Assembly (NCBI GenBank): GCA_965112735.1 | Contig: OZ218955.1 | Location: 558,001-622,000, forward strand | Direction: 5' to 3' | From: Phaeosaccion multiseriatum | Taxonomy: Eukaryota; Protista; Ochrophyta, other classes | Length of the DNA stretch: 64,000 nucleotides | Part shown: in pieces, positions 1 through 64,000 of the stretch | How positions within the stretch are numbered: the stretch's first letter is position 1 | Layout of the letters: each line of letters begins with the position of its first letter | Program-made: the position numbers and the translations under genes | The notes under the pieces: model-generated | Told to the model about the DNA's origin: nothing | The model's input: the letters and a program-made list of their open reading frames with translations, nothing else | Databases searched by the model: none

Positions 1-311
1 TGGACCCAAAAGAGGGAGGGAGGGAGGGAGGGAGGGAGGGAACGAGGCTATAGCGTTTACCCCCACACCCCATACCGTACAGCTCATACCCCATAACCTA
101 CGCCCCTCCTACACTATAGCTCGCGGATAGGCGCCACGCTTGTATGTGTTTCATAGTCAATGAATCGATGCCCTTCGACAACGAAGGAAGGAAGGGGTCA
201 TCATGGTCGAGTTATCTCCCCACCTCCCCCAGGGAGTCACTCGTCCACTCACTCCGTACCGCTCTCCCTATCCCTCTCCTTGGCGCAACCCCCCCCCCCC
301 CACCCCCACAG

Positions 312-1332
312 GCAGCAACATCATCAAGCATATGGGCTGGGAGGTGGGGGCGCTAGCGACACCCGTGATGATGGCTGTGCTTGCCCTGCCTGTGTTCGCC
401 ACCGTCATTGGAGGGGCTGTGACGGCGGGAGGGGCGGCGGCGCTAAAGGTAAGGCAGGGGAGGGGAGGGGAGGGGCAGGGGAGGGGAGGGAAGAGGCATA
501 CAGGAAGGATTTTTCGAGGCGTACGAAGAGGATGTTAGAGGCATGTGCCCGTCCGCCCCTTCCCATACGCTTCTATTCTTACCCCCCCCCTTCGTTTACA
601 GATGGCGGTGATGGTCGGAGCTGCGCAGAGCATCCTCAGCAAGGCCACCAAGTACGCTCTCTTCGACCCCACCACGCAGATGGCCTATATTCCTCTAGAT
701 GAGGAGTCCAAGGTCAAGGGCAAGGCGGTGAGTCGTCTGCCCAGGGCGGTCGGGGCTGCTGTATCACCAACTGCTCCGTGTCGCACGTAGCGAGCTTTTG
801 TCGCTTCTCTTCACTTTTCACCGGGCCCACCAGAAGTCACGTTCTTCTTTCCCCCTTTCCAAACACACACGCCTACACATGGTTGTACTGGCACACACGA
901 TGACACACGGTTCTTCGCCACCCCTCCACTAATGACTCACACCCAATCTTCAATCTTCACTTGCACACACACACACGTCAGGCTATCGACGGCCTGGGCT
1001 CGCGCGTGGGCAAGTCCGGTGGCGCTCTGATTCAGCAGGGCCTCGTGCTGTGCTTCGGCGGCATCCTGCAGGCCGCCCCCGCGCTGGCGGCAATCTTCTA
1101 TGGCGTCATTGGGGCGTGGGTGGTGAGCGCCAGGAGACTCGCGGTCATGTTTCGCGCGGCCACCGAAGACGCTTCTGCTGCTTCGACCGCGGCTGCTGCC
1201 GGTAGTGGTGGTGGTGATGGTTCCTCGTTGGGGTCAGGCTTTGCCGAGCCTAGGCAGGAGGATCAGGAGCAACAGGTGACAGCTGCGGGGGGGGGGGCCT
1301 CTGGCTCCTCGGGCAGTCCTGCCACCTGCTAG
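312..1332 (+). CDS. NTT: 3' exons of a TLC-family (plastid-type) ATP/ADP nucleotide transporter; 5' part lies outside the window
   Basis: GT-AG exons 312-448, 602-727 and 982-1332 join in frame to ...[59 protein letters not shown]..., the characteristic C-terminal motif of TLC/NTT transporters. Confidence 0.9.
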
Positions 1333-1442
1333 AATAGATTAAACCCTTCGGGTAACCAGTCCTGCCACCTGCTAGAATAGATTAAACCCTTCGGGTAACC
1401 AGTCCTGCCACCTGCTAGAGTAGATTAAGCCCTTCGGGTAAC
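1314..1442. repeat. 43-bp tandem repeat x3 spanning the NTT stop codon
   Basis: cagtcctgccacctgctagaatagattaaacccttcgggtaac at 1314, 1357 and 1400; third copy has 2 substitutions. Confidence 0.95.
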
Positions 1443-1677
1443 CGAGCAGCGACCCAAAGGCGGGGCGGCTGGTGGTGTCAGCACCGACCCCCCCAGCCCT
1501 CCAGCATCCGTGGCATAGCGGTGTACTGGAGCTATTGGAAGCACTCGCTTTCTTCGCAAAAAAACCATGTACTTCGTAGTACTTCGTAGTAATTTATTTT
1601 TAGAATTAAATAGAGCCATGCATAGAGAATACACTGCACATTTTCCTTCGAGTATTGTCTTGTTTGAGGCAGTGGCA

Positions 1678-3413
1678 TGAGTGGGCGTGCGATGGGTATA
1701 AGCAGGTGCCCGATGTAGACAGAAGGCACGCGCTGCCAGCAGATGGTGAGGGCGAGCAGGGCTTGGAAGGGGGCTTTCACCCGAGCAGGCAGCCCAGTAG
1801 GTGATTCACCAGGGCACACATACAGCGCTCTTAATCAACCCACCAAGGAAAATTTACGAATATACGTACGATTGAAGTGCGTGAGTTGTGTGTCCAATCT
1901 GTGACCCCAGGTCGTGTCCGCAACGGGAGGAGAGAAAAAAAGAAAAAATGAACAATTATAATTGCTTTCTCCTCGTTCTCTCTTTCCACCTCTTCCCCCT
2001 GCTCACCGCGGGGTTCTCCATCGTCTCGACGTGTCCCCCCTGCGCCTCCAGCGCCTGTGAATGGAGCAGAGGAAGCACCTTGAGGAGCGGAACCGCGCTT
2101 ATCATCTGTCGAGCGGAGGCGAAGGGAGCGAAGGGGGGCGATGATGAGAGCGACGATACGAACGTGGACCATGATGAGAGCGCTGGAAAAGTAAGTATTT
2201 TCTCTCGCTCTCGAATGGTTGAAACGATACTGAAGTATTTAGCGCCTCGCTCTCCGTACTCCTTCCCCTTCAGCTCGGTCGCCTCTACCACTTCCTCCAT
2301 CCTGGAGGGAAGAAAGCGCTTCCGCCCTCGCCGAAGAAGCTCTACGTGCCGCGATCCTCCCTCCAACCAAAGTCTTGGGCCTCCTGGCAACAGCAGCAAC
2401 AGCAGCAGCAACAGCCCAAAGACTACCTGAGCAGGGCGCGAGAGGCCCGGGAGAGGGTATTTCGTGTGAGCGGGCTGCAGGCCGACATCCGACGGCAGAG
2501 AGCCGCGGTGGAGCGGGCGGAGCATCAAGCGTGGGCTCTCTTCCTCAAGATCCGGGACTTTAACAAGGAGTTGGAGAGGATCAAGCACCACCCTGACGCC
2601 ACCGCGGAGGAGGGCGGTGAATACCTACGACGAGTCAAGTACCTGCAGTATATCATCGGCGAGCTGGAGGATGAGATGCGCCTCCGAGAGAGGCAGTCCC
2701 AGGTGGGCAAGTACAAAGTGAGCCTGCTTATGGAGAAGCTGCTCCGGGTCGGAGGGAGGCCTTTCGAAGACTACCTTTGACCTTCGACGTTGCTGAGCGA
2801 GCTCTCTATGGCCCCTCTGCTGGCTGACGGCGCGGGCTCGACAAGAGTCTCAACTCTAAGGTAACACATGTACGAAAGCCTCGGTAGGCACCTCAGCAAG
2901 CCTCACATCTAAGCAGTGAGTTCCATTCGATGAGAGCGATTAGAGCATGACTATAGTCGCGGCGGAAGAGAAAGGTAAGGGGGGCTCAGGCGGGAGGAGT
3001 GCGTCGCGCACGGGGTTGCGGGAAGACAGGACACGGTCGGAGTGTGGGTAGCTACCAGCCAGTGTCCGACTGTGGCGGCTGCGCTGCGGCTTTACGTATC
3101 GGAACAAGCCATCGTGAAGCCGCTCAGCAGGAGTGAAGCAACAAGGTGGTGTGATTCCTTGTGAAGTACCTGACGACGCTTGGAAGGAAGGAGGCTCTCA
3201 ATGAGCCGGGGAGTGCTGCCTGCCCATTTGGTAGGGATTGAGCGTTCGCTACGGTAGGCACGCACGCACGCACGCACACACAAGTAGTTGGCGACTAAAG
3301 CATCGATGCAATAATTGTTAAAAGAGACACGCGCATGGAAGAAGAAGCCCCTCACGGCGCGTGTGTGCGAGAGCGGGGTAGTCAACGGGGCGAGAGCGAC
3401 ACTTTTTGCGTGG
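1678..3413 (+). repeat. Left arm of ~1.73 kb inverted repeat (partner 60587-62301)
   Basis: tgagtgggcgtgcgatggg... through ...actttttgcgtgg is the near-identical reverse complement of 60587-62301; the ORF track shows mirrored 144, 211, 63 and 62 aa ORFs. Confidence 0.95.
1948..2780 (+). CDS. Two-exon ~249-aa protein with signal peptide/possible bipartite plastid-targeting sequence and C-terminal coiled coil; function unknown
   Basis: Exon 1 1948-2190 (MNNYNCFLLVLSFHLFPLLTAG-FSIV...), intron gtaagt...cccttcag 2191-2273, exon 2 2274-2780 in phase 0 with the QQQQ/coiled-coil ORF 2346-2780. Confidence 0.7.
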
Positions 3414-4025
3414 CGCTGGACTCGTACTGACTCGATGACTCTGCATGCAGTGTGTATGTGGCCATGCGTCTCCGACTCACGTTCATCTCGCTGTCCCCCT
3501 CGTGAAAGACATTGGTTAGAGCCTGAAACGTGCAGAACGACTAGAGATGGGAGCAAAAAAAAAGCCTGAGCGCCTGAGGGGATGGGAGACAGGAAAGGGG
3601 GGCTGCCTGCGCCTGGGCCATTGACATATTCTGGTATTCTGGTCCCTATGCCTCTGACGCCTCTTCGTGAAAGAATGGAAGGAAAGAGGCAGAGCGCGGC
3701 ACACTATTGAGAGAGCTCCCGCTCCCCTTCGCGTGTAGCTTTGCACGCTTCGGGGAGGAGGGGTTCGTCTTGAGTCAGGCAGGGGCCTACTTGGTTCTCC
3801 CCCGCGCGCCTCACCTAGCTAGCGCTGCTTTGGCCAAAGACGGGGAGAGGAAAGGGGCGGGCGACAGCCTACGCTATTGGAACGGCCTCTCCCTTCTTCC
3901 CTTCTAGTGCGGCGCGCCTGAGGGAGTGAGGGATCGTCTTGAGTCAGGGAGGCGCGAGCTTGATTCCCCCCTTCGCTCTCCTCCTACGTCAACTTTGGCG
4001 GGGGGGGGAGACTGTTCCTCTCGGT

Positions 4026-5704
4026 ATGGAGCGGGTGATATCCCCAGAGGTAAGAGGTAAATGCCTGTAAATTGTGGATACTTTATCTCATGATAGCACA
4101 CAGACAACGGTACAAACGAGAACGGTGCGAGCGGAGGCGGTGACTTGCGAGAATGAAGCCTCTGATCCGGGGCGGAGTATGCTGCTACACTTCGACACAG
4201 CTGATGCGAGTCGCATTGACCTCAAGCCCTTCGAATGGGATCCCTCTTCTCCACTGCTTCCGAACCCCCCCCCCCCCCCTTTTTACATCAGGCGCGGCGC
4301 CTCTCCCAGGCTCTCCAGAGAAATGAGAACTTCTCAACAGTGAGAGCGCTGGTTAGGAAGCTCGTCGCGAAGCACGGCAAAGCGAGCTTAGATCATCCTA
4401 TTGACGAGGACGGTGGGACGGCTATGATTTGGGCTGCGGGAGAGGACCGGCGGGATGTCGTGGACCTCCTGCTGCAGGAAGGGGCGTCATTCAGTATCGG
4501 GGTAGGAGCGCGGGGGAACACACCATTGACAGAAGCTTGCGTGAGCGGACACGATCACATGGTGAGGCGGCTTTTGGACGCCGGAGCCGCCGTTGACCAA
4601 CCCAATCGCGAAGGGGTGACGCCTCTGCTTATGGCTGCCCAGAATGGGCATTCCACAACTGTGCAGAAGCTCCTGTTGGCGCAGCCCGATGTCAACGCAG
4701 CCGCGACTAGGGGAGTGACTGCGATATGGATGGCCTCTCAAAATGGGCACACCTCCATCGTAGAGCAGCTCATCTCAGCCCAAGCGGACGTGAACAAAGC
4801 CGACGATGAAGGACAAACTCCACTCCTGATAGCGTCTGGACAAGGCCATGTAAGAGTGATACAGCAGCTCATCTCAGCCCAAGCGGACGTGAACAAAGCC
4901 GACGATGAAGGAACAACTCCACTCTGTATGGCTTCTAGACAAGGCCATGTAAGTGTGGTACAGCAGCTCCTCAGGGCCCACGCCGAGATCGAAAAGGCTA
5001 ACAAGCATGGCTTCACCCCGCTTTATGTAGCCTCGGAATTCGGGCATGCCTCTGTTGTGCAGCAGCTTCTCGATGAGCATGCCAGCATAAATGCAAAGAG
5101 TATGGAGGCTGTCACTCCCCTCATGGCCGCGGCTTCCAAAGGACACTTGGCTGTGGTAGAGAAGCTCTTGGCTGCAGGAGCGAACGTCGACTCTATTGGC
5201 CCCGATGGCTGGACTTCTTTTCACTGGGCCGTTCAAGAGGGACACGATGCCGTGGCAAAGCGCCTTCTTGCGGCGGGAGCAAGGGTGGATACAGTGAACA
5301 TCGATGGCGCTTCACCTCTCCACCATGCTGCGAAGAAAGGGCTCGAGGCAATCGTCGCTCGTCTCATCTCTGCCGGATCTCCCATCGATGCCACGACGTC
5401 GATGGGCGCCACCCCTCTACTTGCTGCCATCGACAGAGGCCATCACGGCATTGCCCTGCAGCTCCTCTCGGCCGATGCCTCGGTGGACAAGGCCTTCGCT
5501 GTGGCACGGCGGCTCCAACTGGGCCCAGACATTGAGCAGCGAATCAAGGACGAGGCAGCGGCCTTCTTCCGGTCCCAAAGCGCGTTGGACCTCATGCGTA
5601 GGAGCGACCCGACGTTCGGCAAGGAGAGCAGGACCTTGCCGCTTGAGAGGCCCTGGAGGGTTGGAAGCGAGACATGGGAGAGCATGGCGGAGGAGATGGG
5701 CTGA
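4026..5704 (+). CDS. Ankyrin array copy 1 (11 repeats, ~478 aa)
   Basis: Micro-exon 4026-4049 (MERVISPE) + exon 4292-5704; 33-aa G-x-T-P-L-x-x-A-x-x-x-G-H repeats. Confidence 0.88.
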
Positions 5705-7443
5705 AAGCCCTGAGCGAGGTGGGGCGTGGGTGGAGGACGTGGGAGGGGCGTTTCGAGGGACCTGAAGCCGTGTTGCCGCAGGTAGAGAGACGGGCGAGCA
5801 AGAGGGGAGGGAGAGCGAGGCGGGAGTGTGGACGTGTCGTGTAAGGGCTTAGTGGGCCACTGAGGCAAATGCGCTGTGCGAGGATGGCACCTCATGTCTG
5901 GTCGAATGACTCCAGGATAGGACGGCTGTGCCTCCAAAGCGCCGCCGCGGTAGGATAGGACAGGAGGAACGTGAATGCAACTTTGGCTGGTTGCTCTCCG
6001 CGCTTGACATGATGTCTGTGTGTCTGTGCGGTGTCGTGCCGGATGGCACTTGCAGTAGGACCGCACAGCAGGGGATATAGCCAGCTCGCTCGCTCCGAGT
6101 GGCGGTGACCTCTTCTTGTCAGGCTTTTGCACGTGTGTACTGCCAACTCAGTACGTGGGAAGAAAGTAGCGAAGCAAGGCCTGGAGAAGAGCCGCTTTGT
6201 TTTGCCTAGCCTATGGACTCGTGGCCCATGGGGGCGAGCGGCTTCGGCGACTGGCGCGAAGCAGCTCAAGTGTAGGTCGCAATAGTGCAGTATGATAAGT
6301 CTAAGAAAGGGAATGCAGCAAACCCCCGAACAAGAGATGCTCTGCTGCTGGTTGAGAAGGTGGTGGAATAGTTGCCTTTCCTACCTCTGGGCTGATAACA
6401 TCGCAAGTCCCCCGTGCCCCTACCTTTTTTTTTCTCTAATTCTCTCCTTCCTTATGCCTCTAGCCACCCCTCCCCATATCCCTCCAACTACGTAACTCAG
6501 TGTGCGCCCTTGGTCATAATATCCCTTACCTCCGCCACAAGAAGGCGGCCGAGACCTCCTCCCTCGGCCCCTTTGCTGGTGCTGCTGCAGGTGCTGCTGT
6601 ATCGCCAACTGCTGTGGCTGCTGCGAGGGCTGTGAGTAGGGCGGCGGGCCCCCCGTTTTGAAGGAGGAGTTGCGCGAGTCCGAGGAAGCAGCGGGATCTT
6701 CTCCAAAAGGGTGCGGTGACTGAAGCGACGACGAGTGCAGAGGCTCTGAAAACTGCACATGATAATTAGTATGTAAGATGAAGAGGAGAGAGAGGGGGGG
6801 GGAGGAGGAAGCAAGAAATGGGTTGCCTACGCCTGGGCCATTGACATATTCTGGGCCCCTTCCCTCTGACGCCTCTTCACTTGCAGGCGTGAAAAAAAAA
6901 AGGATTGAATTGAAGGACGGCGAGGGGCAAAGTGCGGCAAGCCGCTGAGAGAGCCCTTCTTCCTCTTTGCGTGTGGTGGTGCGCCCTTGGGGGGCGGGGG
7001 GAGGGGTTCGTCTTGAGACAGGCAGGAGCCGGCTTGATTCTCCCCCGCTCCTCACCGAGCTAGCGCTGCTTTGGCCTCCTTACATAGCGAGTAAAGAGAA
7101 GGGTCGTGATAGGAAGAGTGAGGGACCGCCCTCCTCTCTCTTCGCTTGTAGTGGGACATACCTGGGGGAGGAGGGGCTCCCTTGAGTCAGGCAGGCAGCG
7201 GCCTGCTTGGTTGGTTCCCCCCGGTCCTGACCCAGCTCCAACGCTGCTTTGGCCTCCTACAAGACGTAGAGGAAAGCGGCTGGCGAGAGACAACGCTATT
7301 GGAACGGCCCCTTCCTTCTTCCCTTCTAGTGGGGCGCGCCTGAGGGAGTGGGGAATCGTCTTGAGTCAGGGAGACGCCGGCTTGATTCCCCCCTTTCGCT
7401 GTCCTCCTACTTCAACTTTGGGGGGAAGGAGAGATTTCTCATC

Positions 7444-9026
7444 ATGGAGCCGGTGATATCCCCCGAGGTATGAGCAGAGTGTATATAAATGGTGGATGTT
7501 TTAGCTCATGACAGCACAGAGACGGCGGTACAAAAAGGACGGTGCGAGCGGAGGAGGTGACTCGCGAGAATGAAGCCTCTGATCCGGGGCGGAGTACGCT
7601 GCTACACTTCGACACAGCTGATACGAGTCGCATTGACCTCAAGCCCTTCGAATTGTATCCCTCTTCTCCACTGCTTTTGACCCCCCCCCCCTTTTACCTC
7701 AGGCGTGGCGCCTCTTCCACGCTCTCCAGAGAAATGAGAACTTCTCAACAGTGAGGGCGCTGGTTACGAAGCTCGTCGCGAAGCACGGCAAAATGAGTTT
7801 AGATCATCCTATTGACAAGCACGGTAACACTGCTATGATGTGGGCGGCGGCAGACGACCGGCGGGATGTCGTGGACCTCCTGCTGCAAGAAGGGGCGTCC
7901 TTCAGTATCGGGGGAGGAGCACAGGGGAACACGCCATTGATACAAGCTAGCGCGAGAGGACACCATCACATTGTGAGGCGGCTGTTGGACGTCGGAGCCG
8001 CCATTGACCAACCCAATCCCGAACGTGCGACGCCTCTGCATGTGGCTGCCCAGAATGGGCATTCCACAACTGTGCAGAAGCTCCTGTTGGCGCAGCCCGA
8101 TATCAACGCAGCCGCGACGAGTAGGGGAGTGACTCCGATATGGATGGCCTCTCAGAATGGGCACACCTCCATCGTAGAGCAGCTCATCTCAGCCCAAGCG
8201 GACGTGAACAAAGCCGACAATAGAGGACAAACTCCACTCCGAATAGCGTCAGAAAATGGCCATTGGAGAGTGGTACAGCAGCTCCTCAGCAGGGCCCACG
8301 CCATGATGGAAAAGGCTGATGACGAAGGCCGGACTCCACTTTGTGTAGCCTCTTTCTTTGGGCATGCCTCTGTTGTGCAGCAGCTTCTCGATCACCATGC
8401 CAACATGAATGCCAAGAATGACACGGATACACCTCCACTAATGCTGGCGGCTTTCAAAGGACACTTGGCTGTGGTAGACAAGCTAGCTCGTGGCTGAAGG
8501 AGCGGACGTCGATTCTATTGGCCCCGATGGCTCGACTTCTCTTCAAGGGGCTGCTCAAGAGGGACACGAGGCTGTGACGAAGCGCCTTCTCTCTGCTGGA
8601 GCAAGGGTAGACACAGTGACCAACGATGGCGTAACAGCTCTCTTCCTTGCTGCAAGGAATGGGCACGAGGCAGTCGTCGCTCATCTCATCTCTGCCGGAT
8701 CTCCCATCGATGCCCCGCTTTCGACGGGCTTCACCCCCCTCCTTTCTGCCATCTTCAAAGGCCATCACGGCATTGCACTGCAGCTCCTTTCGGCTGATGC
8801 CTCGGTGGACAAGGCCTTGGATGTGGCACGGCGACACCAACTGGGCCCCGACATTGAGCAGCGAATCAAGGACGAGGCAGCGGCCTTCTTCCGGTCCCAA
8901 AGCGCGTTGGACCTCATGCGTAGGAGCGACCCGACGTTCGGCAAGGAGAGCGGGACCTTGCCGCTGGAGAGGCCATGGAGTGTTGGAAGCGAGACATGGG
9001 AGAACATGGCGGAGGAGATGGGCTGA
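7444..9026 (+). pseudogene. Ankyrin array copy 2 (10 repeats), frameshifted
   Basis: Micro-exon 7444-7467 + exon from 7703; 4-bp duplication (aagctagctcgtggc) near 8485 splits ORFs 7751-8497 and 8490-9026. Confidence 0.82.
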
Positions 9027-10299
9027 AAGACCTGAGCGAGGTGGGGGGTGGGTGGAGTATGTGGGAGGGGCATTTCGAGGGACCTGAAGCCGTGTTGCCG
9101 CAGGTAGAGAGACGGGCGAGCGAGAGAGAGGGAAGAGAGCGAGAGGAGGGAGTGTGGACGTGTCGTGTAGGGGCTTAGTGGCCCACTGAGGCAAATGCGC
9201 TGTGCGAGGATGGCAACTCATGTCTGGTAGAATGACTCCAGGATAGGACTGCTGTGCATCCAAAGCGCCGCCGCGGTAGGATAGGACAGGAGGATCCGGA
9301 ATGCGACTTTGGCTGGTTGCTTCTCCGTGCTTGACATGATGTCTAAGTGTCTGTGCGTTGTCGTACCAGACTGCACTTGTAGTCAGACCGCAGCAGCAGG
9401 AGATATAGCCAGCTCGCCCGCTCCGAGTGGCGGTGAGCTTTTCTCGTCAGGCTTCTGCACGTGTGTACTGCCATCTCAGTACGTGGGAAGAAAGTAGTGT
9501 AGCAAAACTTTGCTTTGTCTGGCCTACGGACTCTTGGCCCACGGGGGCGAGCGGCTTAGGCGACTGGCGCGAAGCAGCTCAAGTATAGGCGCAATAGTTC
9601 AGTATGAAAAGTCTAAGAAAGGGAATGCAGCAAGCACCGAAACAAATGATGCTCTGCTGCTGGTTGAGAAGGTGGTGGAATAGTTGCCTTTTGTACCTCT
9701 GGGCTGATAACATCGCAAGTCCCCCGTGCCCGTACCATACGCCTCTAAGTTTATCCTTCCTTATGCCTCTAGCCACCCCTCCCCAAAAATTCAACTCAGT
9801 GTGCACCCTTGATCATCGTTTCCCTTATCTCCGCCGCGAGAGGAGGGCCGAGACCTCCTCCCTCTGCCCCTTTGCTGCTGCTGCAGGTGCCGCTGTATCG
9901 CCAACTGCTGTAGCTGCGGCGAGGGCTGCGAGTAGGGCAGCAGGCCCCCCTTTTTGAAGGAGGAGTTGCGCGAGTCCGAGGAAGCAGCGGCATCTCCAAA
10001 AGGGTGCGGTGAGTGGAGGGCCTCTGAAATCTGCACACGATAATTAATATGTAGGGTGAATATGAGAGATGAGCGTAGATATGCCCCCCCCCCCCTGGGC
10101 CTGAGGAAGCAAGAAATGGGCTGCCTACGCCTGGGCCATTGACATATTCTGGGCCCCTTGCGTCTGACACCTCTTCACTTGCTGGCGTGAAAGGATTGAA
10201 TTGAAGGACGGTGAGGGGCAAAGTGCGGCAAGCCGCTGAGAGAGCCCTTCTTCCTCTTTGCGTGTGGTGGTGCGCGCTTGGGGGGGGGGGGGAGGGGGT

Positions 10300-10700
10300 T
10301 CGTCTTGAGTCAGGCAGGGGCCGGCTTGGTTCTCCCCCGCTCCTCTCTGAGCTAGCGCTGCTTTGGCCTCCTGACACAGCGAGTAAAGAGAAGGGTCGTG
10401 AGAGGAAGAGCGAGGGACCGCCCTCCTCTCTCTTCGCTTGTAGTAGAACTTCCTTGGGGAGGAGGGTTTCCTTGAGTCAGGCAGCGGCCTGCTTGGTTGG
10501 TTCCCCCCGGTCCTGACCCAGCTCCAGCGCTGTTTTGGCCTCCTACAAGACGTAGAGGAGAGCGACTGGCGAGAGACAACGCTATTGGAGGGGCCTGTTC
10601 CTTCTTCCCTTCTACTGCGGCGCGCGCCTGAGGCAGTGGGGGATCGTCTTGAGTCAGGGAGGTGCCGGCTTGATTCCCCCCTTCGCTGTCCTCCTACTTC
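10300..10700 (+). promoter_or_regulatory. Triplicated ~170-bp upstream module, each with TGAGTCA (example from unit 3)
   Basis: TGAGTCA at 10306, 10473 and 10650 in the context cttgagtcagg..gcc.gcttg.tt.cccc; repeated in the other units with some substitutions. Confidence 0.45.
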
Positions 10701-10733
10701 AACATTGGGGGCAAGGGGAGACTGTTGCCCAGT

Positions 10734-12411
10734 ATGGAGCGGGCGATATCCCCCGAGGTATGAGCTGAGTGTATATAAATGGTAGATGTTTATCTCATGA
10801 CAGCACAGAGACAGCGGTACACACAAGGACGGTACGAGCGGAGGAGGTGACTCGCGAGAATGAAGCCTCTGATCCGGGGCGGAGTACGCTGCAAAGCTTC
10901 AATCCAGCTGATGCGAGTCGCATTGATCTCAAGCCCTTCGAATGGTATCCCTCTTCTCCACTGCTTCCGAACCCCCCCCCCCCCCTTTTTTACATCAGGC
11001 GCGGCGCCTCTCCCAGGCTCTCCAGAGAAATGAGAACTTCTCAACAGTGAGAGCGCTCGTTAGGAAGCTCGTCGCGAAGCACGGCAAAGCGAGCTTAGAT
11101 CATCCTATTGACGAGGACGGTGGGACGGCTATGATTTGGGCTGCGGTAGAGGGCCGGCGGGATGTCGTGGACCTCCTGCTGCAGGAAGGGGCGTCCTTCA
11201 GTATCGGGGGAGGAGAGCCGGGGAGCACGCCATTGATTGAAGCTAGCGCGAGAGGACACGATCACATGGTGAGGCGGCTGTTGGACGTCGGAGCCGCCGT
11301 TGACCAACCCAATCCCGAAGGGATGACGCCTCTGCTTATGGCTGCCCAGAATGGGCATTCCACAACTGTGCAGAAGCTCCTGTCGGCGCAGCCCGATGTC
11401 AACGCAGCCGCGACTAGGGGAGTGACTCCGATATGGATGGCCTCTCAGAATGGGCACACCTCCATCGTAGAGCAGCTCATCTCAGCCCAAGCGGACGTGA
11501 ACAAAGCCAACGATGAAGGAAGAACTCCACTCCTGATAGCGTCTGGACAAGGCCATGGGAGAGTGGTACAGCAGCTCATCTCAACCGAAGCGGACGTGAA
11601 CAAAACCGACAATAGAGGAAGCACTCCACTCCAGAATGCGTCTGCCGAAGGCCATGTAAGAGTGGTACAGCAGCTCCTCAGGGCCCACGCCGAGATCGAG
11701 AAGGCTGATGACGGAGGCTGGACTCCACTTTTTGTAGCCTCTATGCTCGGGCGTGCCTCTGTCGTGCAGCAGCTTCTCGATGAGCATGCCAGCATAAATG
11801 CAAAGAGTGTGGAGGCTGTCACTCCCCTCATTGCGGCGGCTGGGGGCGGACACTTGGCTGTGGTAGACAAGCTCTTGGCCGCAGGAGCGGACGTCAATTC
11901 TATTGGCCCAAATGGCTGGACTTCTCTTCACGCGGCCGCTCAACTGGGACACGACGCTGTGATGAAGTGCCTTCTCTCTGCGGGAGCAAGGGTGGACACG
12001 GTGACCAACGATGGCGTAACAGCTCTCTTCCTTGCTGTAAGGAGTGGGCACGAGGCAGTCGTCGCTCATCTCATCTCTGCCGGATCTCCCATCGATGCTC
12101 CGATTTCGATGGGCTCTACCCCTCTCCTTGCTGCCATCATCAATGGCCATCACGGCATGGCACTGCAGCTCCTCTCGGCTGATGCCTCGGTGGACAAGGC
12201 CTTCGCTGAGGCACGGCGACACCAACTGGGCACAGACATTGAGCAGCGAATCAAGGACGAGGCAGCGGCCTTCTTCCGGTCCCAAAGCGCGTTGGACCTC
12301 ATGCGTAGGAGCGACCCGACGTTCGGCAAGGAGAGCAGGACCCTGCCGCTGGAGAGGCCCTGGAGTGTTGGAAGCGAGACATGGGAGAGCATGGCGGAGG
12401 AGATGGGCTGA
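10734..12411 (+). CDS. Ankyrin array copy 3 (11 repeats, ~478 aa)
   Basis: Micro-exon 10734-10757 + exon 10999-12411. Confidence 0.88.
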
Positions 12412-14122
12412 AAGACCTGAGCGAGGTGGGGGGTGGGTGGAGTATGTGGGAGGGGCGTTTCGAGGGACCTGAAGCCGTGTTGCCGCAGGTAGAGAGACGG
12501 GCGAGCGAGAGGGAAGGGAGAGCGAGGAGGGAGTGTGGACGTGTCGTGTAGGGGCTTAGTGGCCCACTGAGGCAAATGCGCTGTGCGAGGATGGCAACTC
12601 ATGTCTGGTAGAATGACTCCAGGATAGGACTGCTGTGCCTCCAAAGCGCCGCCGCGGTAGGACAGGATAGGAGGAATGGGAAATACGACCTTGGCTGGTT
12701 GCTTCTCCGTGCTTGACATGTTGTCTGTGTGCCTGTGCGTTGTCGTGCCGGATGGCACTTGTAGTAAGACCGCAGCAGCAGGGGATGTCGCCAGCTCGCC
12801 CGCTCCGAGTGGCGGTGAGCTCTTCTTGTCAGGCTTTTGCACGTGTGTACTGCCATCTCAGTACGTGGGAAGAAAGTAGCGAAGCAAGGCCTGTAGAAGA
12901 GAGACTTTGTTTTGCCTAGCCTATAGCCCTTTTTCCCATGGGGGCGAGCGGCTTAGGCGACTGGCGCGAAGCAGCTCAAGTATAGGCGCAATAGTTCAGT
13001 ATGAAAAGTCTAAGAAAGGGAATGCAGCAAGCACCGAAACAAATGATGCTCTGTTGCGCTGTTGAAAGGGTGGTGGAACAAATTGCCTTTTGTACCTCTG
13101 GGCTGATAACATCGCAAGTCCCCCAATGCCCCTACCATATACCTCTAATTCTCTCCTTCCTTATGCCTCTAGCCACCCCTCCCCATATTAAATCAGTGTG
13201 CGCCCTTGGTCATCATCTCCCTTATCTCCGCCACAAGAAGGCGGCCGAGACCTTCTCTCTCGGCCCCTGTTGCTGCTGCTGCTGGTGCTGCTGTATCGCC
13301 AACTGCTGTAGCTGCTGCGAGAGCTGCGAGTAGGGCGGCAGGCCCCCCTTTTTGAAGGAGGAGTTGCGCGAGTCCGAGGAAGCAGCGGCATCTTCTCCAA
13401 AAGGGTGCAGTGACTGTAGCGACGAGTGGAGAGGCTCTGAAATCTGCACACGATAATTAATATGTAGGATGAGTATGAGCGTAGATATTCCCCCCCCCGG
13501 GGGGGGGAAGAGGAAGGAAGAAATGGGCTGCCTACGCCTGGGCCATTGACATATTCTAAACCCCTTTGACACCTCTTCACTTGCAGCGTGAAAGGATTGA
13601 AGTGAAGGACGGCGAGAGGCAGAGTGGGAAAGCTGTTGAGAGAGCCCTTCTTCCTCTTCGCGTGTAGTGGTGCGCGCTTGGGGGGGGGGGGGAAGGGGTT
13701 CGTCTTTAGTCAGGCAGGGGCCGGCTTGATTCTCCCCCGCTCCTCACTGAGCTAGCGCTGCTTTGTCTCTTTACACAGCGAGTAAAGAGAAGGGTCGTGA
13801 TAGGAAGAGTGAGGGACCGCCCTCCTCTCTCTTCGCTTGTAGTGGGACATACCTGGGGGAGGAGGGGTTCCCTTGAGTCAGGCAGCGGCCTGCTTGGTTG
13901 GTTCCCCCCGGTCCTGACCTAGCTCCAGCGCTGCTTTGGCCTCTTACAGGACGTAGAGATAAGCGGCGGGCGAGATACAACGCTATTGGAACGGCCTCTT
14001 CCTTCTTCCCTCGAAGAGCGTACACGCCTGAGGAAGTGGGGGATCGTCTTGAGTCAGGGAGGTGCCTGATTCTTTGCTGTCCTCCTACTTCAACATTGGG
14101 GGGGGCTGGACTGTTCCTCAGC

Positions 14123-15801
14123 ATGCAGCGGGTGATATCCTCCGAGGTATGAGGTGAATGTATGTTATTGCTTGTGAATACTTAATCTCATGACAGCACA
14201 AAGACAGCGGTGCAAACGGGAACGGTGCGAGCGGAGGAGGTGACTTGCGGGAATGAAGCCCCTTATCCGGCGGGGTGGAGTACGCTGCTAAGCTTCGATC
14301 CAGCTGATACCAGTCGCACTGACCTCAAGCCCTTCGAATTGTATCCCTCTTCTCCACTGCTTTTGAACCCCCCTCCCTCTTACATCAGGCACAGCGCCTC
14401 TGCCAGGCTCTCCGGAGAAATCAGAACTTCTCAACAGTGAGAGCGCTCGTTAGGAAGCTCGTCGCAAAGCATGGCAAAGCGAGCTTAGATCATCCTATTG
14501 ACGAGGACGGTGGGACGGCTATGATTTGGGCTGCGGTAGAGGGCCGGCGGGATGTCGTGGACCTTCTGCTGCAGGAAGGGGCGTCCTTCAGTATCGGGGG
14601 AGGAGAGCCGGGGAGCACGCCATTGATTGAAGCTAGCGCGAGAGGACACGATCACATGGTGAGGCGGCTGTTGGACGTCGGAGCCGCCGTTGACCAACCC
14701 AATCCCGAAGGGGCGACGCCTCTGCTTATGGCTGCCCAGAATGGGCATTCCACAACTGTGCAGAAGCTCCTGTCGGCGCAGCCCGATGTCAACGCAGCCG
14801 CGACTAGGGGAGCGACTCCGATATGGATGGCCTCTCAGAATGGGCACACCTCCATCGTAGAGCAGCTCATCTCAGCCCAAGCGGACGTGAACAAAGCCAA
14901 CGATGAAGGAAGAACTCCACTCCTGATAGCGTCTGGACAAGGCCATGGGAGAGTGGTACAGCAGCTCATCTCAACCGAAGCGGACGTGAACAAAGCCGAC
15001 AATAGAGGAAGCACTCCACTCCAGAATGCGTCTGCCGAAGGCCATGTAAGAGTGGTACAGCAGCTCCTCAGGGCCCACGCCGAGATCGAGAAGGCTGATG
15101 ACGGAGGCCGGACTCCACTTTTTGTAGCCTCTATGCTCGGGCGTGCCTCTGTCGTGCAGCAGCTTCTCGATCACCATGCCAACATGAATACAAAGAGTAT
15201 TGAGGATGTGACTCCCTTCATTGCGGCGGCTATGAATGGACACTTGGCTGTGGTAGACAAGCTCTTGGCTGCAGGAGCGGACGTCAATTCTATTGGCCCT
15301 GGTGGCTCGACTTCTCTTCAAGGGGCCGCTCAAGAGGGACGCGATGCCGTGACGAAGCGCCTTCTTGCGGCGGGAGCAAGGGTGGACACAGTGACAAACG
15401 ATGGTGTAACAGCTCTCTTCCTTGCTGCAAGGAATGGGTACGAGGCAGTCGTCGCTCGTCTCATCTCTGCCGGATCTCCCATCGATGCCCCGCTTTCGAC
15501 GGGCTCCACCCCCCTCCTTTCTGCCATCTTCAAAGGCCATCACGGCATTGCACTGCAGCTCCTCTCGGCTGATGCCTCGGTGGACAAGGCCTTCGCTGTG
15601 GCACGGCGGCTCCAACTGGGCCCAGACATTGAGCAGCGAATCAAGGACGTGGCAGCGGCCTTCTTCCGGTCCCAAAGCGCGTTGGACCTCATGCGTAGGA
15701 GCGACCCGACGTTCGGCAAGGAGAGCGGGACCTTACCGCTGGAGAGGCCCTGGAGTGTTGGAAGCGAGACATGGGAGAGCATGGCGGAGGAGATGGGCTG
15801 A
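14123..15801 (+). CDS. Ankyrin array copy 4 (11 repeats, ~478 aa)
   Basis: Micro-exon 14123-14146 (MQRVISSE) + exon 14389-15801. Confidence 0.88.
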
Positions 15802-16785
15802 AAGGCCTGAGCGAGGTGGAGGACGTGGGAGGGGCGTTTCGAGGGACCTGAAGCCGTGTTGCCGCAGGTAGAGAGACGGGCGAGCGAGAGGGAAGGGAGA
15901 GCGAGGAGGGAGTGTGGACGTGTCGTGTAGGGGCTTAGTGGCCCACTGAGGCAAATGAGCTGTGCGAGGATGGCAACTCATGTCTGGTCGAATGACTCCA
16001 GGATAGGACTGCTGTGCCTCCAAAGCGCCGCCGCGGTAGGATAGGATAGAAGGAACGCGAATGCGGTCTTTGGCTGGTTGCTTCTCCGTGCTTGACATGT
16101 TGTCTGTGCGTCTGTGTGTTGTCGTGCCGGATGGCACTTGCAGTAGGACCGCACAGCAGGGGATATAGCCAGCTCGCTCGCTACGAGTGGCGGTGAGCTC
16201 TTCTCGTGTGTACTGCAATTTCAGTGCGTGGGAAGAAAGTAGCGAAGCAAGGCCTGGAGTGTGTAGGCGCAATAGTTCAGTATGATAGTCTAGTCTAAGA
16301 AAGGGAATGCAGCAAACCCCCAGCAAACCCCCGAACAAGAGATGCTCTGCTGCAGGTTGAGAAGGTGGTGGAAAAGTTGCCTTTTGTACCTCTGGGTTGA
16401 ATACATCGCAAGTCCCTCATGCCCCTACCATACACCTCTAAGTCTCTCCTTCCGTATGCCTCTACCCACCCCTCTCCATATCCCTCTTACTCAACTCAGT
16501 GTGGACCCTTGATCATGCATCAACTTACCTCCGCCGCGAGAGGACGGCCGAGACCTCCTCCCTCTGCCTCGTTGTTGCTGCTGCAGGTGCTGCTGTATCG
16601 CCAACTGCTGTAGCTGCGGCGAGGGCTGCGAGTAGGGCGGCAGGCCCCCCTTTTTGAAGGAGGAGTTGCGCGAGTCCGAGGAAGCGGGGGTATCTTCTCC
16701 AAAGGGTGCAGTGACTGTAACGACGAGTGGAGGGGCTCTGAAATCTGCACACGATAGAAAATATGTAAGATAAATATATATGAGA

Positions 16786-17183
16786 AGGGATATTGACTTA
16801 ATAGGAATCACGTAAGAAACCGAAAGGGGAATGTGAGTGTGTGTAGCTATGTGGTGCGTGTGTGTGTGTGTGTGTGTGTGCGGGTATCGCTGTGTCTCCG
16901 GGGGCCTCGAGGGGCCGGTTACTCCCCCTCGAGGGCGGGGAGGGGGAGTGCGGGACCGGCTCCGCGGTGGAGCCGACCCAGGAAGGCGCGCTAGCGAGAG
17001 CCACATCTGGTGGCTGCAGCTGACGAGACGGCGAAGTCTGGTCAGGACGTGGCCCTTGGTGGTGGAGGAGCCAGTGCGGCCCGTGCGAGTCACCACGTGC
17101 TCGGCGAGTGCGTGCAGGAGCGATTGCGCCTGTGTGGGCTGAGTCGACCGTGGGCCTCGATGGCGAATGTGGAAAACAATGCG
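16786..17183 (-). mobile_element. ~400-bp insertion, probable 5'-truncated non-LTR retrotransposon 3' end
   Basis: Absent from the other units; minus strand reads QAQSLLHALAEHVVTRTG...VLTRLRRLVSCSHQ, resembling the C-terminal helices of RLE-type LINE ORFs, followed by a (CA)n tract. Confidence 0.45.
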
Positions 17184-17720
17184 GGAGAGGAAGCAAGAAA
17201 TATGCCTACGCCTGGGCCATTGACATATTCTGGGCCGTTTATCCTTCCTTTCCCCCCCTTTTTTTTTTTTTTTTTTTTTTACTTCTTCTCTTGCAGGCGT
17301 GAAGGATTGAATTGAAGGACGTTTCGGCTGGCTCTCCCCCGCTCCTCGACTCACTGAGCTAGCGCTGCTTTGGCCTCCTGACACAGCGAGTAAAGAGAAG
17401 GGTCGTGATAGGAAGAGCGACGGACCGCCCTCCTCTCTCTTCCCTTTTGGAGGGGTTTCCTTGAGTTAGGCAGCGGCCTGCTTGGTTGTTTCCCCCCGTT
17501 CCTGACCTAGCTCCAGCGCCGCTTTGGCCTTCTACAAGACGTAGAGGAAAGACGCGGACGAGAGACAACGCTATTGGAACGGCCTCTCCCTTCTTCTCTT
17601 CTAGTGGGGCACGCGTGACGGAGTGGGGGACCATCTTTAGTCAGGGAGGCGCCGGCTTGATTCCCCCCTTCGCTCTCCTCCTACTTCAACTTTGGGGGGA
17701 AGGGAAGAATGTTCCGCAGC

Positions 17721-19312
17721 ATGGAGCGGGCGATATCCCCCGAGGTATGAGCTGAGTGTATATAAATGGTGGAGGTTTATATCATGACAGCACAGAGACA
17801 GCGGTACAAACGAGAGCGGTGCGAGCGGAGGAGGTGACTCGCGAGAATGAAAGCCTCTGATCCGGCGGGGTGGAGTACGCTTCTACACTTCGACACAGCT
17901 GATGCGAGTCGCATTGACCTCAAGCCCTTCGAATTGTATCCCTCTGTATCCCTCTTCTCCACGCACTGCTTCCGAACCCCCCTCCCTCTTTACATCAGGC
18001 TCGGCGCCTCTGCCAGGCTCTCCAGAGAAATGAGAACTTCTCAACAGTGAGAGCGCAGGTTAGGAAGCTCGTCGCGAAGCACGGCAAAGCGAGCTTAGAT
18101 CATCCTATTGACGAGGACGGTGTGACGGCTATGATTTGGGCTGCGGCAGACGACCGGCGGGATGTCGTGGACCTCCTGCTGCAGGAAGGGGCGTCCTTCA
18201 GTATTGGGGGAGGAGAGCCGGGGGGCACGCCATTGGTAGAAGCTAGCGCGAGAGGACACGATCACATGGTGAGGCGGCTGTTGGACGCCGGAGCCGCCGT
18301 TGACCAACCCAATCGCGAAGGGGTGACGCCTCTGCTTATGGCTGCCGAGAATGGGCATTCCACAACTGTGCAGAAGCTCCTGTTGGCGCAGCCCGATGTC
18401 AACGCAGCCGGGGGTACGGGAATGACTCCGATATGGATGGCCTCTCAGAATGGGCACACCTCCATCGTAGAGCAGCTCATCTCAGCCCAAGCGGACGTGA
18501 ACAAAGCCGACGATAGAGGAAGAACTCCACTCCTGATGGCTTCTAGACAAGGCCATGGGAGAGTGGTACAGCAGCTCCTCAGGGCCCACGCCGAGATCGA
18601 GAAGGCTATCAACGATGGCTTCACCCCGCTTGTTGCAGCCTCTTCATTCGGGCATGCCTCTGTTGTGCAACAGCTTCTCGATGAGCATGCCAGCATAAAT
18701 GCAAAGAGTATGGCGGATGTCACTCCCCTCATGGTGGCGGCTATGAATGGACACTTGGCTGTGGTAGACAAGCTCTTGGCTGCAGGAGCGGACGTCAATT
18801 CTATTGGCCCCGATGGCTCGACTTCTCTTCAAGGGGCCGCTCAAGAGGGACACGATGCCGTGACGAAGCGCCTTCTTGCGGCGGGAGCAAGGGTGGACAC
18901 AGTGACAAACGATGGTGTAACAGCTCTCTTCCTTGCTGCAAGGAATGGGCACGAGGCAGTCGTCGCTCATCTCATCTCTGCCGGATCTCCCATCGACATC
19001 GAGACCACGAGCGGCCTGACCCCTCTACTTACTGCCATCTTCGAAGGCCATAACGGCATTGCACTGCAGCTCCTCTCGGCTGATGCCTCGGTGGACAAGG
19101 CCTTCGCTGGGGCACGGCGGCTCCAACTGGGCCCAGACATTGAGCAGCGAATCAAGGACGAGGCAGCAGCCTTCTTCCGGTCCCAAAGCGCGTTGGACCT
19201 CATGCGTAGGAGCGACCCGACGTTCGGCAAGGAGAGCAGGACCTTGCCGCTGGAGAGGCCCTGGAGTGTTGGAAGCGAGACATGGGAGAGCATGGCGGAG
19301 GAGATGGGCTGA
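17721..19312 (+). CDS. Ankyrin array copy 5 (10 repeats, ~445 aa)
   Basis: Micro-exon 17721-17744 + exon 17999-19312. Confidence 0.88.
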
Positions 19313-21066
19313 AAGGCCTGAGAGAGGTGAGGGGTGGGTGGAGGACGTGGGAGGGGCGTTTCGAGGGACCTGAAGCCGTGTTGCCGCAGGTAGAGAGACG
19401 GGCGAGCGAGAGGGAAGGGAGAGCGAGGAGGGAGTGTGGACGTGTCGTGGAAGGGCTTAGTGGCCCACTGAGGCAAATGCGCTGTGCGAGGATGGCACCT
19501 CATGTCTGGTCGAATGACTCCAGAATAGGACTGCTGTGCCTCCAAAGCGCCGCCGCGGTAGGATAGGATAGGAGGAATGGGAAATACGACCTTGGCTGGT
19601 TGCTTCTCCGTGCTTGACATGTTGTCTGTGTGCCTGTGCGTTGTCGTGCCGGATGGCACTTGTAGTAAGACCGCAGCAGCAGGGAATGTCGCCAGCTCGC
19701 CCGCTCCGAGTGGCGGTGAGCTCTTCTTGTCAGGCTTTTGCACGTGTGTACTGCCATCTCAGTACGTGGGAAGAAAGTAGCGAAGCAAGGCCTGTAGAAG
19801 AGAGACTTTGTTTTGCCTAGCCTATGGACTCGTGGCCCATGGGGGCGAGCGGCTTAGGCGACTGGCGCGAAGCAGCTCTAGTGTAGGTCGCAATAGTGCA
19901 GTATGATAAGTCTAAGAAAGGGAATGCAGCAAACCCCCCACCAAGAGATGCTCTGTTGCGCTATTGAAAGCGTGGTGGCATATATTGCCTTTTGTACCTC
20001 TGGGCTGATAACATCGCAAGTCCCCCGTGCCCCTACCATAAATGCCTCTTATTCTCTCCTTCCTTATGCCTCTAGCCACCCCTCCCCATATCCCTCCAAC
20101 TACGTAACTCAGTGTGCGCCCTTGGTCATAATATCCCATACCTCCGCCACAAGAAGGCGGCCGAGACCTCCTCCCTCGGCCCCTTTGCTGGTGCTGCTGC
20201 AGGTGCTGCTGTATCGCCAACTGCTGTGGCTGCTGCGAGGGCTGTGAGTAGGGCGGCGGGCCCCCCGTTTTGAAGGAGGAGTTGCGCGAGTCCGAGGAAG
20301 CGGCAGCGGCATCTTCTCCAAAAGGGTGCGGTGACTGAAGCGACGACGAGTGCAGAGGCTCTGAAAACTGCACATGATAATTAGTATGTAAGATGAAGAG
20401 GAGAGAGAGAGGAATCCCCGGGGGACGAGGAAGCAAGAGATGGGCTGCCTACGCCTGGGCCATTGACATATTGTGGGCCCCTTCCCTCTGACACCTCTTC
20501 ACTTGCAGGCGTGAAAAAAAAAGGGATTGAATTGAGGGACGGCGAGGGGCAAAGTGCGGCAAGCCGTTGAGAGAGCCCTTCTTCCTCTTTGCGTGTGGTG
20601 GTGCGCACTTGGGGGGGGGGGGGAGGGGGTTCGTCTTGAGACAGGCAGGAGCCGGCTTGATTCTCCCCCGCTCCTCACCGAGCTAGCGCTGCTTTGGCCT
20701 CCATACACAGCGAGTAAAGAGAAGGGTCGTGATAGGAAGAGTGAGGGACCGCCCTCCTCTCTCTTCGCTTGTAGTGAGACATACCTGGGGGAGGAGGGTT
20801 TCCTTGAGTCAGGCAGCGGCCTGCTTGCTTGGTTTCCCCCCGGTCCTGACCCAGCTCCAGCGCTGTTTTGGCCTCCTACAAGACGTAGAGGAGAGCGAGT
20901 GGCGAGAGACAACGCTATTGGAGGGGCCTGTTCCTTCTTCCCTTCTACTGCGGCGCGCGCCTGAGGCAGTGGGGGATCGTCTTGAGTCAGGGAGGTGCCG
21001 GCTTGATTCCCCCCTTCGCTGTCCTCCTACTTCAGCTTTGGGGGCAAGGGGAGACTGTTGCTCAGT

Positions 21067-22643
21067 ATGGAGCGGGCGATATCCCCCGAGGTATGAGCTG
21101 AGTGTATATAAATGGTAGATGTTTATCTCATGACAGCACAGAGACAGCGGTACAAACGAGAACGGTACGAGCGGAGGAGGTGACTCGCGATAATGAAGCC
21201 TCTGATCCGGGGCGGAGTACGCTGCAAAGCTTCAATCCAGCTGATGCGAGTCGCATTGATCTCAAGCCCTTCGAATGGTATCCCTCTTCTCCACTGCTTC
21301 CGAACCCCCCCCCCCCTTTTTTACATCAGGCGCGGCGCCTCTCCCAGGCTCTCCAGAGAAATGAGAACTTCTCAACAGTGAGAGCGCTCGTTAGGAAGCT
21401 CGTCGCGAAGCACGGCAAAACGAGTTTAGATCATCCTATTGACAAGCACGGTAACACTGCTATGATGTGGGCGGCGGCAGACGACCGGCGGGATGTCGTG
21501 GACCTCCTGCTGCAAGAAGGGGCGTCATTCAGTATCGGGGGAGGAGCGCGGGGGAACACACCATTGACAGAAGCTTGCGTGAGAGGACACGATCACATGG
21601 TGAGGCGGCTGTTGGACGCCGGAGCCGCCGCTGACCAACCCAATCGCGAAGGGGCGACGCCTCTGCTTATGGCTGCCGAGAATGGGCATTCCACAACTGT
21701 GCAGAAGCTCCTGTTGGCGCAGCCCGATGTCAACGCAGCCGCGAGTACGGGAGTGACTCCGATATGGGTGGCCTCTCAGAATGGGCACACCTCCATCGTA
21801 GAGCAGCTCATCTCAGCCCAAGCGGACGTGAACAAAGCCGACGATGAAGGAACAACTCCACTCCTGATAGCGTCAGTACTAGGCCATGGGAGAGTGGTAC
21901 AGCAGCTCCTCAGGGCCCACGCCGAGATCGAGAAGGCTATCAACGATGGCTTCACCCCGCTTGTTGCAGCCTCTTCATTCGGGCATGCCTCTGTTGTGCA
22001 ACAGCTTCTCGATGAGCATGCCAGCATAAATACAAAGAGTATGGAGGCTGTCACTCCCCTCATGGGCGCGGCTGGGAGCGGACACTTGGCTGTGGTAGAC
22101 AAGCTCTTGGCTGCAGGAGCGGAGGTCGATTGTATTAGCCGCGATGGCTTGACTTCTCTTCAAGGGGCTGCTCAAGAGGGACACGAGGCTGTGACGAAGC
22201 GTCTTCTCTCTGCTGGAGCAAGGGTAGACACAGTGACCAACGATGGCGTAACAGCTCTCTTCCTTGCTGCAAGGAATGGGCACGAGGCAGTCGTCGCTCA
22301 TCTCATCTCTGCCGGATCTCCCATCGATGCCCCGCTTTCGACGGGCTTCACCCCCCTCCTTTCTGCCATCTTCAAAGGCCATCACGGCATTGCACTGCAG
22401 CTCCTCTCGGCTGATGCCTCGGTGGACAAGGCCTTCGCTGTGGCACGGCGGCTCCAACTGGGCCCCGACATTGAGCAGCGAATCAAGGACGAGGCAGCGG
22501 CCTTCTTCCGGTCCCAAAGCGCGTTGGACCTCATGCGTAGGAGCGACCCGACGTTCGGCAAGGAGAGTAAGACCTTACCGCTGGAGAGGCCCTGGAGTGT
22601 TGGAAGCGAGACATGGGAGAGCATGGCGGAGGAGATGGGCTGA
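21067..22643 (+). CDS. Ankyrin array copy 6 (10 repeats, ~445 aa)
   Basis: Micro-exon 21067-21090 + exon 21330-22643. Confidence 0.88.
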
Positions 22644-23675
22644 AAGGCCTGAGCGAGGTGGAGGACGTGGGAGGGGCGTTTCGAGGGACCTGAAGCCGTG
22701 TTGCCGCAGGTAGAGAGACGGGCGAGCAAGAGAGAGGGAAGGGAGAGCGAGAGGAGGGAGTGTGGACGTGTCGCGTAAGGGCTTAGTGGGCCACTGAGGC
22801 AAATGCGCTGTGCGAGGATGGCACCTCATGTCTGGTCGAACAACTCCAGGATGGGACTGCTGTGCCTCCAAAGCGCCGCCGCGGTAGGACAGGATAGGAG
22901 GAATGGGAAACACGACCTTGGTGGGTTGGTTCTTCGTGCTTGGCATGTGTCTGTGTGTCTATATGTTGTCGTGCCGGATGGCACTTGTAGTAAGACCTCA
23001 GCAGCAGGGGATATAGCCAGCTCGTCCGCTCCGAGTGGCGGTGAGCTCTTCTCGTCAGGCTTTTGCACGTGTGTACTGCCATCTCAGTACGTGGGAAGAA
23101 AGTAGTGAAGCAAGGCCTGGAGAAGAGAGGCTTTGCTTTGCCTAGCCTGTAGCCCTTTTTCCCATGGGGGCGAGCGGCTTAGGCGACTGGCGCGAAGCAG
23201 CTCAAATGTAGGCACAATAGTTCAGTGTGATAGTCTAGTCTAAGAAAGGAATGCAGCAATCCCCCGAACAAGAGATGCTCTGCTGCTGGTTGAGAAGGTG
23301 GTGGAATAGTTGCCTTTTGTACCTCTGGGCTGATAACATCGCAAGTCCCCCGTGCCCGCCCCTACCATATATGCCTCTAATTCTCTCCTTCGTTATGCGT
23401 CTAGCCACCCCTCCCCATATCCCTCCAACTACTTAACTCAGTGTGCGCCCTTGGTCATAGTATCCCGTATCTCCGCCACAAGAAGGCGGCCGAGACCTCC
23501 TCCCTCGGCCCCTTTGCTGCTGCTGCTGCAGGTGCTGCTGTATCGCCAACTGCTGTAGCTGCGGCGAGGGCTGCGAGTAGGCCCCCCTTTTTGAAGGAGG
23601 AGTTGCGCGAGTCTGAGGAAGCAGCGGCATCTTCTCCAAAAGGGTGCAGTGACTGTAGCGACGAGTGGAGGTCGG

Positions 23676-26569
23676 CTCCAGACTGGCCTAGAAGCCTATG
23701 CTCTAGGCCCTAGGCCGAGCGGCCTACGCCCGCTCTAGGCCTAGGCCGGCGGCCGTTGGCCGCTCTAGGCCGGCCATTTTTTCTCCCTAGGCCGGCGGTT
23801 CTAGGCCTAGGCCTCGACCTATCTGATTAGTAATTACCTCCGGCGCAGCCGGCCTGATTACTGATTATGACCGGCGCCAGCCGGCCTGAGTACTGATTAT
23901 GCGCCAGCCGGGGGCTGATTACTGATTACGGCCGGCGCACACCGTAATCTTGTCCAGGGTCGAAGGGAGGGAGGGAGGGAGGGAGGGAGGGAGGGAGGGA
24001 GGGAGGGAGGGAGGGAGGGAGGGAGGGAGGGAGGGAGGGAGGGAGGGAAGGGAGGGAGGGAGGGAGGGAGGGAGGGAGGGAGGGAGGGAGGGAGGGAGGG
24101 AGGGAGGGAGGGAGGGAGGGAGGGAGGGAGGGAGGGAGGGAGGGAGGGAGGGAGGGAGGGAGGGAGGGAGGGAGGGAGGGAGGGAGGGAGGGAGGGAGGG
24201 AGGGAGGGAGGGAGGGAGGGAGGGAGGGAGGGAGGGAGGGAGGGAGGGAGGGAGGGAGGGAGGGAGGGAGGGAGGGAGGGAGGGAGGGAGGGAGGGAGGG
24301 AGGGAGGGAGGGAGGGAGGGAGGGAGGGAGGGAGGGAGGGAGGGAGGGAGGGAGGGAGGGAGGGAGGGAGGGAGGGAGGGAGGGAGGGAGGGAGGGAGGG
24401 AGGGAGGGAGGGAGGGAGGGAGGGAGGGAGGGAGGGAGGGAGGGAGGGAGGGAGGGAGGGAGGGAGGGAGGGAGGGAGGGAGGGAGGGAGGGAGGGAGGG
24501 AGGGAGGGAGGGAGGGAGGGAGGGAGGGAGGGAGGGAGGGAGGGAGGGAGGGAGGGAGGGAGGGAGGGAGGGAGGGAGGGAGGGAGGGAGGGAGGGAGGG
24601 AGGGAGGGAGGGAGGGAGGGAGGGAGGGAGGGAGGGAGGGAGGGAGGGAGGGAGGGAGGGAGGGAGGGAGGGAGGGAGGGAGGGAGGGAGGGAGGGAGGG
24701 AGGGAGGGAGGGAGGGAGGGAGGGAGGGAGGGAGGGAGGGAGGGAGGGAGGGAGGGAGGGAGGGAGGGAGGGAGGGAGGGAGGGAGGGAGGGAGGGAGGG
24801 AGGGAGGGAGGGAGGGAGGGAGGGAGGGAGGGAGGGAGGGAGGGAGGGAGGGAGGGAGGGAGGGAGGGAGGGAGGGAGGGAGGGAGGGAGGGAGGGAGGG
24901 AGGGAGGGAGGGAGGGAGGGAGGGAGGGAGGGAGGGAGGGAGGGAGGGAGGGAGGGAGGGAGGGAGGGAGGGAGGGAGGGAGGGAGGGAGGGAGGGAGGG
25001 AGGGAGGGAGGGAGGGAGGGAGGGAGGGAGGGAGGGAGGGAGGGAGGGAGGGAGGGAGGGAGGGAGGGAGGGAGGGAGGGAGGGAGGGAGGGAGGGAGGG
25101 AGGGAGGGAGGGAGGGAGGGAGGGAGGGAGGGAGGGAGGGAGGGAGGGAGGGAGGGAGGGAGGGAGGGAGGGAGGGAGGGAGGGAGGGAGGGAGGGAGGG
25201 AGGGAGGGAGGGAGGGAGGGAGGGAGGGAGGGAGGGAGGGAGGGAGGGAGGGAGGGAGGGAGGGAGGGAGGGAGGGAGGGAGGGAGGGAGGGAGGGAGGG
25301 AGGGAGGGAGGGAGGGAGGGAGGGAGGGAGGGAGGGAGGGAGGGAGGGAGGGAGGGAGGGAGGGAGGGAGGGAGGGAGGGAGGGAGGGAGGGAGGGAGGG
25401 AGGGAGGGAGGGAGGGAGGGAGGGAGGGAGGGAGGGAGGGAGGGAGGGAGGGAGGGAGGGAGGGAGGGAGGGAGGGAGGGAGGGAGGGAGGGAGGGAGGG
25501 AGGGAGGGAGGGAGGGAGGGAGGGAGGGAGGGAGGGAGGGAGGGAGGGAGGGAGGGAGGGAGGGAGGGAGGGAGGGAGGGAGGGAGGGAGGGAGGGAGGG
25601 AGGGAGGGAGGGAGGGAGGGAGGGAGGGAGGGAGGGAGGGAGGGAGGGAGGGAGGGAGGGAGGGAGGGAGGGAGGGAGGGAGGGAGGGAGGGAGGGAGGG
25701 AGGGAGGGAGGGAGGGAGGGAGGGAGGGAGGGAGGGAGGGAGGGAGGGAGGGAGGGAGGGAGGGAGGGAGGGAGGGAGGGAGGGAGGGAGGGAGGGAGGG
25801 AGGGAGGGAGGGAGGGAGGGAGGGAGGGAGGGAGGGAGGGAGGGAGGGAGGGAGGGAGGGAGGGAGGGAGGGAGGGAGGGAGGGAGGGAGGGAGGGAGGG
25901 AGGGAGGGAGGGAGGGAGGGAGGGAGGGAGGGAGGGAGGGAGGGAGGGAGGGAGGGAGGGAGGGAGGGAGGGAGGGAGGGAGGGAGGGAGGGAGGGAGGG
26001 AGGGAGGGAGGGAGGGAAGGAGGGAGGGAAGGAGGGAGGGAGAGGGAGGGAGGGAGAGGGAGGGAGGGAGGGAGGGAGGGAGGGAGGGAGGGAGGGAGGG
26101 AGGGAGGGAGGGAGGGAGGGAGGGAGGGAGGGAGGGAGGGAGGGAGGGAGCGAGGGAGGGAGGGAGGGAGGGAGGGAAGGAGGGAGGGAGGGAGGGAGGG
26201 AGGGAAGGAGGGAGGGAGGGAAGGAGGGAGGGAAGGAGGGAGAGAGGGAGGGAGAGAGGGAGGGAGGGAGGGAGGGAGGGAGGGAGCAGCCGGCCTGATT
26301 ACTGATAATGACCGGCGCCAGCCGGTCTGGTTGCTTACAGCCGGTGACCAGCCGGCCTGATTACTGATTTTGCGCCGGCCGGGGGCTGATTACCGGTTAC
26401 GGCCGGCGCACACCGTAATCTTCTCCAGGTCCTAGGCCGGGAGGGCTGCACCCAAAATAGGCCTAGGCCGGGGACCTGCGGCCCCCTCTAGGCCTAGGCC
26501 GGGGGCCTGCGGCCCCCCTAGGCCGGCCGAATTTCGTCTCTAGGCCTAGGCTTCTAGGCCAGTCTGGAG
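23676..26569. mobile_element. Non-autonomous TIR element (MITE-like) carrying a long (GGGA)n tract
   Basis: Perfect 23-bp TIRs ctccagactggcctagaagccta (23676-23698; reverse complement 26547-26569); ctaggcc subterminal arrays; the empty site gagtggaggggctctg is seen in another unit (16724) and tggagg occurs on both sides of the insertion. Confidence 0.8.
23964..26285. repeat. (GGGA)n tetranucleotide satellite, ~2.3 kb
   Basis: Near-perfect aggg repeat that degenerates at the right end; flanked by direct repeats 23845-23960 and 26286-26430. Confidence 0.97.
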
Positions 26570-27132
26570 ATGGAGGGGCTCTGAAAACTGCACACGATAG
26601 AAATATGCTGCCTACGCCTGGGCCATTGACATATCCCTCTGACACCCTCTTCTCTTCCGGCGGGTAGACGTTACTTTTAATTAAGCCCCTTTTCTCTTGC
26701 AGGCGTGAGGGATTGAATTGAAGGACGTTTCGGCTTGATTCTCCCCCGCTCCTCACTGAGCTAGCGCTGCTTTGCCTCCTTACACAGCGAGTAAAGAGAA
26801 GGGTCGTGAGAGGAAGAGTGAGGGACCGCCCTCCTCTCTCTTCGCTTGTAGTGGGACATACCTGGGGGAGGAGGGGTTCCCTTGAGTCAGGCAGCGGCCT
26901 GCTTGGTTGGTTCCCCCCGGTCCTGACCTAGCTCCAACGCTGCTTTGGCCTCTTACAGGACGTAGAGATAAGCGGCGGGCGAGATACAACGCTATTGGAA
27001 CGGCCTCTTCCTTCTTCCCTTGAAGAGCGTACACGCCTGAGGAAGTGGGGGATCGTCTTGAGTCAGGGAGGCGCCTGATTCTTTGCTGTCCTCCTACTTC
27101 AACATTGGGGGGGGGCTGGACTGTTCCTCAGA

Positions 27133-28810
27133 ATGCAGCGGGTGATATCCTCCGAGGTATGAGGTGAATGTGTGTTATTGTGAATACTCAATCTCATGAC
27201 AGCACAAAGACAGCGGTGCAAACGGGAACGGTGCGAGCGGAGGAGGTGACTTGCGGGAATGAAGCCCCTTATCCGGCGGGGTGGAGTACGCTGCTAAGCT
27301 TCGATCCAGCTGATACCAGTCGCACTGACCTCAAGCCCTTCGAATTGTATCCCTCTTCTCCACTGCTTTTGAACCCCCCTCCCTCTTACATCAGGCACAG
27401 CGCCTCTGCCAGGCTCTCCGGAGAAATCAGAACTTCTCAACAGTGAGAGCGCTCGTTAGGAAGCTCGTCGCAAAGCATGGCAAAGCGAGCTTAGATCATC
27501 CTATTGACGAGGACGGTGGGACGGCTATGATTTGGGCTGCGGTAGAGGGCCGGCGGGATGTCGTGGACCTCCTGCTGCAGGAAGGGGCGTCCTTCAGTAT
27601 CGGGGGAGGAGAGCCGGGGAGCACGCCATTGATTGAAGCTAGCGCGAGAGGACACGATCACATGGTGAGGCGGCTGTTGGACGCCGGAGCCGCCGCTGAC
27701 CAACCCAATCGCGAAGGGGCGACGCCTCTGCTTATGGCTGCCCAGAATGGGCATTCCACAACTGTGCAAAAGCTCCTGTTGGCGCAGCCCGATATCAACG
27801 CAGCCGCGACGAGTAGGGGAGTGACTCCGATATGGATGGCCTCTCAGAATGGGCACACCTCCATCGTAGAGCAGCTCATCTCAGCCCAAGCGGACGTGAA
27901 CAAAGCCGACGATGAAGGACAAACTCCACTCCTGATAGCGTCTGGACAAGGCCATTGGAGAGTGGTACAGCAGCTCATCTCAACCGAAGCGGACGTGAAC
28001 AAAGCCGACAATAGAGGAAGAACTCCACTCCAGAATGCGTCTGCCGAAGGCCATGGAAGAGTGGTACAGCAGCTCCTCAGGGCCCACGCCAAGGTGGACA
28101 AGGCTGATGACGGAGGCCGGACTCCACTTTTTGTAGCCTCTATGCTCGGGCGTGCCTCTGTAGTGCAGCAGCTTCTCGATGAGCATGCCAACATGAATAC
28201 AAAGAGTATTGAGGATATGACTCCCTTCATTGCGGCGGCTATGAATGGACACTTGGCTGTGGTAGACAAGTTCTTGGCTGCAGGAGCGGACGTCAATTCT
28301 ATTGGCCCCAATGGCTCGACTTCTCTTCAAGGGGCCGCTCAAGAGGGACACGATGCCGTGACGAAGCGCCTTCTTGCGGCGGGAGCAAGGGTGGACACAG
28401 TGACAAACGATGGTGTAACAGCTCTCTTCCTTGCTGTAAGGAATGGGCACGAGGCAGTCGTCGCTCATCTCATCTCTGCCGGATCTCCCATCGATGCCCC
28501 GCTTTCGACGGGCTTCACCCCCCTCCTTTCTGCCATCTTCAAAGGCCATCACGGCATTGCACTGCAGCTCCTCTCGGCTGATGCCTCGGTGGACAAGGCC
28601 TTCGCTGTGGCACGGCGGCACCAACTGGGCCCCGACATTGAGCAGCGAATCAAGGACGAGGCAGCGGCCTTCTTCCGGTCCCAAAGCGCGTTGGACCTCA
28701 TGCGTAGGAGCGACCCGACGTTCGGCAAGGAGAGCAAGACCTTACCGCTGGAGAGGCCCTGGAGTGTTGGAAGCGAGACATGGGAGAGCATGGCGGAGGA
28801 GATGGGCTGA
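27133..28810 (+). CDS. Ankyrin array copy 7 (11 repeats, ~479 aa)
   Basis: Micro-exon 27133-27156 + exon 27395-28810. Confidence 0.88.
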
Positions 28811-30517
28811 AAGACCTGAGCGAGGTGGGGGGTGGGTGGAGTATGTGGGAGGGGCGTTTCGAGGGACCTGAAGCCGTGTTGCCGCAGGTAGAGAGACGGG
28901 CGAGCGAGAGGGAACGGAGCGAGAGGAGGGAGTGTGGACGTTTCGTGGAAGAGCTTAGTGGCCCACTGAGGCAAATGCGCTGTGCGAGGATGGCCCCTCA
29001 TGTCTGGTCGAATGACTCCAGGATAGGACGGCTGTGCCTCCAAAGCGCCGCCGCGGTAGGATAGGACAGGAGGATCCGGAATGCGACTTTGGCTGGTTGC
29101 TTCTCCGTGCTTGACATGATGTCTAAGTGTCTGTGCGTTGTCGTACCAGACTGCACTTGTAGTCAGACCGCAGCAGCAGGAGATATAGCCAGCTCGCTCG
29201 CTCCGAGTGGCGGTGAGCTTTTCTCGTCAGGCTTCTGCACGTGTGTACTGCCATCTCAGTACGTGGTAAGAAAGTAGTGAAGCAAAACTTTGCTTTGTCT
29301 GGCCTACGGACTCTTGGCCCACGGGGGCGAGCGGCTTAGGCGACTGGCGCGAAGCAGCTCAAGTATAGGCGCAATAGTTCAGTATGAAAAGTCTAAGAAA
29401 GGGAATGCAGCAAACCCCCGATCAAGAGATGCTCTGCTGCTGGTTGAAAGGGTGGTGAAATATGCTGCCTTTTGTACCTCTGGGCTGATAACATCGCAAG
29501 TCCCCCATGCCCCTATCATACGCCTCTAAGTTTATCCTTCGTTATGCCTCTAGCCACCCCTCCCCAAAAATTCAACTCAGTGTGCACCCTTGATCATCGT
29601 TTCCCGTATCTCCGCCGCGAGAGGAGGGCCGAGACCTCCTCCCTCTGCCCCTTTGCTGCTGCTGCAGGTACCGCTGTATCGCCAACTGCTGTAGCTGCGG
29701 CGAGGGCTGCGAGTAGGGCGGCAGGCCCCCCTTTTTGAAGGAGGAGTTGCGCGAGTCCGAGGAAGCAGCGGCATCTTCTCCAAAAGGGTGCGGTGAGTGG
29801 AGGGCCTCTGAAATCTGCACACGATAATTAATATGTAGGGTGAATATGAGAGATGAGCGTAGATATGCCCCCCCCCCCCTGGGCCTGAGGAAGCAAGAAA
29901 TTGGCTGCCTACGCCTGGGCCATTGACATATTCTGGGCCCCTTGCGTCTGACACCTCTTCACTTGCAGGCGTGAAAGGATTGAATTGAAGGACGGTGAGG
30001 GGCAAAGTGCGGCAAGCTGTTGAGAGAGCCCTTCTTCCTCTTCGCGTGTAGTGGTGCGCGCTTGGGGGGGGGGGGGGAGGGGGTTCGTCTTGAGTCAGGC
30101 AGGGGCCGGCTTGGTTCTCCCCCGCTCCTCTCTGAGCTAGCGCTGCTTTGGCCTCCTGACACAGCGAGTAAAGAGAAGGGTCGTGAGAGGAAGAGTGAGG
30201 GACCGCCATCCTCTCTCTTCGCTTGCAGTGGTGCACGCTGTGGGGAGAGAGGTTATATTGAGTCAGGCAGCGGCCTGCTTGGTTGTTTCCCCCCGTTCCT
30301 GACCTAGCTCCAGCGCCGCTTTGGCCTTCTACAAGACGTAGAGGAAAGACGCGGACGAGAGACAACGCTATTGGAACGGCCTCTCCCTTCTTCTCTTCTA
30401 GTGGGGCACGCGTGACGGAGTGGGGGACCATCTTTAGTCAGGGAGGCGCCGGCTTGATTCCCCCCTTCGCTCTCCTCCTACTTCAACTTTGGGGGGAAGG
30501 GAAGAATGTTCCGCAGC

Positions 30518-32109
30518 ATGGAGCGGGCGATATCCCCCGAGGTATGAGCTGAGTGTATATAAATGGTGGATGTTTATCTCATGACAGCACAGAGACAGCG
30601 GTACAAACGAGAACGGTGCGAGCGGAGGAGGTGACTCGCGAGAATGAAAACCTCTGATCCGGCGGGGTGGAGTACGCTTCTACACTTCGACACAGCTGAT
30701 GCGAGTCGCATTGACCTCAAGCCCTTCGAATTGTATCCCTCTGTATCCCTCTTCTCCACGCACTGCTTCCGAACCCCCCTCCCTCTTTACATCAGGCTCG
30801 GCGCCTCTGCCAGGCTCTCCAGAGAAATGAGAACTTCTCAACAGTGAGAGCGCAGGTTAGGAAGCTCGTCGCGAAGCACGGCAAAGCGAGCTTAGATCAT
30901 CCTATTGACGAGGACGGTGTGACGGCTATGATTTGGGCTGCGGCAGACGACCGGCGGGATGTCGTGGACCTCCTGCTGCAGGAAGGGGCGTCCTTCAGTA
31001 TTGGGGGAGGAGAGCCGGGGGGCACGCCATTGGTAGAAGCTAGCGCGAGAGGACACGATCACATGGTGAGGCGGCTGTTGGACGCCGGAGCCGCCGTTGA
31101 CCAACCCAATCGCGAAGGGGTGACGCCTCTGCTTATGGCTGCCCAGAATGGGCATTCCACAACTGTGCAGAAGCTCCTGTTGGCGCAGCCCGATGTCAAC
31201 ACAGCCGGGGGTACGGGAATGACTCCGATATGGATAGCTTCTTACGAAGGGCACACCTCCATCGTAGAGCAGCTCATCTCAGCCCAAGCGGACGTGAACA
31301 AAGCCAACGATGAAGGAACAACTCCACTCCTGATAGCGTCAGTACTGGGCCATGGGAGAGTGGTACAGCAGCTCCTCAGGGCCCACGCTAAGGTGGACAA
31401 GGCTGATGACGAAGGCCGGACTCCACTTTGTGCAGCCTCTATGCTCGGGCGTGCCTCTATTGTGCAGCAGCTTCTCGATCACCATGCCAACATGAATGCC
31501 AAGAGTGTCGCGGATACACCTCCTATCATGGCCGCGACTATCAAAGGACATTTGGCTGTGATAGAGAAGCTCTTGGCTGCAGGAGCGGACGTCGATTCTG
31601 TTAGCAGCCGTGGCTGGACTTCCTTGCACTGCGCCGCTCAGGAGGGACACGATGCCGTGGCGAAGCGCCTTCTTGCGGCAGGAGCAAGGGTGGACACAGT
31701 CGACAAAAAAGGCGATTCACCTCTCCACCATGCTGCGAAGAGTGGGCACGAGGCAATCGTCGCTCGTCTCATCTCTGCCGGATCTCCCATCGATGCCCTG
31801 GCGTGGAACGGCGCCACCCCTCTACTTGGCGCCATCGTCAGAGGCCATCACGGCACTGCACTGCAGCTCCTCTCGGCTGATGCCTCGGTGGACAAGGCCT
31901 TCGCTGGGGCACGGCGGCTCCAACTGGGCCCCGGCATTGAGCAGCGAATCAAGGACGAGGCAGCGGCCTTCTTCCGGTCCCAAAGCGCGTTGGACCTCAT
32001 GCGTAGGAGCGACCCGACGTTCGGCAAGGAGAGCAGGACCTTGCCGCTGGAGAGGCCCTGGAGTGTTGGAAGCGAGACATGGGAGAGCATGGCGGAGGAG
32101 ATGGGCTGA
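30518..32109 (+). CDS. Ankyrin array copy 8 (10 repeats, ~445 aa)
   Basis: Micro-exon 30518-30541 + exon 30796-32109. Confidence 0.88.
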
Positions 32110-33825
32110 AAGACCTGAGCGAGGTGGGGGGTCGGTGGAGTATGTGGGAGGGGCATTTCGAGGGACCTGAAGCCGTGTTGCCGCAGGTAGAGAGACGGGC
32201 GAGCGAGAGGGAAGGGAGAGCGAGGAGGGAGTGTGGACGTGTCGTGTAGGGCCTTAGTGGGCCACTGAGGCAAATGCGCTGTGCGAGGATGGCAACTCAT
32301 GTCTGGTCGAATGACTCCAGGATAGGATTGATGTGCCTCCAAAGCGCCGCCGCGGTAGGATAGGACAGGAGGATCGGGAATGCGACTTTGGCTGGTTGCT
32401 CTCCGTGCTTGACATATGTCTGTGTGTCTGTGTGTTGTCGTACCAGACTGAACTTGTAGTAAGACCGCAGCAGCAGGAGATGTCGCCAGCTCGCCCGCTT
32501 AGAGTGGCGGTGAGCTCTTCTTGTCAGGCTTTTGCACGTGTGTACTGCCATCTCAGTACGTGGGAAGAAAGTAGCGAAACAAGGCCTGGAGAAGAGCCGC
32601 TTTGCTTTGCCTAGCCTACGGACTCGTGGCCCATGGGGGCGAGCGGCTTAGGCGACTGGCGCGAAGCAGCTCAAGTGTAGGTCGCAATAGTTCAGTATGA
32701 TAGTCTAGTCTAAGCACTGAAACAAGAGATGCTCTGTTGCGCTGTGAAAGGGTGGTGAAATATGCTGCCCTTTGTACCTCTGGGCTGAATACATCGCAAA
32801 TCTCTCGTGCCCCTACCATATATGCCTCTAATTCTCTCCTTCGTTATGCGTCTAGCCACCCCTCCCCATATCCCTCCAACTACTTAACTCAGTGTGCGCC
32901 CTTGGTCATAGTATCCCGTATCTCCGCCACAAGAAGGCGGCCGAGACCTCCTCCCTCGGCCCCTTTGCTGCTGCTGCTGCAGATGCTGCTGTATCGCCAA
33001 CTGCTGTAGCTGCGGCGAGGGCTGCGAGTAGGGCGGCAAGCCCCCCCTTTTTGAAGGAGGAGTTGCGCGAGTCCGAGGAAGCAGCGGTATTTTCTCCAAA
33101 AGGGTGCGGTGACTGCAGTGAGGAGTGGAGAGGCTCTGAAAGCGGCACACGATAATTAGTATGTAAGATGAAGAGGAGAGAGAGGAATCCCCGGGGGACG
33201 AGGAAGCAAGAGATGGGCTGCTTACGCCTGGGCCATTGACATATTCTGGGCCCCTTCCCTCTGACGCCTCTTCACTTGCAGGCGTGAAAGGGTTGAAGTG
33301 AAAGACGGCGAGAGGCAGAGTGTGGCAAACTGTTGAGAGAGCCCTTCTTCCTCTTCGTGTGTAGTGGTGCGCGCTTGGGGGGCGGGGGAAGGGGTTCGTC
33401 TTGAGTCAGGCAGGAGCCGGCTTGATTCTCCCCCGCTCCTCACCGAGCTAGCGCTGCTTTAGCCTCCTTACACAGCGAGTAAAGAGAAGGGTCGTGATAG
33501 GGAGAGTGAGGGACCGCCCTCCTCTCTCTTCGCTTGTAGTGAGACATACCTGGGGGAGGAGGGGCTCCCTTGAGTCAGGCAGCGGCCTGCTTGGTTCCCC
33601 CCGGTCCTGACCCAGCTCCAGCGCTGCTTTGGCCTCCTACAGGACGTAGAGGTAAGCGGCTGGCGAGAGACAACGCTATTGGAACGGCCTCTCCCTTCTT
33701 CCCTTCTAGTGCAGCGCGCCTGAGGGAGTGGGGAATCGTCTTGAGTCAGGGAGACGCCGGCTTGATTCCCCCCTTCGCTGTCCTCCTACTTCAACTTTGG
33801 GGGGAAGGAGAGACCATTTCTCATC

Positions 33826-35397
33826 ATGGAGCCGGTGATATTCCCCGAGGTATGAGCGGAGTGTATATAAATGGTGGATGTTTTAGCTCATGACAGCACA
33901 GAGACGGCGGTACAAAAAGGACGGTGCGAGCGGAGGAGGTGACTCGCGAGAATGAAGCCTCTGATCCGCGGCGGAGTACGCTGCTACACTTCGACGCAGC
34001 TGATGCGAGTCGCATTGACCTCAAGCCCTTCGAATTGTATCCCTCTTCTCCACTGCTTTTGACCCCCCCTCCCTTTTACCTCAGGCGTGGCGCCTCTTCC
34101 ACGCTCTCCAGAGAAATGAGAACTTCTCAACAGTGAGGGCGCTGGTTACGAAGCTCGTCGCGAAGCACGGCAAAACGGGTGTAGATCATCCTATTGACAA
34201 GCACGGTAACACTGCTATGATGTGGGCTGCGGCAAACGACCGGCGGGATGTCGTGGACCTTCTGCTGCAGGAAGGGGCGTCCTTCAGTATCGGGGGAGGA
34301 GCGCGGGGGACCACGCCATTGATTGAAGCTTGCGTAAGCGGACACGATCAGATGGTGCGGCGGCTGTTGGACGTCGGAGCCGCTGTTGACCAACCCAATC
34401 TCCGCGGGGTTTTTCTCTGCTTCTGGCTGCCGAGAAGGGGCATTCCAAAACTGTGCAGAAGCTCCTGTTGGCGCAGCCCGATGTCAACGCAGCCGCGACT
34501 AGGGGAGTGACTCCGATATGGATGGCCTCTCAGAATGGGCACACCTCCATCGTAGAGCAGCTCATCTCAGCCCAAGCGGACGTGAACAAAGCCGACGATG
34601 AAGGAAGAACTCCACTCCGAATAGCGTCAGCAAAGGGCCATGGGAGAGTGGTACAGCAGCTCCTCAGGGCCCACGCCAAGGTGGACAAGGCTGATGACGA
34701 AGGCCGGACTCCACTTCATATGGCCTCTTTCCTCGGGCATGCCTCTGTTGTGCAGCAGCTTCTCGATGAGCATGCCAGCATAAATACAATGAGTATGAAG
34801 GGTGTCACTCCCCTCATGGGCGCGGCTGAGGGCGGACACTTGGCTGTGATAGAGAAGCTCTTGGCTGCAGGAGCGGAGGTCCATTGTATTAGCCGCGCTG
34901 GCTTGACTTCTCTTCACTGGGCCGTTCAAGACGGACACGATGCCGTGGCGAAGCGCCTTCTCGCGGCGGGAGCAAGGGTGGACACAGTGGACATCGACGG
35001 CGCTTCACCTCTCCGCTATGCTGCGCAGAGAGGGCACGAGGCAATCGTCGCTCGTCTCATCTCTGCCGGATCTCCCATCGATGCCACGGCGTCGATGGGC
35101 GCCACCCCTCTACTTGCTGCCATTTTCGAAGGCCATCACGGCACTGCACTGCAGCTCCTCTCGGCCGATGCCTCGGTGGACAAGGCCTTCGCTGAGGCAC
35201 GGCGGCTCCAACTGGGCCCGGGTATTGAGCAGCGAATCAAAGACGTGGCAGCAGCCTTCTTCCGGTCCCAAAGCGCGTTGGACCTCATGCGTAGGAGCGA
35301 CCCGACGTTCGGCAAGGAGAGCAGGACCTTGCCGCTGGAGAGGCCCTGGAGTGTTGGAAGCGAGACATGGGAGAGCATGGCGGAGGAGATGGGCTGA
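33826..35397 (+). pseudogene. Ankyrin array copy 9 (10 repeats), frameshifted
   Basis: Micro-exon 33826-33849 + exon from 34085; frame break near 34405-34415 (cggggtttttctctg) between ORFs 34133-34510 and 34453-35397. Confidence 0.78.
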
Positions 35398-37093
35398 AAG
35401 ACCTGAGAGAGGTGGCGGGTGGGCGGAGGACGTGGGAGGGGCGTTTCGAGGGACCTGAAGCCGTGTTGCCGCAGGTAGAGAGACGGGCGAGCGAGAGGGA
35501 ACGGAGCGAGAGGAGGGAGTGTGGACGTGTCGTGTAGGGCCTTAGTGGGCCACTGAGGCAAATGCGCTGTGCGAGGATGGCAACTCATGTCTGGTCGAAT
35601 GACTCCAGGATAGGATTGCTATTTGAGGCCCCGCGGTAGGATAGGACAAGAGGATCGGGAATGCGACTTTGGCTGGTTGCTCTCCGTGCTTGACATATGT
35701 CTGTGTGTCTGTGTGTTGTCGTACCAGACTGCACTTGTAGTCAGACCGCAGCAGCAGGGATAAAGCCAGCTCGTCCGCCCCGAGTGGCGGTGAGCTCTTC
35801 TTGTCAGGCTTTTGCACGTGTGTACTGCCATCTCAGTACGTGGGAAGAAAGTAGCGAAGCAAGGCCTGGAGAAGAGAGGCTTTGCTTTGCCTGGCCTATG
35901 GACTCGTGGCCCATGGGGGCGAGCGGCTTCGGCGACTGGCGCGAAGCAGCTCAAGTATAGGCGCAATAGTTCAGTATGAAAAGTCTAAGAAAGGGAATGC
36001 AGCAAGCACCGAAACAAATGATGCTCTGTTGCGCTGTTGAAAGGGTGGTGGAACAAATTGCCTTTTGTACCTCTGGGCTGATAACATCGCAAGTCCCCCA
36101 ATGCCCCTACCATATACCTCTAATTCTCTCCTTCCTTATGCCTCTAGCCACCCCTCCCCATATTAAATCAGTGTGCGCCCTTGGTCATCATCTCCCTTAT
36201 CTCCGCCACAAGAAGGCGGCCGAGACCTTCTCTCTCGGCCCCTGTTGCTGCTGCTGCTGGTGCTGCTGTATCGCCAACTGCTGTAGCTGCTGCGGCAGCT
36301 GCGAGTAGGGCGGCAGGCCCCCCTTTTTGAAGGAGGAGTTGCGCGAGTCCGAGGAAGCAGCGGCATCTTCTCCAAAAGGGTGCAGTGACTGTAGCGACGA
36401 GTGGAGGGGCTCTGAAATCTGCAGACGATAATTAATATGTAGGATGAGTATGAGAGAGGAGCGTAGATATTCCCCCCCCCCCCCCCGGGGGACGAAGCAA
36501 GAAATGGGCTGGGCCATTGACATATTCTAAACCCCTTTGACACCTCTTCACTTGCAGCGTGAAAGGATTGAAGTGAAGGACGGCGAGAGGCAGAGTGGGA
36601 AAGCTGTTGAGAGAGCCCTTCTTTCTCTTCGCGTGTAGTGGTGCGCGCTTGGGGGGGGGAAGGGGTTCGTCTTGAGTCAGGCAGGGGCCGGCTTGATTCT
36701 CCCCCGCTCCTCACTGAGCTAGCGCTGCTTTGCCTCCTTACACAGCGAGTAAAGTGAAGGGTCGTGAGAGGAAGAGTGAGGGACCGCCCTCCTCTCTCTT
36801 CGCTTGTAGTGGGACATACCTGGGGGAGGAGGGGTTCCCTTGAGTCAGGTAGCGGCCTGCTTGGTTGGTTCCCCCCGGTCCTGACCTAGCTCCAGCGCTG
36901 CTTTGGCCTCCTACAGGACGTAGAGATAAGCGGCGGGCGAGATACAACGCTATTGGAACGGCCTCTTCCTTCTTCCGCCCCTTGAAGAGCGTACACGCCT
37001 GAGGAAGTGGGGGATCGTCTTGAGTCAGGGAGGCGCCTGATTCTTTGCTGTCCTCCTACTTCAACATTGGGGGGGGCTGGACTGTTCCTCAGC

Positions 37094-38771
37094 ATGCAGC
37101 GGGTGATATCCTCCGAGGTATGAGGTGAATGTATGTTATTGTGAATACTTAATCTCATGACAGCACAAAGACAGCGGTGCAAACGGGAACGGTGCGAGCG
37201 GAGGAGGTGACTTGCGGGAATGAAGCCCCTTATCCGGCGGGGTGGAGTACGCTGCTAAGCTTCGATCCAGCTGATACCAGTCGCACTGACATCAAGCCCT
37301 TCGAATTGTATCCCTCTTCTCCACTGCTTTTGAACCCCCCTCCCTCTTACATCAGGCACAGCGCCTCTGCCAGGCTCTCCGGAGAAATCAGAACTTCTCA
37401 ACAGTGAGAGCGCTCGTTAGGAAGCTCGTCGCAAAGCATGGCAAAGCGAGCTTAGATCATCCTATTGACGAGGACGGTGGGACGGCTATGATTTGGGCTG
37501 CGGTAGAGGGCCGGCGGGATGTCGTGGACCTCCTGCTGCAGGAAGGGGCGTCCTTCAGTATCGGGGTAGGAGAGCCGGGGAGCACGCCATTGATTGTAGC
37601 TAGCGCGAGAGGACACGATCACATGGTGAGGCGGCTGTTGGACGCCGGAGCCGCCGCTGACCAACCCAATCGCGAAGGGGCGACGCCTCTGCTTATGGCT
37701 GCCCAGAATGGGCATTCCACAACTGTGCAGAAGCTCCTGTTGGCGCAGCCCGATGTCAACGCAGCCGCGAGTAGGGGAGTGACTCCGATATGGATGGCCT
37801 CTCAGAATGGGCACAGCTCCATCGTAGAGCAGCTCATCTCAGCCCAAGCGGACGTGAACAAAGCCGACGATGAAGGACAAACTCCACTCCTGATAGCGTC
37901 TGGACAAGGCCATGGGAGAGTGGTACAGCAGCTCATCTCAACCGAAGCGGACGTGAACAAAGCCGACAAAAGAGGAAGAACTCCACTCCAGAATGCGTCT
38001 GCCGAAGGCCATGTAAGAGTGGTACAGCAGCTCCTCAGGGCCCACGCCAAGGTGGACAAGGCTGATGACGGAGGCCGGACTCCACTTTTTGCAGCCTCGG
38101 AATTCGGGCATGCCTCTGTCGTGCAGCAGCTTCTCGATGAGCATGCCAACATGAATACAAAGAGTATTGAGGATATGACACCTCCACTCATTGCGGCGGC
38201 TCTGAATGGACACTTGGCTGTGGTAGACAAGCTCTTGGCTGCAGGAGCGGACGTCAATTCTATTGGCCCTGGTGGCTCGACTTCTCTTCAAGGGGCCGCT
38301 CAAGAGGGACACGATGCCGTGACGAAGCGCCTTCTCTCTGCGGGAGCAAGGGTGGACACAGTGACTAACGATGGCATAACAGCTCTCTTCCTTGCTGCAA
38401 GGAATGGGCACGAGGCAGTCGTCGCTCATCTCATCTCTGCCGGATCTCCCATCGATGCCCCGCTTTCGACGGGCTTGACCCCCCTATTTGCTGCCATCAT
38501 CAAAGGCCATCACCGCACTGCACGGCAGCTCCTCTCGGCTGATGCCTCGGTGGACAAGGCCCTGGCTGGGGCACGGCGGCTCCAACTGGGCCCCGACATT
38601 GAGCAGCGAATCAAAGACGAGGCAGCGGCCTTCTTCCGGTCCCAAAGCGCGTTGGACCTCATGCGTAGGAGCGACCCGACATTCGGCAAGGAGAGCAGGA
38701 CTTTGCCGCTGGAGAGGCCCTGGAGTGTTGGAAGCGAGACATGGGAGAGCATGGCGGAGGAGATGAGTTGA
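37094..38771 (+). CDS. Ankyrin array copy 10 (11 repeats, ~479 aa); array homology ends at its stop codon
   Basis: Micro-exon 37094-37117 + exon 37356-38771; ends EEMS*, followed by unique sequence. Confidence 0.88.
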
Positions 38772-40281
38772 AGGAAATAGTAGAGAATTGAGGAAACCGT
38801 AAGTGGGCGGGGGGGGAGGGGAATGGGGAAGGAGGGCAAGCACTGACACGATGCTAGCTCAAGCGAATAACGAAGCACGAGGAGGGATAACAGGACCCTC
38901 CGTCTTTCAACGAGCGTACGTCACGCTCTGCATGTTAGGGTAGTACGTAAGGTAGTACGTAAGGCAGTACGTACGGTCATCATGGCCGGAGAGAGAGCAC
39001 AAAGTCCAAGCAGCACCGTAGGCAGAACAAAAGAGCACATTGCTATATTCGCGAAAGTATCGGCTTTACACACTCCGACCGTCCTGCAGCCGCAAGCTCC
39101 AGCCCCTCTCCCCACCCTCTGCCTGCAGCTGTTCTAACTGACCGCTTTGCCTCACACACGCCACTCGAATGGGCAGGACATAGACGTACGCAAACTTCAC
39201 ACGGGCAGCAGGCGACCTCCTCTGCATCTCTCAACTTCAAAAGTCAAGAGAACGTGTGAGCCCTGCCACAAGCAACAACACAGTCACCGCTGACTCTTGT
39301 CTTCGTCCTCCTCCCGTCCTGCACATCGTCTGCCCTAATCCTACAACGTTGAAGCGAAGTGCCCGTCTCGATATCCGTAGCAACTCCAGAAATAGGACAG
39401 GGTCGCCCCTCGCTCTGCAACCGCCTGGCACGGGCTTCGCAGGTGCAGGAATGGAAGCATGGAGAGAATCGTGTGTTGGGGGGTGCATCCATGCCTGTGG
39501 TGCACAGCCAATCCTCACGCTCGGGCTACACTCGCTCGGTCGATCGTCCGCCACCTCTTGCCGATGCGACGGCCATTGTCCATGGCACTCAATGGCATCA
39601 GGCGAGCTCCCCCCGACTGCTGGGCCTGCTATACGGCGCCCGCGCCTTCTGCGGAGGAAGGAGCTTCTCCCTTCTCTCTCTGCTCCTCCTCTCCGTCCTT
39701 TTCCTCCTAGTTCTCCTTCTTCTCCTCCTCCTAGGAGAGAGAGGGGGGACAGGGAAAGCTCCATCAAGTTGCAGGGGTGCTGCGTGATGGCCAGAGTGAC
39801 TGTCACGATGATGGTCGTCGGGCTGCTCTGACCAATGCGACCCATTCCTCACCGACGCAATAGAAAGAAACCTCTTCTCTGCAGGATTATTCATGCCCAC
39901 GCCCACGTTTCTCCCCCTGTCGTCCCTTTCCTGCGAGTGCCGCGCTGTGAAGACCGTGCTGCCTCCCACGGTTGCGAGATTGGCTGGTGCTGTACCACCA
40001 GCTGCTGCCGCTGCTGCTGCTGCTGCTGCTGCCCAGTGCCGGCGTTGCGTTTGCCTCGCTCGCCGGGTTCTTTTTCGGTGGTGCCGGGGGGGCACTCCCA
40101 CGCATCAGTCTCCCCCGAGGGGCCCGGGGGCGAATAGGAAAAGCCACAGCGAGAGAGAGAGAGCACTTCAAGCAATGCCATCAGAGGTCAAAGGTGGGGC
40201 TAGGGCAGCTTCGAGGGGGGCAGGAGGCCCGACCAATGCCTTCGCTTCATGCCTCTCAACGTAGCCTTCCCTCTGCCAAGG

Positions 40282-41428
40282 CTACCTTCCTCGCCCCCTG
40301 CCCCTGCCCCTGCCCCTGCCCCCTCCCATGAGCTTCTGCAGCTTCTTCTGTTGTTCCCTCTCCCTCTTGGCCAAAGTGAATTCCTTCTTTGCCACCTTGA
40401 TTGGGTCCTGGAATTCATTCGACAGTAGTCACAGAATGGTAAGGACAGGGTCATGCACGCAAAGGGTTGACAGAATTAGTAGCTTCTTCGGAGCCTCCTC
40501 CTCCTCCTCCTCCTCCTCCTCCTCATCATCATCATCATCATCTGAGTCATCATAAACATCATGAGCCTGACCTACCTTGATGCACACATAGATAAAGTAT
40601 ATCTCTGAGTTCTTCTTCATGTCAGGGTATGAGAAGGCCTTGACGGTGGGCTTGGCGATGGCGTCCACGTGCACGTCCCAGCACAGCGCCTCATTGGGCT
40701 ATTGGTGATACAGCAGCAGGGGATGGGGAAGGGGAGGGCAGCGCAGAGAGTGTCACCAGAGAGTGGATAAAGGGCAAAAAGCGAGAGCGAAGGCGCCATA
40801 CATGGGGCGGCAGCAGCGGCAGTTGTGAATTCACCAGCAGCAGTTTCTGAGGGAAGAAGCTTCAAGCGCGGACGGAGAAGACGCATTGACACACGTACTC
40901 AACCGCAAGCACACACACACATACGCACACACACATACGCACACACGCACGAGTACATACACAAAGAGAGCTACACAGACTCGCATAACCCCCCCCCCCC
41001 CCTACCTTGTCGAGGTCGAAATTCTCGAGCAAGTGCAGCCTCTCCTCGGGCCCGGCGTAACTGATGCACACAAAGGCGCCCTCTGGAGTCAACACACGGT
41101 CCATCTCCTGCCAGGGGGAAGAGACGAGATGCCGTTACAGAATATTGCGCACGGGATGTAGAGAAGGCGGGGTTTGTGCGGCACTGTCTGCGGTGAGGAG
41201 GGACACTTGAACACTGCCCTTTGACTTGCATATAAGCGTATACACTTACGTGCAGGTACTTGTGCATGCGGTTGACCCCTCCCATGTGGCAGGCAATGGA
41301 GTCGAAGCAGGCCTTGTCGATGGCCACATCGAATTGCTGCAGCCCACACACACACACACACACAAATACACGCACACACACGCACACGCGCATACACGCA
41401 CACGGGGAGGGGGAAGAGGGGGAGGGAT

Positions 41429-41513
<85 letters not shown>

Positions 41514-44121
41514 GGCAGACGGGTATGCATGCGGGTAAACGGAAACGAGGGAAACGAGAGGGAAGAATGAGAAGGAGGGAGGTCTTGCGGAGTAGTCATC
41601 AGCAGCCGTCTCTTGTGTCAGAAGGGAGAGACGGGCGAGGGGAGGGGAAGGGGGGGGGGGGGGTGGCGCTTCCAGGCTCTCGCTTCTTCTTCACAGGTCT
41701 GCGTTCCTGAAGAACCAACAACCGCACAACAATCAACTGCACGTCATATACCTCGTTCTTGTAGTCCGTTAAGGTCAGGTCGATTGCCTTCCCTGCAAAC
41801 GAAAACACATGTGCAAAGCAGCAACAGCGCACAGACACGCACGCACACACGGACGCACACACGAGAGAGCAAGGATTGTTTAGAAGGCCTCAAGGGTACG
41901 CGCGGTGCGACTCGCTGAGGATGAGAGGTTCTCAAAATGGGGTGGCCCGTTGCTGACTCTACGACTCGAGTAGTAGCCTCATTCCCTCCTCCCTGCCTCC
42001 CTCTCCTATCCCCTCTCTCTCTCCCTCCCTCCCTTCCCACATGCCTCCACTCACACGTCATGCCCGGGTACTCGTCCTCTGGATAGAGCTCCTTCATCTC
42101 CGCTATCACCACTCTACTGAGATCGGCGTTGGAGATTTGCTCGAAACCCTCGTCGTACATGTCTCCCCCCATCTGCATACACATACACAGGCACATAGTA
42201 CAAACACACGCACACACACGCACACGCACACAACACACGCACACACGTATACGCACACACACACATACAAACACAGGTCAAGAGAGAGAGAGAGAGAGAG
42301 AAGGAGCGAGAAGGAGAGAGCAGAGCAGCACAGAGCAAACGGTGTGAGTTGTGATGGTCAGGGGTGCATAGCAGCCGCAGCAAGAGAGCAGAGCAGCGCA
42401 GAATACCCTTATCCCCCCCCCCTTAACTTACATACTCACTGTTTCACACCCTTACACTAACAAACCACCTACTTACCCGTACTTACCCTGTCATCACTTC
42501 CCTTATCTTCTCCCCCCCCCCCCTTCCCCCTGACTTACTGTGGAATTGCCGCAGCCGCACAGGAGGATGTTGTCGTCCTCTGAAACGTACTGCGTCAGCG
42601 AAGGAGCGAGATTCTCCCACGGCTGGTACCACTCGAAGGGCTGAGTAGGTGTGGGGAGCGGAGAGGTAGAGCGGAGCAAAGAGAGAAGGGAGGGGAGGGG
42701 AGGGGAGGAGTGGGAAGGGTATGGGTGAGTTGCTGGTAGCACTCGAAGGGGTAAGTAAGGGCGGAGGGGCGGAGCGCAGAGGGAGGGAGAGCACGCAAGC
42801 ACGCACGCACGCACGCACGCACGTACGCACCTCTGTTGACTTTCGGTAGCGCTCGTCCCAGAAGAAGGCCTGTCCGTACTCGACAGTGTCGGGGGGGACG
42901 GCGTCGTAGGCACTCACCTGCTGCAGCAGGGAGGGATCGATGCTTTGGGATGGATGGATGGATGGATGGAGGGAGGGAGGGAGGGAGGGAGGGAGGGAGG
43001 CATGGATGGATGATGAGAGAGAGTGAAGTGGTGACAAAGAGAGAGAGAGGGAGGGAGAGAGGGATAAACACACCCACGCAGAGAGAGAGGAATTCAGACC
43101 AGGGAGAAGTTGAGCCCGTTTCCAAGTCGGTCAGAGGGGCGTAGCGCAGCAATATGGAAGCAAGAAGGAGGAACAGGTGAAGAAGGGAGGTGATAGTGAT
43201 AGGGACGAAAAGAAGCCAGCCAGCACCACCTGATAACCGTAGAGTCAGTTTTGCAAAGAGGGCTCCAATCGAAATCGCTCGCCCAACTAAAACTTACCGA
43301 TCCTCCACGCTCTTCTGCATCTCAATCTCGTGACTGTCCTCGCCTTCCGCCCCCTTCTTGCCCTTCTTCCGCCCCCCTACCGCCTCTGTATCGCCTCCTT
43401 CCTCGTCATCATCGTTTTCTTCATACCAGTCATCATCGTCTTCCTCCTCCTCACTCTCAGTGAACAGCCCCCCCCCGCCCCCCTCGCTGCTCGACTGCTC
43501 CTCCTCTCGCTGCTTCTGCAGATCGTCCTGCTCATCGAGGCGACTCTGCAACTCCGCTCGTTTCACTAATGCATTCTCCTTCTGCTGTTTCTTGTGTTTC
43601 TTTGCTGCTGCGGCGGCTCGCTCCGACAAAGTGGAGCCGCTGGAGGCACTGCTATACCCACTCCTCTCTGACCCGGAGCCTGGCCGGGATCCTGTTTGCT
43701 CCGAGCTTACGTCCGAGTGCGCTGACCTTGAATCTGAACCTGACCCTGACCCGGATTCAGATCCCGACTCCGAGCCTGAACCTGAGGCTGAGGCGGAGTC
43801 TGAGCCTGAGCCTGAACCTGAGTCTGACCCTGAGTCTGACCCCGAGCCCGACCCGGAGCCTGAGCCTGACCCGGACTCAGATCCCGAGGAGGAAGATCCA
43901 GACCCTGACTCTGATCCTGACCCTGAGCTGGAGCCTGAGTTGCTGGAGTCGCTGCTCCCATCGCTCTCGCTCTCGCTCTCACTATCCTCCACCTTCTTTT
44001 TCTTTCCTCCTCCCTTGGCCGATGCCTTGCCTCCCGTCTTACCCCCCCCCTTTCCACCCGTCTTGCCTCCCCCTTTCCCGCCCTTCGGTGCTGCTGCTTT
44101 CTTCTTCTTGCTCCGAAACAT
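40282..44121 (-). CDS. Class I SAM-dependent protein-lysine methyltransferase, EEF1AKMT4/METTL13-N-like, with long low-complexity N-terminus
   Basis: Nine phase-compatible exons (44121-43298, 42942-42831, 42640-42539, 42172-42055, 41792-41752, 41336-41250, 41107-41006, 40698-40576, 40407-40282) give [67 protein letters not shown]. Confidence 0.85.
41430..41510. repeat. (CA)n intronic microsatellite
   Basis: Direct reading. Confidence 0.95.
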
Positions 44122-44473
44122 CTTTGCTTATTCCACTGTTTGTGCTCTGTCGCCTTTGCTTTTAACCGTGAAGGCAAGGGACGGAGGAGTTTGAGGGGAG
44201 CAGGAGGAGAGACGAGAGAGAGAGAGACGATAAGAGAAGGAGAGAGACAAAGAGACAGAAGGTGAGAGAGGGAGGGAGAGCGGAAAGGAGAGGTAGGATA
44301 ATAATCGAGATCGGGCGGCAGTTTAAAGGGGTTTCCAGGGCTGGGGTGGTTCGCAGCACGTAGTATGCCAACGAATTAGTGCGCCCGATCGATCCTCCCA
44401 AGAGAAGGATGTTGGAAAATACTGATGGGTTCGAAGAGTATTAATTTAGTGTCGCCCCAGTAGGATAAGCAAT
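44122..44473. promoter_or_regulatory. Putative bidirectional promoter (352 bp)
   Basis: Lies between divergent ATGs at 44121 (-) and 44474 (+). Confidence 0.5.
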
Positions 44474-46638
44474 ATGAGCAGCGCGACTTCTCCCGCGAGC
44501 GGCAGTAGCCCGGGGGCGAAGGTGCCATTCTCTGACACGAAGGACAGTGAGAGCAGTAGTGATGGGCAGAGCACAAGCCCTTCTTCTCGCCCAGGCGAGC
44601 AAGAAGCAGCGGTAGCAGCAGAGGCAGAAGTACCAGCTACGACTGGAGCGCCCGGGGGAGCGCGAGCCCAGGTGCAAGAACAAGGGGGTGGAGGGCGGCG
44701 ACAAGGAGGACAAGCAAATGGCCGTGCGGCTGCGGGTCGGCAAGCAGGGCGCCACAATGCGGGCGTGGGTGGACCTGCCGCACCACTGGGCTTCTACAGG
44801 TACACAGACACAAAATCTACGGAAGCTGATTGCACCTTGTTGCTGTGCTGTTGCGGTTCCTTCTGTAAACTGTTGGTCTCGCAAGAGACACGATCGAAGG
44901 AAATACGTTTGTCGTCACACGATAGCCCTCGCTCATTAGAAAGAGACTCCGTTGAGGACTTGAGGAGTCTCTCTCTCTCGCTTTCTCCCTCTCTCTCTCT
45001 CTTTCAACCCAGCCTCTCCTTCCCCGGCCTCTTTATCCTTTTTCACTGTCTCAGCGCTTCATCTCAGCAGGGTAGAAGCCGTCAGGCGAGCGCCACATCG
45101 GCAGCGACAGCAGCGGCAGCAGCAACAGCAGCGGGCGGTTCCGGGGGGGCGGGGGAGCCCGGGGGTGCTGACGGGGGGGGCAGTTCCCCTGAGTACAAGC
45201 TTCTGTCTCTAACGGAGCTGGTGAGTAGAAACGAGGGAGGGAGGGAGGGAGGGGTGTACATCGTTTTCGCCTTTCGTGCATGCATCCAAGGTCCAGTAGT
45301 ACCAGCAGAGAACCAACCCGAGGCGCGAAGTGGGTTTCTTTTTCTGTTTCGTGTGCGCTGTGGTGAAGTACCCCCCCCACCCCATTCGCAGCACACTTTC
45401 ACACCCGCTTCTCTGTCATCTCTCTTGTTTGTCTTTGTCTTTGGTGTGGTATGATGGTGTGACGCTGTGGCATCTGTGATTCCCCTTTCGGAGTACAGAT
45501 CGGTCAGGAGCAGAGGCGGCCCTCCTACCTGTTCCATGAGCACGAGGGGGGCACGGACGGAGGCGGCCTGGATGGGGGCGCAGGCGGGTCGGGAACAGGT
45601 GAGGGTATGAGGAGTTGGTTTGTGTGGATACTGCTCGAAACCCACATACCTCCCTGTTCTCCTCGTGTTACGTAACGTCACGTACGTCACATGTGCTGAC
45701 ATGACATAATGCTCAGGGATGCGAGGCATTGGGGCCGGGGCTCTGGCCGTAGAGGGAGACTTTCTGGGGGGCAGCAGCACCGTCCACCACCAGGTGAGTC
45801 ATACAGCAGTTGGTGATACAGCTATACACTTCTTTGGACTTAAAATTGCCGGGCCTGGAGCTACCCACACGCCTTCCCCTCTCTCTCTCCTCCCCTCCTC
45901 TCCCCCACCCCTTCTCCTTCCCACACTCCCTCTCCTGCTCACTCCCTCTCTCTGTCGCCCTCCCTCCCCTCTCGTCCTCTCTCTACTTCTCGTTTTGCTG
46001 CCGTACCATACCACCAACGGATGTGGGTGCTGTGACCCCCTCTGCCCCCTTAGGACGCACTCCAGGCGGCAGAGCACGGTAACTCTGTGCTCCTCGCGCG
46101 GTACCTGCAGGTTAGTACAAGGCCTAAGTCAGTGAGACAATAAGTCAGTGATACAGTAAGTCAGTGAGGCAGTAAGTCAGTGAGTCACTGAGTCAAGGAA
46201 GTAGGACGGGCGGACAGGCCGGGCAGATGGGCCCTAATTACACCGACTAACCAACCCTAATGCCCCCCCCACTCCCCCCCAAGGATGGCGGCACAGCGCA
46301 CCTCCGCTCTCGCTTGCACCACATGCGCTGGTCCCTCCTGCACCTTGCTGCGGGGTGCGGCACAATGGGAGGGCTCTCCTCCAAGGCCTCACTCGGCCAC
46401 GGAGGGGGCATGGGAGGGGGGAGGCGGCCCGTTTTAAAGACGTCACTGGGCGGGCATGGAGGGGGGCTGTCTTCTCTGGCCGGGGGCAGCAAGGGGAGTA
46501 GCGGTGGGAGTGCCCTTTCCCGAGGGGGGAGTGCGCTCGTCTTCCCCCCCGGGGCGTATCGCTCTCGGCCGGAGCCGGATTGCACGGACGGGTACAGCAA
46601 TTGTGTCATCATGCTCCTTGCGGCGGTGAGTTTTGAGG

Positions 46639-46683
<45 letters not shown>

Positions 46684-49600
46684 CAAGTTAGTGCGCACAC
46701 ATAAACGACATGCACATGCGCACCACACACACACACACGTACGCACATCCACCATACCCACATGTACACACACTCTGTCTCACGCAACACGCACGCACCC
46801 ACACACAAGGACGCACGCACGCACGCACGTACACACACATGCGTATGTAAGTAAACCCCCCTCCCCCTCCCCCCACCCCTAACGTAGGGAGCGGACCCCA
46901 ACGTACTAACGGATGGCGGTTACACGCCCCTCATGGGAGCCTGTCTGGTGGGCAGCGCCCCTTGCGCTTGGCTATTGCTTAGGGCAGGGGCGGATCGGGG
47001 CCGCGTCACGGAGGGGGGGGAAAACGCCCTTGACTTTGCTAAGGCACGTTTCCCCGCATCGCCGGCACATGGTGAGTGAGTGAGTGAGTGCGTGAGTGAG
47101 TGAGTGAGTGAGTGAGTGGCTGAGTGAGTGAGTGAGTGAGTGAGTGAGTGAGTGAGTGAGTGCGTTTGGTGAGTGAGTGAGTGTGTGACTGACTGAAAGG
47201 GAGGGGGTAATGTGGATGGGGTGGGGTGGATGATGGGTGTGGGAGGAGGAGGAGGAGGAGGTGGAGGAGGAGGAGGAGGAGAGGAAGGTGTGTGTGCGCG
47301 CGTGTGGGTGATTGCGGGGGTGGGTGGGTGGGTGTGGGGGAGAGAGGGAAGGAAGAGGGAAAGGCGAAATGTCTCATTCCCACTCACTCACCCACTCAAC
47401 CTGCTACTCTCTGCTCTGCTCCGCTCTCCACTGGTCCTGCTCGTACACCTCCCCCTCTGCCCGTATACCTTTGCTTTGGCCCTGCCCATATGCCTGCCCC
47501 TGCAGAGGCCGTGCTGCGTGTGATGCAGCAGCCCCCGCAAGTGGTGCCGCGCTCTCCTCTGCAAGTGGAGGCCTCGTTGCTGCCAAGGACCACCAAAGAG
47601 GGAGAGGAAGGTGGGCAGGGTTGGCAGGGGGCAGGCTGCTCTCTCTCTATCTCTATCTCTATCTATCTCTCTCCGTATATGCTCCTCTTACACCCACGAG
47701 GGCCTTCCCTCCCCTCCCCCAAACCCCCCCCTTCCTAACATTGCCTCTTCCCACACGCCCGCGCCCCTCCCCCGTATGCCTCTATCCGCCCCTCCCCCCC
47801 CAGACACCCCTTGTATCGAGGTCTCTTACTGCCTGCCATCCCAAGACTCCCTCCTGCCCGTGCGCTGCGGTGAGGCGGAGCGGTGTATCGTCGAGTGCTT
47901 GATTGCCCAGGTGTGTGTGTGTGTGTGTGTGCGTGCGTGCGTGTGTGTGCGTGCGTGTGTGTGCTCCTGCATTTGTGTGTGCGTGTGCCCATTGTCGAAT
48001 CGTGTCGAGGTGTGCCACACTTTCCCTACCTTGCCCCTTACACAAGGCAAGGGAGTTTTAGAGGCATATGGAGAAGGAAATGCGCCGCACCGTCTCGGGC
48101 ATAGCTCGCCTCTGACTCTACCCCCCTCACGCTCTCCTCCTCCCCATAAACCTCTAGCCTCCTCCCTCTCTTCACCCGCCCCTGCTCTGATGCCTCCCAC
48201 CACCCAACGCCTGACACCCGGTACCTGCCACTCCTCCCCGTTGCAGCGCTGGATGAAGGTTGTACAGACGAGCTATAGTATGGCTGGGAAGCCTCGGTGA
48301 GAAGGAGGAGGAGGAGGAGGAGGAGGAGGAGGAGGAGGAGGAGGAGGAGGAGGAGGAGGACAAATTGGCTCAAGGTTTCAGTTTAGCACGGTACTTAGTT
48401 GAGTCTGTAGCCCGACACAGCTCCTTCATGCTCTATCACTCTCCCGTTTATGTGTTGCGTTTACGTGGAAAGAGGAGGGTGAGGAGGAGAGGGAGAAGGA
48501 GGAGGAGGAAGCGAGGCAGGAGGCAGACGAGGTGTGGAGAGCGCAGATGAGTCTAATCCAATCCACCTCCCACTTCCCTCCCTCCTCCCCACTCCACTGC
48601 CAACCCTCTACGGTACTACCCTACTACCTTGCTGTCAGGCGGGACTTCTGCCGCAGCCAGTCCGTGGACAGGGGCGTGGCCCTTCGCAAGAACCTCTGTC
48701 TGCCGCCGCCGGACCACATGTCCACCATCATACACAACCTCACCCCCGGGTACGTACTCTTGCCCTTCCGTAAACTTACGTACCCCTTTATTTACCCTTA
48801 CCCTCCTCTCTCTCTCCCCCCCCCTATCGCATCTCAACCTAACTACCAGCAAGTCCTACTGCTTCCTGATTGCCCCTGGTGGCTGAGATCGGAGTCTTAC
48901 GCCTCCGTGACCCTTCCTCTTACTCTCGGTCTTACACCTTACTTAACCTTACATACCATCTCCGCTATTGTTTCGGATCGAACACTAACAGCAAGTCCTA
49001 CTCCTTCCGAGTGTCCCTGGTGGCTGAGATCGGAGGGGTGCTTAGCCAGAGCCCCCCTAGTCTCTCGAGCCGGTCGGTCGCCATTCCCAAGGCCAAACCC
49101 GACAGCCAATGGTCTATGGAGGGGGTTCTGTATGCCGTTACGAGAGGGGTTCCGGCCCGAGACAGAGACAGAGGCGGCGGCGGGGGTGGAGGAAGTGGTA
49201 GTATTGTCACAGATGGCGCGGGCGTGGCAGGAGGGAAGGACGCGAAGGTAAGGTCGGGTGCGATGGAGAATGACCTGCGGGAGAGGGTTTGGCTACCTAG
49301 TCGGGGAGGAGGGGAGCCGGCCACCGAACCGGACGATGGGTGTGTATGGGGCGTGTACCGGTGGCGTTTCTCGTCTCTTGTGCTTGGGCACCGCCCCCCC
49401 CTACCCCTCCCCGCTCTTGCACAACAATGACCACAGCCCTTGCCTCCCTCCGTACGTTGCCTCTCTCCCCGCTTGCCTTTCTCTCTGCATCTCACACTTG
49501 CTCTCTCTCACTCACTCTCTTTCTCTCTCCTTCCCCCTGCTCTCTCTCACTCACTCTCTTTCTCTCTCTCTCTGCATCTCACCCTTGCTCTCTCTCACTC

Positions 49601-51068
49601 ACTCTCTTTCTCTCTGCATCTCACACCTGCTCTCTCTCACTCATTCTCTTTCTCTCTCTCTGCATCTCACACCTGCTCTCTCCCACCCATTCTCTTTCTC
49701 TCTCTCTGCATCTCACACTTGCTCTCTCTCACTCACTCTCTTTTTCTCTGTCGCTCTGTGTGTGTGTTGCTCTTCTCTGTCCCCGCCACTCTCCCTCGTT
49801 CCTATGCGCACGCACGCACTCACGCGCAGCACGAGGCCGCCGCGGCAGCAGCAGCAAGGGCTGCGGCTACCCCCCCCAAGGCCGCCCATCCCCCCCTGCC
49901 TCACACTCCCCTTCCTACTCCACCCCTTCCTTCCTCTCGACTCGGAAATCACCCCCCTACTCCTCCTCCTCCTCACCGTCCACCTACGCCCCCCCCGGTG
50001 GCGGCTCTGGGGGCTGTAGCGGCCGAGGATGAGAGAGAGAGACGCGAGGATGCTTTGGGCTCTCTGGGATCCCCTTCCACGCCGCCGCTGGCCTCCACTG
50101 GAGGAGGTGGAGCAGCAGGAGCAGCAGGAGCAGTGGCAGGAGGAGGAGGACCAGGAGGACCAGGAGGAGGCACAGCAGTAGGAGGAGGGGGAGGAGGAGG
50201 AGGAGGAGGAGGAGGAGGAGGAGGAGGAGGAGGAGGAGGAGGAGGGGCTGGCGGGGTTGCGTCTTCGGGCAATCGAGGGGTGCGATGGCCCTCTTCTCGG
50301 AGCGAAGACAGAGAGGACGAGCAGGCCATCGCCACGGCCTACGGCTTTGGCAACCAGCAGCACAGGTTCACAGGTGGTAATCAGAGCAAAATCATAGATG
50401 GCGTGGGGGGGATGCCGAGCAAGGGAGGAGAGGACGTGTCTTCCCCTCGGGGGGATGCCCTCCGCGTGCTTCGGCAGCAGCAGGAACAGCAGCGACGGCA
50501 GCAGATGGCGGTGCTTCAGAACCCGCCTCGGCCGTACGACCTTCGTCACCAGAAGCAAGAGCAGCAGCAACAGAAACTGGAGAAAGGAAAGCACGGGCGG
50601 CAAGGGGGGCAAGGGGGGCAGTTGGTGGTACAGCCTCAGCCAGTGCGAGGTGCAGAGCCGCGTGCTGTGGTGGTTTCTCCTCGCCCCAGCCAGTCACGGA
50701 AACAGACGCAAGGCCAGGGGCAAGGCCTGGCTGAGGGGCCGGCTCAGGGTGGGGCAGGCCGTGATGCCCAAAGCGCTGGGGCAATTGCTACGCCCATGAG
50801 TGCTCGCGTGCAGTTTTCAGAGCCTCTCCACTCGTCGCTACAGTCACTGCACCCTTTTGGGGAAGATGCCGCTGCTTCCTCGGACTCGCGCAACTCCTCC
50901 TTCAAAAAGGGGGGCCTGCCGCCCTACTCGCAGCCCTCGCCGCAGCTACAGCAGTTGGCGATACAGCAGCACCTGCAGCAGCAGCAACGAGGCAGAGGGA
51001 GGAGGTCTCGACCGTCCTCTCGCGGCGGAGATAAGGGAGATGATGATCAAGGGTGCACACTGAGTTAA
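44474..51068 (+). CDS. Ankyrin-repeat + fibronectin type III domain protein with low-complexity termini
   Basis: Thirteen phase-compatible exons (44474-44799, 45055-45220, 45499-45598, 45717-45793, 46054-46110, 46284-46625, 46888-47071, 47506-47610, 47804-47910, 48247-48296, 48638-48749, 48992-49247, 49830-51068). Ankyrin motifs WSLLHLAAGCG and GADPNVLTDGGYTPLMGACLVG..LLLRAGAD; FN3 motif TIIHNLTPGKSYSFRVSLVAEIG. Confidence 0.75.
47072..47190. repeat. (GTGA)n intronic microsatellite
   Basis: Direct reading; starts at the splice donor. Confidence 0.9.
48303..48360. repeat. (GGA)n intronic microsatellite
   Basis: Direct reading. Confidence 0.95.
49480..49745. repeat. ~40-bp pyrimidine-rich intronic minisatellite
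   Basis: Repeated tctctgcatctcacac(c/t)tgctctctctcactcactctctttc units. Confidence 0.85.
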
Positions 51069-51849
51069 GAGGGATATGGAGAGGGGTGGGTAGAGGCATA
51101 CGGAAGGAGAGACTTAGAGGCGTATGGTATGGGCACGGGGGACTTGCGATGTATTCAGCCCAGAGGTACAAAAGGCAACTTTTCCACCACCTTCTCAACC
51201 AGCAGCAGAGCATCTCTTGTTCGGGGGTTTGCTGCATTCCTTTCTTAGACTAGACTATCACACTGAACTATTGTGCCTACATTTGAGCTGCTGCGCGCCA
51301 GTCGCCTAAGCCGCTCGCCCCCATGGGCCACGAGTCCATAGGCCAGGCAAAGCAAAGCCTCTCTTCTCCAGGCCTTGCTTCGCTACTTTCTTCCCACGTA
51401 CTGAGTTGGCAGTACACACGTGCAAAAGCCTGACGAGAAGAGCTCACGGCCACTCGGAGCGGGCGAGCTGGCTGTATCCCCTGCTGCTGCGGTCATACTA
51501 CAAGTGCCATCCGGCACGACAACGCACAGACACACAGACACATGTCAAGCACGGAGAAGCAACACACCAAGCTCGTGTTTCCCATTCCTCCTATCCTGTC
51601 CTACCGCGGCGGCGCTTTGGAGGCACAACAGTCCTATTCTGGAGTCATTCGACCAGACATGAGGTGCCATCCTCGCACAGCACATTTGCCTCAGTGGGCC
51701 ACTAAGCCCTTCCACGGCACGTCCACACTCCCTCCTCGCTCTCCCTTCCCTCTCGCTCGCCCGTCTCTCTACCTTCGGCAACACGGCTTCAGGTCCCTCG
51801 AAATGCCCCTCCCACGTCATCCACCCACCCCCCACCTCTCTCAGGTCTT

Positions 51850-53429
51850 TCAGCTCATCTCCTCCGCCATGCTCTCCCATGTCTCGCTTCCAACACTCCA
51901 GGGCCTCTCCAGCGGCAAGGTCCTGCTCTCCTTGCCGAACGTCGGGTCGCTCCTACGCATGAGGTCCAACGCGCTTTGGGACCGGAAGAAGGCCGCTGCC
52001 TCGTCCTTGATTCGCTGCTCAATGTCGGGGCCCAGTTGGTGTCGCCTTGCCCCAGCGAAGGCCTTGTCCACCGAGGCATCAGCCGAGAGGAGCTGCAGTG
52101 CAATGCCTTGATGGCCATTGATGATGGCAGCAAGGAGAGGGGTGCCGCCGCTCGACGTCGTGGCATCGATGGGAGATCCGGCAGAGATGAGACGAGCGAC
52201 GATTGCCTCGAGCCCTTTCTTCGCAGCATGGTGGAGAGGTGAAGCGCCATCGATGTTCACTGTGTCCACCCTTGCTCCCGCCGCAAGAAGGCGCTTCGCC
52301 ACGGCATCGTGTCCCCCTTGAACGGCCCAGTGAAAAGAAGTCATCAAGCCATCGCGGCCAATAGAATCGACGTCCGCTCCTACAGCCAAGAGCTTCTCTA
52401 CCACAGCCAAGTGTCCTTTGGAAGCCGCGGCCATGAGGGGAGTCATATCCTCAATACTCTTTGTATTCATGTTGGCATGCTCATCGAGAAGCTGCTGCAC
52501 GACAGAGGCACGCCCGAGCATAGAGGCTACAAAAAGCGGGGTGCAGCCATCCTTGTTAGCCTTTTCGATCTCGGCGTGGGCCCTGAGGAGCTGCTGTATC
52601 ACTCTCCCATGGCCTTCTCTAGAAGCCATACAGAGTGGAGTTGTTCCTTCATCGTCGGCTTTGTTCACGTCCGCTTGGGCTGAGATGAGCTGCTCTACGA
52701 TGGAGGTGTGCCCATTCTGAGAGGCCATCCATATCGGAGTCACTCCCCTACTCGCGGCTGCGTTGACATCGGGCTGCGCCAACAGGAGCTTCTGCACAGA
52801 TTTGGAATGCCCATTCTCGGCAGCCACAAGCAGAGACGTCGCCCCGCGGAGATTGGGTTGGTCAGCGGCGGCTCCGGCGTCCAACAGCCGCCTCACCATG
52901 TGATGGTGTCCTCTCACGCAAGCTTCTGTCAATGGTGTGTTCCCCCGCGCTCCTCCCCCGATACTGAATGACGCCCCTTCCTGCAGCAGGAGGTCCACGA
53001 CATCCCGCCGGTCCTCTCCCGCAGCCAAAATCATAGCCGTCCCACCGTCCTCGTCAATAGGATGATCTAAGCTCGCTTTGCCGTGCTTCGCGACGAGCTT
53101 CCTAACCAGCGCTCTCACTGTTGAGAAGTTCTCATTTCTCTGGAGAGCCTGGGAGAGGCGCCGCGCCTGATGTAAAAAGGGGGGGGGGGGGGTTCGGAAG
53201 CAGTGGAGAAGAGGGATACCATTCGAAGGGCTTGAGATCAATGCGACTCGCATCAGCTGGATTGAAGCTTTGCAGCGTACTCCGCCCCGGATCAGAGGCT
53301 TCATTCTCGCGAGTCACCTCCTCCGCTCGTACCGTCCTTGTGTGTACCGCTGTCTCTGTGCTGTCATGAGATAAACATCCACCATTTATATACCTCAGCT
53401 CATACCTCGGGGGATATCGCCCGCTCCAT
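51850..53429 (-). CDS. Ankyrin array copy 11 (10 repeats, ~446 aa)
   Basis: Micro-exon 53429-53406 + exon 53166-51850; ends EEMS*. Confidence 0.88.
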
Positions 53430-55147
53430 ACTGAGCAAAAGTCTCCCCTTGCCCCCAAAGTTGAAGTAGGAGGACAGAGAAGGGGGGAATCAAGCCGGCA
53501 ACTCCCTGACTCAAGATGATCCCCCACTGCCTCAGGCGCGCGCCGCAGTAGAAGGGAAGAAGGAACAGGCCCCTCCAATAGCGTTGTCTCTCGCCAGTCG
53601 CTTTCCTCTACGTCTTGTAGGAGGCCAAAACAGCGCTGGAGCTAGGTCAGGAACGGGGGGAAACAACCAAGCAGGCCGCTGCCTGACTCAATAGAACCTC
53701 TCTCCCCACAGCGTGCACCACTGCAAGCGAAGAGAGAGGATGGCGGTCCCTCACTCTTCCTCTCACGACCCTTCTCTTTACTCGCTGTGTCAGGAGGCCA
53801 AAGCAGCGCTAGCTCAGAGAGGAGCGGGGGAGAACCAAGCCGGCCCCTGCCTGACTCAAGACGAACCCCCTCCCCCCCCCCCCCAAGCGCGCACCACTAC
53901 ACGCGAAGAGGAAGAAGGGCTCTCTCAACAGCTTGCCGCACTTTGCCCCTCACCGTCCTTCAACTCAATCCTTTTTTTTTTCACGCCTTGCAAGTGAAGA
54001 GGTCTCAGAGGGAAGGGGCCCAGAATATGTCAATGGCCCAGGCGTAGGCAGCCCATTTCTTGCTTCCTCAGGCCCAGGGGGGGGGGGGGCATATCTACGC
54101 TCATCTCTCATATTCACCCTACATATTAATTATCGTGTGCAGATTTCAGAGGCCCTCCACTCACCGCACCCTTTTGGAGAAGATGCCGCTGCTTCCTCGG
54201 ACTCGCGCAACTCCTCCTTCAAAAAGGGGGGCCTGCCGCCCTACTCGCAGCCCTCGCCGCAGCTACAGCAGTTGGCGATACAGCGGCACCTGCAGCAGCA
54301 GCAAAGGGGCAGAGGGAGGAGGTCTCGGCCCTCCTCTCGCGGCGGAGATAAGGGAAACGATGATCAAGGGTGCACACTGAGTTGAATTTTTGGGGAGGGG
54401 TGGCTAGAGGCATAAGGAAGGATAAACTTAGAGGCGTATGGTACGGGCACGGGGGACTTGCGATGTTATCAGCCCAGAGGTACAAAAGGCAACTATTCCA
54501 CCACCTTCTCAACCAGCAGCAGAGCATCATTTGTTTCGGTGCTTGCTGCATTCCCTTTCTTAGACTTTTCATACTGAACTATTGCGCCTATACTTGAGCT
54601 GCTTCGCGCCAGTCGCCTAAGCCGCTCGCCCCCGTGGGCCAAGAGTCCGTAGGCCAGACAAAGCAAAGTTTTGCTTCACTACTTTCTTACCACGTACTGA
54701 GATGGCAGTACACACGTGCAGAAGCCTGACGAGAAAAGCTCACCGCCACTCGGAGCGGGCGAGCTGGCTATATCTCCTGCTGCTGCGGTCTGACTACAAG
54801 TGCAGTCTGGTACGACAACGCACAGACACTTAGACATCATGTCAAGCACGGAGAAGCAACCCACCAACCATCGTATTTCCCATTCCTCCTGTCCTATCCT
54901 ACCGCGGCGGCGCTTTGGATGCACAGCAGTCCTATCCTGGAGTCATTCGACCAGACATGAGGTGCCATCCTCGCACAGCGCATTTGCCTCAGTGGCCCAC
55001 TAAGCCCCTACACGACACGTCCACACTCCCTCGTCGCTCTCCCTTCCCTCTCGCTCGCCCGTCTCTCTACCTGCGGCATCACGGCTTCAGGTCCCTCGAA
55101 ACGCCCCTCCCACATACTCCACCCACCCCCCACCTCGCTCAGGTCTT

Positions 55148-56732
55148 TCAGCCCATCTCCTCCGCCATGCTCTCCCATGTCTCGCTTCCAACACTCCAGG
55201 GCCTCTCCAGCGGCAAGGTCCTGCTCTCCTTGCCGAACGTCGGGTCGCTCCTACGCATGAGGTCCAACGCGCTTTGGGACCGGAAGAAGGCTGCTGCCAC
55301 GTCTTTGATTCGCTGCTCAATGTCTGGGCCCAGTTGGAGCCGCCGTGCCCCAGCGAAGGCCTTGTCCACCGAGGCATCAGCCGAGAGGAGCTGCAGTGCA
55401 ATGCCGTGATGGCCTCTGTCGATGGCAGCAAGTAGAGGGGTGGCGCCCATCGACGCCGTGGCATCGATGGGAGATCCGGCAGAGATGAGACGAGCGACGA
55501 TTGCCTCGTGCCCTCTCTGCGCAGCATAGCGGAGAGGTGAAGCGCCGTCGATGTCCACTGTGTCCACCCTTGCTCCCGCCGCGAGAAGGCGCTTCGCCAC
55601 GGCATCGTGTCCGTCTTGAACGGCCCAGTGAAGAGAAGTCAAGCCAGCGCGGCTAATACAATGGACCTCCGCTCCTGCAGCCAAGAGCTTCTCTACCACA
55701 GCCAAGTGTCCGCTCCCAGCCGCGGCCATGAGGGGAGTGACACCCTTCATACTCATTGTATTTATGCTGGCATGCTCATCGAGAAGCTGCTGCACAACAT
55801 AGGCATGCCCGAGGAAAGAGGCCATATGAAGTGGAGTCCGGCCTTGGTCATCAGCCTTGTCCACCTTGGCGTGGGCCCTGAGGAGCTGCTGTACCACTCT
55901 TACACGGCCCTTTGCTGACGCTATCAGGAGTGGAGTTCTTCCTCCATTTTCGGCTTTGTCCACGTCCGCTTGGGCTGAGATGAGCTGCTCTACGATGGAG
56001 GTGTGCCCATTCTGAGAGGCCACCCATATCGGAGTCACTCCCGTACTCGCAGCAGCTGCGTTGACATCGGGCTGCGCCAACAGGAGCTTCTGCACAGTTG
56101 TGGAATGCCCCTTCTGGGCAGCCATAAGCAGAGGCGTCGTCCCGTCGCGATTGGGTTGGTCAACGGCGGCTCCGACGTCCAACAGCCACGGCACCAAGTG
56201 ATCGTGTCCGCTCACGCAAGCTTCAATCAATGGCGTATTCCCCAACCCTCCTACCCCGATATTACTGAACAATGACGCCCCTTCCTGCAGCAGGAGGTCC
56301 ATGACATCCCGCCGGCCCTCTCCCGCAGCCCAAATCATAGCAGTGTTTCCGTGCTTGTCAATAGGATGATCTAAGCTTGCTTTGCCGTGCTTCGCGACGA
56401 GCTTCCTAACCAGCGCTCTCACTGTTGAGAAGTTCTGATTTCTCCCGAGAGCCTGGCAGAGGCGCTGCGCCTGATGGGAGAGGGAGGGGGGTTCAAAAGC
56501 AGTGGAGAAGAGGGATACAATTCGAAGGGCTTGAGGTCAATGCGACTCGCATCAGCTGTGTCGAAGTGTAGCAGCGTACTCCACCCCGCCGGATCAGAGG
56601 CTTCATTCTCGCGAGTCACCTCCTCCGCTCGCACCGTCCTTTTTGTACCGCCGTCTCTGTGCTGTCATGAGCTAAAACATCCACCATTTATATACACTCC
56701 GCTCATACCTCGGGTGATATCACCGGCTCCAT
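55148..56732 (-). CDS. Ankyrin array copy 12 (10 repeats, ~448 aa)
   Basis: Micro-exon 56732-56709 (MEPVISPE) + exon 56470-55148. Confidence 0.88.
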
Positions 56733-57301
56733 GATGAGAAATCTCTCCTTCCCCCCAAAGTTGAAGTAGGAGGACAGCGAAAGGGGGGAATCAAGCCGGC
56801 GTGACTCAAGACGATTCCCCACTCCATCAGGCGCGCCCCACTAGAAGGGAAGAAGGAAGGGGCCGTTCCAATAGCGTTGTCTCTCGCCAGCCGCTTTCCT
56901 CTACGTCTTGTAGGAGGCCAAAGCAGCGCTGGAGCTGGGTCAGGACCGGGGGGAACCAACCAAGCAGGCCGCTGCCTGACTCAAGGAAACCCCTCCTCCC
57001 CCAGGTATGTCCCACTACCAGCGAAGAGAGAGGAGGGCGGTCCCTCGCTCTTCCTATCACGACCCTTCTCTTTACTCGCTGTGTATGGAGGCCAAAGCAG
57101 CGCTAGCTCGGTGAGGAGCGGGGGAGAATCAAGCCGGCTCCTGCCTGTCTCAAGACGAACCCCTTCCCCCGCCCCCCAAGCGCGCACCACCACACGCAAA
57201 GAGGAAGAAGGGCTCTCTCAACGGCTTGCCGCACTTTGCCCCTCGCCGTCCTTCAATTCAATTGTGTCAGAGGGAAGGGGCCCAGAATATGTCAATGGCC
57301 C

Positions 57302-57585
57302 AGGCGTAGGCAGCCCATTTCTTGCTTCGGCCCAGGGGGAGGGGATATCTACGCTCATCTCTCATATTCATCTTGCATATTATTTATCGTGTGCAGTTTT
57401 CAGAGCCTCTGCACTCGTCGCTTCAGTCACCGCACCCTTTGGAAGGCGTAGGCAGCCCATTTCTTGCTTCGGCCCAGGGGGATGGGATATGTACGCTCAT
57501 CTCTCATATTCATCTTACATATTAATTATCGTGTGCAGTTTTCAGAGCCTCTGCACTCGTCGCTACAGTCACCGCACCCTTTGGA
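57302..57585. repeat. 142-bp local tandem duplication in unit spacer
   Basis: aggcgtaggcagcccatttc...gcaccctttgga at 57302-57443 and 57444-57585. Confidence 0.85.
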
Positions 57586-58555
57586 GAAGATGTCGCTGCT
57601 TCCTCGGACTCGCGCAACTCCTCCTTCAAGACAGGGGGCCCGCCGCCCTGCTCGCAGCCCTCGCCGCAGCTACAGCAGTTGGCGATACAGAAGCACCTGC
57701 AGCAGCAGCAACGGGGCCGAGGGAGGAGGTCTCGGCCGTCCTCTCGCGGCGGAGATAAGGGAAACGATGATCAAGGGTGCACACTGAGTTGAATTTTTGA
57801 GCTAGAGGCATAAGGAAGGAGAGGCTTAGAAGCGTATGGTAGGGGCATGCGGGACGTGCGATGTATTCAGCCCAGAGGTACGAAAGGCAATTTATTCCAC
57901 CACCCTTTCAACAGCGCAACAGAGCATCTCTTGTGTGAAGGCTTGCTGCATTCCCTTTCTTAGACTTATCATTTTGCTCCTACACTTGAGCTGCTCCGCG
58001 CCAGTCGCCTAAGCCGCTCGCCCCCATGGGCCACGAGTCCATAGGCTAGGCAAAGCAAAGCCTCTCTTCTCCGGGCCTTGCTTCGCTACTTTCTTCCCAC
58101 GTACTGAGATGGCAGTACACACGTGCAAAAGCCTGACAAGAAGAGCTCACCGCCACTCGGAGCGGACGAGCCGGCTATATGCCCTGCTGCTGCGGTCATA
58201 GTACAAGTTCCATCCTGCACGACAACGCACAGACACACAGACAACATGTCAAGCACGGAGAAGCAACCAGCCAAGGTCGTATTTCCCATTCCTCCTATCC
58301 TATCCTACCGCGGCGGTGCTTTGGAGGCACAGCAGTCCTATCCTCGAGTCATTCGACCAGACATGAGGTGCCATCCACGCACAGCGCATTTGCCTCAGTG
58401 GCCCACTAAGCCCTTACGCGACACGTCCACACTCCCTCCTCGCTCTCTTCCCTCTCTCTTGCTCGCCCGTCTCTCTACCTGCGGCAACACGGCTTCAGGT
58501 CCCTCGAAACGCCCCTCCCACATACTCCACCCACCCCCCACCTCGCTCAGGTCTT

Positions 58556-60133
58556 TCAGCCCATCTCCTCCGCCATGCTCTCCCATGTCTCGCTTCCAAC
58601 ACTCCAGGGCCTCTCCAGCGGCAAGGTCCTGCTCTCCTTGCCGAACGTCGGGTCGCTCCTACGCATGAGGTCCAACGCGCTTTGAGATCGGAAGAAGGCT
58701 GCTGCCTCGTCCTTGATTCGCTGCTCAATGTCGGGGCCCAGTTGGAGCCGCTGTGCCCCAGCGAAGGCCTTGTCCACCGAGGCATCAGCCGCGAGGAGCT
58801 GAAGTGCAGTGCCGTGATGGCCATTGATGATGGCAGCAAGGAGGGGGGTCAGGCCGCTCGACGTCGGGGCATCGATGGGAGATCCGGCAGAGATGAGATG
58901 AGCGACGACTGCCTCGTGCCCATTCTCCGCCGCAAGGTGGAGAGGTGAAGCGCCGTCGATGTCCACTGTGTCCACCCTTGCTCCCGCCGCGAGAAGGCGC
59001 TTCGCCACGGCATCGTGTCCGTCTTGAACGGCCCAGTGAAGAGAAGTCAAGCCATCGCGGCTAATACAATGGACCTCCGCTCCTGCAGCCAAGAGCTTCT
59101 CTACCACAGCCAAGTGTCCGCTCCCAGCCGCGGCCATAAGGGGAGTGACACCCTTCATACTCATTGTATTTATGCTGGCATGCTCATCGAGAAGCTGCTG
59201 CACAACAGAGGCATGCCCGAGGAAAGAGGCCATATGAAGTGGAGTCCGGCCTTGGTCATCAGCCTTGTCCACCTTGGCGTGGGCCCTGAGGAGCTGCTGT
59301 ACCACTCTTACACGGCCCTTTGCTGACGCTATCAGGAGTGGAGTTCTTCCTCCATTTTCGGCTTTGTCCACGTCCGCTTGGGCTGAGATGAGCTGCTCTA
59401 CGATGGAGGTGTGCCCATTCTGAGAGGCCATCCATATCGGAGTCACTCCCGTACTCGTAGCTGCGTTGACATCGGGCTGCGCAGACAGGAGCTTCTGCAC
59501 AGTTGTGGAATGCCCGATCTCGGCAGCCATCAGCAGAGGCGTCGCCCCTTCACGATTGGGTTGGTCAATGGCGGCTCCGACGTCCAACAGCCACGGCACC
59601 AAGTGATCGTGTCCGCTCACGCAAGCTTCAATCAATGGCGTGGTCCCCAACGCTCCTACCCCGATATTACTGAAGGACGCCCCTTCCTGCAGCAGGAGGT
59701 CCACGACATCCCGCCGGCCCTCTCCCGCAGCCCAAATCATAGCAGTGTTTCCGTGCTTGTCAATAGGATGATCTAAGCTTGCTTTGCCGTGCTTCGCGAC
59801 GAGCTTCCTAACCAGCGCTCTCACTGTTGAGAAGTTCTGATTTCTCCCGAGAGCCTGGCAGAGGCGCTGCGCCTGATGGGAGAGGGAGGGGGGTTCAAAA
59901 GCAGTGGAGAAGAGGGATACAATTCGAAGGGCTTGAGGTCAATGCGACTCGCATCAGCTGTGTCGAAGTGTAGCAGCGTACTCCACCCCGCCGGATCAGA
60001 GGCTTCATTCTCGAGTCACCTCCTCCGCTCGCACCGTTCTCGTTTGTACCGTTGTCTGTATGCTATCATGAGATTAAGTATCCATGAACTACACGCATTT
60101 GCCTCATACCTCTGGGGATATCACCCGCTCCAT
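58556..60133 (-). CDS. Ankyrin array copy 13 (10 repeats, ~446 aa)
   Basis: Micro-exon 60133-60110 (MERVISPE) + exon 59872-58556. Confidence 0.88.
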
Positions 60134-60586
60134 GCCGAGGAACAGTCTCCCCCCCCCCCCCAAAGTTGACGTAGGAGGAGAGCGAAGGGGGGAATAAACA
60201 CGGCGCCTCCCTGACTCAAGACGGTCCCCCACTCCGTCAGGCGTGCCGCACTAGAAGGGAAGAAGGAAGAGGCCGTTCCAATAGCGTAGTCTCTCGTCAG
60301 CCGCTTTCCTCTACGTCTTGTAGAAGGCCAAAGCAGCGCTGGAGCTAGGTCAGGACCGGGGGGAACCAACCAAGCAGGCCGCTGCCTGACTCAATAGAAC
60401 CTCTCCTCCCCACAGCGTGCACCACTCACGCGAAGAGGAATGATGTCTTTCTCAACAGCTTCCCACACTCTGCCCTTTTTGCCCTTCCTTCGCTTCTATC
60501 CCTTCCGCCTGCAAGTGAAGAGGCGTTAGAGTATGTTTCCCCTCCTTTCAGAAGGGGGGCAGCGAGATGAACATTTCAGTGCGTGT

Positions 60587-62301
60587 CCACGCAAAAAGTG
60601 TCGCTCTCGCCCCGTTGACTACCCCGCTCGCACACACGCGCCGTGAGGGGCTTTTTCTTCCATGCGCGTGTCTCTTTTAACAATTATTGCATCGATGCTT
60701 TAGTCGCTAACTACTTGTGTGTGCGTGCGTGCGTGCGTGCGTGCCTACAGCGAACGCTCAATCCCTTACGAATGGGCAGGCAGCACTCCCCGGCTCATTG
60801 AGAGCCTCCTTCCTTCCAAGCGTCGTCAGGTACTTCACAAGGAATCACACCACCTTGTTGCTTCACTCCTGCTGAGCGGCTTCACGGTGGCTTGTTCCGA
60901 TACGTAAAGCCGCAGCGCAGCCGCCACAGTCGGACACTGGTAGCTACCCACACTCCGACCGTGTCCTGTCTTCCCGCAACCCCGCGCGCGACGCACTCCT
61001 CCCGCCTGAGCCCCCCCTACCTCTCTCTTCCGCCGCGACTATAGTCATGCTCTAATCGCTCTCATCGAATGGAACTCACTGCTTAGATATGAGGCGTGCT
61101 GAGGTGCCTACTGAGGCTTTCGTACATGTGTTACCTTAGAGTTGAGACTCTTGTCGAGCCCGCGCCGTCAGCCAGCAGAGGGGCCATAGAGAGCTCGCTC
61201 AGCAACGTCGAAGGTCAAAGGTAGTCTTCGAAAGGCCTCCCTCCGACCCGGAGCAGCTTCTCCATAAGCAGGCTCACTTTGTACTTGCCCACATGGGACT
61301 GCCTCTCTCGGAGGCGCATCTCATCCTCCAGCTCGCCGATGATATACTGCAGGTATTTGACTCGTCGTAGATATTCACCGCCCTCCTCCGCGGTGGCGTC
61401 AGGGTGGTGCTTGATCCTCTCCAACTCCTTATTAAAGTCCCGGATCTTGAGGAAGAGAGCCCACGCTTGATGCTCCGCCCGCTCCACCGCGGCTCTCTGC
61501 CGTCGGATGTCGGCCTGCAGCCCGCTCACACGAAATACCCTCTTCCGGGCCTCTCGCGCCCTGCTCAGGTAGTCTTTGGGCTGTTGCTGCTGCTGTTGCT
61601 GCTGTTGCCAGGAGGCCCAAGACTTTGGTTGGAGGGAGGATCGCGGCACGTAGAGCTTCTTCGGCGAGGGCGGAAGCGCTTTCTTCCCTCCAGGATGGAG
61701 GAAGTGGTAGAGGCGATCGAGCTGAAGGGGAAGGAGTACGGAGAGCGAGGCGCTAAATACTTCAGTATCGTTTCAACCATTCGAGAGCGAGAGAAAATAC
61801 TTACTTTTCCAGCGCTCTCATCATGGTCCACGTTCGTATCGTCGCTCTCATCATCGCCCCCCTTCGCTCCCTTCGCCTCCGCTCGACAGATGATAAGCGC
61901 GGTTCCGCTCCTCAAGGTGCTTCCTCTGCTCCATTCACAGGCGCTGGAGGCGCAGGGGGGGCACGTCGAGACGATGGAGAACCCCGCGGTGAGCAGGGGG
62001 AAGAGGTGGAAAGAGAGAACGAGGAGAAAGCAATTATAATGTTCATTTTTTTTCTCTTCCCGTGACACGACCTGGGGTCACAGATTGGACACACAACTCA
62101 CGCACTTCAATGTACGTACATTCGTAAATTTTCCTTGGTGGGTTGATTAAGAGCGCTGTATGTGTGCCCTGGTGAATCACCTACTGGGCTGCCTGCTCGG
62201 GTGAAAGCCCCCTTCCAAGCCCTGCTCGCCCTCACCATCTGCTGGCAGCGCGTGCCTTCTGTCTACATTGGGCACCTGCTTACCCATCGCACGCCCACTC
62301 A
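60587..62301 (-). repeat. Right arm of ~1.73 kb inverted repeat (partner 1678-3413)
   Basis: Reverse complement match with few SNPs and indels. Confidence 0.95.
61215..62046 (-). pseudogene. Duplicate of the 1948-2780 gene with a 1-bp deletion at codon 3
   Basis: atgaacattataattgc here vs atgaacaattataattgc on the left; exons 62046-61805 and 61721-61215. Confidence 0.6.
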
Positions 62302-62890
62302 AACATACGTATCTCCTCCGTCATCCTCTCCAGCAGCCCTGCTGAGGCCCCCAGCTCGCCCAGTGTCCAGCCCTCCGCCTCATCCTCCTCATCCCCGTCA
62401 TCTTCCCCCTCCTCCTGTTGCTGCCGCTCGTCGTCCTCCGCCGCCGCGTGAGGCATCGAGGCGGGTACTCCTCCTCTGGGCCTGCGAAAGTCGGGCATGC
62501 ACTCCCGAAGAAGCTTGTACACACCCAACCAATTGTACCTATGCGCTGCCATCTCTAGCTGATCTGACAAATCGTACCGCCCCTCCGCATGCGCCGTCCC
62601 CAAGGCCACATCCACATTCGCCCCCGCACACACCAACTCATCCACCACGTCGTGATGGGCGTAACGGTTGGCTCTATAGAGTGCGCTATAGCCATCCGGT
62701 GTGGCCCGGTCGATGTCCACCCCCTTGTCCACCGCCGTGTAGAGCAGCTCCACCACCACGTCAAAGTCTCCCTTCTCGCTTGCCATCATGAGGGGGGTGA
62801 AACCGCCGGAATCCGCAATGCCCATGTCGGCATTGGCGGAGAGGAGGAGCTTTACCACGTCTGCTAGAGGCGTAAAGGCATACAGGTATG

Positions 62891-62951
<61 letters not shown>

Positions 62952-62993
62952 AATGTACACATACATACATTCATACATACATACGTACACAAT

Positions 62994-63030
<37 letters not shown>

Positions 63031-63535
63031 GTACACATACATACATTCATACATACATACGTACACAATATACATACATACGTACATACATACATACGTG
63101 CATACACACATACATATATATACATACATACATGCATACATACATATATACATACATACATACATACATACATACATACATACATACACATGTGGGTGGG
63201 AGAGGTGGGTGTGTGAGTGCATTGGGGTAGAGACGAGAGGAGGGTCAGGCAGAGAGAAAAGAGTGGAGGGCGGAGTAGGGACAGACATGCATGTCAACCC
63301 CGCTGGCCTCGGCCCGAGTTGAAACTGAAGTAACTGCAATTGGCATGAAACTGAAGGAGGGAGGGACAAGAAAAGAGCGATCGATATATATCATTACCAC
63401 ACATACCCACTCCTCACGACGCACGCACGAACGCACCGATGTGGCCCTTTTGACAGGCGAGGTAGAGCGGAGTGCCTCCCTCATCGTCGGCCTTGTCCAC
63501 GTCAGCGTCGGCTTCAATGAGCAGACGCACAATCT
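62280..63535 (-). CDS. 3' exons of an intron-containing ankyrin-repeat gene; 5' part outside the window
   Basis: 99-nt phase-1 exon 63535-63437 (IVRLLIEADADVDKADDEGGTPLYLACQKGHI) + terminal exon 62860-62280 (DVVKLLLSANADMGIADSGGFTPLMMASEKG...EWACDG*). Confidence 0.8.
62890..63190. repeat. (TA)n/(TACA)n compound intronic microsatellite
   Basis: Direct reading. Confidence 0.95.
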
Positions 63536-64000
63536 CTGCAGGCAGTGCAGGCAGTGCAGGGAGTCGGACAGGGGAATAGAGGCGTATGGGGCACGAAGGG
63601 AGTCAGACAAGAGAATACAGGCGTATGGGGTAGGCAGACAGGCAGAGAGTCGGGCTGTGGAATAAAGGTGTATGGGCGAGGAGGAAGGGGGTCAGGCAGT
63701 GAAAAAGAGGTGTATGGGCAGGCAGGCAGGGAGTCGGGTCGCAGTGGATCATGACATACCGTGGTAGGTAAATAGGTGGGAAGTTAGTGGATGGGTGGGT
63801 GGGGTGGTAGGTGGGTGGGTAGGTGGGTGGGCAGGTGGGTGGGCAGGTGGGTAAGTGAGTAGATGGACGGAGGGTTGGAAGGAGTGGGGGGTTAAAAATC
63901 CACTACATCAAAAACAGGAGGAGGAGCCGACTGATACGGACAAGGTGGGAAGGGGGTAAAAGGGGAAGGAGGGGTTGGAGGAAGGCATGCCATGGAGGGG

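Follow-up and report, generated by a model that had tools for sequence, protein, structure and literature searches.

Within the 64-kb stretch of DNA analysed here (the window), two blocks of ankyrin-repeat genes face each other across a core, and the question that this locus raises is whether its mirrored layout is a device for reshuffling genes or the trace of a past duplication. The DNA was taken from a single assembly. We conclude that a tandem array of two-exon ankyrin-repeat genes has probably undergone an inverted segmental duplication, which left a palindrome whose spacer measures 12 kb. Inverted segmental duplications, or palindromes, of tandem gene families are an already known kind, to which this locus adds a member; it combines a tandem ankyrin array with an inverted duplication of that array in which the polarity of the event can still be read.

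The layout was examined by self-BLAST, which confirmed the opposed ankyrin blocks and 1.7-kb inverted arms around a unique core that a preliminary description of this DNA had proposed. The arms matched in inverted orientation with 97.2% identity over 1737 nt; there were 29 mismatches in 1714 aligned sites (1.69% divergence), plus indels, and the arm pair was the only match between the left and right flanks. Inside the arms, a 3.3-kb periodic array was found at about 3723–38772 on the + strand and at 50804–60439 on the − strand. It comprises 13 ankyrin units of about 3.3 kb each, 10 on + and 3 on −, all directed inward at the core. Units follow each other head to tail in each block with a period of 3.29–3.51 kb, and identity between inverted units of the two blocks was 87–93%, in alignments of up to 4.7 kb. 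The core had no large match elsewhere in the 64-kb window and is therefore a unique spacer. The locus thus has the marks of a palindrome: inverted arms similar along their length, a unique spacer, and breakpoints that show the copying. The features are collected in Table 1.

Table 1. Features of the ankyrin locus, in window coordinates (for units: ATG/exon 2 start/stop)
Feature	Position	Strand	Basis or remark
TLC/NTT-type ATP/ADP transporter gene, 3' end; unique left flank	1..1332	+	Pfam PF03219
Left arm, inverted copy; begins with orphan fragment of the right-flank ankyrin gene's last codons	1678..3413	+	self-BLAST, boundary alignment
+ array of 10 ankyrin units, U01–U10	3723..38775	+	self-BLAST, stop positions, exon models
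U01	4026/4292/5704	+	
U02	7444/7703/9026	+	frameshifted
U03	10734/10999/12411	+	
U04	14123/14389/15801	+	
U05	17721/17999/19312	+	
U06	21067/21330/22643	+	
Insertion, 2.9 kb, in U07 intergenic part	23676..26569	.	perfect 21-bp terminal inverted repeats
U07	27133/27395/28810	+	
U08	30518/30796/32109	+	
U09	33826/34085/35397	+	frameshifted
U10	37094/37356/38771	+	
Unique core (spacer)	38772..50806	.	self-BLAST
Core multi-exon gene, transcribed	about 40.4–42.6 kb	−	
Core Ser/Gly/acidic low-complexity ORF	43294–44121	−	
Low-complexity ORF, putative gene	ends at 51068	+	no Pfam match
T11, natural downstream flank of U11	50804..51849	−	
− array of 3 ankyrin units, U11–U13, source side	51850..60439	−	all intact
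U11	53429/53166/51850	−	
U12	56732/56470/55148	−	
U13	60133/59872/58556	−	
Right arm, original region upstream of array; outer 21 nt = end of flanking ankyrin gene	60587..62301	−	self-BLAST, boundary alignment
Different ankyrin gene, last exon (ORF); unique right flank	62280..63191	−	Pfam Ank / Ank_2

Ankyrin repeats were detected by Pfam in the array units. All 13 copies share a common exon structure and frame, each with its own upstream region, exon 1 and intron, and 11 are intact, the exceptions being the frameshifted U02 and U09. The types of the 5' parts run A B C D E C D E B D along the + arm and A B C along the − arm from the outside in. This mirrored order of 5'/intron types had been claimed before, and it stands for the pairs 1/13, 2/12 and 3/11: MERVISPE was restricted to copies 1 and 13 and MEPVISPE to copies 2 and 12, and CCTACGTCAAC likewise marked copies 1 and 13 alone. 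Types B and C, however, are not exclusive to their pairs, as the 20-mer marker of copies 2/12 recurs in copy 9 (33901) and the 17-mer marker of copies 3/11 recurs in copy 6 (21224). No match to the 20-mer, the 17-mer or CCTACGTCAAC would be expected by chance. The EEMS ending was, as proposed, present only in copies 10 and 11, with different serine codons (AGT vs AGC).

Logan short-read contigs were used: three runs, all of one sample, were DNA-like, and a fourth contained spliced contigs. Contig placement covered 5991 letters, with 38772 as the sole inner junction checked. This junction, between copy 10 and the core, was bridged by same-sample short-read contigs, and the contigs showed multi-copy depth. 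The U10 intron (37118–37355) was matched exactly by a spliced contig of run X5 (GT..AG, 238 skipped), and the ankyrin genes are transcribed and spliced. The ratio dN/dS was 1.06 in the whole ankyrin part vs 0.36 in the tail, and residue variation, with positions counted from the T of TPL, peaked at −4, −3, −1, +7 and +8. The pattern is DARPin-like, with a constant framework and variation focused on beta-turn and first-helix face positions; the five peak positions are those randomised in DARPins. In an Atlas search the C-terminal tail gave ankyrin leads only, all sub-threshold, and an exact look-up of five window proteins found none in the collection.

The direction of copying was read from the boundaries. 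The right arm starts within the coding end of the flanking ankyrin ORF, the translation of which terminates in EWACDG and a stop, while the left arm holds an orphan fragment of that gene alone, preceded by unrelated AT-rich DNA. At the inner ends, U11 runs on into a downstream segment of about 1 kb and then into unique DNA, and the homology of U10 ends about 4 nt past its stop codon. This downstream segment (T11 type) follows U01–U09, U12 and U13 within the arrays and is missing after U10. Because the right arm begins inside the last codons of a gene, U11 has its natural flank and U10 is truncated, the left block is to be read as an inverted copy of the right one, which is the source.

The arms are not alleles, since the genes on their outer sides are unrelated. 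On the left, PF03219 matches lie in three ORFs and reach model position 489 of 491; this transporter region has no match in the right flank. Left-arm ORFs gave no match in a Pfam scan, and tRNA and Rfam scans found nothing. The insertion near U07 holds (AGGG)n, about 581 copies. One zf-C3HC4_3 match was obtained among 102 core ORFs, and a re-scan of 30 ORFs failed to place it.

Mirrored non-coding parts differ by 1.98% (U02/U12) and 2.78% (U03/U11), close to the divergence of the arms, and together with the boundaries this argues for a single inverted duplication. Some features at the outer end fit this less well. The two sides cannot be aligned over the 300 nt that separate the arm from the first unit, and the 5' parts of U01 and U13 differ by 7.3%, significantly more than the arms, so extra events have taken place at that end. 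This outer-end divergence counts against a single-event history.

The array itself is apparently older than the duplication. In the 5' tree each − copy falls in a separate clade with + copies, (U01,U13) with support 92/94, (U12,(U02,U09)) with 100/99 and (U03,U06,U11) with 96/99. Clades D and E stand on stems of 0.047–0.066, and since these far exceed the arm divergence, the array would predate the duplication. Expansion of the + arm from three units only was rejected, types D and E being far older than the arm divergence. U04/U07/U10 and U05/U08 are 98–100% alike, and growth of the + arm is probably younger than the duplication.

The exon 2 tree, with (U01,U11) at 95/95 and (U09,(U12,U13)) at 100/100, conflicts with the 5' tree, and segment trees of unit parts disagree with strong support. 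Runs tests gave p<0.001 (97–131 shared variable sites per run), and dS between U03 and U11 was 0.114 in the ankyrin part vs 0.028 in the N-terminal part. Judged from these patterns, the copies are clearly recombinant mosaics. One period and conflicting segment trees are the signature of a tandem family in which unequal crossing-over and gene conversion are at work. As proof of conversion between the arms, however, the runs tests were rejected, since descent from the duplication plus within-arm exchange can also give most of the shared tracts. A mismatch-free U03/U11 tract of 438 nt has p of about 1e-5 under even divergence and 0.007 at the arm rate, and because it is unlikely under even divergence it hints that conversion between the arms took place later, an event for which a purely passive history has no need. 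The topology (U08,(U03,U11)) also points to later exchange, but unit loss from the − arm would account for it as well. Beyond this tract and this topology, nothing points to later arm-to-arm exchange.

We infer the following order of events. The array would first have expanded head to tail on the − strand, in the interval from the flanking ankyrin gene to the core, and each repeat unit would have carried about 1 kb of downstream DNA along. Later, a reverse copy would have been set down 12 kb away, adjoining the NTT gene. The copied stretch would have begun in the last codons of the flanking gene, taken in the upstream region of 1.7 kb and the array, and ended about 4 nt beyond the innermost stop codon. 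After the duplication, unequal crossing-over may have altered copy number in the arms; young, near-identical D, E and C units would have been gained on +, and D and E units lost on −, or never copied back. Gene conversion would have passed patches of the ankyrin-coding parts between copies, and binding-face residues would have diversified. The inverted homology would make the core invertible by ordinary non-allelic homologous recombination (NAHR), probably at a low, unprogrammed rate.

Can the locus then act as a homology-driven shufflon, as had been suggested? The proposed geometry is right: the copies converge and share exon structure and frame, and crossover between a + and a − copy would invert the interior, swap 3' halves and shift copies without loss of DNA. 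Inverted homology is abundant, with 169 exact inverted matches of at least 60 nt, 50 of at least 100 nt and a longest of 438 nt; every crossover product would be in frame; the copies are mosaic and variable at binding positions, and the mismatch-free U03/U11 tract suggests some exchange between arms. However, a reciprocal crossover leaves no new similarity behind, so nothing in one sequence records an inversion, or could. It is origin and not flipping that explains the mirror order, since the boundaries show one inverted duplication. Mosaicism is equally explained by within-arm exchange, and arm-to-arm identity is mostly just 88–93%. Specific sites are lacking, and among 102 core ORFs (at least 75 aa) and the arm and flank ORFs Pfam found no family of recombinases, integrases or transposases, in line with the earlier observation that no recombinase is visible. 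Furthermore, flipping would not switch expression, because every copy is supplied with a 5' exon and an upstream region of its own. The earlier interpretation is therefore supported only in part, and we regard it as very unlikely that, within a clone, frequent flipping of the core and the inner copies makes chimeric ankyrin genes for diversity. There is an equally small chance that the opposed arrays are a recombinase-free eukaryotic shuffling device driven by frequent mitotic crossovers and conversions between + and − copies, which would flip the core and reassort the halves of ankyrin genes with variable binding faces; if they were, many versions of the ankyrin repertoire would coexist in one clonal population of the alga. 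By its layout, the locus is rather a putative passive substrate for homologous inversion, which could flip by ordinary recombination.

The inverted duplication was also weighed against an assembly artefact, in which either the inverted duplication is spurious or two haplotypes or two loci have been fused within the repeats. Assembly is difficult across a 2.3-kb microsatellite and across 3.3-kb repeats whose local identity reaches 100%, the short-read contigs give different letters at 38681 and 38702, and all DNA runs come from one sample. But arms that differ by 1.7% plus indels, and units that differ by 7–12%, are not the fold-back of one molecule, and the flanking genes are unrelated. The strand switches only across 12 kb of unique DNA, with its left junction bridged by short-read contigs, and the orphan gene fragment at the start of the left arm marks a real breakpoint. 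An artefact is accordingly improbable. The chance is slighter still that the opposed blocks arose by plain inversion of part of a one-way array, or that the inverted terminal arms, which bracket 57 kb, are the 1.7-kb terminal inverted repeats of a giant transposon. Inversion would not duplicate the arm or the gene fragment. A giant transposon was rejected: there is no target-site duplication at 1678/62301, as the preliminary description had noted, no transposase domain was found in the scanned ORFs, and the right arm is merely intergenic DNA behind a resident gene.

Read as an inverted duplication, the locus shows cleanly, and in datable form, how a recognition-type gene family that evolves fast is rearranged in the genome of a little-studied alga. 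Its breakpoints still reveal which block is the copy, and the mirrored units provide an internal clock of about 2% for later unit gains, losses and conversion patches. It is a likely place for inversion polymorphism, which is relevant to assembly quality control and to recombination suppression around the NTT gene and core genes. No new mechanism is revealed on present evidence.

Bacterial shufflons use an Rci-type site-specific recombinase, short specific sites and one expressed gene with a constant 5' part. Several invertible segments here would likewise exchange protein 3' parts, but the recombinase, the specific sites and the constant 5' part are absent; instead of one 5' part with alternative 3' segments there are 13 copies with 5' parts of their own. 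In the sap system of Campylobacter fetus, the cassettes diverge from a single promoter, which is carried by the invertible piece between them. Inversion of these S-layer cassettes is homologous and largely RecA-dependent (cited in PMC5634654). The ankyrin locus resembles sap in its opposed paralogous cassettes with shared homology that need no site-specific recombinase. However, its genes converge, with 3' ends facing the core and each with its own 5' end, where sap has one promoter between divergent cassettes. In NAHR between inverted segmental duplications, a general eukaryotic mechanism with examples cited in PMC8327919, crossover of inverted paralogues flips an interval and makes hybrid copies, exactly as the preliminary description envisaged; such inversions are known as a mutational side effect rather than a system, and the present locus is read from one assembly. 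Primate X/Y palindromes carry ampliconic gene families and undergo gene conversion between their arms and spacer inversion by NAHR (PMC8327919, PMC8600007), and NAHR between palindrome arms inverts spacers in about half of primate species comparisons (PMC8327919). Arm identity is 88–97% here and >99% in the primate palindromes; homogenisation of the sex-chromosome type (above about 99%) is not seen, with 1.7% mismatch in the arms, 7–12% in the units and identical tracts only locally. The arms here are themselves tandem arrays, one longer than the other (10 vs 3 units), the host is an alga, the locus is not known to lie in a sex-chromosome context, and both conversion and inversion would be putative. 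Like the primate palindromes, the locus has inverted arms with a multi-copy gene family around a unique, gene-bearing spacer, homology that would suffice for intrachromatid NAHR, and hints of patchy arm-to-arm exchange.

The layout was resolved by comparing the window with itself. A unit of about 3.3 kb forms a head-to-tail row of ten copies on the plus strand (U01–U10) and of three on the minus strand (U11–U13, numbered left to right), and the two blocks oppose each other across a unique core, towards which all the genes point. A pair of inverted arms brackets both blocks and the core; nowhere else do the two ends of the window match. The opposed blocks, inverted arms and unique core of the preliminary description were therefore borne out, and the mirror architecture is confirmed. 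The DNA is eukaryotic; its G+C content is 58% and introns are of the GT..AG kind. Minor repeats were also seen: a 43-nt sequence in three tandem copies immediately past the transporter (NTT) gene (1314–1443), a 142-nt sequence in two copies in the intergenic part of U12 (57302–57585), and (ACAT)n of about 74 copies (62894–63188), probably intronic, within the right-flank ankyrin ORF.

Positions of the main features of the locus
Feature	Position	Strand	Remarks
TLC/NTT ATP/ADP transporter gene, 3′ end	left of left arm
Inverted arms	1678–3413 and 60587–62301		97.2% identity over 1737 nt
Plus block	~3723–38772	+	U01–U10
Core	38772–50806
Minus block	50804–60439	−	U11–U13
Separate ankyrin gene	right of right arm	−	ORF end at 62280
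5′/intron type A	U01, U13
5′/intron type B	U02, U09, U12
5′/intron type C	U03, U06, U11
5′/intron type D	U04, U07, U10
5′/intron type E	U05, U08
99-bp duplication sites	4760–4969 (U01), 11467–11676 (U03), 14857–15066 (U04), 27866–28075 (U07), 37824–38033 (U10)
2.9-kb insertion	23676–26569		U07 only; perfect 21-bp terminal inverted repeats
Multi-exon core gene, transcribed	40400–42650	−	spliced contig with CT..AC joints
Core gene exons, approximate	42539–42642, 42054–42168, 41006–41106, 40575–40698	−
Low-complexity ORF (Gly, Gln, Pro runs)	49431–51068	+	final ~87 codons within repeat unit

It is unlikely that this layout is an assembly artefact. The arms differ from each other by substitutions and indels, the two outer flanks hold unrelated genes, and the strand switches solely across unique DNA, the left junction of which is bridged by short-read contigs from two sequencing runs (X2, 38595–39118; X4, 38738–39118). 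Furthermore, an orphan gene fragment at the left arm is a genuine breakpoint mark. The summed word depth of the unit was 10–30 times that of the core, a value compatible with many copies but, by the tool's own warning, not a copy number. Separately, positions 38681 and 38702, A and T in the window, are G and C in each of the three DNA-like runs from the sample behind the assembly, including the contig bridging U10 and the core; the discrepancy may come from an error in polishing, or from a graph bubble that was settled in favour of other copies.

The 5′/intron region of the units falls into five types. Read from the outside in, their order is A B C on the minus arm and A B C D E C D E B D on the plus arm. 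The sequence markers listed in the preliminary description were all found in place, and the mirror pairing of types that it proposed (U01/U13, U02/U12, U03/U11) is present; however, it missed the recurrence of B at U09 and of C at U06. The ending EEMS is indeed limited to the two innermost copies, U10 and U11 (codons AGT and AGC). In the tree of the 5′ segment, the three minus copies sit in three separate, well-supported clades, each together with plus copies, and never form one group.

The ends of the blocks indicate which of them is the copy. The start of the right arm overlaps the final seven codons and the stop of the ankyrin ORF beside it, while the left arm starts with the same 20-odd letters, preceded on the NTT side by AT-rich DNA of unrelated sequence. 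At the inner ends, what differs is the DNA of about 1 kb that the units have downstream of their genes; past U11 this continues into unique core DNA, whereas the homology of U10 ends about 4 nt past the stop codon. Natural context is found at both ends of the minus block and at neither end of the plus block. These two boundaries agree: the plus block is the inverted copy, made in reverse from a stretch that began at the end of the flanking gene and reached the stop of the innermost gene in the array. At the boundaries of the copy, no target-site duplication was found, in line with the earlier statement that no terminal one was visible.

The mismatch rates of the arms (1.69%), of the U02/U12 5′ part (1.98%) and of U03/U11 from intergenic DNA through the N-terminal coding part (2.78%) are consistent with a single duplication. 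The divergence of U01/U13 is higher (7.3%) and about 300 nt between the arm and the first unit is unalignable across the mirror, reflecting further changes at the outer end. Between the type clades the stems measure 0.03–0.07 substitutions per site, which argues that the types predate the duplication. The source array may originally have had over three kinds of unit, D and E being lost later, or D and E may have come from elsewhere. Within D and within E, non-coding parts are 98–100% alike, so that the copies of each of these types are probably younger than the duplication and record growth of the plus arm, seemingly by blocks such as C-D-E.

Each unit carries one gene in three parts: a coding exon 1 of 24 nt (ME[RP][VA]IS[PS]E or MQRVISSE), an intron of 235–254 nt, starting with GTA[AT]G and with a pyrimidine tract ahead of CAG, and a large exon 2. 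In run X5, one spliced contig lacks precisely the intron predicted for U10 (37118–37355, GT..AG), indicating that the ankyrin family is transcribed and spliced. X5, which the tool labelled ‘DNA?’, behaves as RNA, since four CT..AC joints are seen in the minus-strand core gene too. Eleven of the 13 copies are intact (445–479 aa). The frame is broken by a 4-nt insertion near 8481 in U02 and by a 1-nt deletion near 34411 in U09, both type B copies of the plus arm; that of U12, the type B copy of the minus arm, is intact. Five copies have one additional 33-aa ankyrin repeat through the 99-bp internal duplication, which is absent from the other eight and whose distribution is at odds with the 5′ types.

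Pfam matches in the unit proteins were to ankyrin repeats only. The non-ankyrin ends, ~50 residues at the N terminus and ~85 at the C terminus, are nearly constant among copies; the C-terminal ~85 residues (5450–5704 in U01, and the same part of each copy) are nearly identical throughout, have no Pfam family, and gave only sub-threshold leads in an Atlas search. The mean dN/dS among copies was 1.06 over the whole ankyrin part, exceeding 1 in 35 of 55 pairs, and that of the tail was 0.36. Variable residues lie at −4, −3, −1, +7 and +8 counted from the T of the TPL motif; in designed ankyrin binders, randomisation is applied to these sites.

The nearest neighbour of a copy shifts along the unit and the segment trees conflict, with exon 2 pairing U01 with U11 (95/95) and U09 with U12 and U13 (100/100). 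Mirrored pairs with 95–100% identity in their non-coding DNA show only 78–91% in the ankyrin-coding part. Synonymous divergence is raised there too (U03/U11 dS 0.114; N-terminal part, 0.028), showing that this part was overwritten from other copies and not only selected. Plus and minus copies share runs of 97–131 consecutive variable sites, far beyond permutation. Such runs do not establish exchange between the arms, as common descent through the duplication, together with exchange inside an arm, yields the same picture. A mismatch-free U03/U11 tract of 438 nt (p ~1e-5 if mismatches are evenly spread, 0.007 with the rate of the arms) and the recovered topology (U08,(U03,U11)) point to later exchange, although the topology could alternatively come from loss of units in the minus arm.

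In the core, ORFs across the multi-exon gene had no Pfam match, and its introns contain (GT)n-type repeats. One of 102 core ORFs matched the RING finger family zf-C3HC4_3 (E 2.7e-6); its source was not located among 30 re-scanned core ORFs. Many core ORFs are Cys/Val-rich translations of GT repeats. The low-complexity ORF contains a 46-nt repeat in six copies (49480–49749), and Pfam found neither an ankyrin nor an FN3 domain in it. The U07 insertion is flanked on both sides by TGGAGG, is rich in CTAGGCC palindromes, and contains (AGGG)n of about 581 copies (23964–26286); it resembles a non-autonomous DNA transposon carrying a giant microsatellite.

The core would be invertible in mechanical terms, given 169 exact inverted matches of at least 60 nt (50 of at least 100 nt and 6 of at least 200 nt) and the common frame and structure of the copies. 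A reciprocal crossover, however, would leave no mark in a sequence read once. The geometry and substrate for the homology-driven ‘shufflon’ proposed earlier are present. Domain searches of the 102 core ORFs and of the arm and flank ORFs found no recombinase, integrase or transposase, agreeing with the earlier remark that no recombinase is visible; scans found no tRNA or known RNA family; and neither a constant 5′ part common to the copies nor a single promoter was found. Nothing indicates a dedicated inversion system, and the shufflon, a reading that follows from the geometry, is only a possibility.

The best account of the locus is that a tandem array of ankyrin genes with a variable binding face underwent inverted segmental duplication. 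The stretch copied would have run from the flanking-gene end to the innermost stop codon, with gain and loss of units and patchy conversion afterwards. NAHR between palindrome arms causes frequent spacer inversion on evolutionary time, and orientation differs between species in about half of primate X-palindrome spacers (PMC8327919). The structure described here is of a known kind, in a new place.

What the first reader, a model, noticed from the sequence alone, without database searches (positions are those of the whole stretch)
4026..60133. Natural DARPin-like library: 13 ankyrin paralogs with fixed scaffold and hypervariable binding surface
Seen: the helix-2/linker framework (e.g. SIVEQLISAQADVNKA, QQLLRAHA, LISAGSPID) is near-identical in all copies. 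Differences cluster around the G-x-TPL hairpin and in helix 1. Penultimate repeat: NIDGASPLHHAAKKGL / TNDGVTALFLAARNGH / DKKGDSPLHHAAKSGH / DIDGASPLRYAAQRGH / DIDGASPLHLAAENGH. Last repeat: SMGATPLLAAIDRGH / STGFTPLLSAIFKGH / TSGLTPLLTAIFEGH / WNGATPLLGAIVRGH / SSGGTPLLAAIINGH. Established: these are the concave-face positions that contact targets in ankyrin proteins and that are randomised in DARPin libraries. Inference: a diversifying intracellular recognition family (virus or pathogen sensing, or self/non-self), possibly undescribed in this lineage.
Basis: partly seen in the sequence, partly recalled or inferred. Interest (0 to 1): 0.92.

Follow-up and report, generated by a model that had tools for sequence, protein, structure and literature searches.

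The report
Fast-evolving ankyrin gene array
Thirteen neighbouring copies of one ankyrin-repeat gene in an algal genome keep the same scaffold and tail, but their predicted binding groove changes two to three times faster than silent sites and is shuffled between copies, the signature of a recognition-protein repertoire whose targets and expression are still unknown.

Summary
The window holds 13 paralogous ankyrin (ANK) genes in about 3.4-kb duplication units, ten on the + strand and three on the - strand.

- **Where they differ:** amino-acid differences concentrate at repeat positions 2, 3, 5, 9, 10, 13 and 14, in the beta-hairpin and inner helix. The outer helix, linkers, N-cap and a 72-aa C-terminal tail are nearly invariant.
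- **Selection:** at the pre-defined DARPin positions (2, 3, 5, 13, 14, 33), dN/dS is 1.9 by pairwise NG86 (bootstrap 1.4-2.7). Maximum likelihood gives 2.0-3.9 with block-specific trees (summed test p 2e-5). The framework gives 0.5-0.7 and the tail 0.15-0.25.
- **Shuffling:** copies are mosaics (PHI p<0.001, Rmin 57), so gene conversion or unequal crossover moves cassettes between them.
- **Gene model:** an 8-9-codon first exon plus a 109-124-nt intron gives nine intact genes. Two copies (c2, c9) have frameshifts in the body and two (c5, c8) in exon 1.
- **Tail:** it has no relative in any database searched.

No RNA data could be found, so expression and any immune role are untested. The closest precedent is the positively selected ANK domains of fungal NLRs. 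The scan has noted the same kind of array elsewhere in this genome, and two follow-ups reached similar verdicts.

The parts
4153..5704 (+). c1: ANK gene, 11 repeats. Putative exon 1 is 4153-4176, the intron 4177-4291 and exon 2 4292-5704. It also reads as a single 489-aa ORF from the ATG at 4235.
7570..9026 (+). c2: ANK copy, 10 repeats, with a frameshift near 8483 (pseudogene).
   Evidence: Short-read contigs covering 8388-8551 match without difference.
10860..12411 (+). c3: ANK gene, 11 repeats, intact.
14253..15801 (+). c4: ANK gene, 11 repeats, intact under the two-exon model.
17847..19312 (+). c5: ANK copy, 10 repeats. The body ORF is intact, but putative exon 1 has a +1-nt insertion.
21193..22643 (+). 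c6: ANK gene, 10 repeats, intact under the two-exon model.
23964..26286 (+). (AGGG)n microsatellite of 2.3 kb that interrupts the array between c6 and c7.
27259..28810 (+). c7: ANK gene, 11 repeats, intact under the two-exon model.
30644..32109 (+). c8: ANK copy, 10 repeats. The body ORF is intact, but putative exon 1 has a +1-nt insertion.
33952..35397 (+). c9: ANK copy, 10 repeats, with a frameshift near 34409 (pseudogene).
37220..38771 (+). c10: ANK gene, 11 repeats, intact. It is the last unit of the + sub-array and has no neighbour-gene fragment downstream.
50804..51849 (+). The last ~265 coding nt of the convergent neighbour gene (stop codon ends at 51068) plus the spacer. This 1.05-kb piece follows 12 of the 13 copies at 87-92% identity, so it is one end of the duplication unit.
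51850..53304 (-). c11: ANK gene, 10 repeats, intact. It sits in the original context next to the real neighbour gene.
55148..56606 (-). c12: ANK gene, 10 repeats, intact under the two-exon model.
58556..60008 (-). c13: ANK gene, 10 repeats, intact under the two-exon model.
5486..5701 (+). Example (c1) of the invariant non-ANK C-terminal module, 72 aa long. It has two helices followed by a disordered acidic and aromatic tail that ends ...ERPW.VGSETWESMAEEMG.

Best explanation
This is a recently amplified, still recombining family of soluble ankyrin-repeat binding proteins.

Each gene encodes a short N-cap of two helices, 10 or 11 ANK repeats, two C-terminal helices, and an invariant disordered acidic/aromatic tail.

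Shown:
- A 3.4-kb unit, made of the gene plus the 3' end of its convergent neighbour, was copied 12 times from the c11 locus into two convergent sub-arrays.
- The copies exchange segments by gene conversion or unequal crossover. One such event between repeats 5 and 6 removed a repeat.
- Replacement changes accumulate two to three times faster than silent changes at the hairpin and inner-helix positions that line the ANK groove. The outer helix, linkers, caps and tail are under purifying selection.

Inferred:
- Each paralog binds a different ligand through its groove and couples it to one common partner through the constant tail, as an adaptor or receptor repertoire.
- The ligands are themselves fast-evolving, most likely proteins of viruses, parasites or selfish elements.
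- Copies with a broken frame still serve as sequence donors for conversion.
For: - **Array and unit structure:**
- **Where the variation lies:** it is confined to repeat positions 2, 3, 5, 9, 10, 13 and 14. In the AF2 model, helix 1 spans positions 7-14 and helix 2 spans 17-25. The variable residues therefore sit in the hairpin and on one face (i, i+1, i+4, i+5) of the inner helix.
- **NG86 at the a priori DARPin positions:** dN 0.367 against dS 0.195, omega 1.88 (bootstrap 1.37-2.69). This dN is 3.0 times the gene-wide dS.
- **Tree-free variant counts:** omega about 2.0, p 0.0025. For the nine intact copies alone, omega is 2.4, p 0.0014.
- **Maximum likelihood (GY94):** omega 2.83, 2dlnL 27.6. 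With block-specific trees, omega is 2.6, 3.9 and 2.0; summed LRT p 2e-5.
- **Purifying selection elsewhere:** omega is 0.5-0.7 in the framework, 0.28 in the C-terminal helices and 0.15 in the tail (p 0.001).
- **Indels:** 8 of 10 coding indels are in frame, against 27 of 114 in intergenic DNA (p 6e-4).
- **Silent divergence:** it falls with distance from the selected codons, 0.195 > 0.117 > 0.074, as expected under diversifying selection with homogenising conversion.
- **Recombination:** PHI p<0.001, Rmin 57, and a mosaic allele matrix.
- **Origin of the variants:** they are not copied from other repeats of the family and show no base-specific mutation bias.
Against: - No RNA evidence exists. 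The runs that hold the locus cover intergenic DNA as well, so they are DNA runs.
- There are no orthologues and no population data.
- Changes private to a single copy at the binding positions give omega of only about 1.2, so ongoing positive selection is not shown.
- Four of the 13 copies are compromised.
- Framework omega of 0.5-0.7 is fairly relaxed.
- Recombination can inflate likelihood-ratio tests.
- The ligand class and the partner of the tail are pure inference.
- The tail matches no known motif family.
Confidence: 0.65

Rival explanations
1. The same adaptor family, but diversified to bind different endogenous partners rather than non-self. For example, the copies could be substrate receptors or scaffolds for one cellular machine, subfunctionalised after duplication.
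For: The architecture of a variable ANK domain plus a constant C-terminal module also fits ANK-SOCS and ANK-F-box substrate receptors. The protein-atlas search gave weak leads to PRANC and SOCS-box ANK clusters, at scores of 0.77-0.79, which is chance level. Nothing in the window ties the family to infection.
Against: Endogenous partners rarely drive omega of 2-4 across all blocks of repeats together with continuing exchange of cassettes. No SOCS-box, F-box or PRANC match was found in Pfam.
Confidence: 0.2
2. There is no adaptive diversification. Gene conversion homogenises the scaffold, and unconstrained surface codons simply drift and escape conversion.
For: Surface positions of any ANK protein are the least constrained. 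Silent divergence is also raised at the variable codons. Private changes give omega of about 1.2.
Against: Drift cannot push dN above dS. Omega at the a priori positions exceeds 1 by three methods, and the bootstrap interval of 1.37-2.69 excludes 1. This dN, 0.37, exceeds the typical intergenic divergence between homologous flanks (mismatch fraction about 0.03-0.21).
Confidence: 0.08
3. The array is a decaying set of untranscribed duplicates, that is, mostly pseudogenes.
For: Two copies have body frameshifts and two have exon-1 frameshifts. Read as single exons, only c1, c3 and c11 have an ATG before the ANK domain. No RNA evidence was found.
Against: - There is no stop codon in 13 x about 460 codons.
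- In-frame indels are strongly enriched.
- Omega is 0.15-0.28 in the tail and C-terminal helices.
- All four substitutions in the 8-9-codon first exon are synonymous, and its only other indel is 3 nt.
Confidence: 0.05
4. The mosaic paralogs are an assembly artefact, chimeric consensus sequences of a collapsed repeat.
For: Tandem repeats of 85-96% identity are hard to assemble.
Against: Short-read contigs from three runs lie on 3300-9200, mostly at 99% identity or better. They reproduce c2's frameshift region without difference. However, these runs come from the sample that was probably used for the assembly.
Confidence: 0.02

Closest known systems
ANK, TPR and WD sensor domains of fungal NOD-like receptors (Dyrka et al. 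2014, PMC4986451; Podospora hnwd genes, PMC2873952)
   Same: Positive selection acts at positions on the concave ANK surface (inner helices and beta-hairpin). There is also repeat-number polymorphism, and exchange of repeats within and between paralogs (concerted evolution).
   Different: There is no NACHT/NB-ARC domain and no N-terminal effector domain here. Repeats within one protein are not highly similar to each other, at 16-27 differences per 48 nt, except for R5/R6. Diversity lies between 13 tandem paralogs rather than between repeats or alleles. The output module is an orphan C-terminal tail.
Synthetic ANK libraries: DARPins and ANK-N5C (PMC4308713, which randomises positions 2, 3, 5, 10, 13 and 33)
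   Same: A capped ANK solenoid with a fixed framework. Diversity sits at positions 2, 3, 5, 10, 13 and 14. The Foldseek top hits include extended DARPins (6mol_A, TM 0.73/0.79).
   Different: The diversity is natural, 10-11 repeats long, and shuffled by recombination. Position 33 is not variable and position 9 is. The family has its own N-cap and a long C-terminal extension.
ANK proteins with a constant C-terminal ligase-docking box: poxvirus ANK/PRANC and animal ASB (ANK-SOCS box)
   Same: A variable ANK recognition domain is followed by a short conserved C-terminal module. Both occur as multigene families.
   Different: No PRANC, F-box or SOCS-box match was found. The resemblance is architectural only.
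Clustered LRR receptor genes of plants (NLR/RLP clusters) and other diversifying solenoid receptors
   Same: Tandem arrays, unequal crossover and gene conversion, positive selection on solvent-exposed residues of the repeats, and pseudogene members.
   Different: The scaffold is ANK rather than LRR, and there is no signalling domain of a known type.
Ankyrin-B and ankyrin-R membrane-binding domains (5y4f, 1n11)
   Same: These are the best structural matches to the solenoid: TM 0.73/0.85, rmsd 2.4 A over 386 columns.
   Different: Sequence identity is about 30%. They are different proteins, with no relation beyond the ANK fold.

Membership tests
Ankyrin-repeat superfamily (Pfam Ank, Ank_2) | Tandem 33-residue repeats that match the Pfam ANK models and fold as a helix-hairpin-helix solenoid. 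| tested here: met
   Ank scores E 7e-71 over 11 stretches and Ank_2 scores E 5e-71. The AF2 model has mean pLDDT 86 with 11 helix pairs. Foldseek hits are ANK solenoids.
Natural counterpart of a DARPin-type library | An invariant framework, with diversity restricted to the groove positions 2, 3, 5, 13, 14 and 33. | tested here: met
   Five of the six positions are among the seven most variable. Position 33 is not variable, and positions 9 and 10 are variable in addition.
Natural counterpart of a DARPin-type library | Diversity produced or kept by selection for binding, that is, omega above 1 at those positions. | tested here: met
   Omega is 1.9-3.9 by NG86, variant counts and maximum likelihood.
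Fungal-type NLR (STAND) receptor | A central NACHT or NB-ARC nucleotide-binding domain. | tested here: not met
   Pfam finds only ANK families. The N- and C-terminal parts have no hit at E<=1.
Fungal-type NLR (STAND) receptor | High internal conservation of the repeats within one protein. | tested here: not met
   The minimum distance between repeat positions is 16-27 of 48 nt, except for R5/R6.
ANK-SOCS box (ASB) or ANK-PRANC/F-box substrate receptors | A C-terminal SOCS box or F-box-like domain. | tested here: not met
   No Pfam hit for residues 396-489. No PDB sequence hit. No relative among 1.84 billion representative proteins.
Diversity-generating retroelement or other targeted mutator | Base-specific (adenine) mutagenesis of a variable region copied from a template. 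| tested here: not met
   All four bases vary at 55-84% of sites in the variable codons. The variants are not copies of other repeats. The window was not searched specifically for a reverse transcriptase.
Expressed multigene family | Transcripts from the copies. | not testable with these tools
   Only DNA-like runs hold the locus, and the single read-laying run was used on them.

The most novel reading that the evidence does not exclude
The array may be one arm of a genome-wide, ANK-based intracellular recognition system in this alga. Several independent ANK gene arrays have been noted elsewhere in the same genome, some with F-box-like or BTB heads. In this reading, each array couples a hypervariable groove to its own constant output module. 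Here that module would be an orphan acidic/aromatic tail, which might dock onto an autophagy, chaperone or ligase component. The frame-broken copies would act as silent donor cassettes for gene conversion, as in antigenic-variation or chicken immunoglobulin systems.
Probability: 0.2. Interest if true: 0.85.

Novelty: new variant of a known kind. Interest (0 to 1): 0.6.

Why it matters
Diversifying solenoid receptors are well documented for LRRs in plants and animals, and for the ANK/TPR/WD domains of fungal NLRs. A stand-alone ANK protein family with a lineage-specific constant tail, amplified in tandem and positively selected on its groove, would be a different solution to the same problem, in a photosynthetic protist where innate immunity is almost unexplored.

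It gives a concrete, testable set of candidate recognition proteins: nine intact paralogs, defined variable positions and a defined constant tail. It also gives a natural data set on which ANK surface positions tolerate and reward variation, which is relevant to binder engineering.

The value of this single locus is limited by the lack of expression, ligand and population data. Similar arrays also recur elsewhere in the genome.

Tried and rejected
- **RNA evidence.** Both run searches returned only runs that also cover intergenic DNA. A second-sample run held only short conserved coding pieces. No conclusion on transcription is possible.
- **Close homologues.** The full-length search is swamped by generic ANK proteins at 44% identity or less. 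The tail alone has no hit in any of these:
  - the 5.8-billion-protein index
  - Pfam
  - PDB sequences
  - metagenome or viral contigs
  - 1.84 billion representative proteins, where the three hits are repetitive proteins matched by chance
- **Protein-atlas search of the tail.** Scores were 0.85 or below, at chance level.
- **Out-of-register conversion between repeats** as the source of variants: rejected.
- **DGR-like, base-specific mutagenesis:** rejected.
- **Single-exon gene model with the ATG at 4235:** judged less likely than the two-exon model.
  - Only c1 and c3 keep that ATG in frame.
  - The 19 codons after it evolve at omega of about 1.5 and carry frame-breaking length changes, including a C-run of 6-15.
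  - The upstream mini-exon shows only synonymous changes.
- **N-myristoylation of c1 (MGSLFS):** judged incidental for the same reasons.
- **Identifying the organism:** not attempted, because no suitable conserved full-length protein lies in the window.


Full report
**What is there**

The window (58% G+C, intron-rich eukaryotic DNA) contains 13 copies of one ankyrin-repeat gene.

- Ten copies are on the + strand (c1-c10, 4.2-38.8 kb) and three on the - strand (c11-c13, 51.9-60.0 kb).
- The gene is not duplicated alone. A whole unit of about 3.4 kb is duplicated at 84-96% DNA identity.
- A 1.05-kb piece follows 12 of the 13 copies at 87-92% identity, with homology starting sharply at 50804-50809. 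It consists of the last ~265 coding nt of the convergent neighbour gene (stop at 51068) plus the spacer up to c11's stop.
- c11 therefore sits in the original context, and the other units derive from that arrangement.
- A 2.3-kb (AGGG)n microsatellite interrupts the array between c6 and c7.

**The protein**

- Pfam finds only ANK families. The first 58 and last 94 residues have no match.
- An AlphaFold2 model of c1, made with the 11 copies that have no body frameshift as its alignment, has mean pLDDT 86. It shows two N-terminal helices, 11 helix pairs, two C-terminal helices (417-457) and a disordered end (458-489).
- Foldseek places it with ankyrin-B/R repeats (5y4f, TM 0.73/0.85, rmsd 2.4 A) and with extended DARPins.
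- There is no membrane segment and no hydrophobic N-terminus, so the protein is probably soluble and intracellular.
- Five copies have 11 repeats and eight have 10. The single repeat of c11 at that place differs by 1 nt in 48 from c1's repeat 6. The loss therefore looks like unequal crossover between the near-identical repeats 5 and 6.

**Check of the observation**

- I put every repeat in the 33-residue register of the DARPin consensus (G at 4, TPL at 6-8).
- Mean entropy is 0.9-1.6 bits at positions 2, 3, 5, 9, 10, 13 and 14, against 0-0.4 bits at positions 4, 6-8, 11-12 and 15-33; position 1 is intermediate at 0.74.
- In the model, helix 1 spans positions 7-14 and helix 2 spans 17-25. The variable residues therefore lie in the hairpin and on one face of the inner helix, while the outer helix and linker are constant.
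- DARPin libraries randomise 2, 3, 5, 13, 14 and 33 (my own knowledge of Binz et al. 2003). The ANK-N5C library randomises 2, 3, 5, 10, 13 and 33, and its authors show that these form one continuous binding surface (PMC4308713).
- The match is close. Position 33 is not variable here, and position 9 is.

**Is it selection?** I fixed the test set beforehand as the six DARPin positions in all repeats (66 codons).

| Method | Binding positions | Framework |
|---|---|---|
| Pooled pairwise NG86 | dN 0.367, dS 0.195, omega 1.88 (column bootstrap 1.37-2.69) | omega 0.55 |
| Tree-free count of distinct codon and amino-acid variants | 130 replacement vs 18 silent, omega about 2.0, p 0.0025 | 84 vs 61 |
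| GY94 codon model (IQ-TREE), one tree | omega 2.83, 2dlnL 27.6 against omega = 1 | omega 0.72 |
| GY94 with separate trees for three blocks of repeats | omega 2.6, 3.9, 2.0 (p 0.007, 0.0003, 0.033; summed p 2e-5) | omega 0.45-0.82 |

- The binding-position dN is 3.0 times the gene-wide dS of 0.121.
- The variant counts differ between binding and framework positions at Fisher p 8e-9.
- The signal holds for the nine intact copies alone (omega 2.4, p 0.0014).
- The block-specific trees were used to limit the effect of recombination.
- Neutral yardsticks agree with dS. Fourfold sites show 0.28 variants per site and homologous intergenic DNA 0.24-0.55, against 0.84 per replacement site at the binding positions.
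- Silent divergence declines away from the selected codons: 0.195, then 0.117 in the interleaved framework codons, then 0.074 in helix 2 and the linker. This pattern is expected when conversion homogenises the scaffold and selection preserves old variants at the groove.
- Caveat: changes private to one copy give omega of only about 1.2 at these positions. Selection in the very recent past is therefore not demonstrated.

**Are the genes alive?**

- The framework (p 5e-5), the C-terminal helices (omega 0.28) and the disordered tail (omega 0.15, p 0.001) are under purifying selection.
- There is no stop codon in any copy.
- Of ten coding indel events, eight are multiples of three, against 27 of 114 in intergenic DNA (p 6e-4).
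- Two copies have frameshifts: c2 near 8483 and c9 near 34409. Short-read contigs from three runs span c2's site without difference.

**The 5' end**

- Read as single exons, only c1 and c3 have the ATG at the aligned start. c11 uses an upstream ATG, and nine copies have ATT in place of the start codon.
- The 19 codons after that ATG evolve at omega of about 1.5. They contain a C-run of 6-15 and a 14-nt insertion, both of which break the frame.
- A two-exon model fits better:
  - exon 1, ATGAAGCCYCTKATCCGS(CGG)GGYGGA, which encodes MKPLIR(R)GG
  - a GTACGC/GTATGC donor
  - a 109-124-nt intron ending in the pyrimidine run and CAG
  - exon 2, starting at ARRL...
- This model is in frame in 11 copies. 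All four substitutions seen in exon 1 are synonymous, and its only other length change is 3 nt. c5 and c8 carry a +1 insertion there.
- Likely donors of a neighbouring gene are of a similar type, GTGCGT and GTGGGA.
- This model is inference, about 65% likely. It needs RNA data.
- Under it, nine copies are intact and four are compromised.

**Shuffling**

- No two copies encode the same protein.
- Each shares individual repeat cassettes with different partners. For example, c1 shares R10 with c11, R5 with c7 and c10, and R3 with c8.
- PHI is 0.34 against a permuted mean of 0.58 (p<0.001), and Rmin is 57 across 1.4 kb.
- Upstream and downstream flanks give different nearest neighbours.
- The variants are not borrowed from other repeat positions of the family.
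- No base is preferentially mutated, so a targeted mutator is not indicated.

**Relatives**

- Full-length searches return only generic ANK proteins at 44% identity or less.
- The constant tail has no relative in any collection searched.
- The tail is the most conserved part of the protein, so it is the best candidate for a common output or docking module. This agrees with note s1-338506.
- Its W-E-S-M and terminal acidic motifs invite ideas such as Atg8 docking or a TPR clamp, but these are speculation.

**Interpretation**

- The data support a repertoire of intracellular ANK binders whose groove is under diversifying selection and is reshuffled among tandem paralogs, all wired to one constant tail.
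- That the ligands are non-self is the most economical reading of omega of 2-4, but it is untested.
- The closest described case is the ANK domain of fungal NLRs. There, positively selected and polymorphic sites map to the inner helices and hairpin, and repeats are exchanged within and between genes (PMC4986451). This family has no NOD domain and no internally conserved repeats, so it is not a member of that family.
- No paper describing such a stand-alone ANK array in algae turned up in three searches. That is not proof of absence.

**Context from the scan**

About 30 notes in this genome describe DARPin-like ANK arrays on other DNA. Two follow-ups (s1-326288, s1-326282) reached similar verdicts. 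I did not test those loci. They suggest the phenomenon is genome-wide, which raises the interest of the whole and lowers the uniqueness of this locus.

Noticed in passing
window 23964-26286: A 2.3-kb, nearly pure (AGGG)n microsatellite (98% matches, about 580 units) lies inside the array between c6 and c7. It is G-rich on the + strand, so it could form G-quadruplexes and might be a hotspot for breakage or recombination.
   Followed up: no
window 4262-4281 and the equivalent place in each copy: A C-run followed by a T-run just upstream of the proposed 3' splice site varies from 6 to 15 C between copies. If the intron were retained, its length would decide which upstream ATG is in frame with the ANK body.
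   Followed up: partly
window 3413 / 6864: Contigs of three runs from one sample join 3413 to 6864, skipping 3450 bases (one unit, c1). The shorter side of the joint is only 26 letters. This may be a repeat-induced path rather than a haplotype that lacks c1.
   Followed up: no
window 62280-63191 (-): A different, much more divergent ANK gene fragment, 30-37% identical to the array proteins. It is embedded in (ACAT)n and (TA)n-type low-complexity sequence, and its post-ANK region aligns weakly with the family's C-terminal helices.
   Followed up: partly
window 41700-43100 (-): Exons of an intron-containing gene (peptides ...[16 protein letters not shown] and ...[34 protein letters not shown]) with likely donors GTGCGT and GTGGGA. 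The introns are full of (GT)n and (TC)n repeats. It lies between the two convergent ANK sub-arrays.
   Followed up: partly
window 57302-57585: A 142-bp segment is tandemly duplicated (96% identity) in the spacer between c12 and c13.
   Followed up: no
about 235 nt upstream of the aligned start in c2, c3, c5, c6, c8, c9, c11 and c12 (for example, window about 10710 for c3): A TATATAAA motif is conserved in eight copies and degenerate in c1, c4, c7, c10 and c13. It may be a core promoter element, which would imply unequal expression among the copies.
   Followed up: no
run X5 (second sample) on window 4742-4772, 5458-5496, 5666-5704 and 8157-8187: A small run from another sample of the same organism label holds only short, highly conserved coding pieces of the family. 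One 878-nt contig diverges on both sides of the last 39 coding bases. This suggests further paralogs, or a divergent strain that carries the same tail.
   Followed up: no
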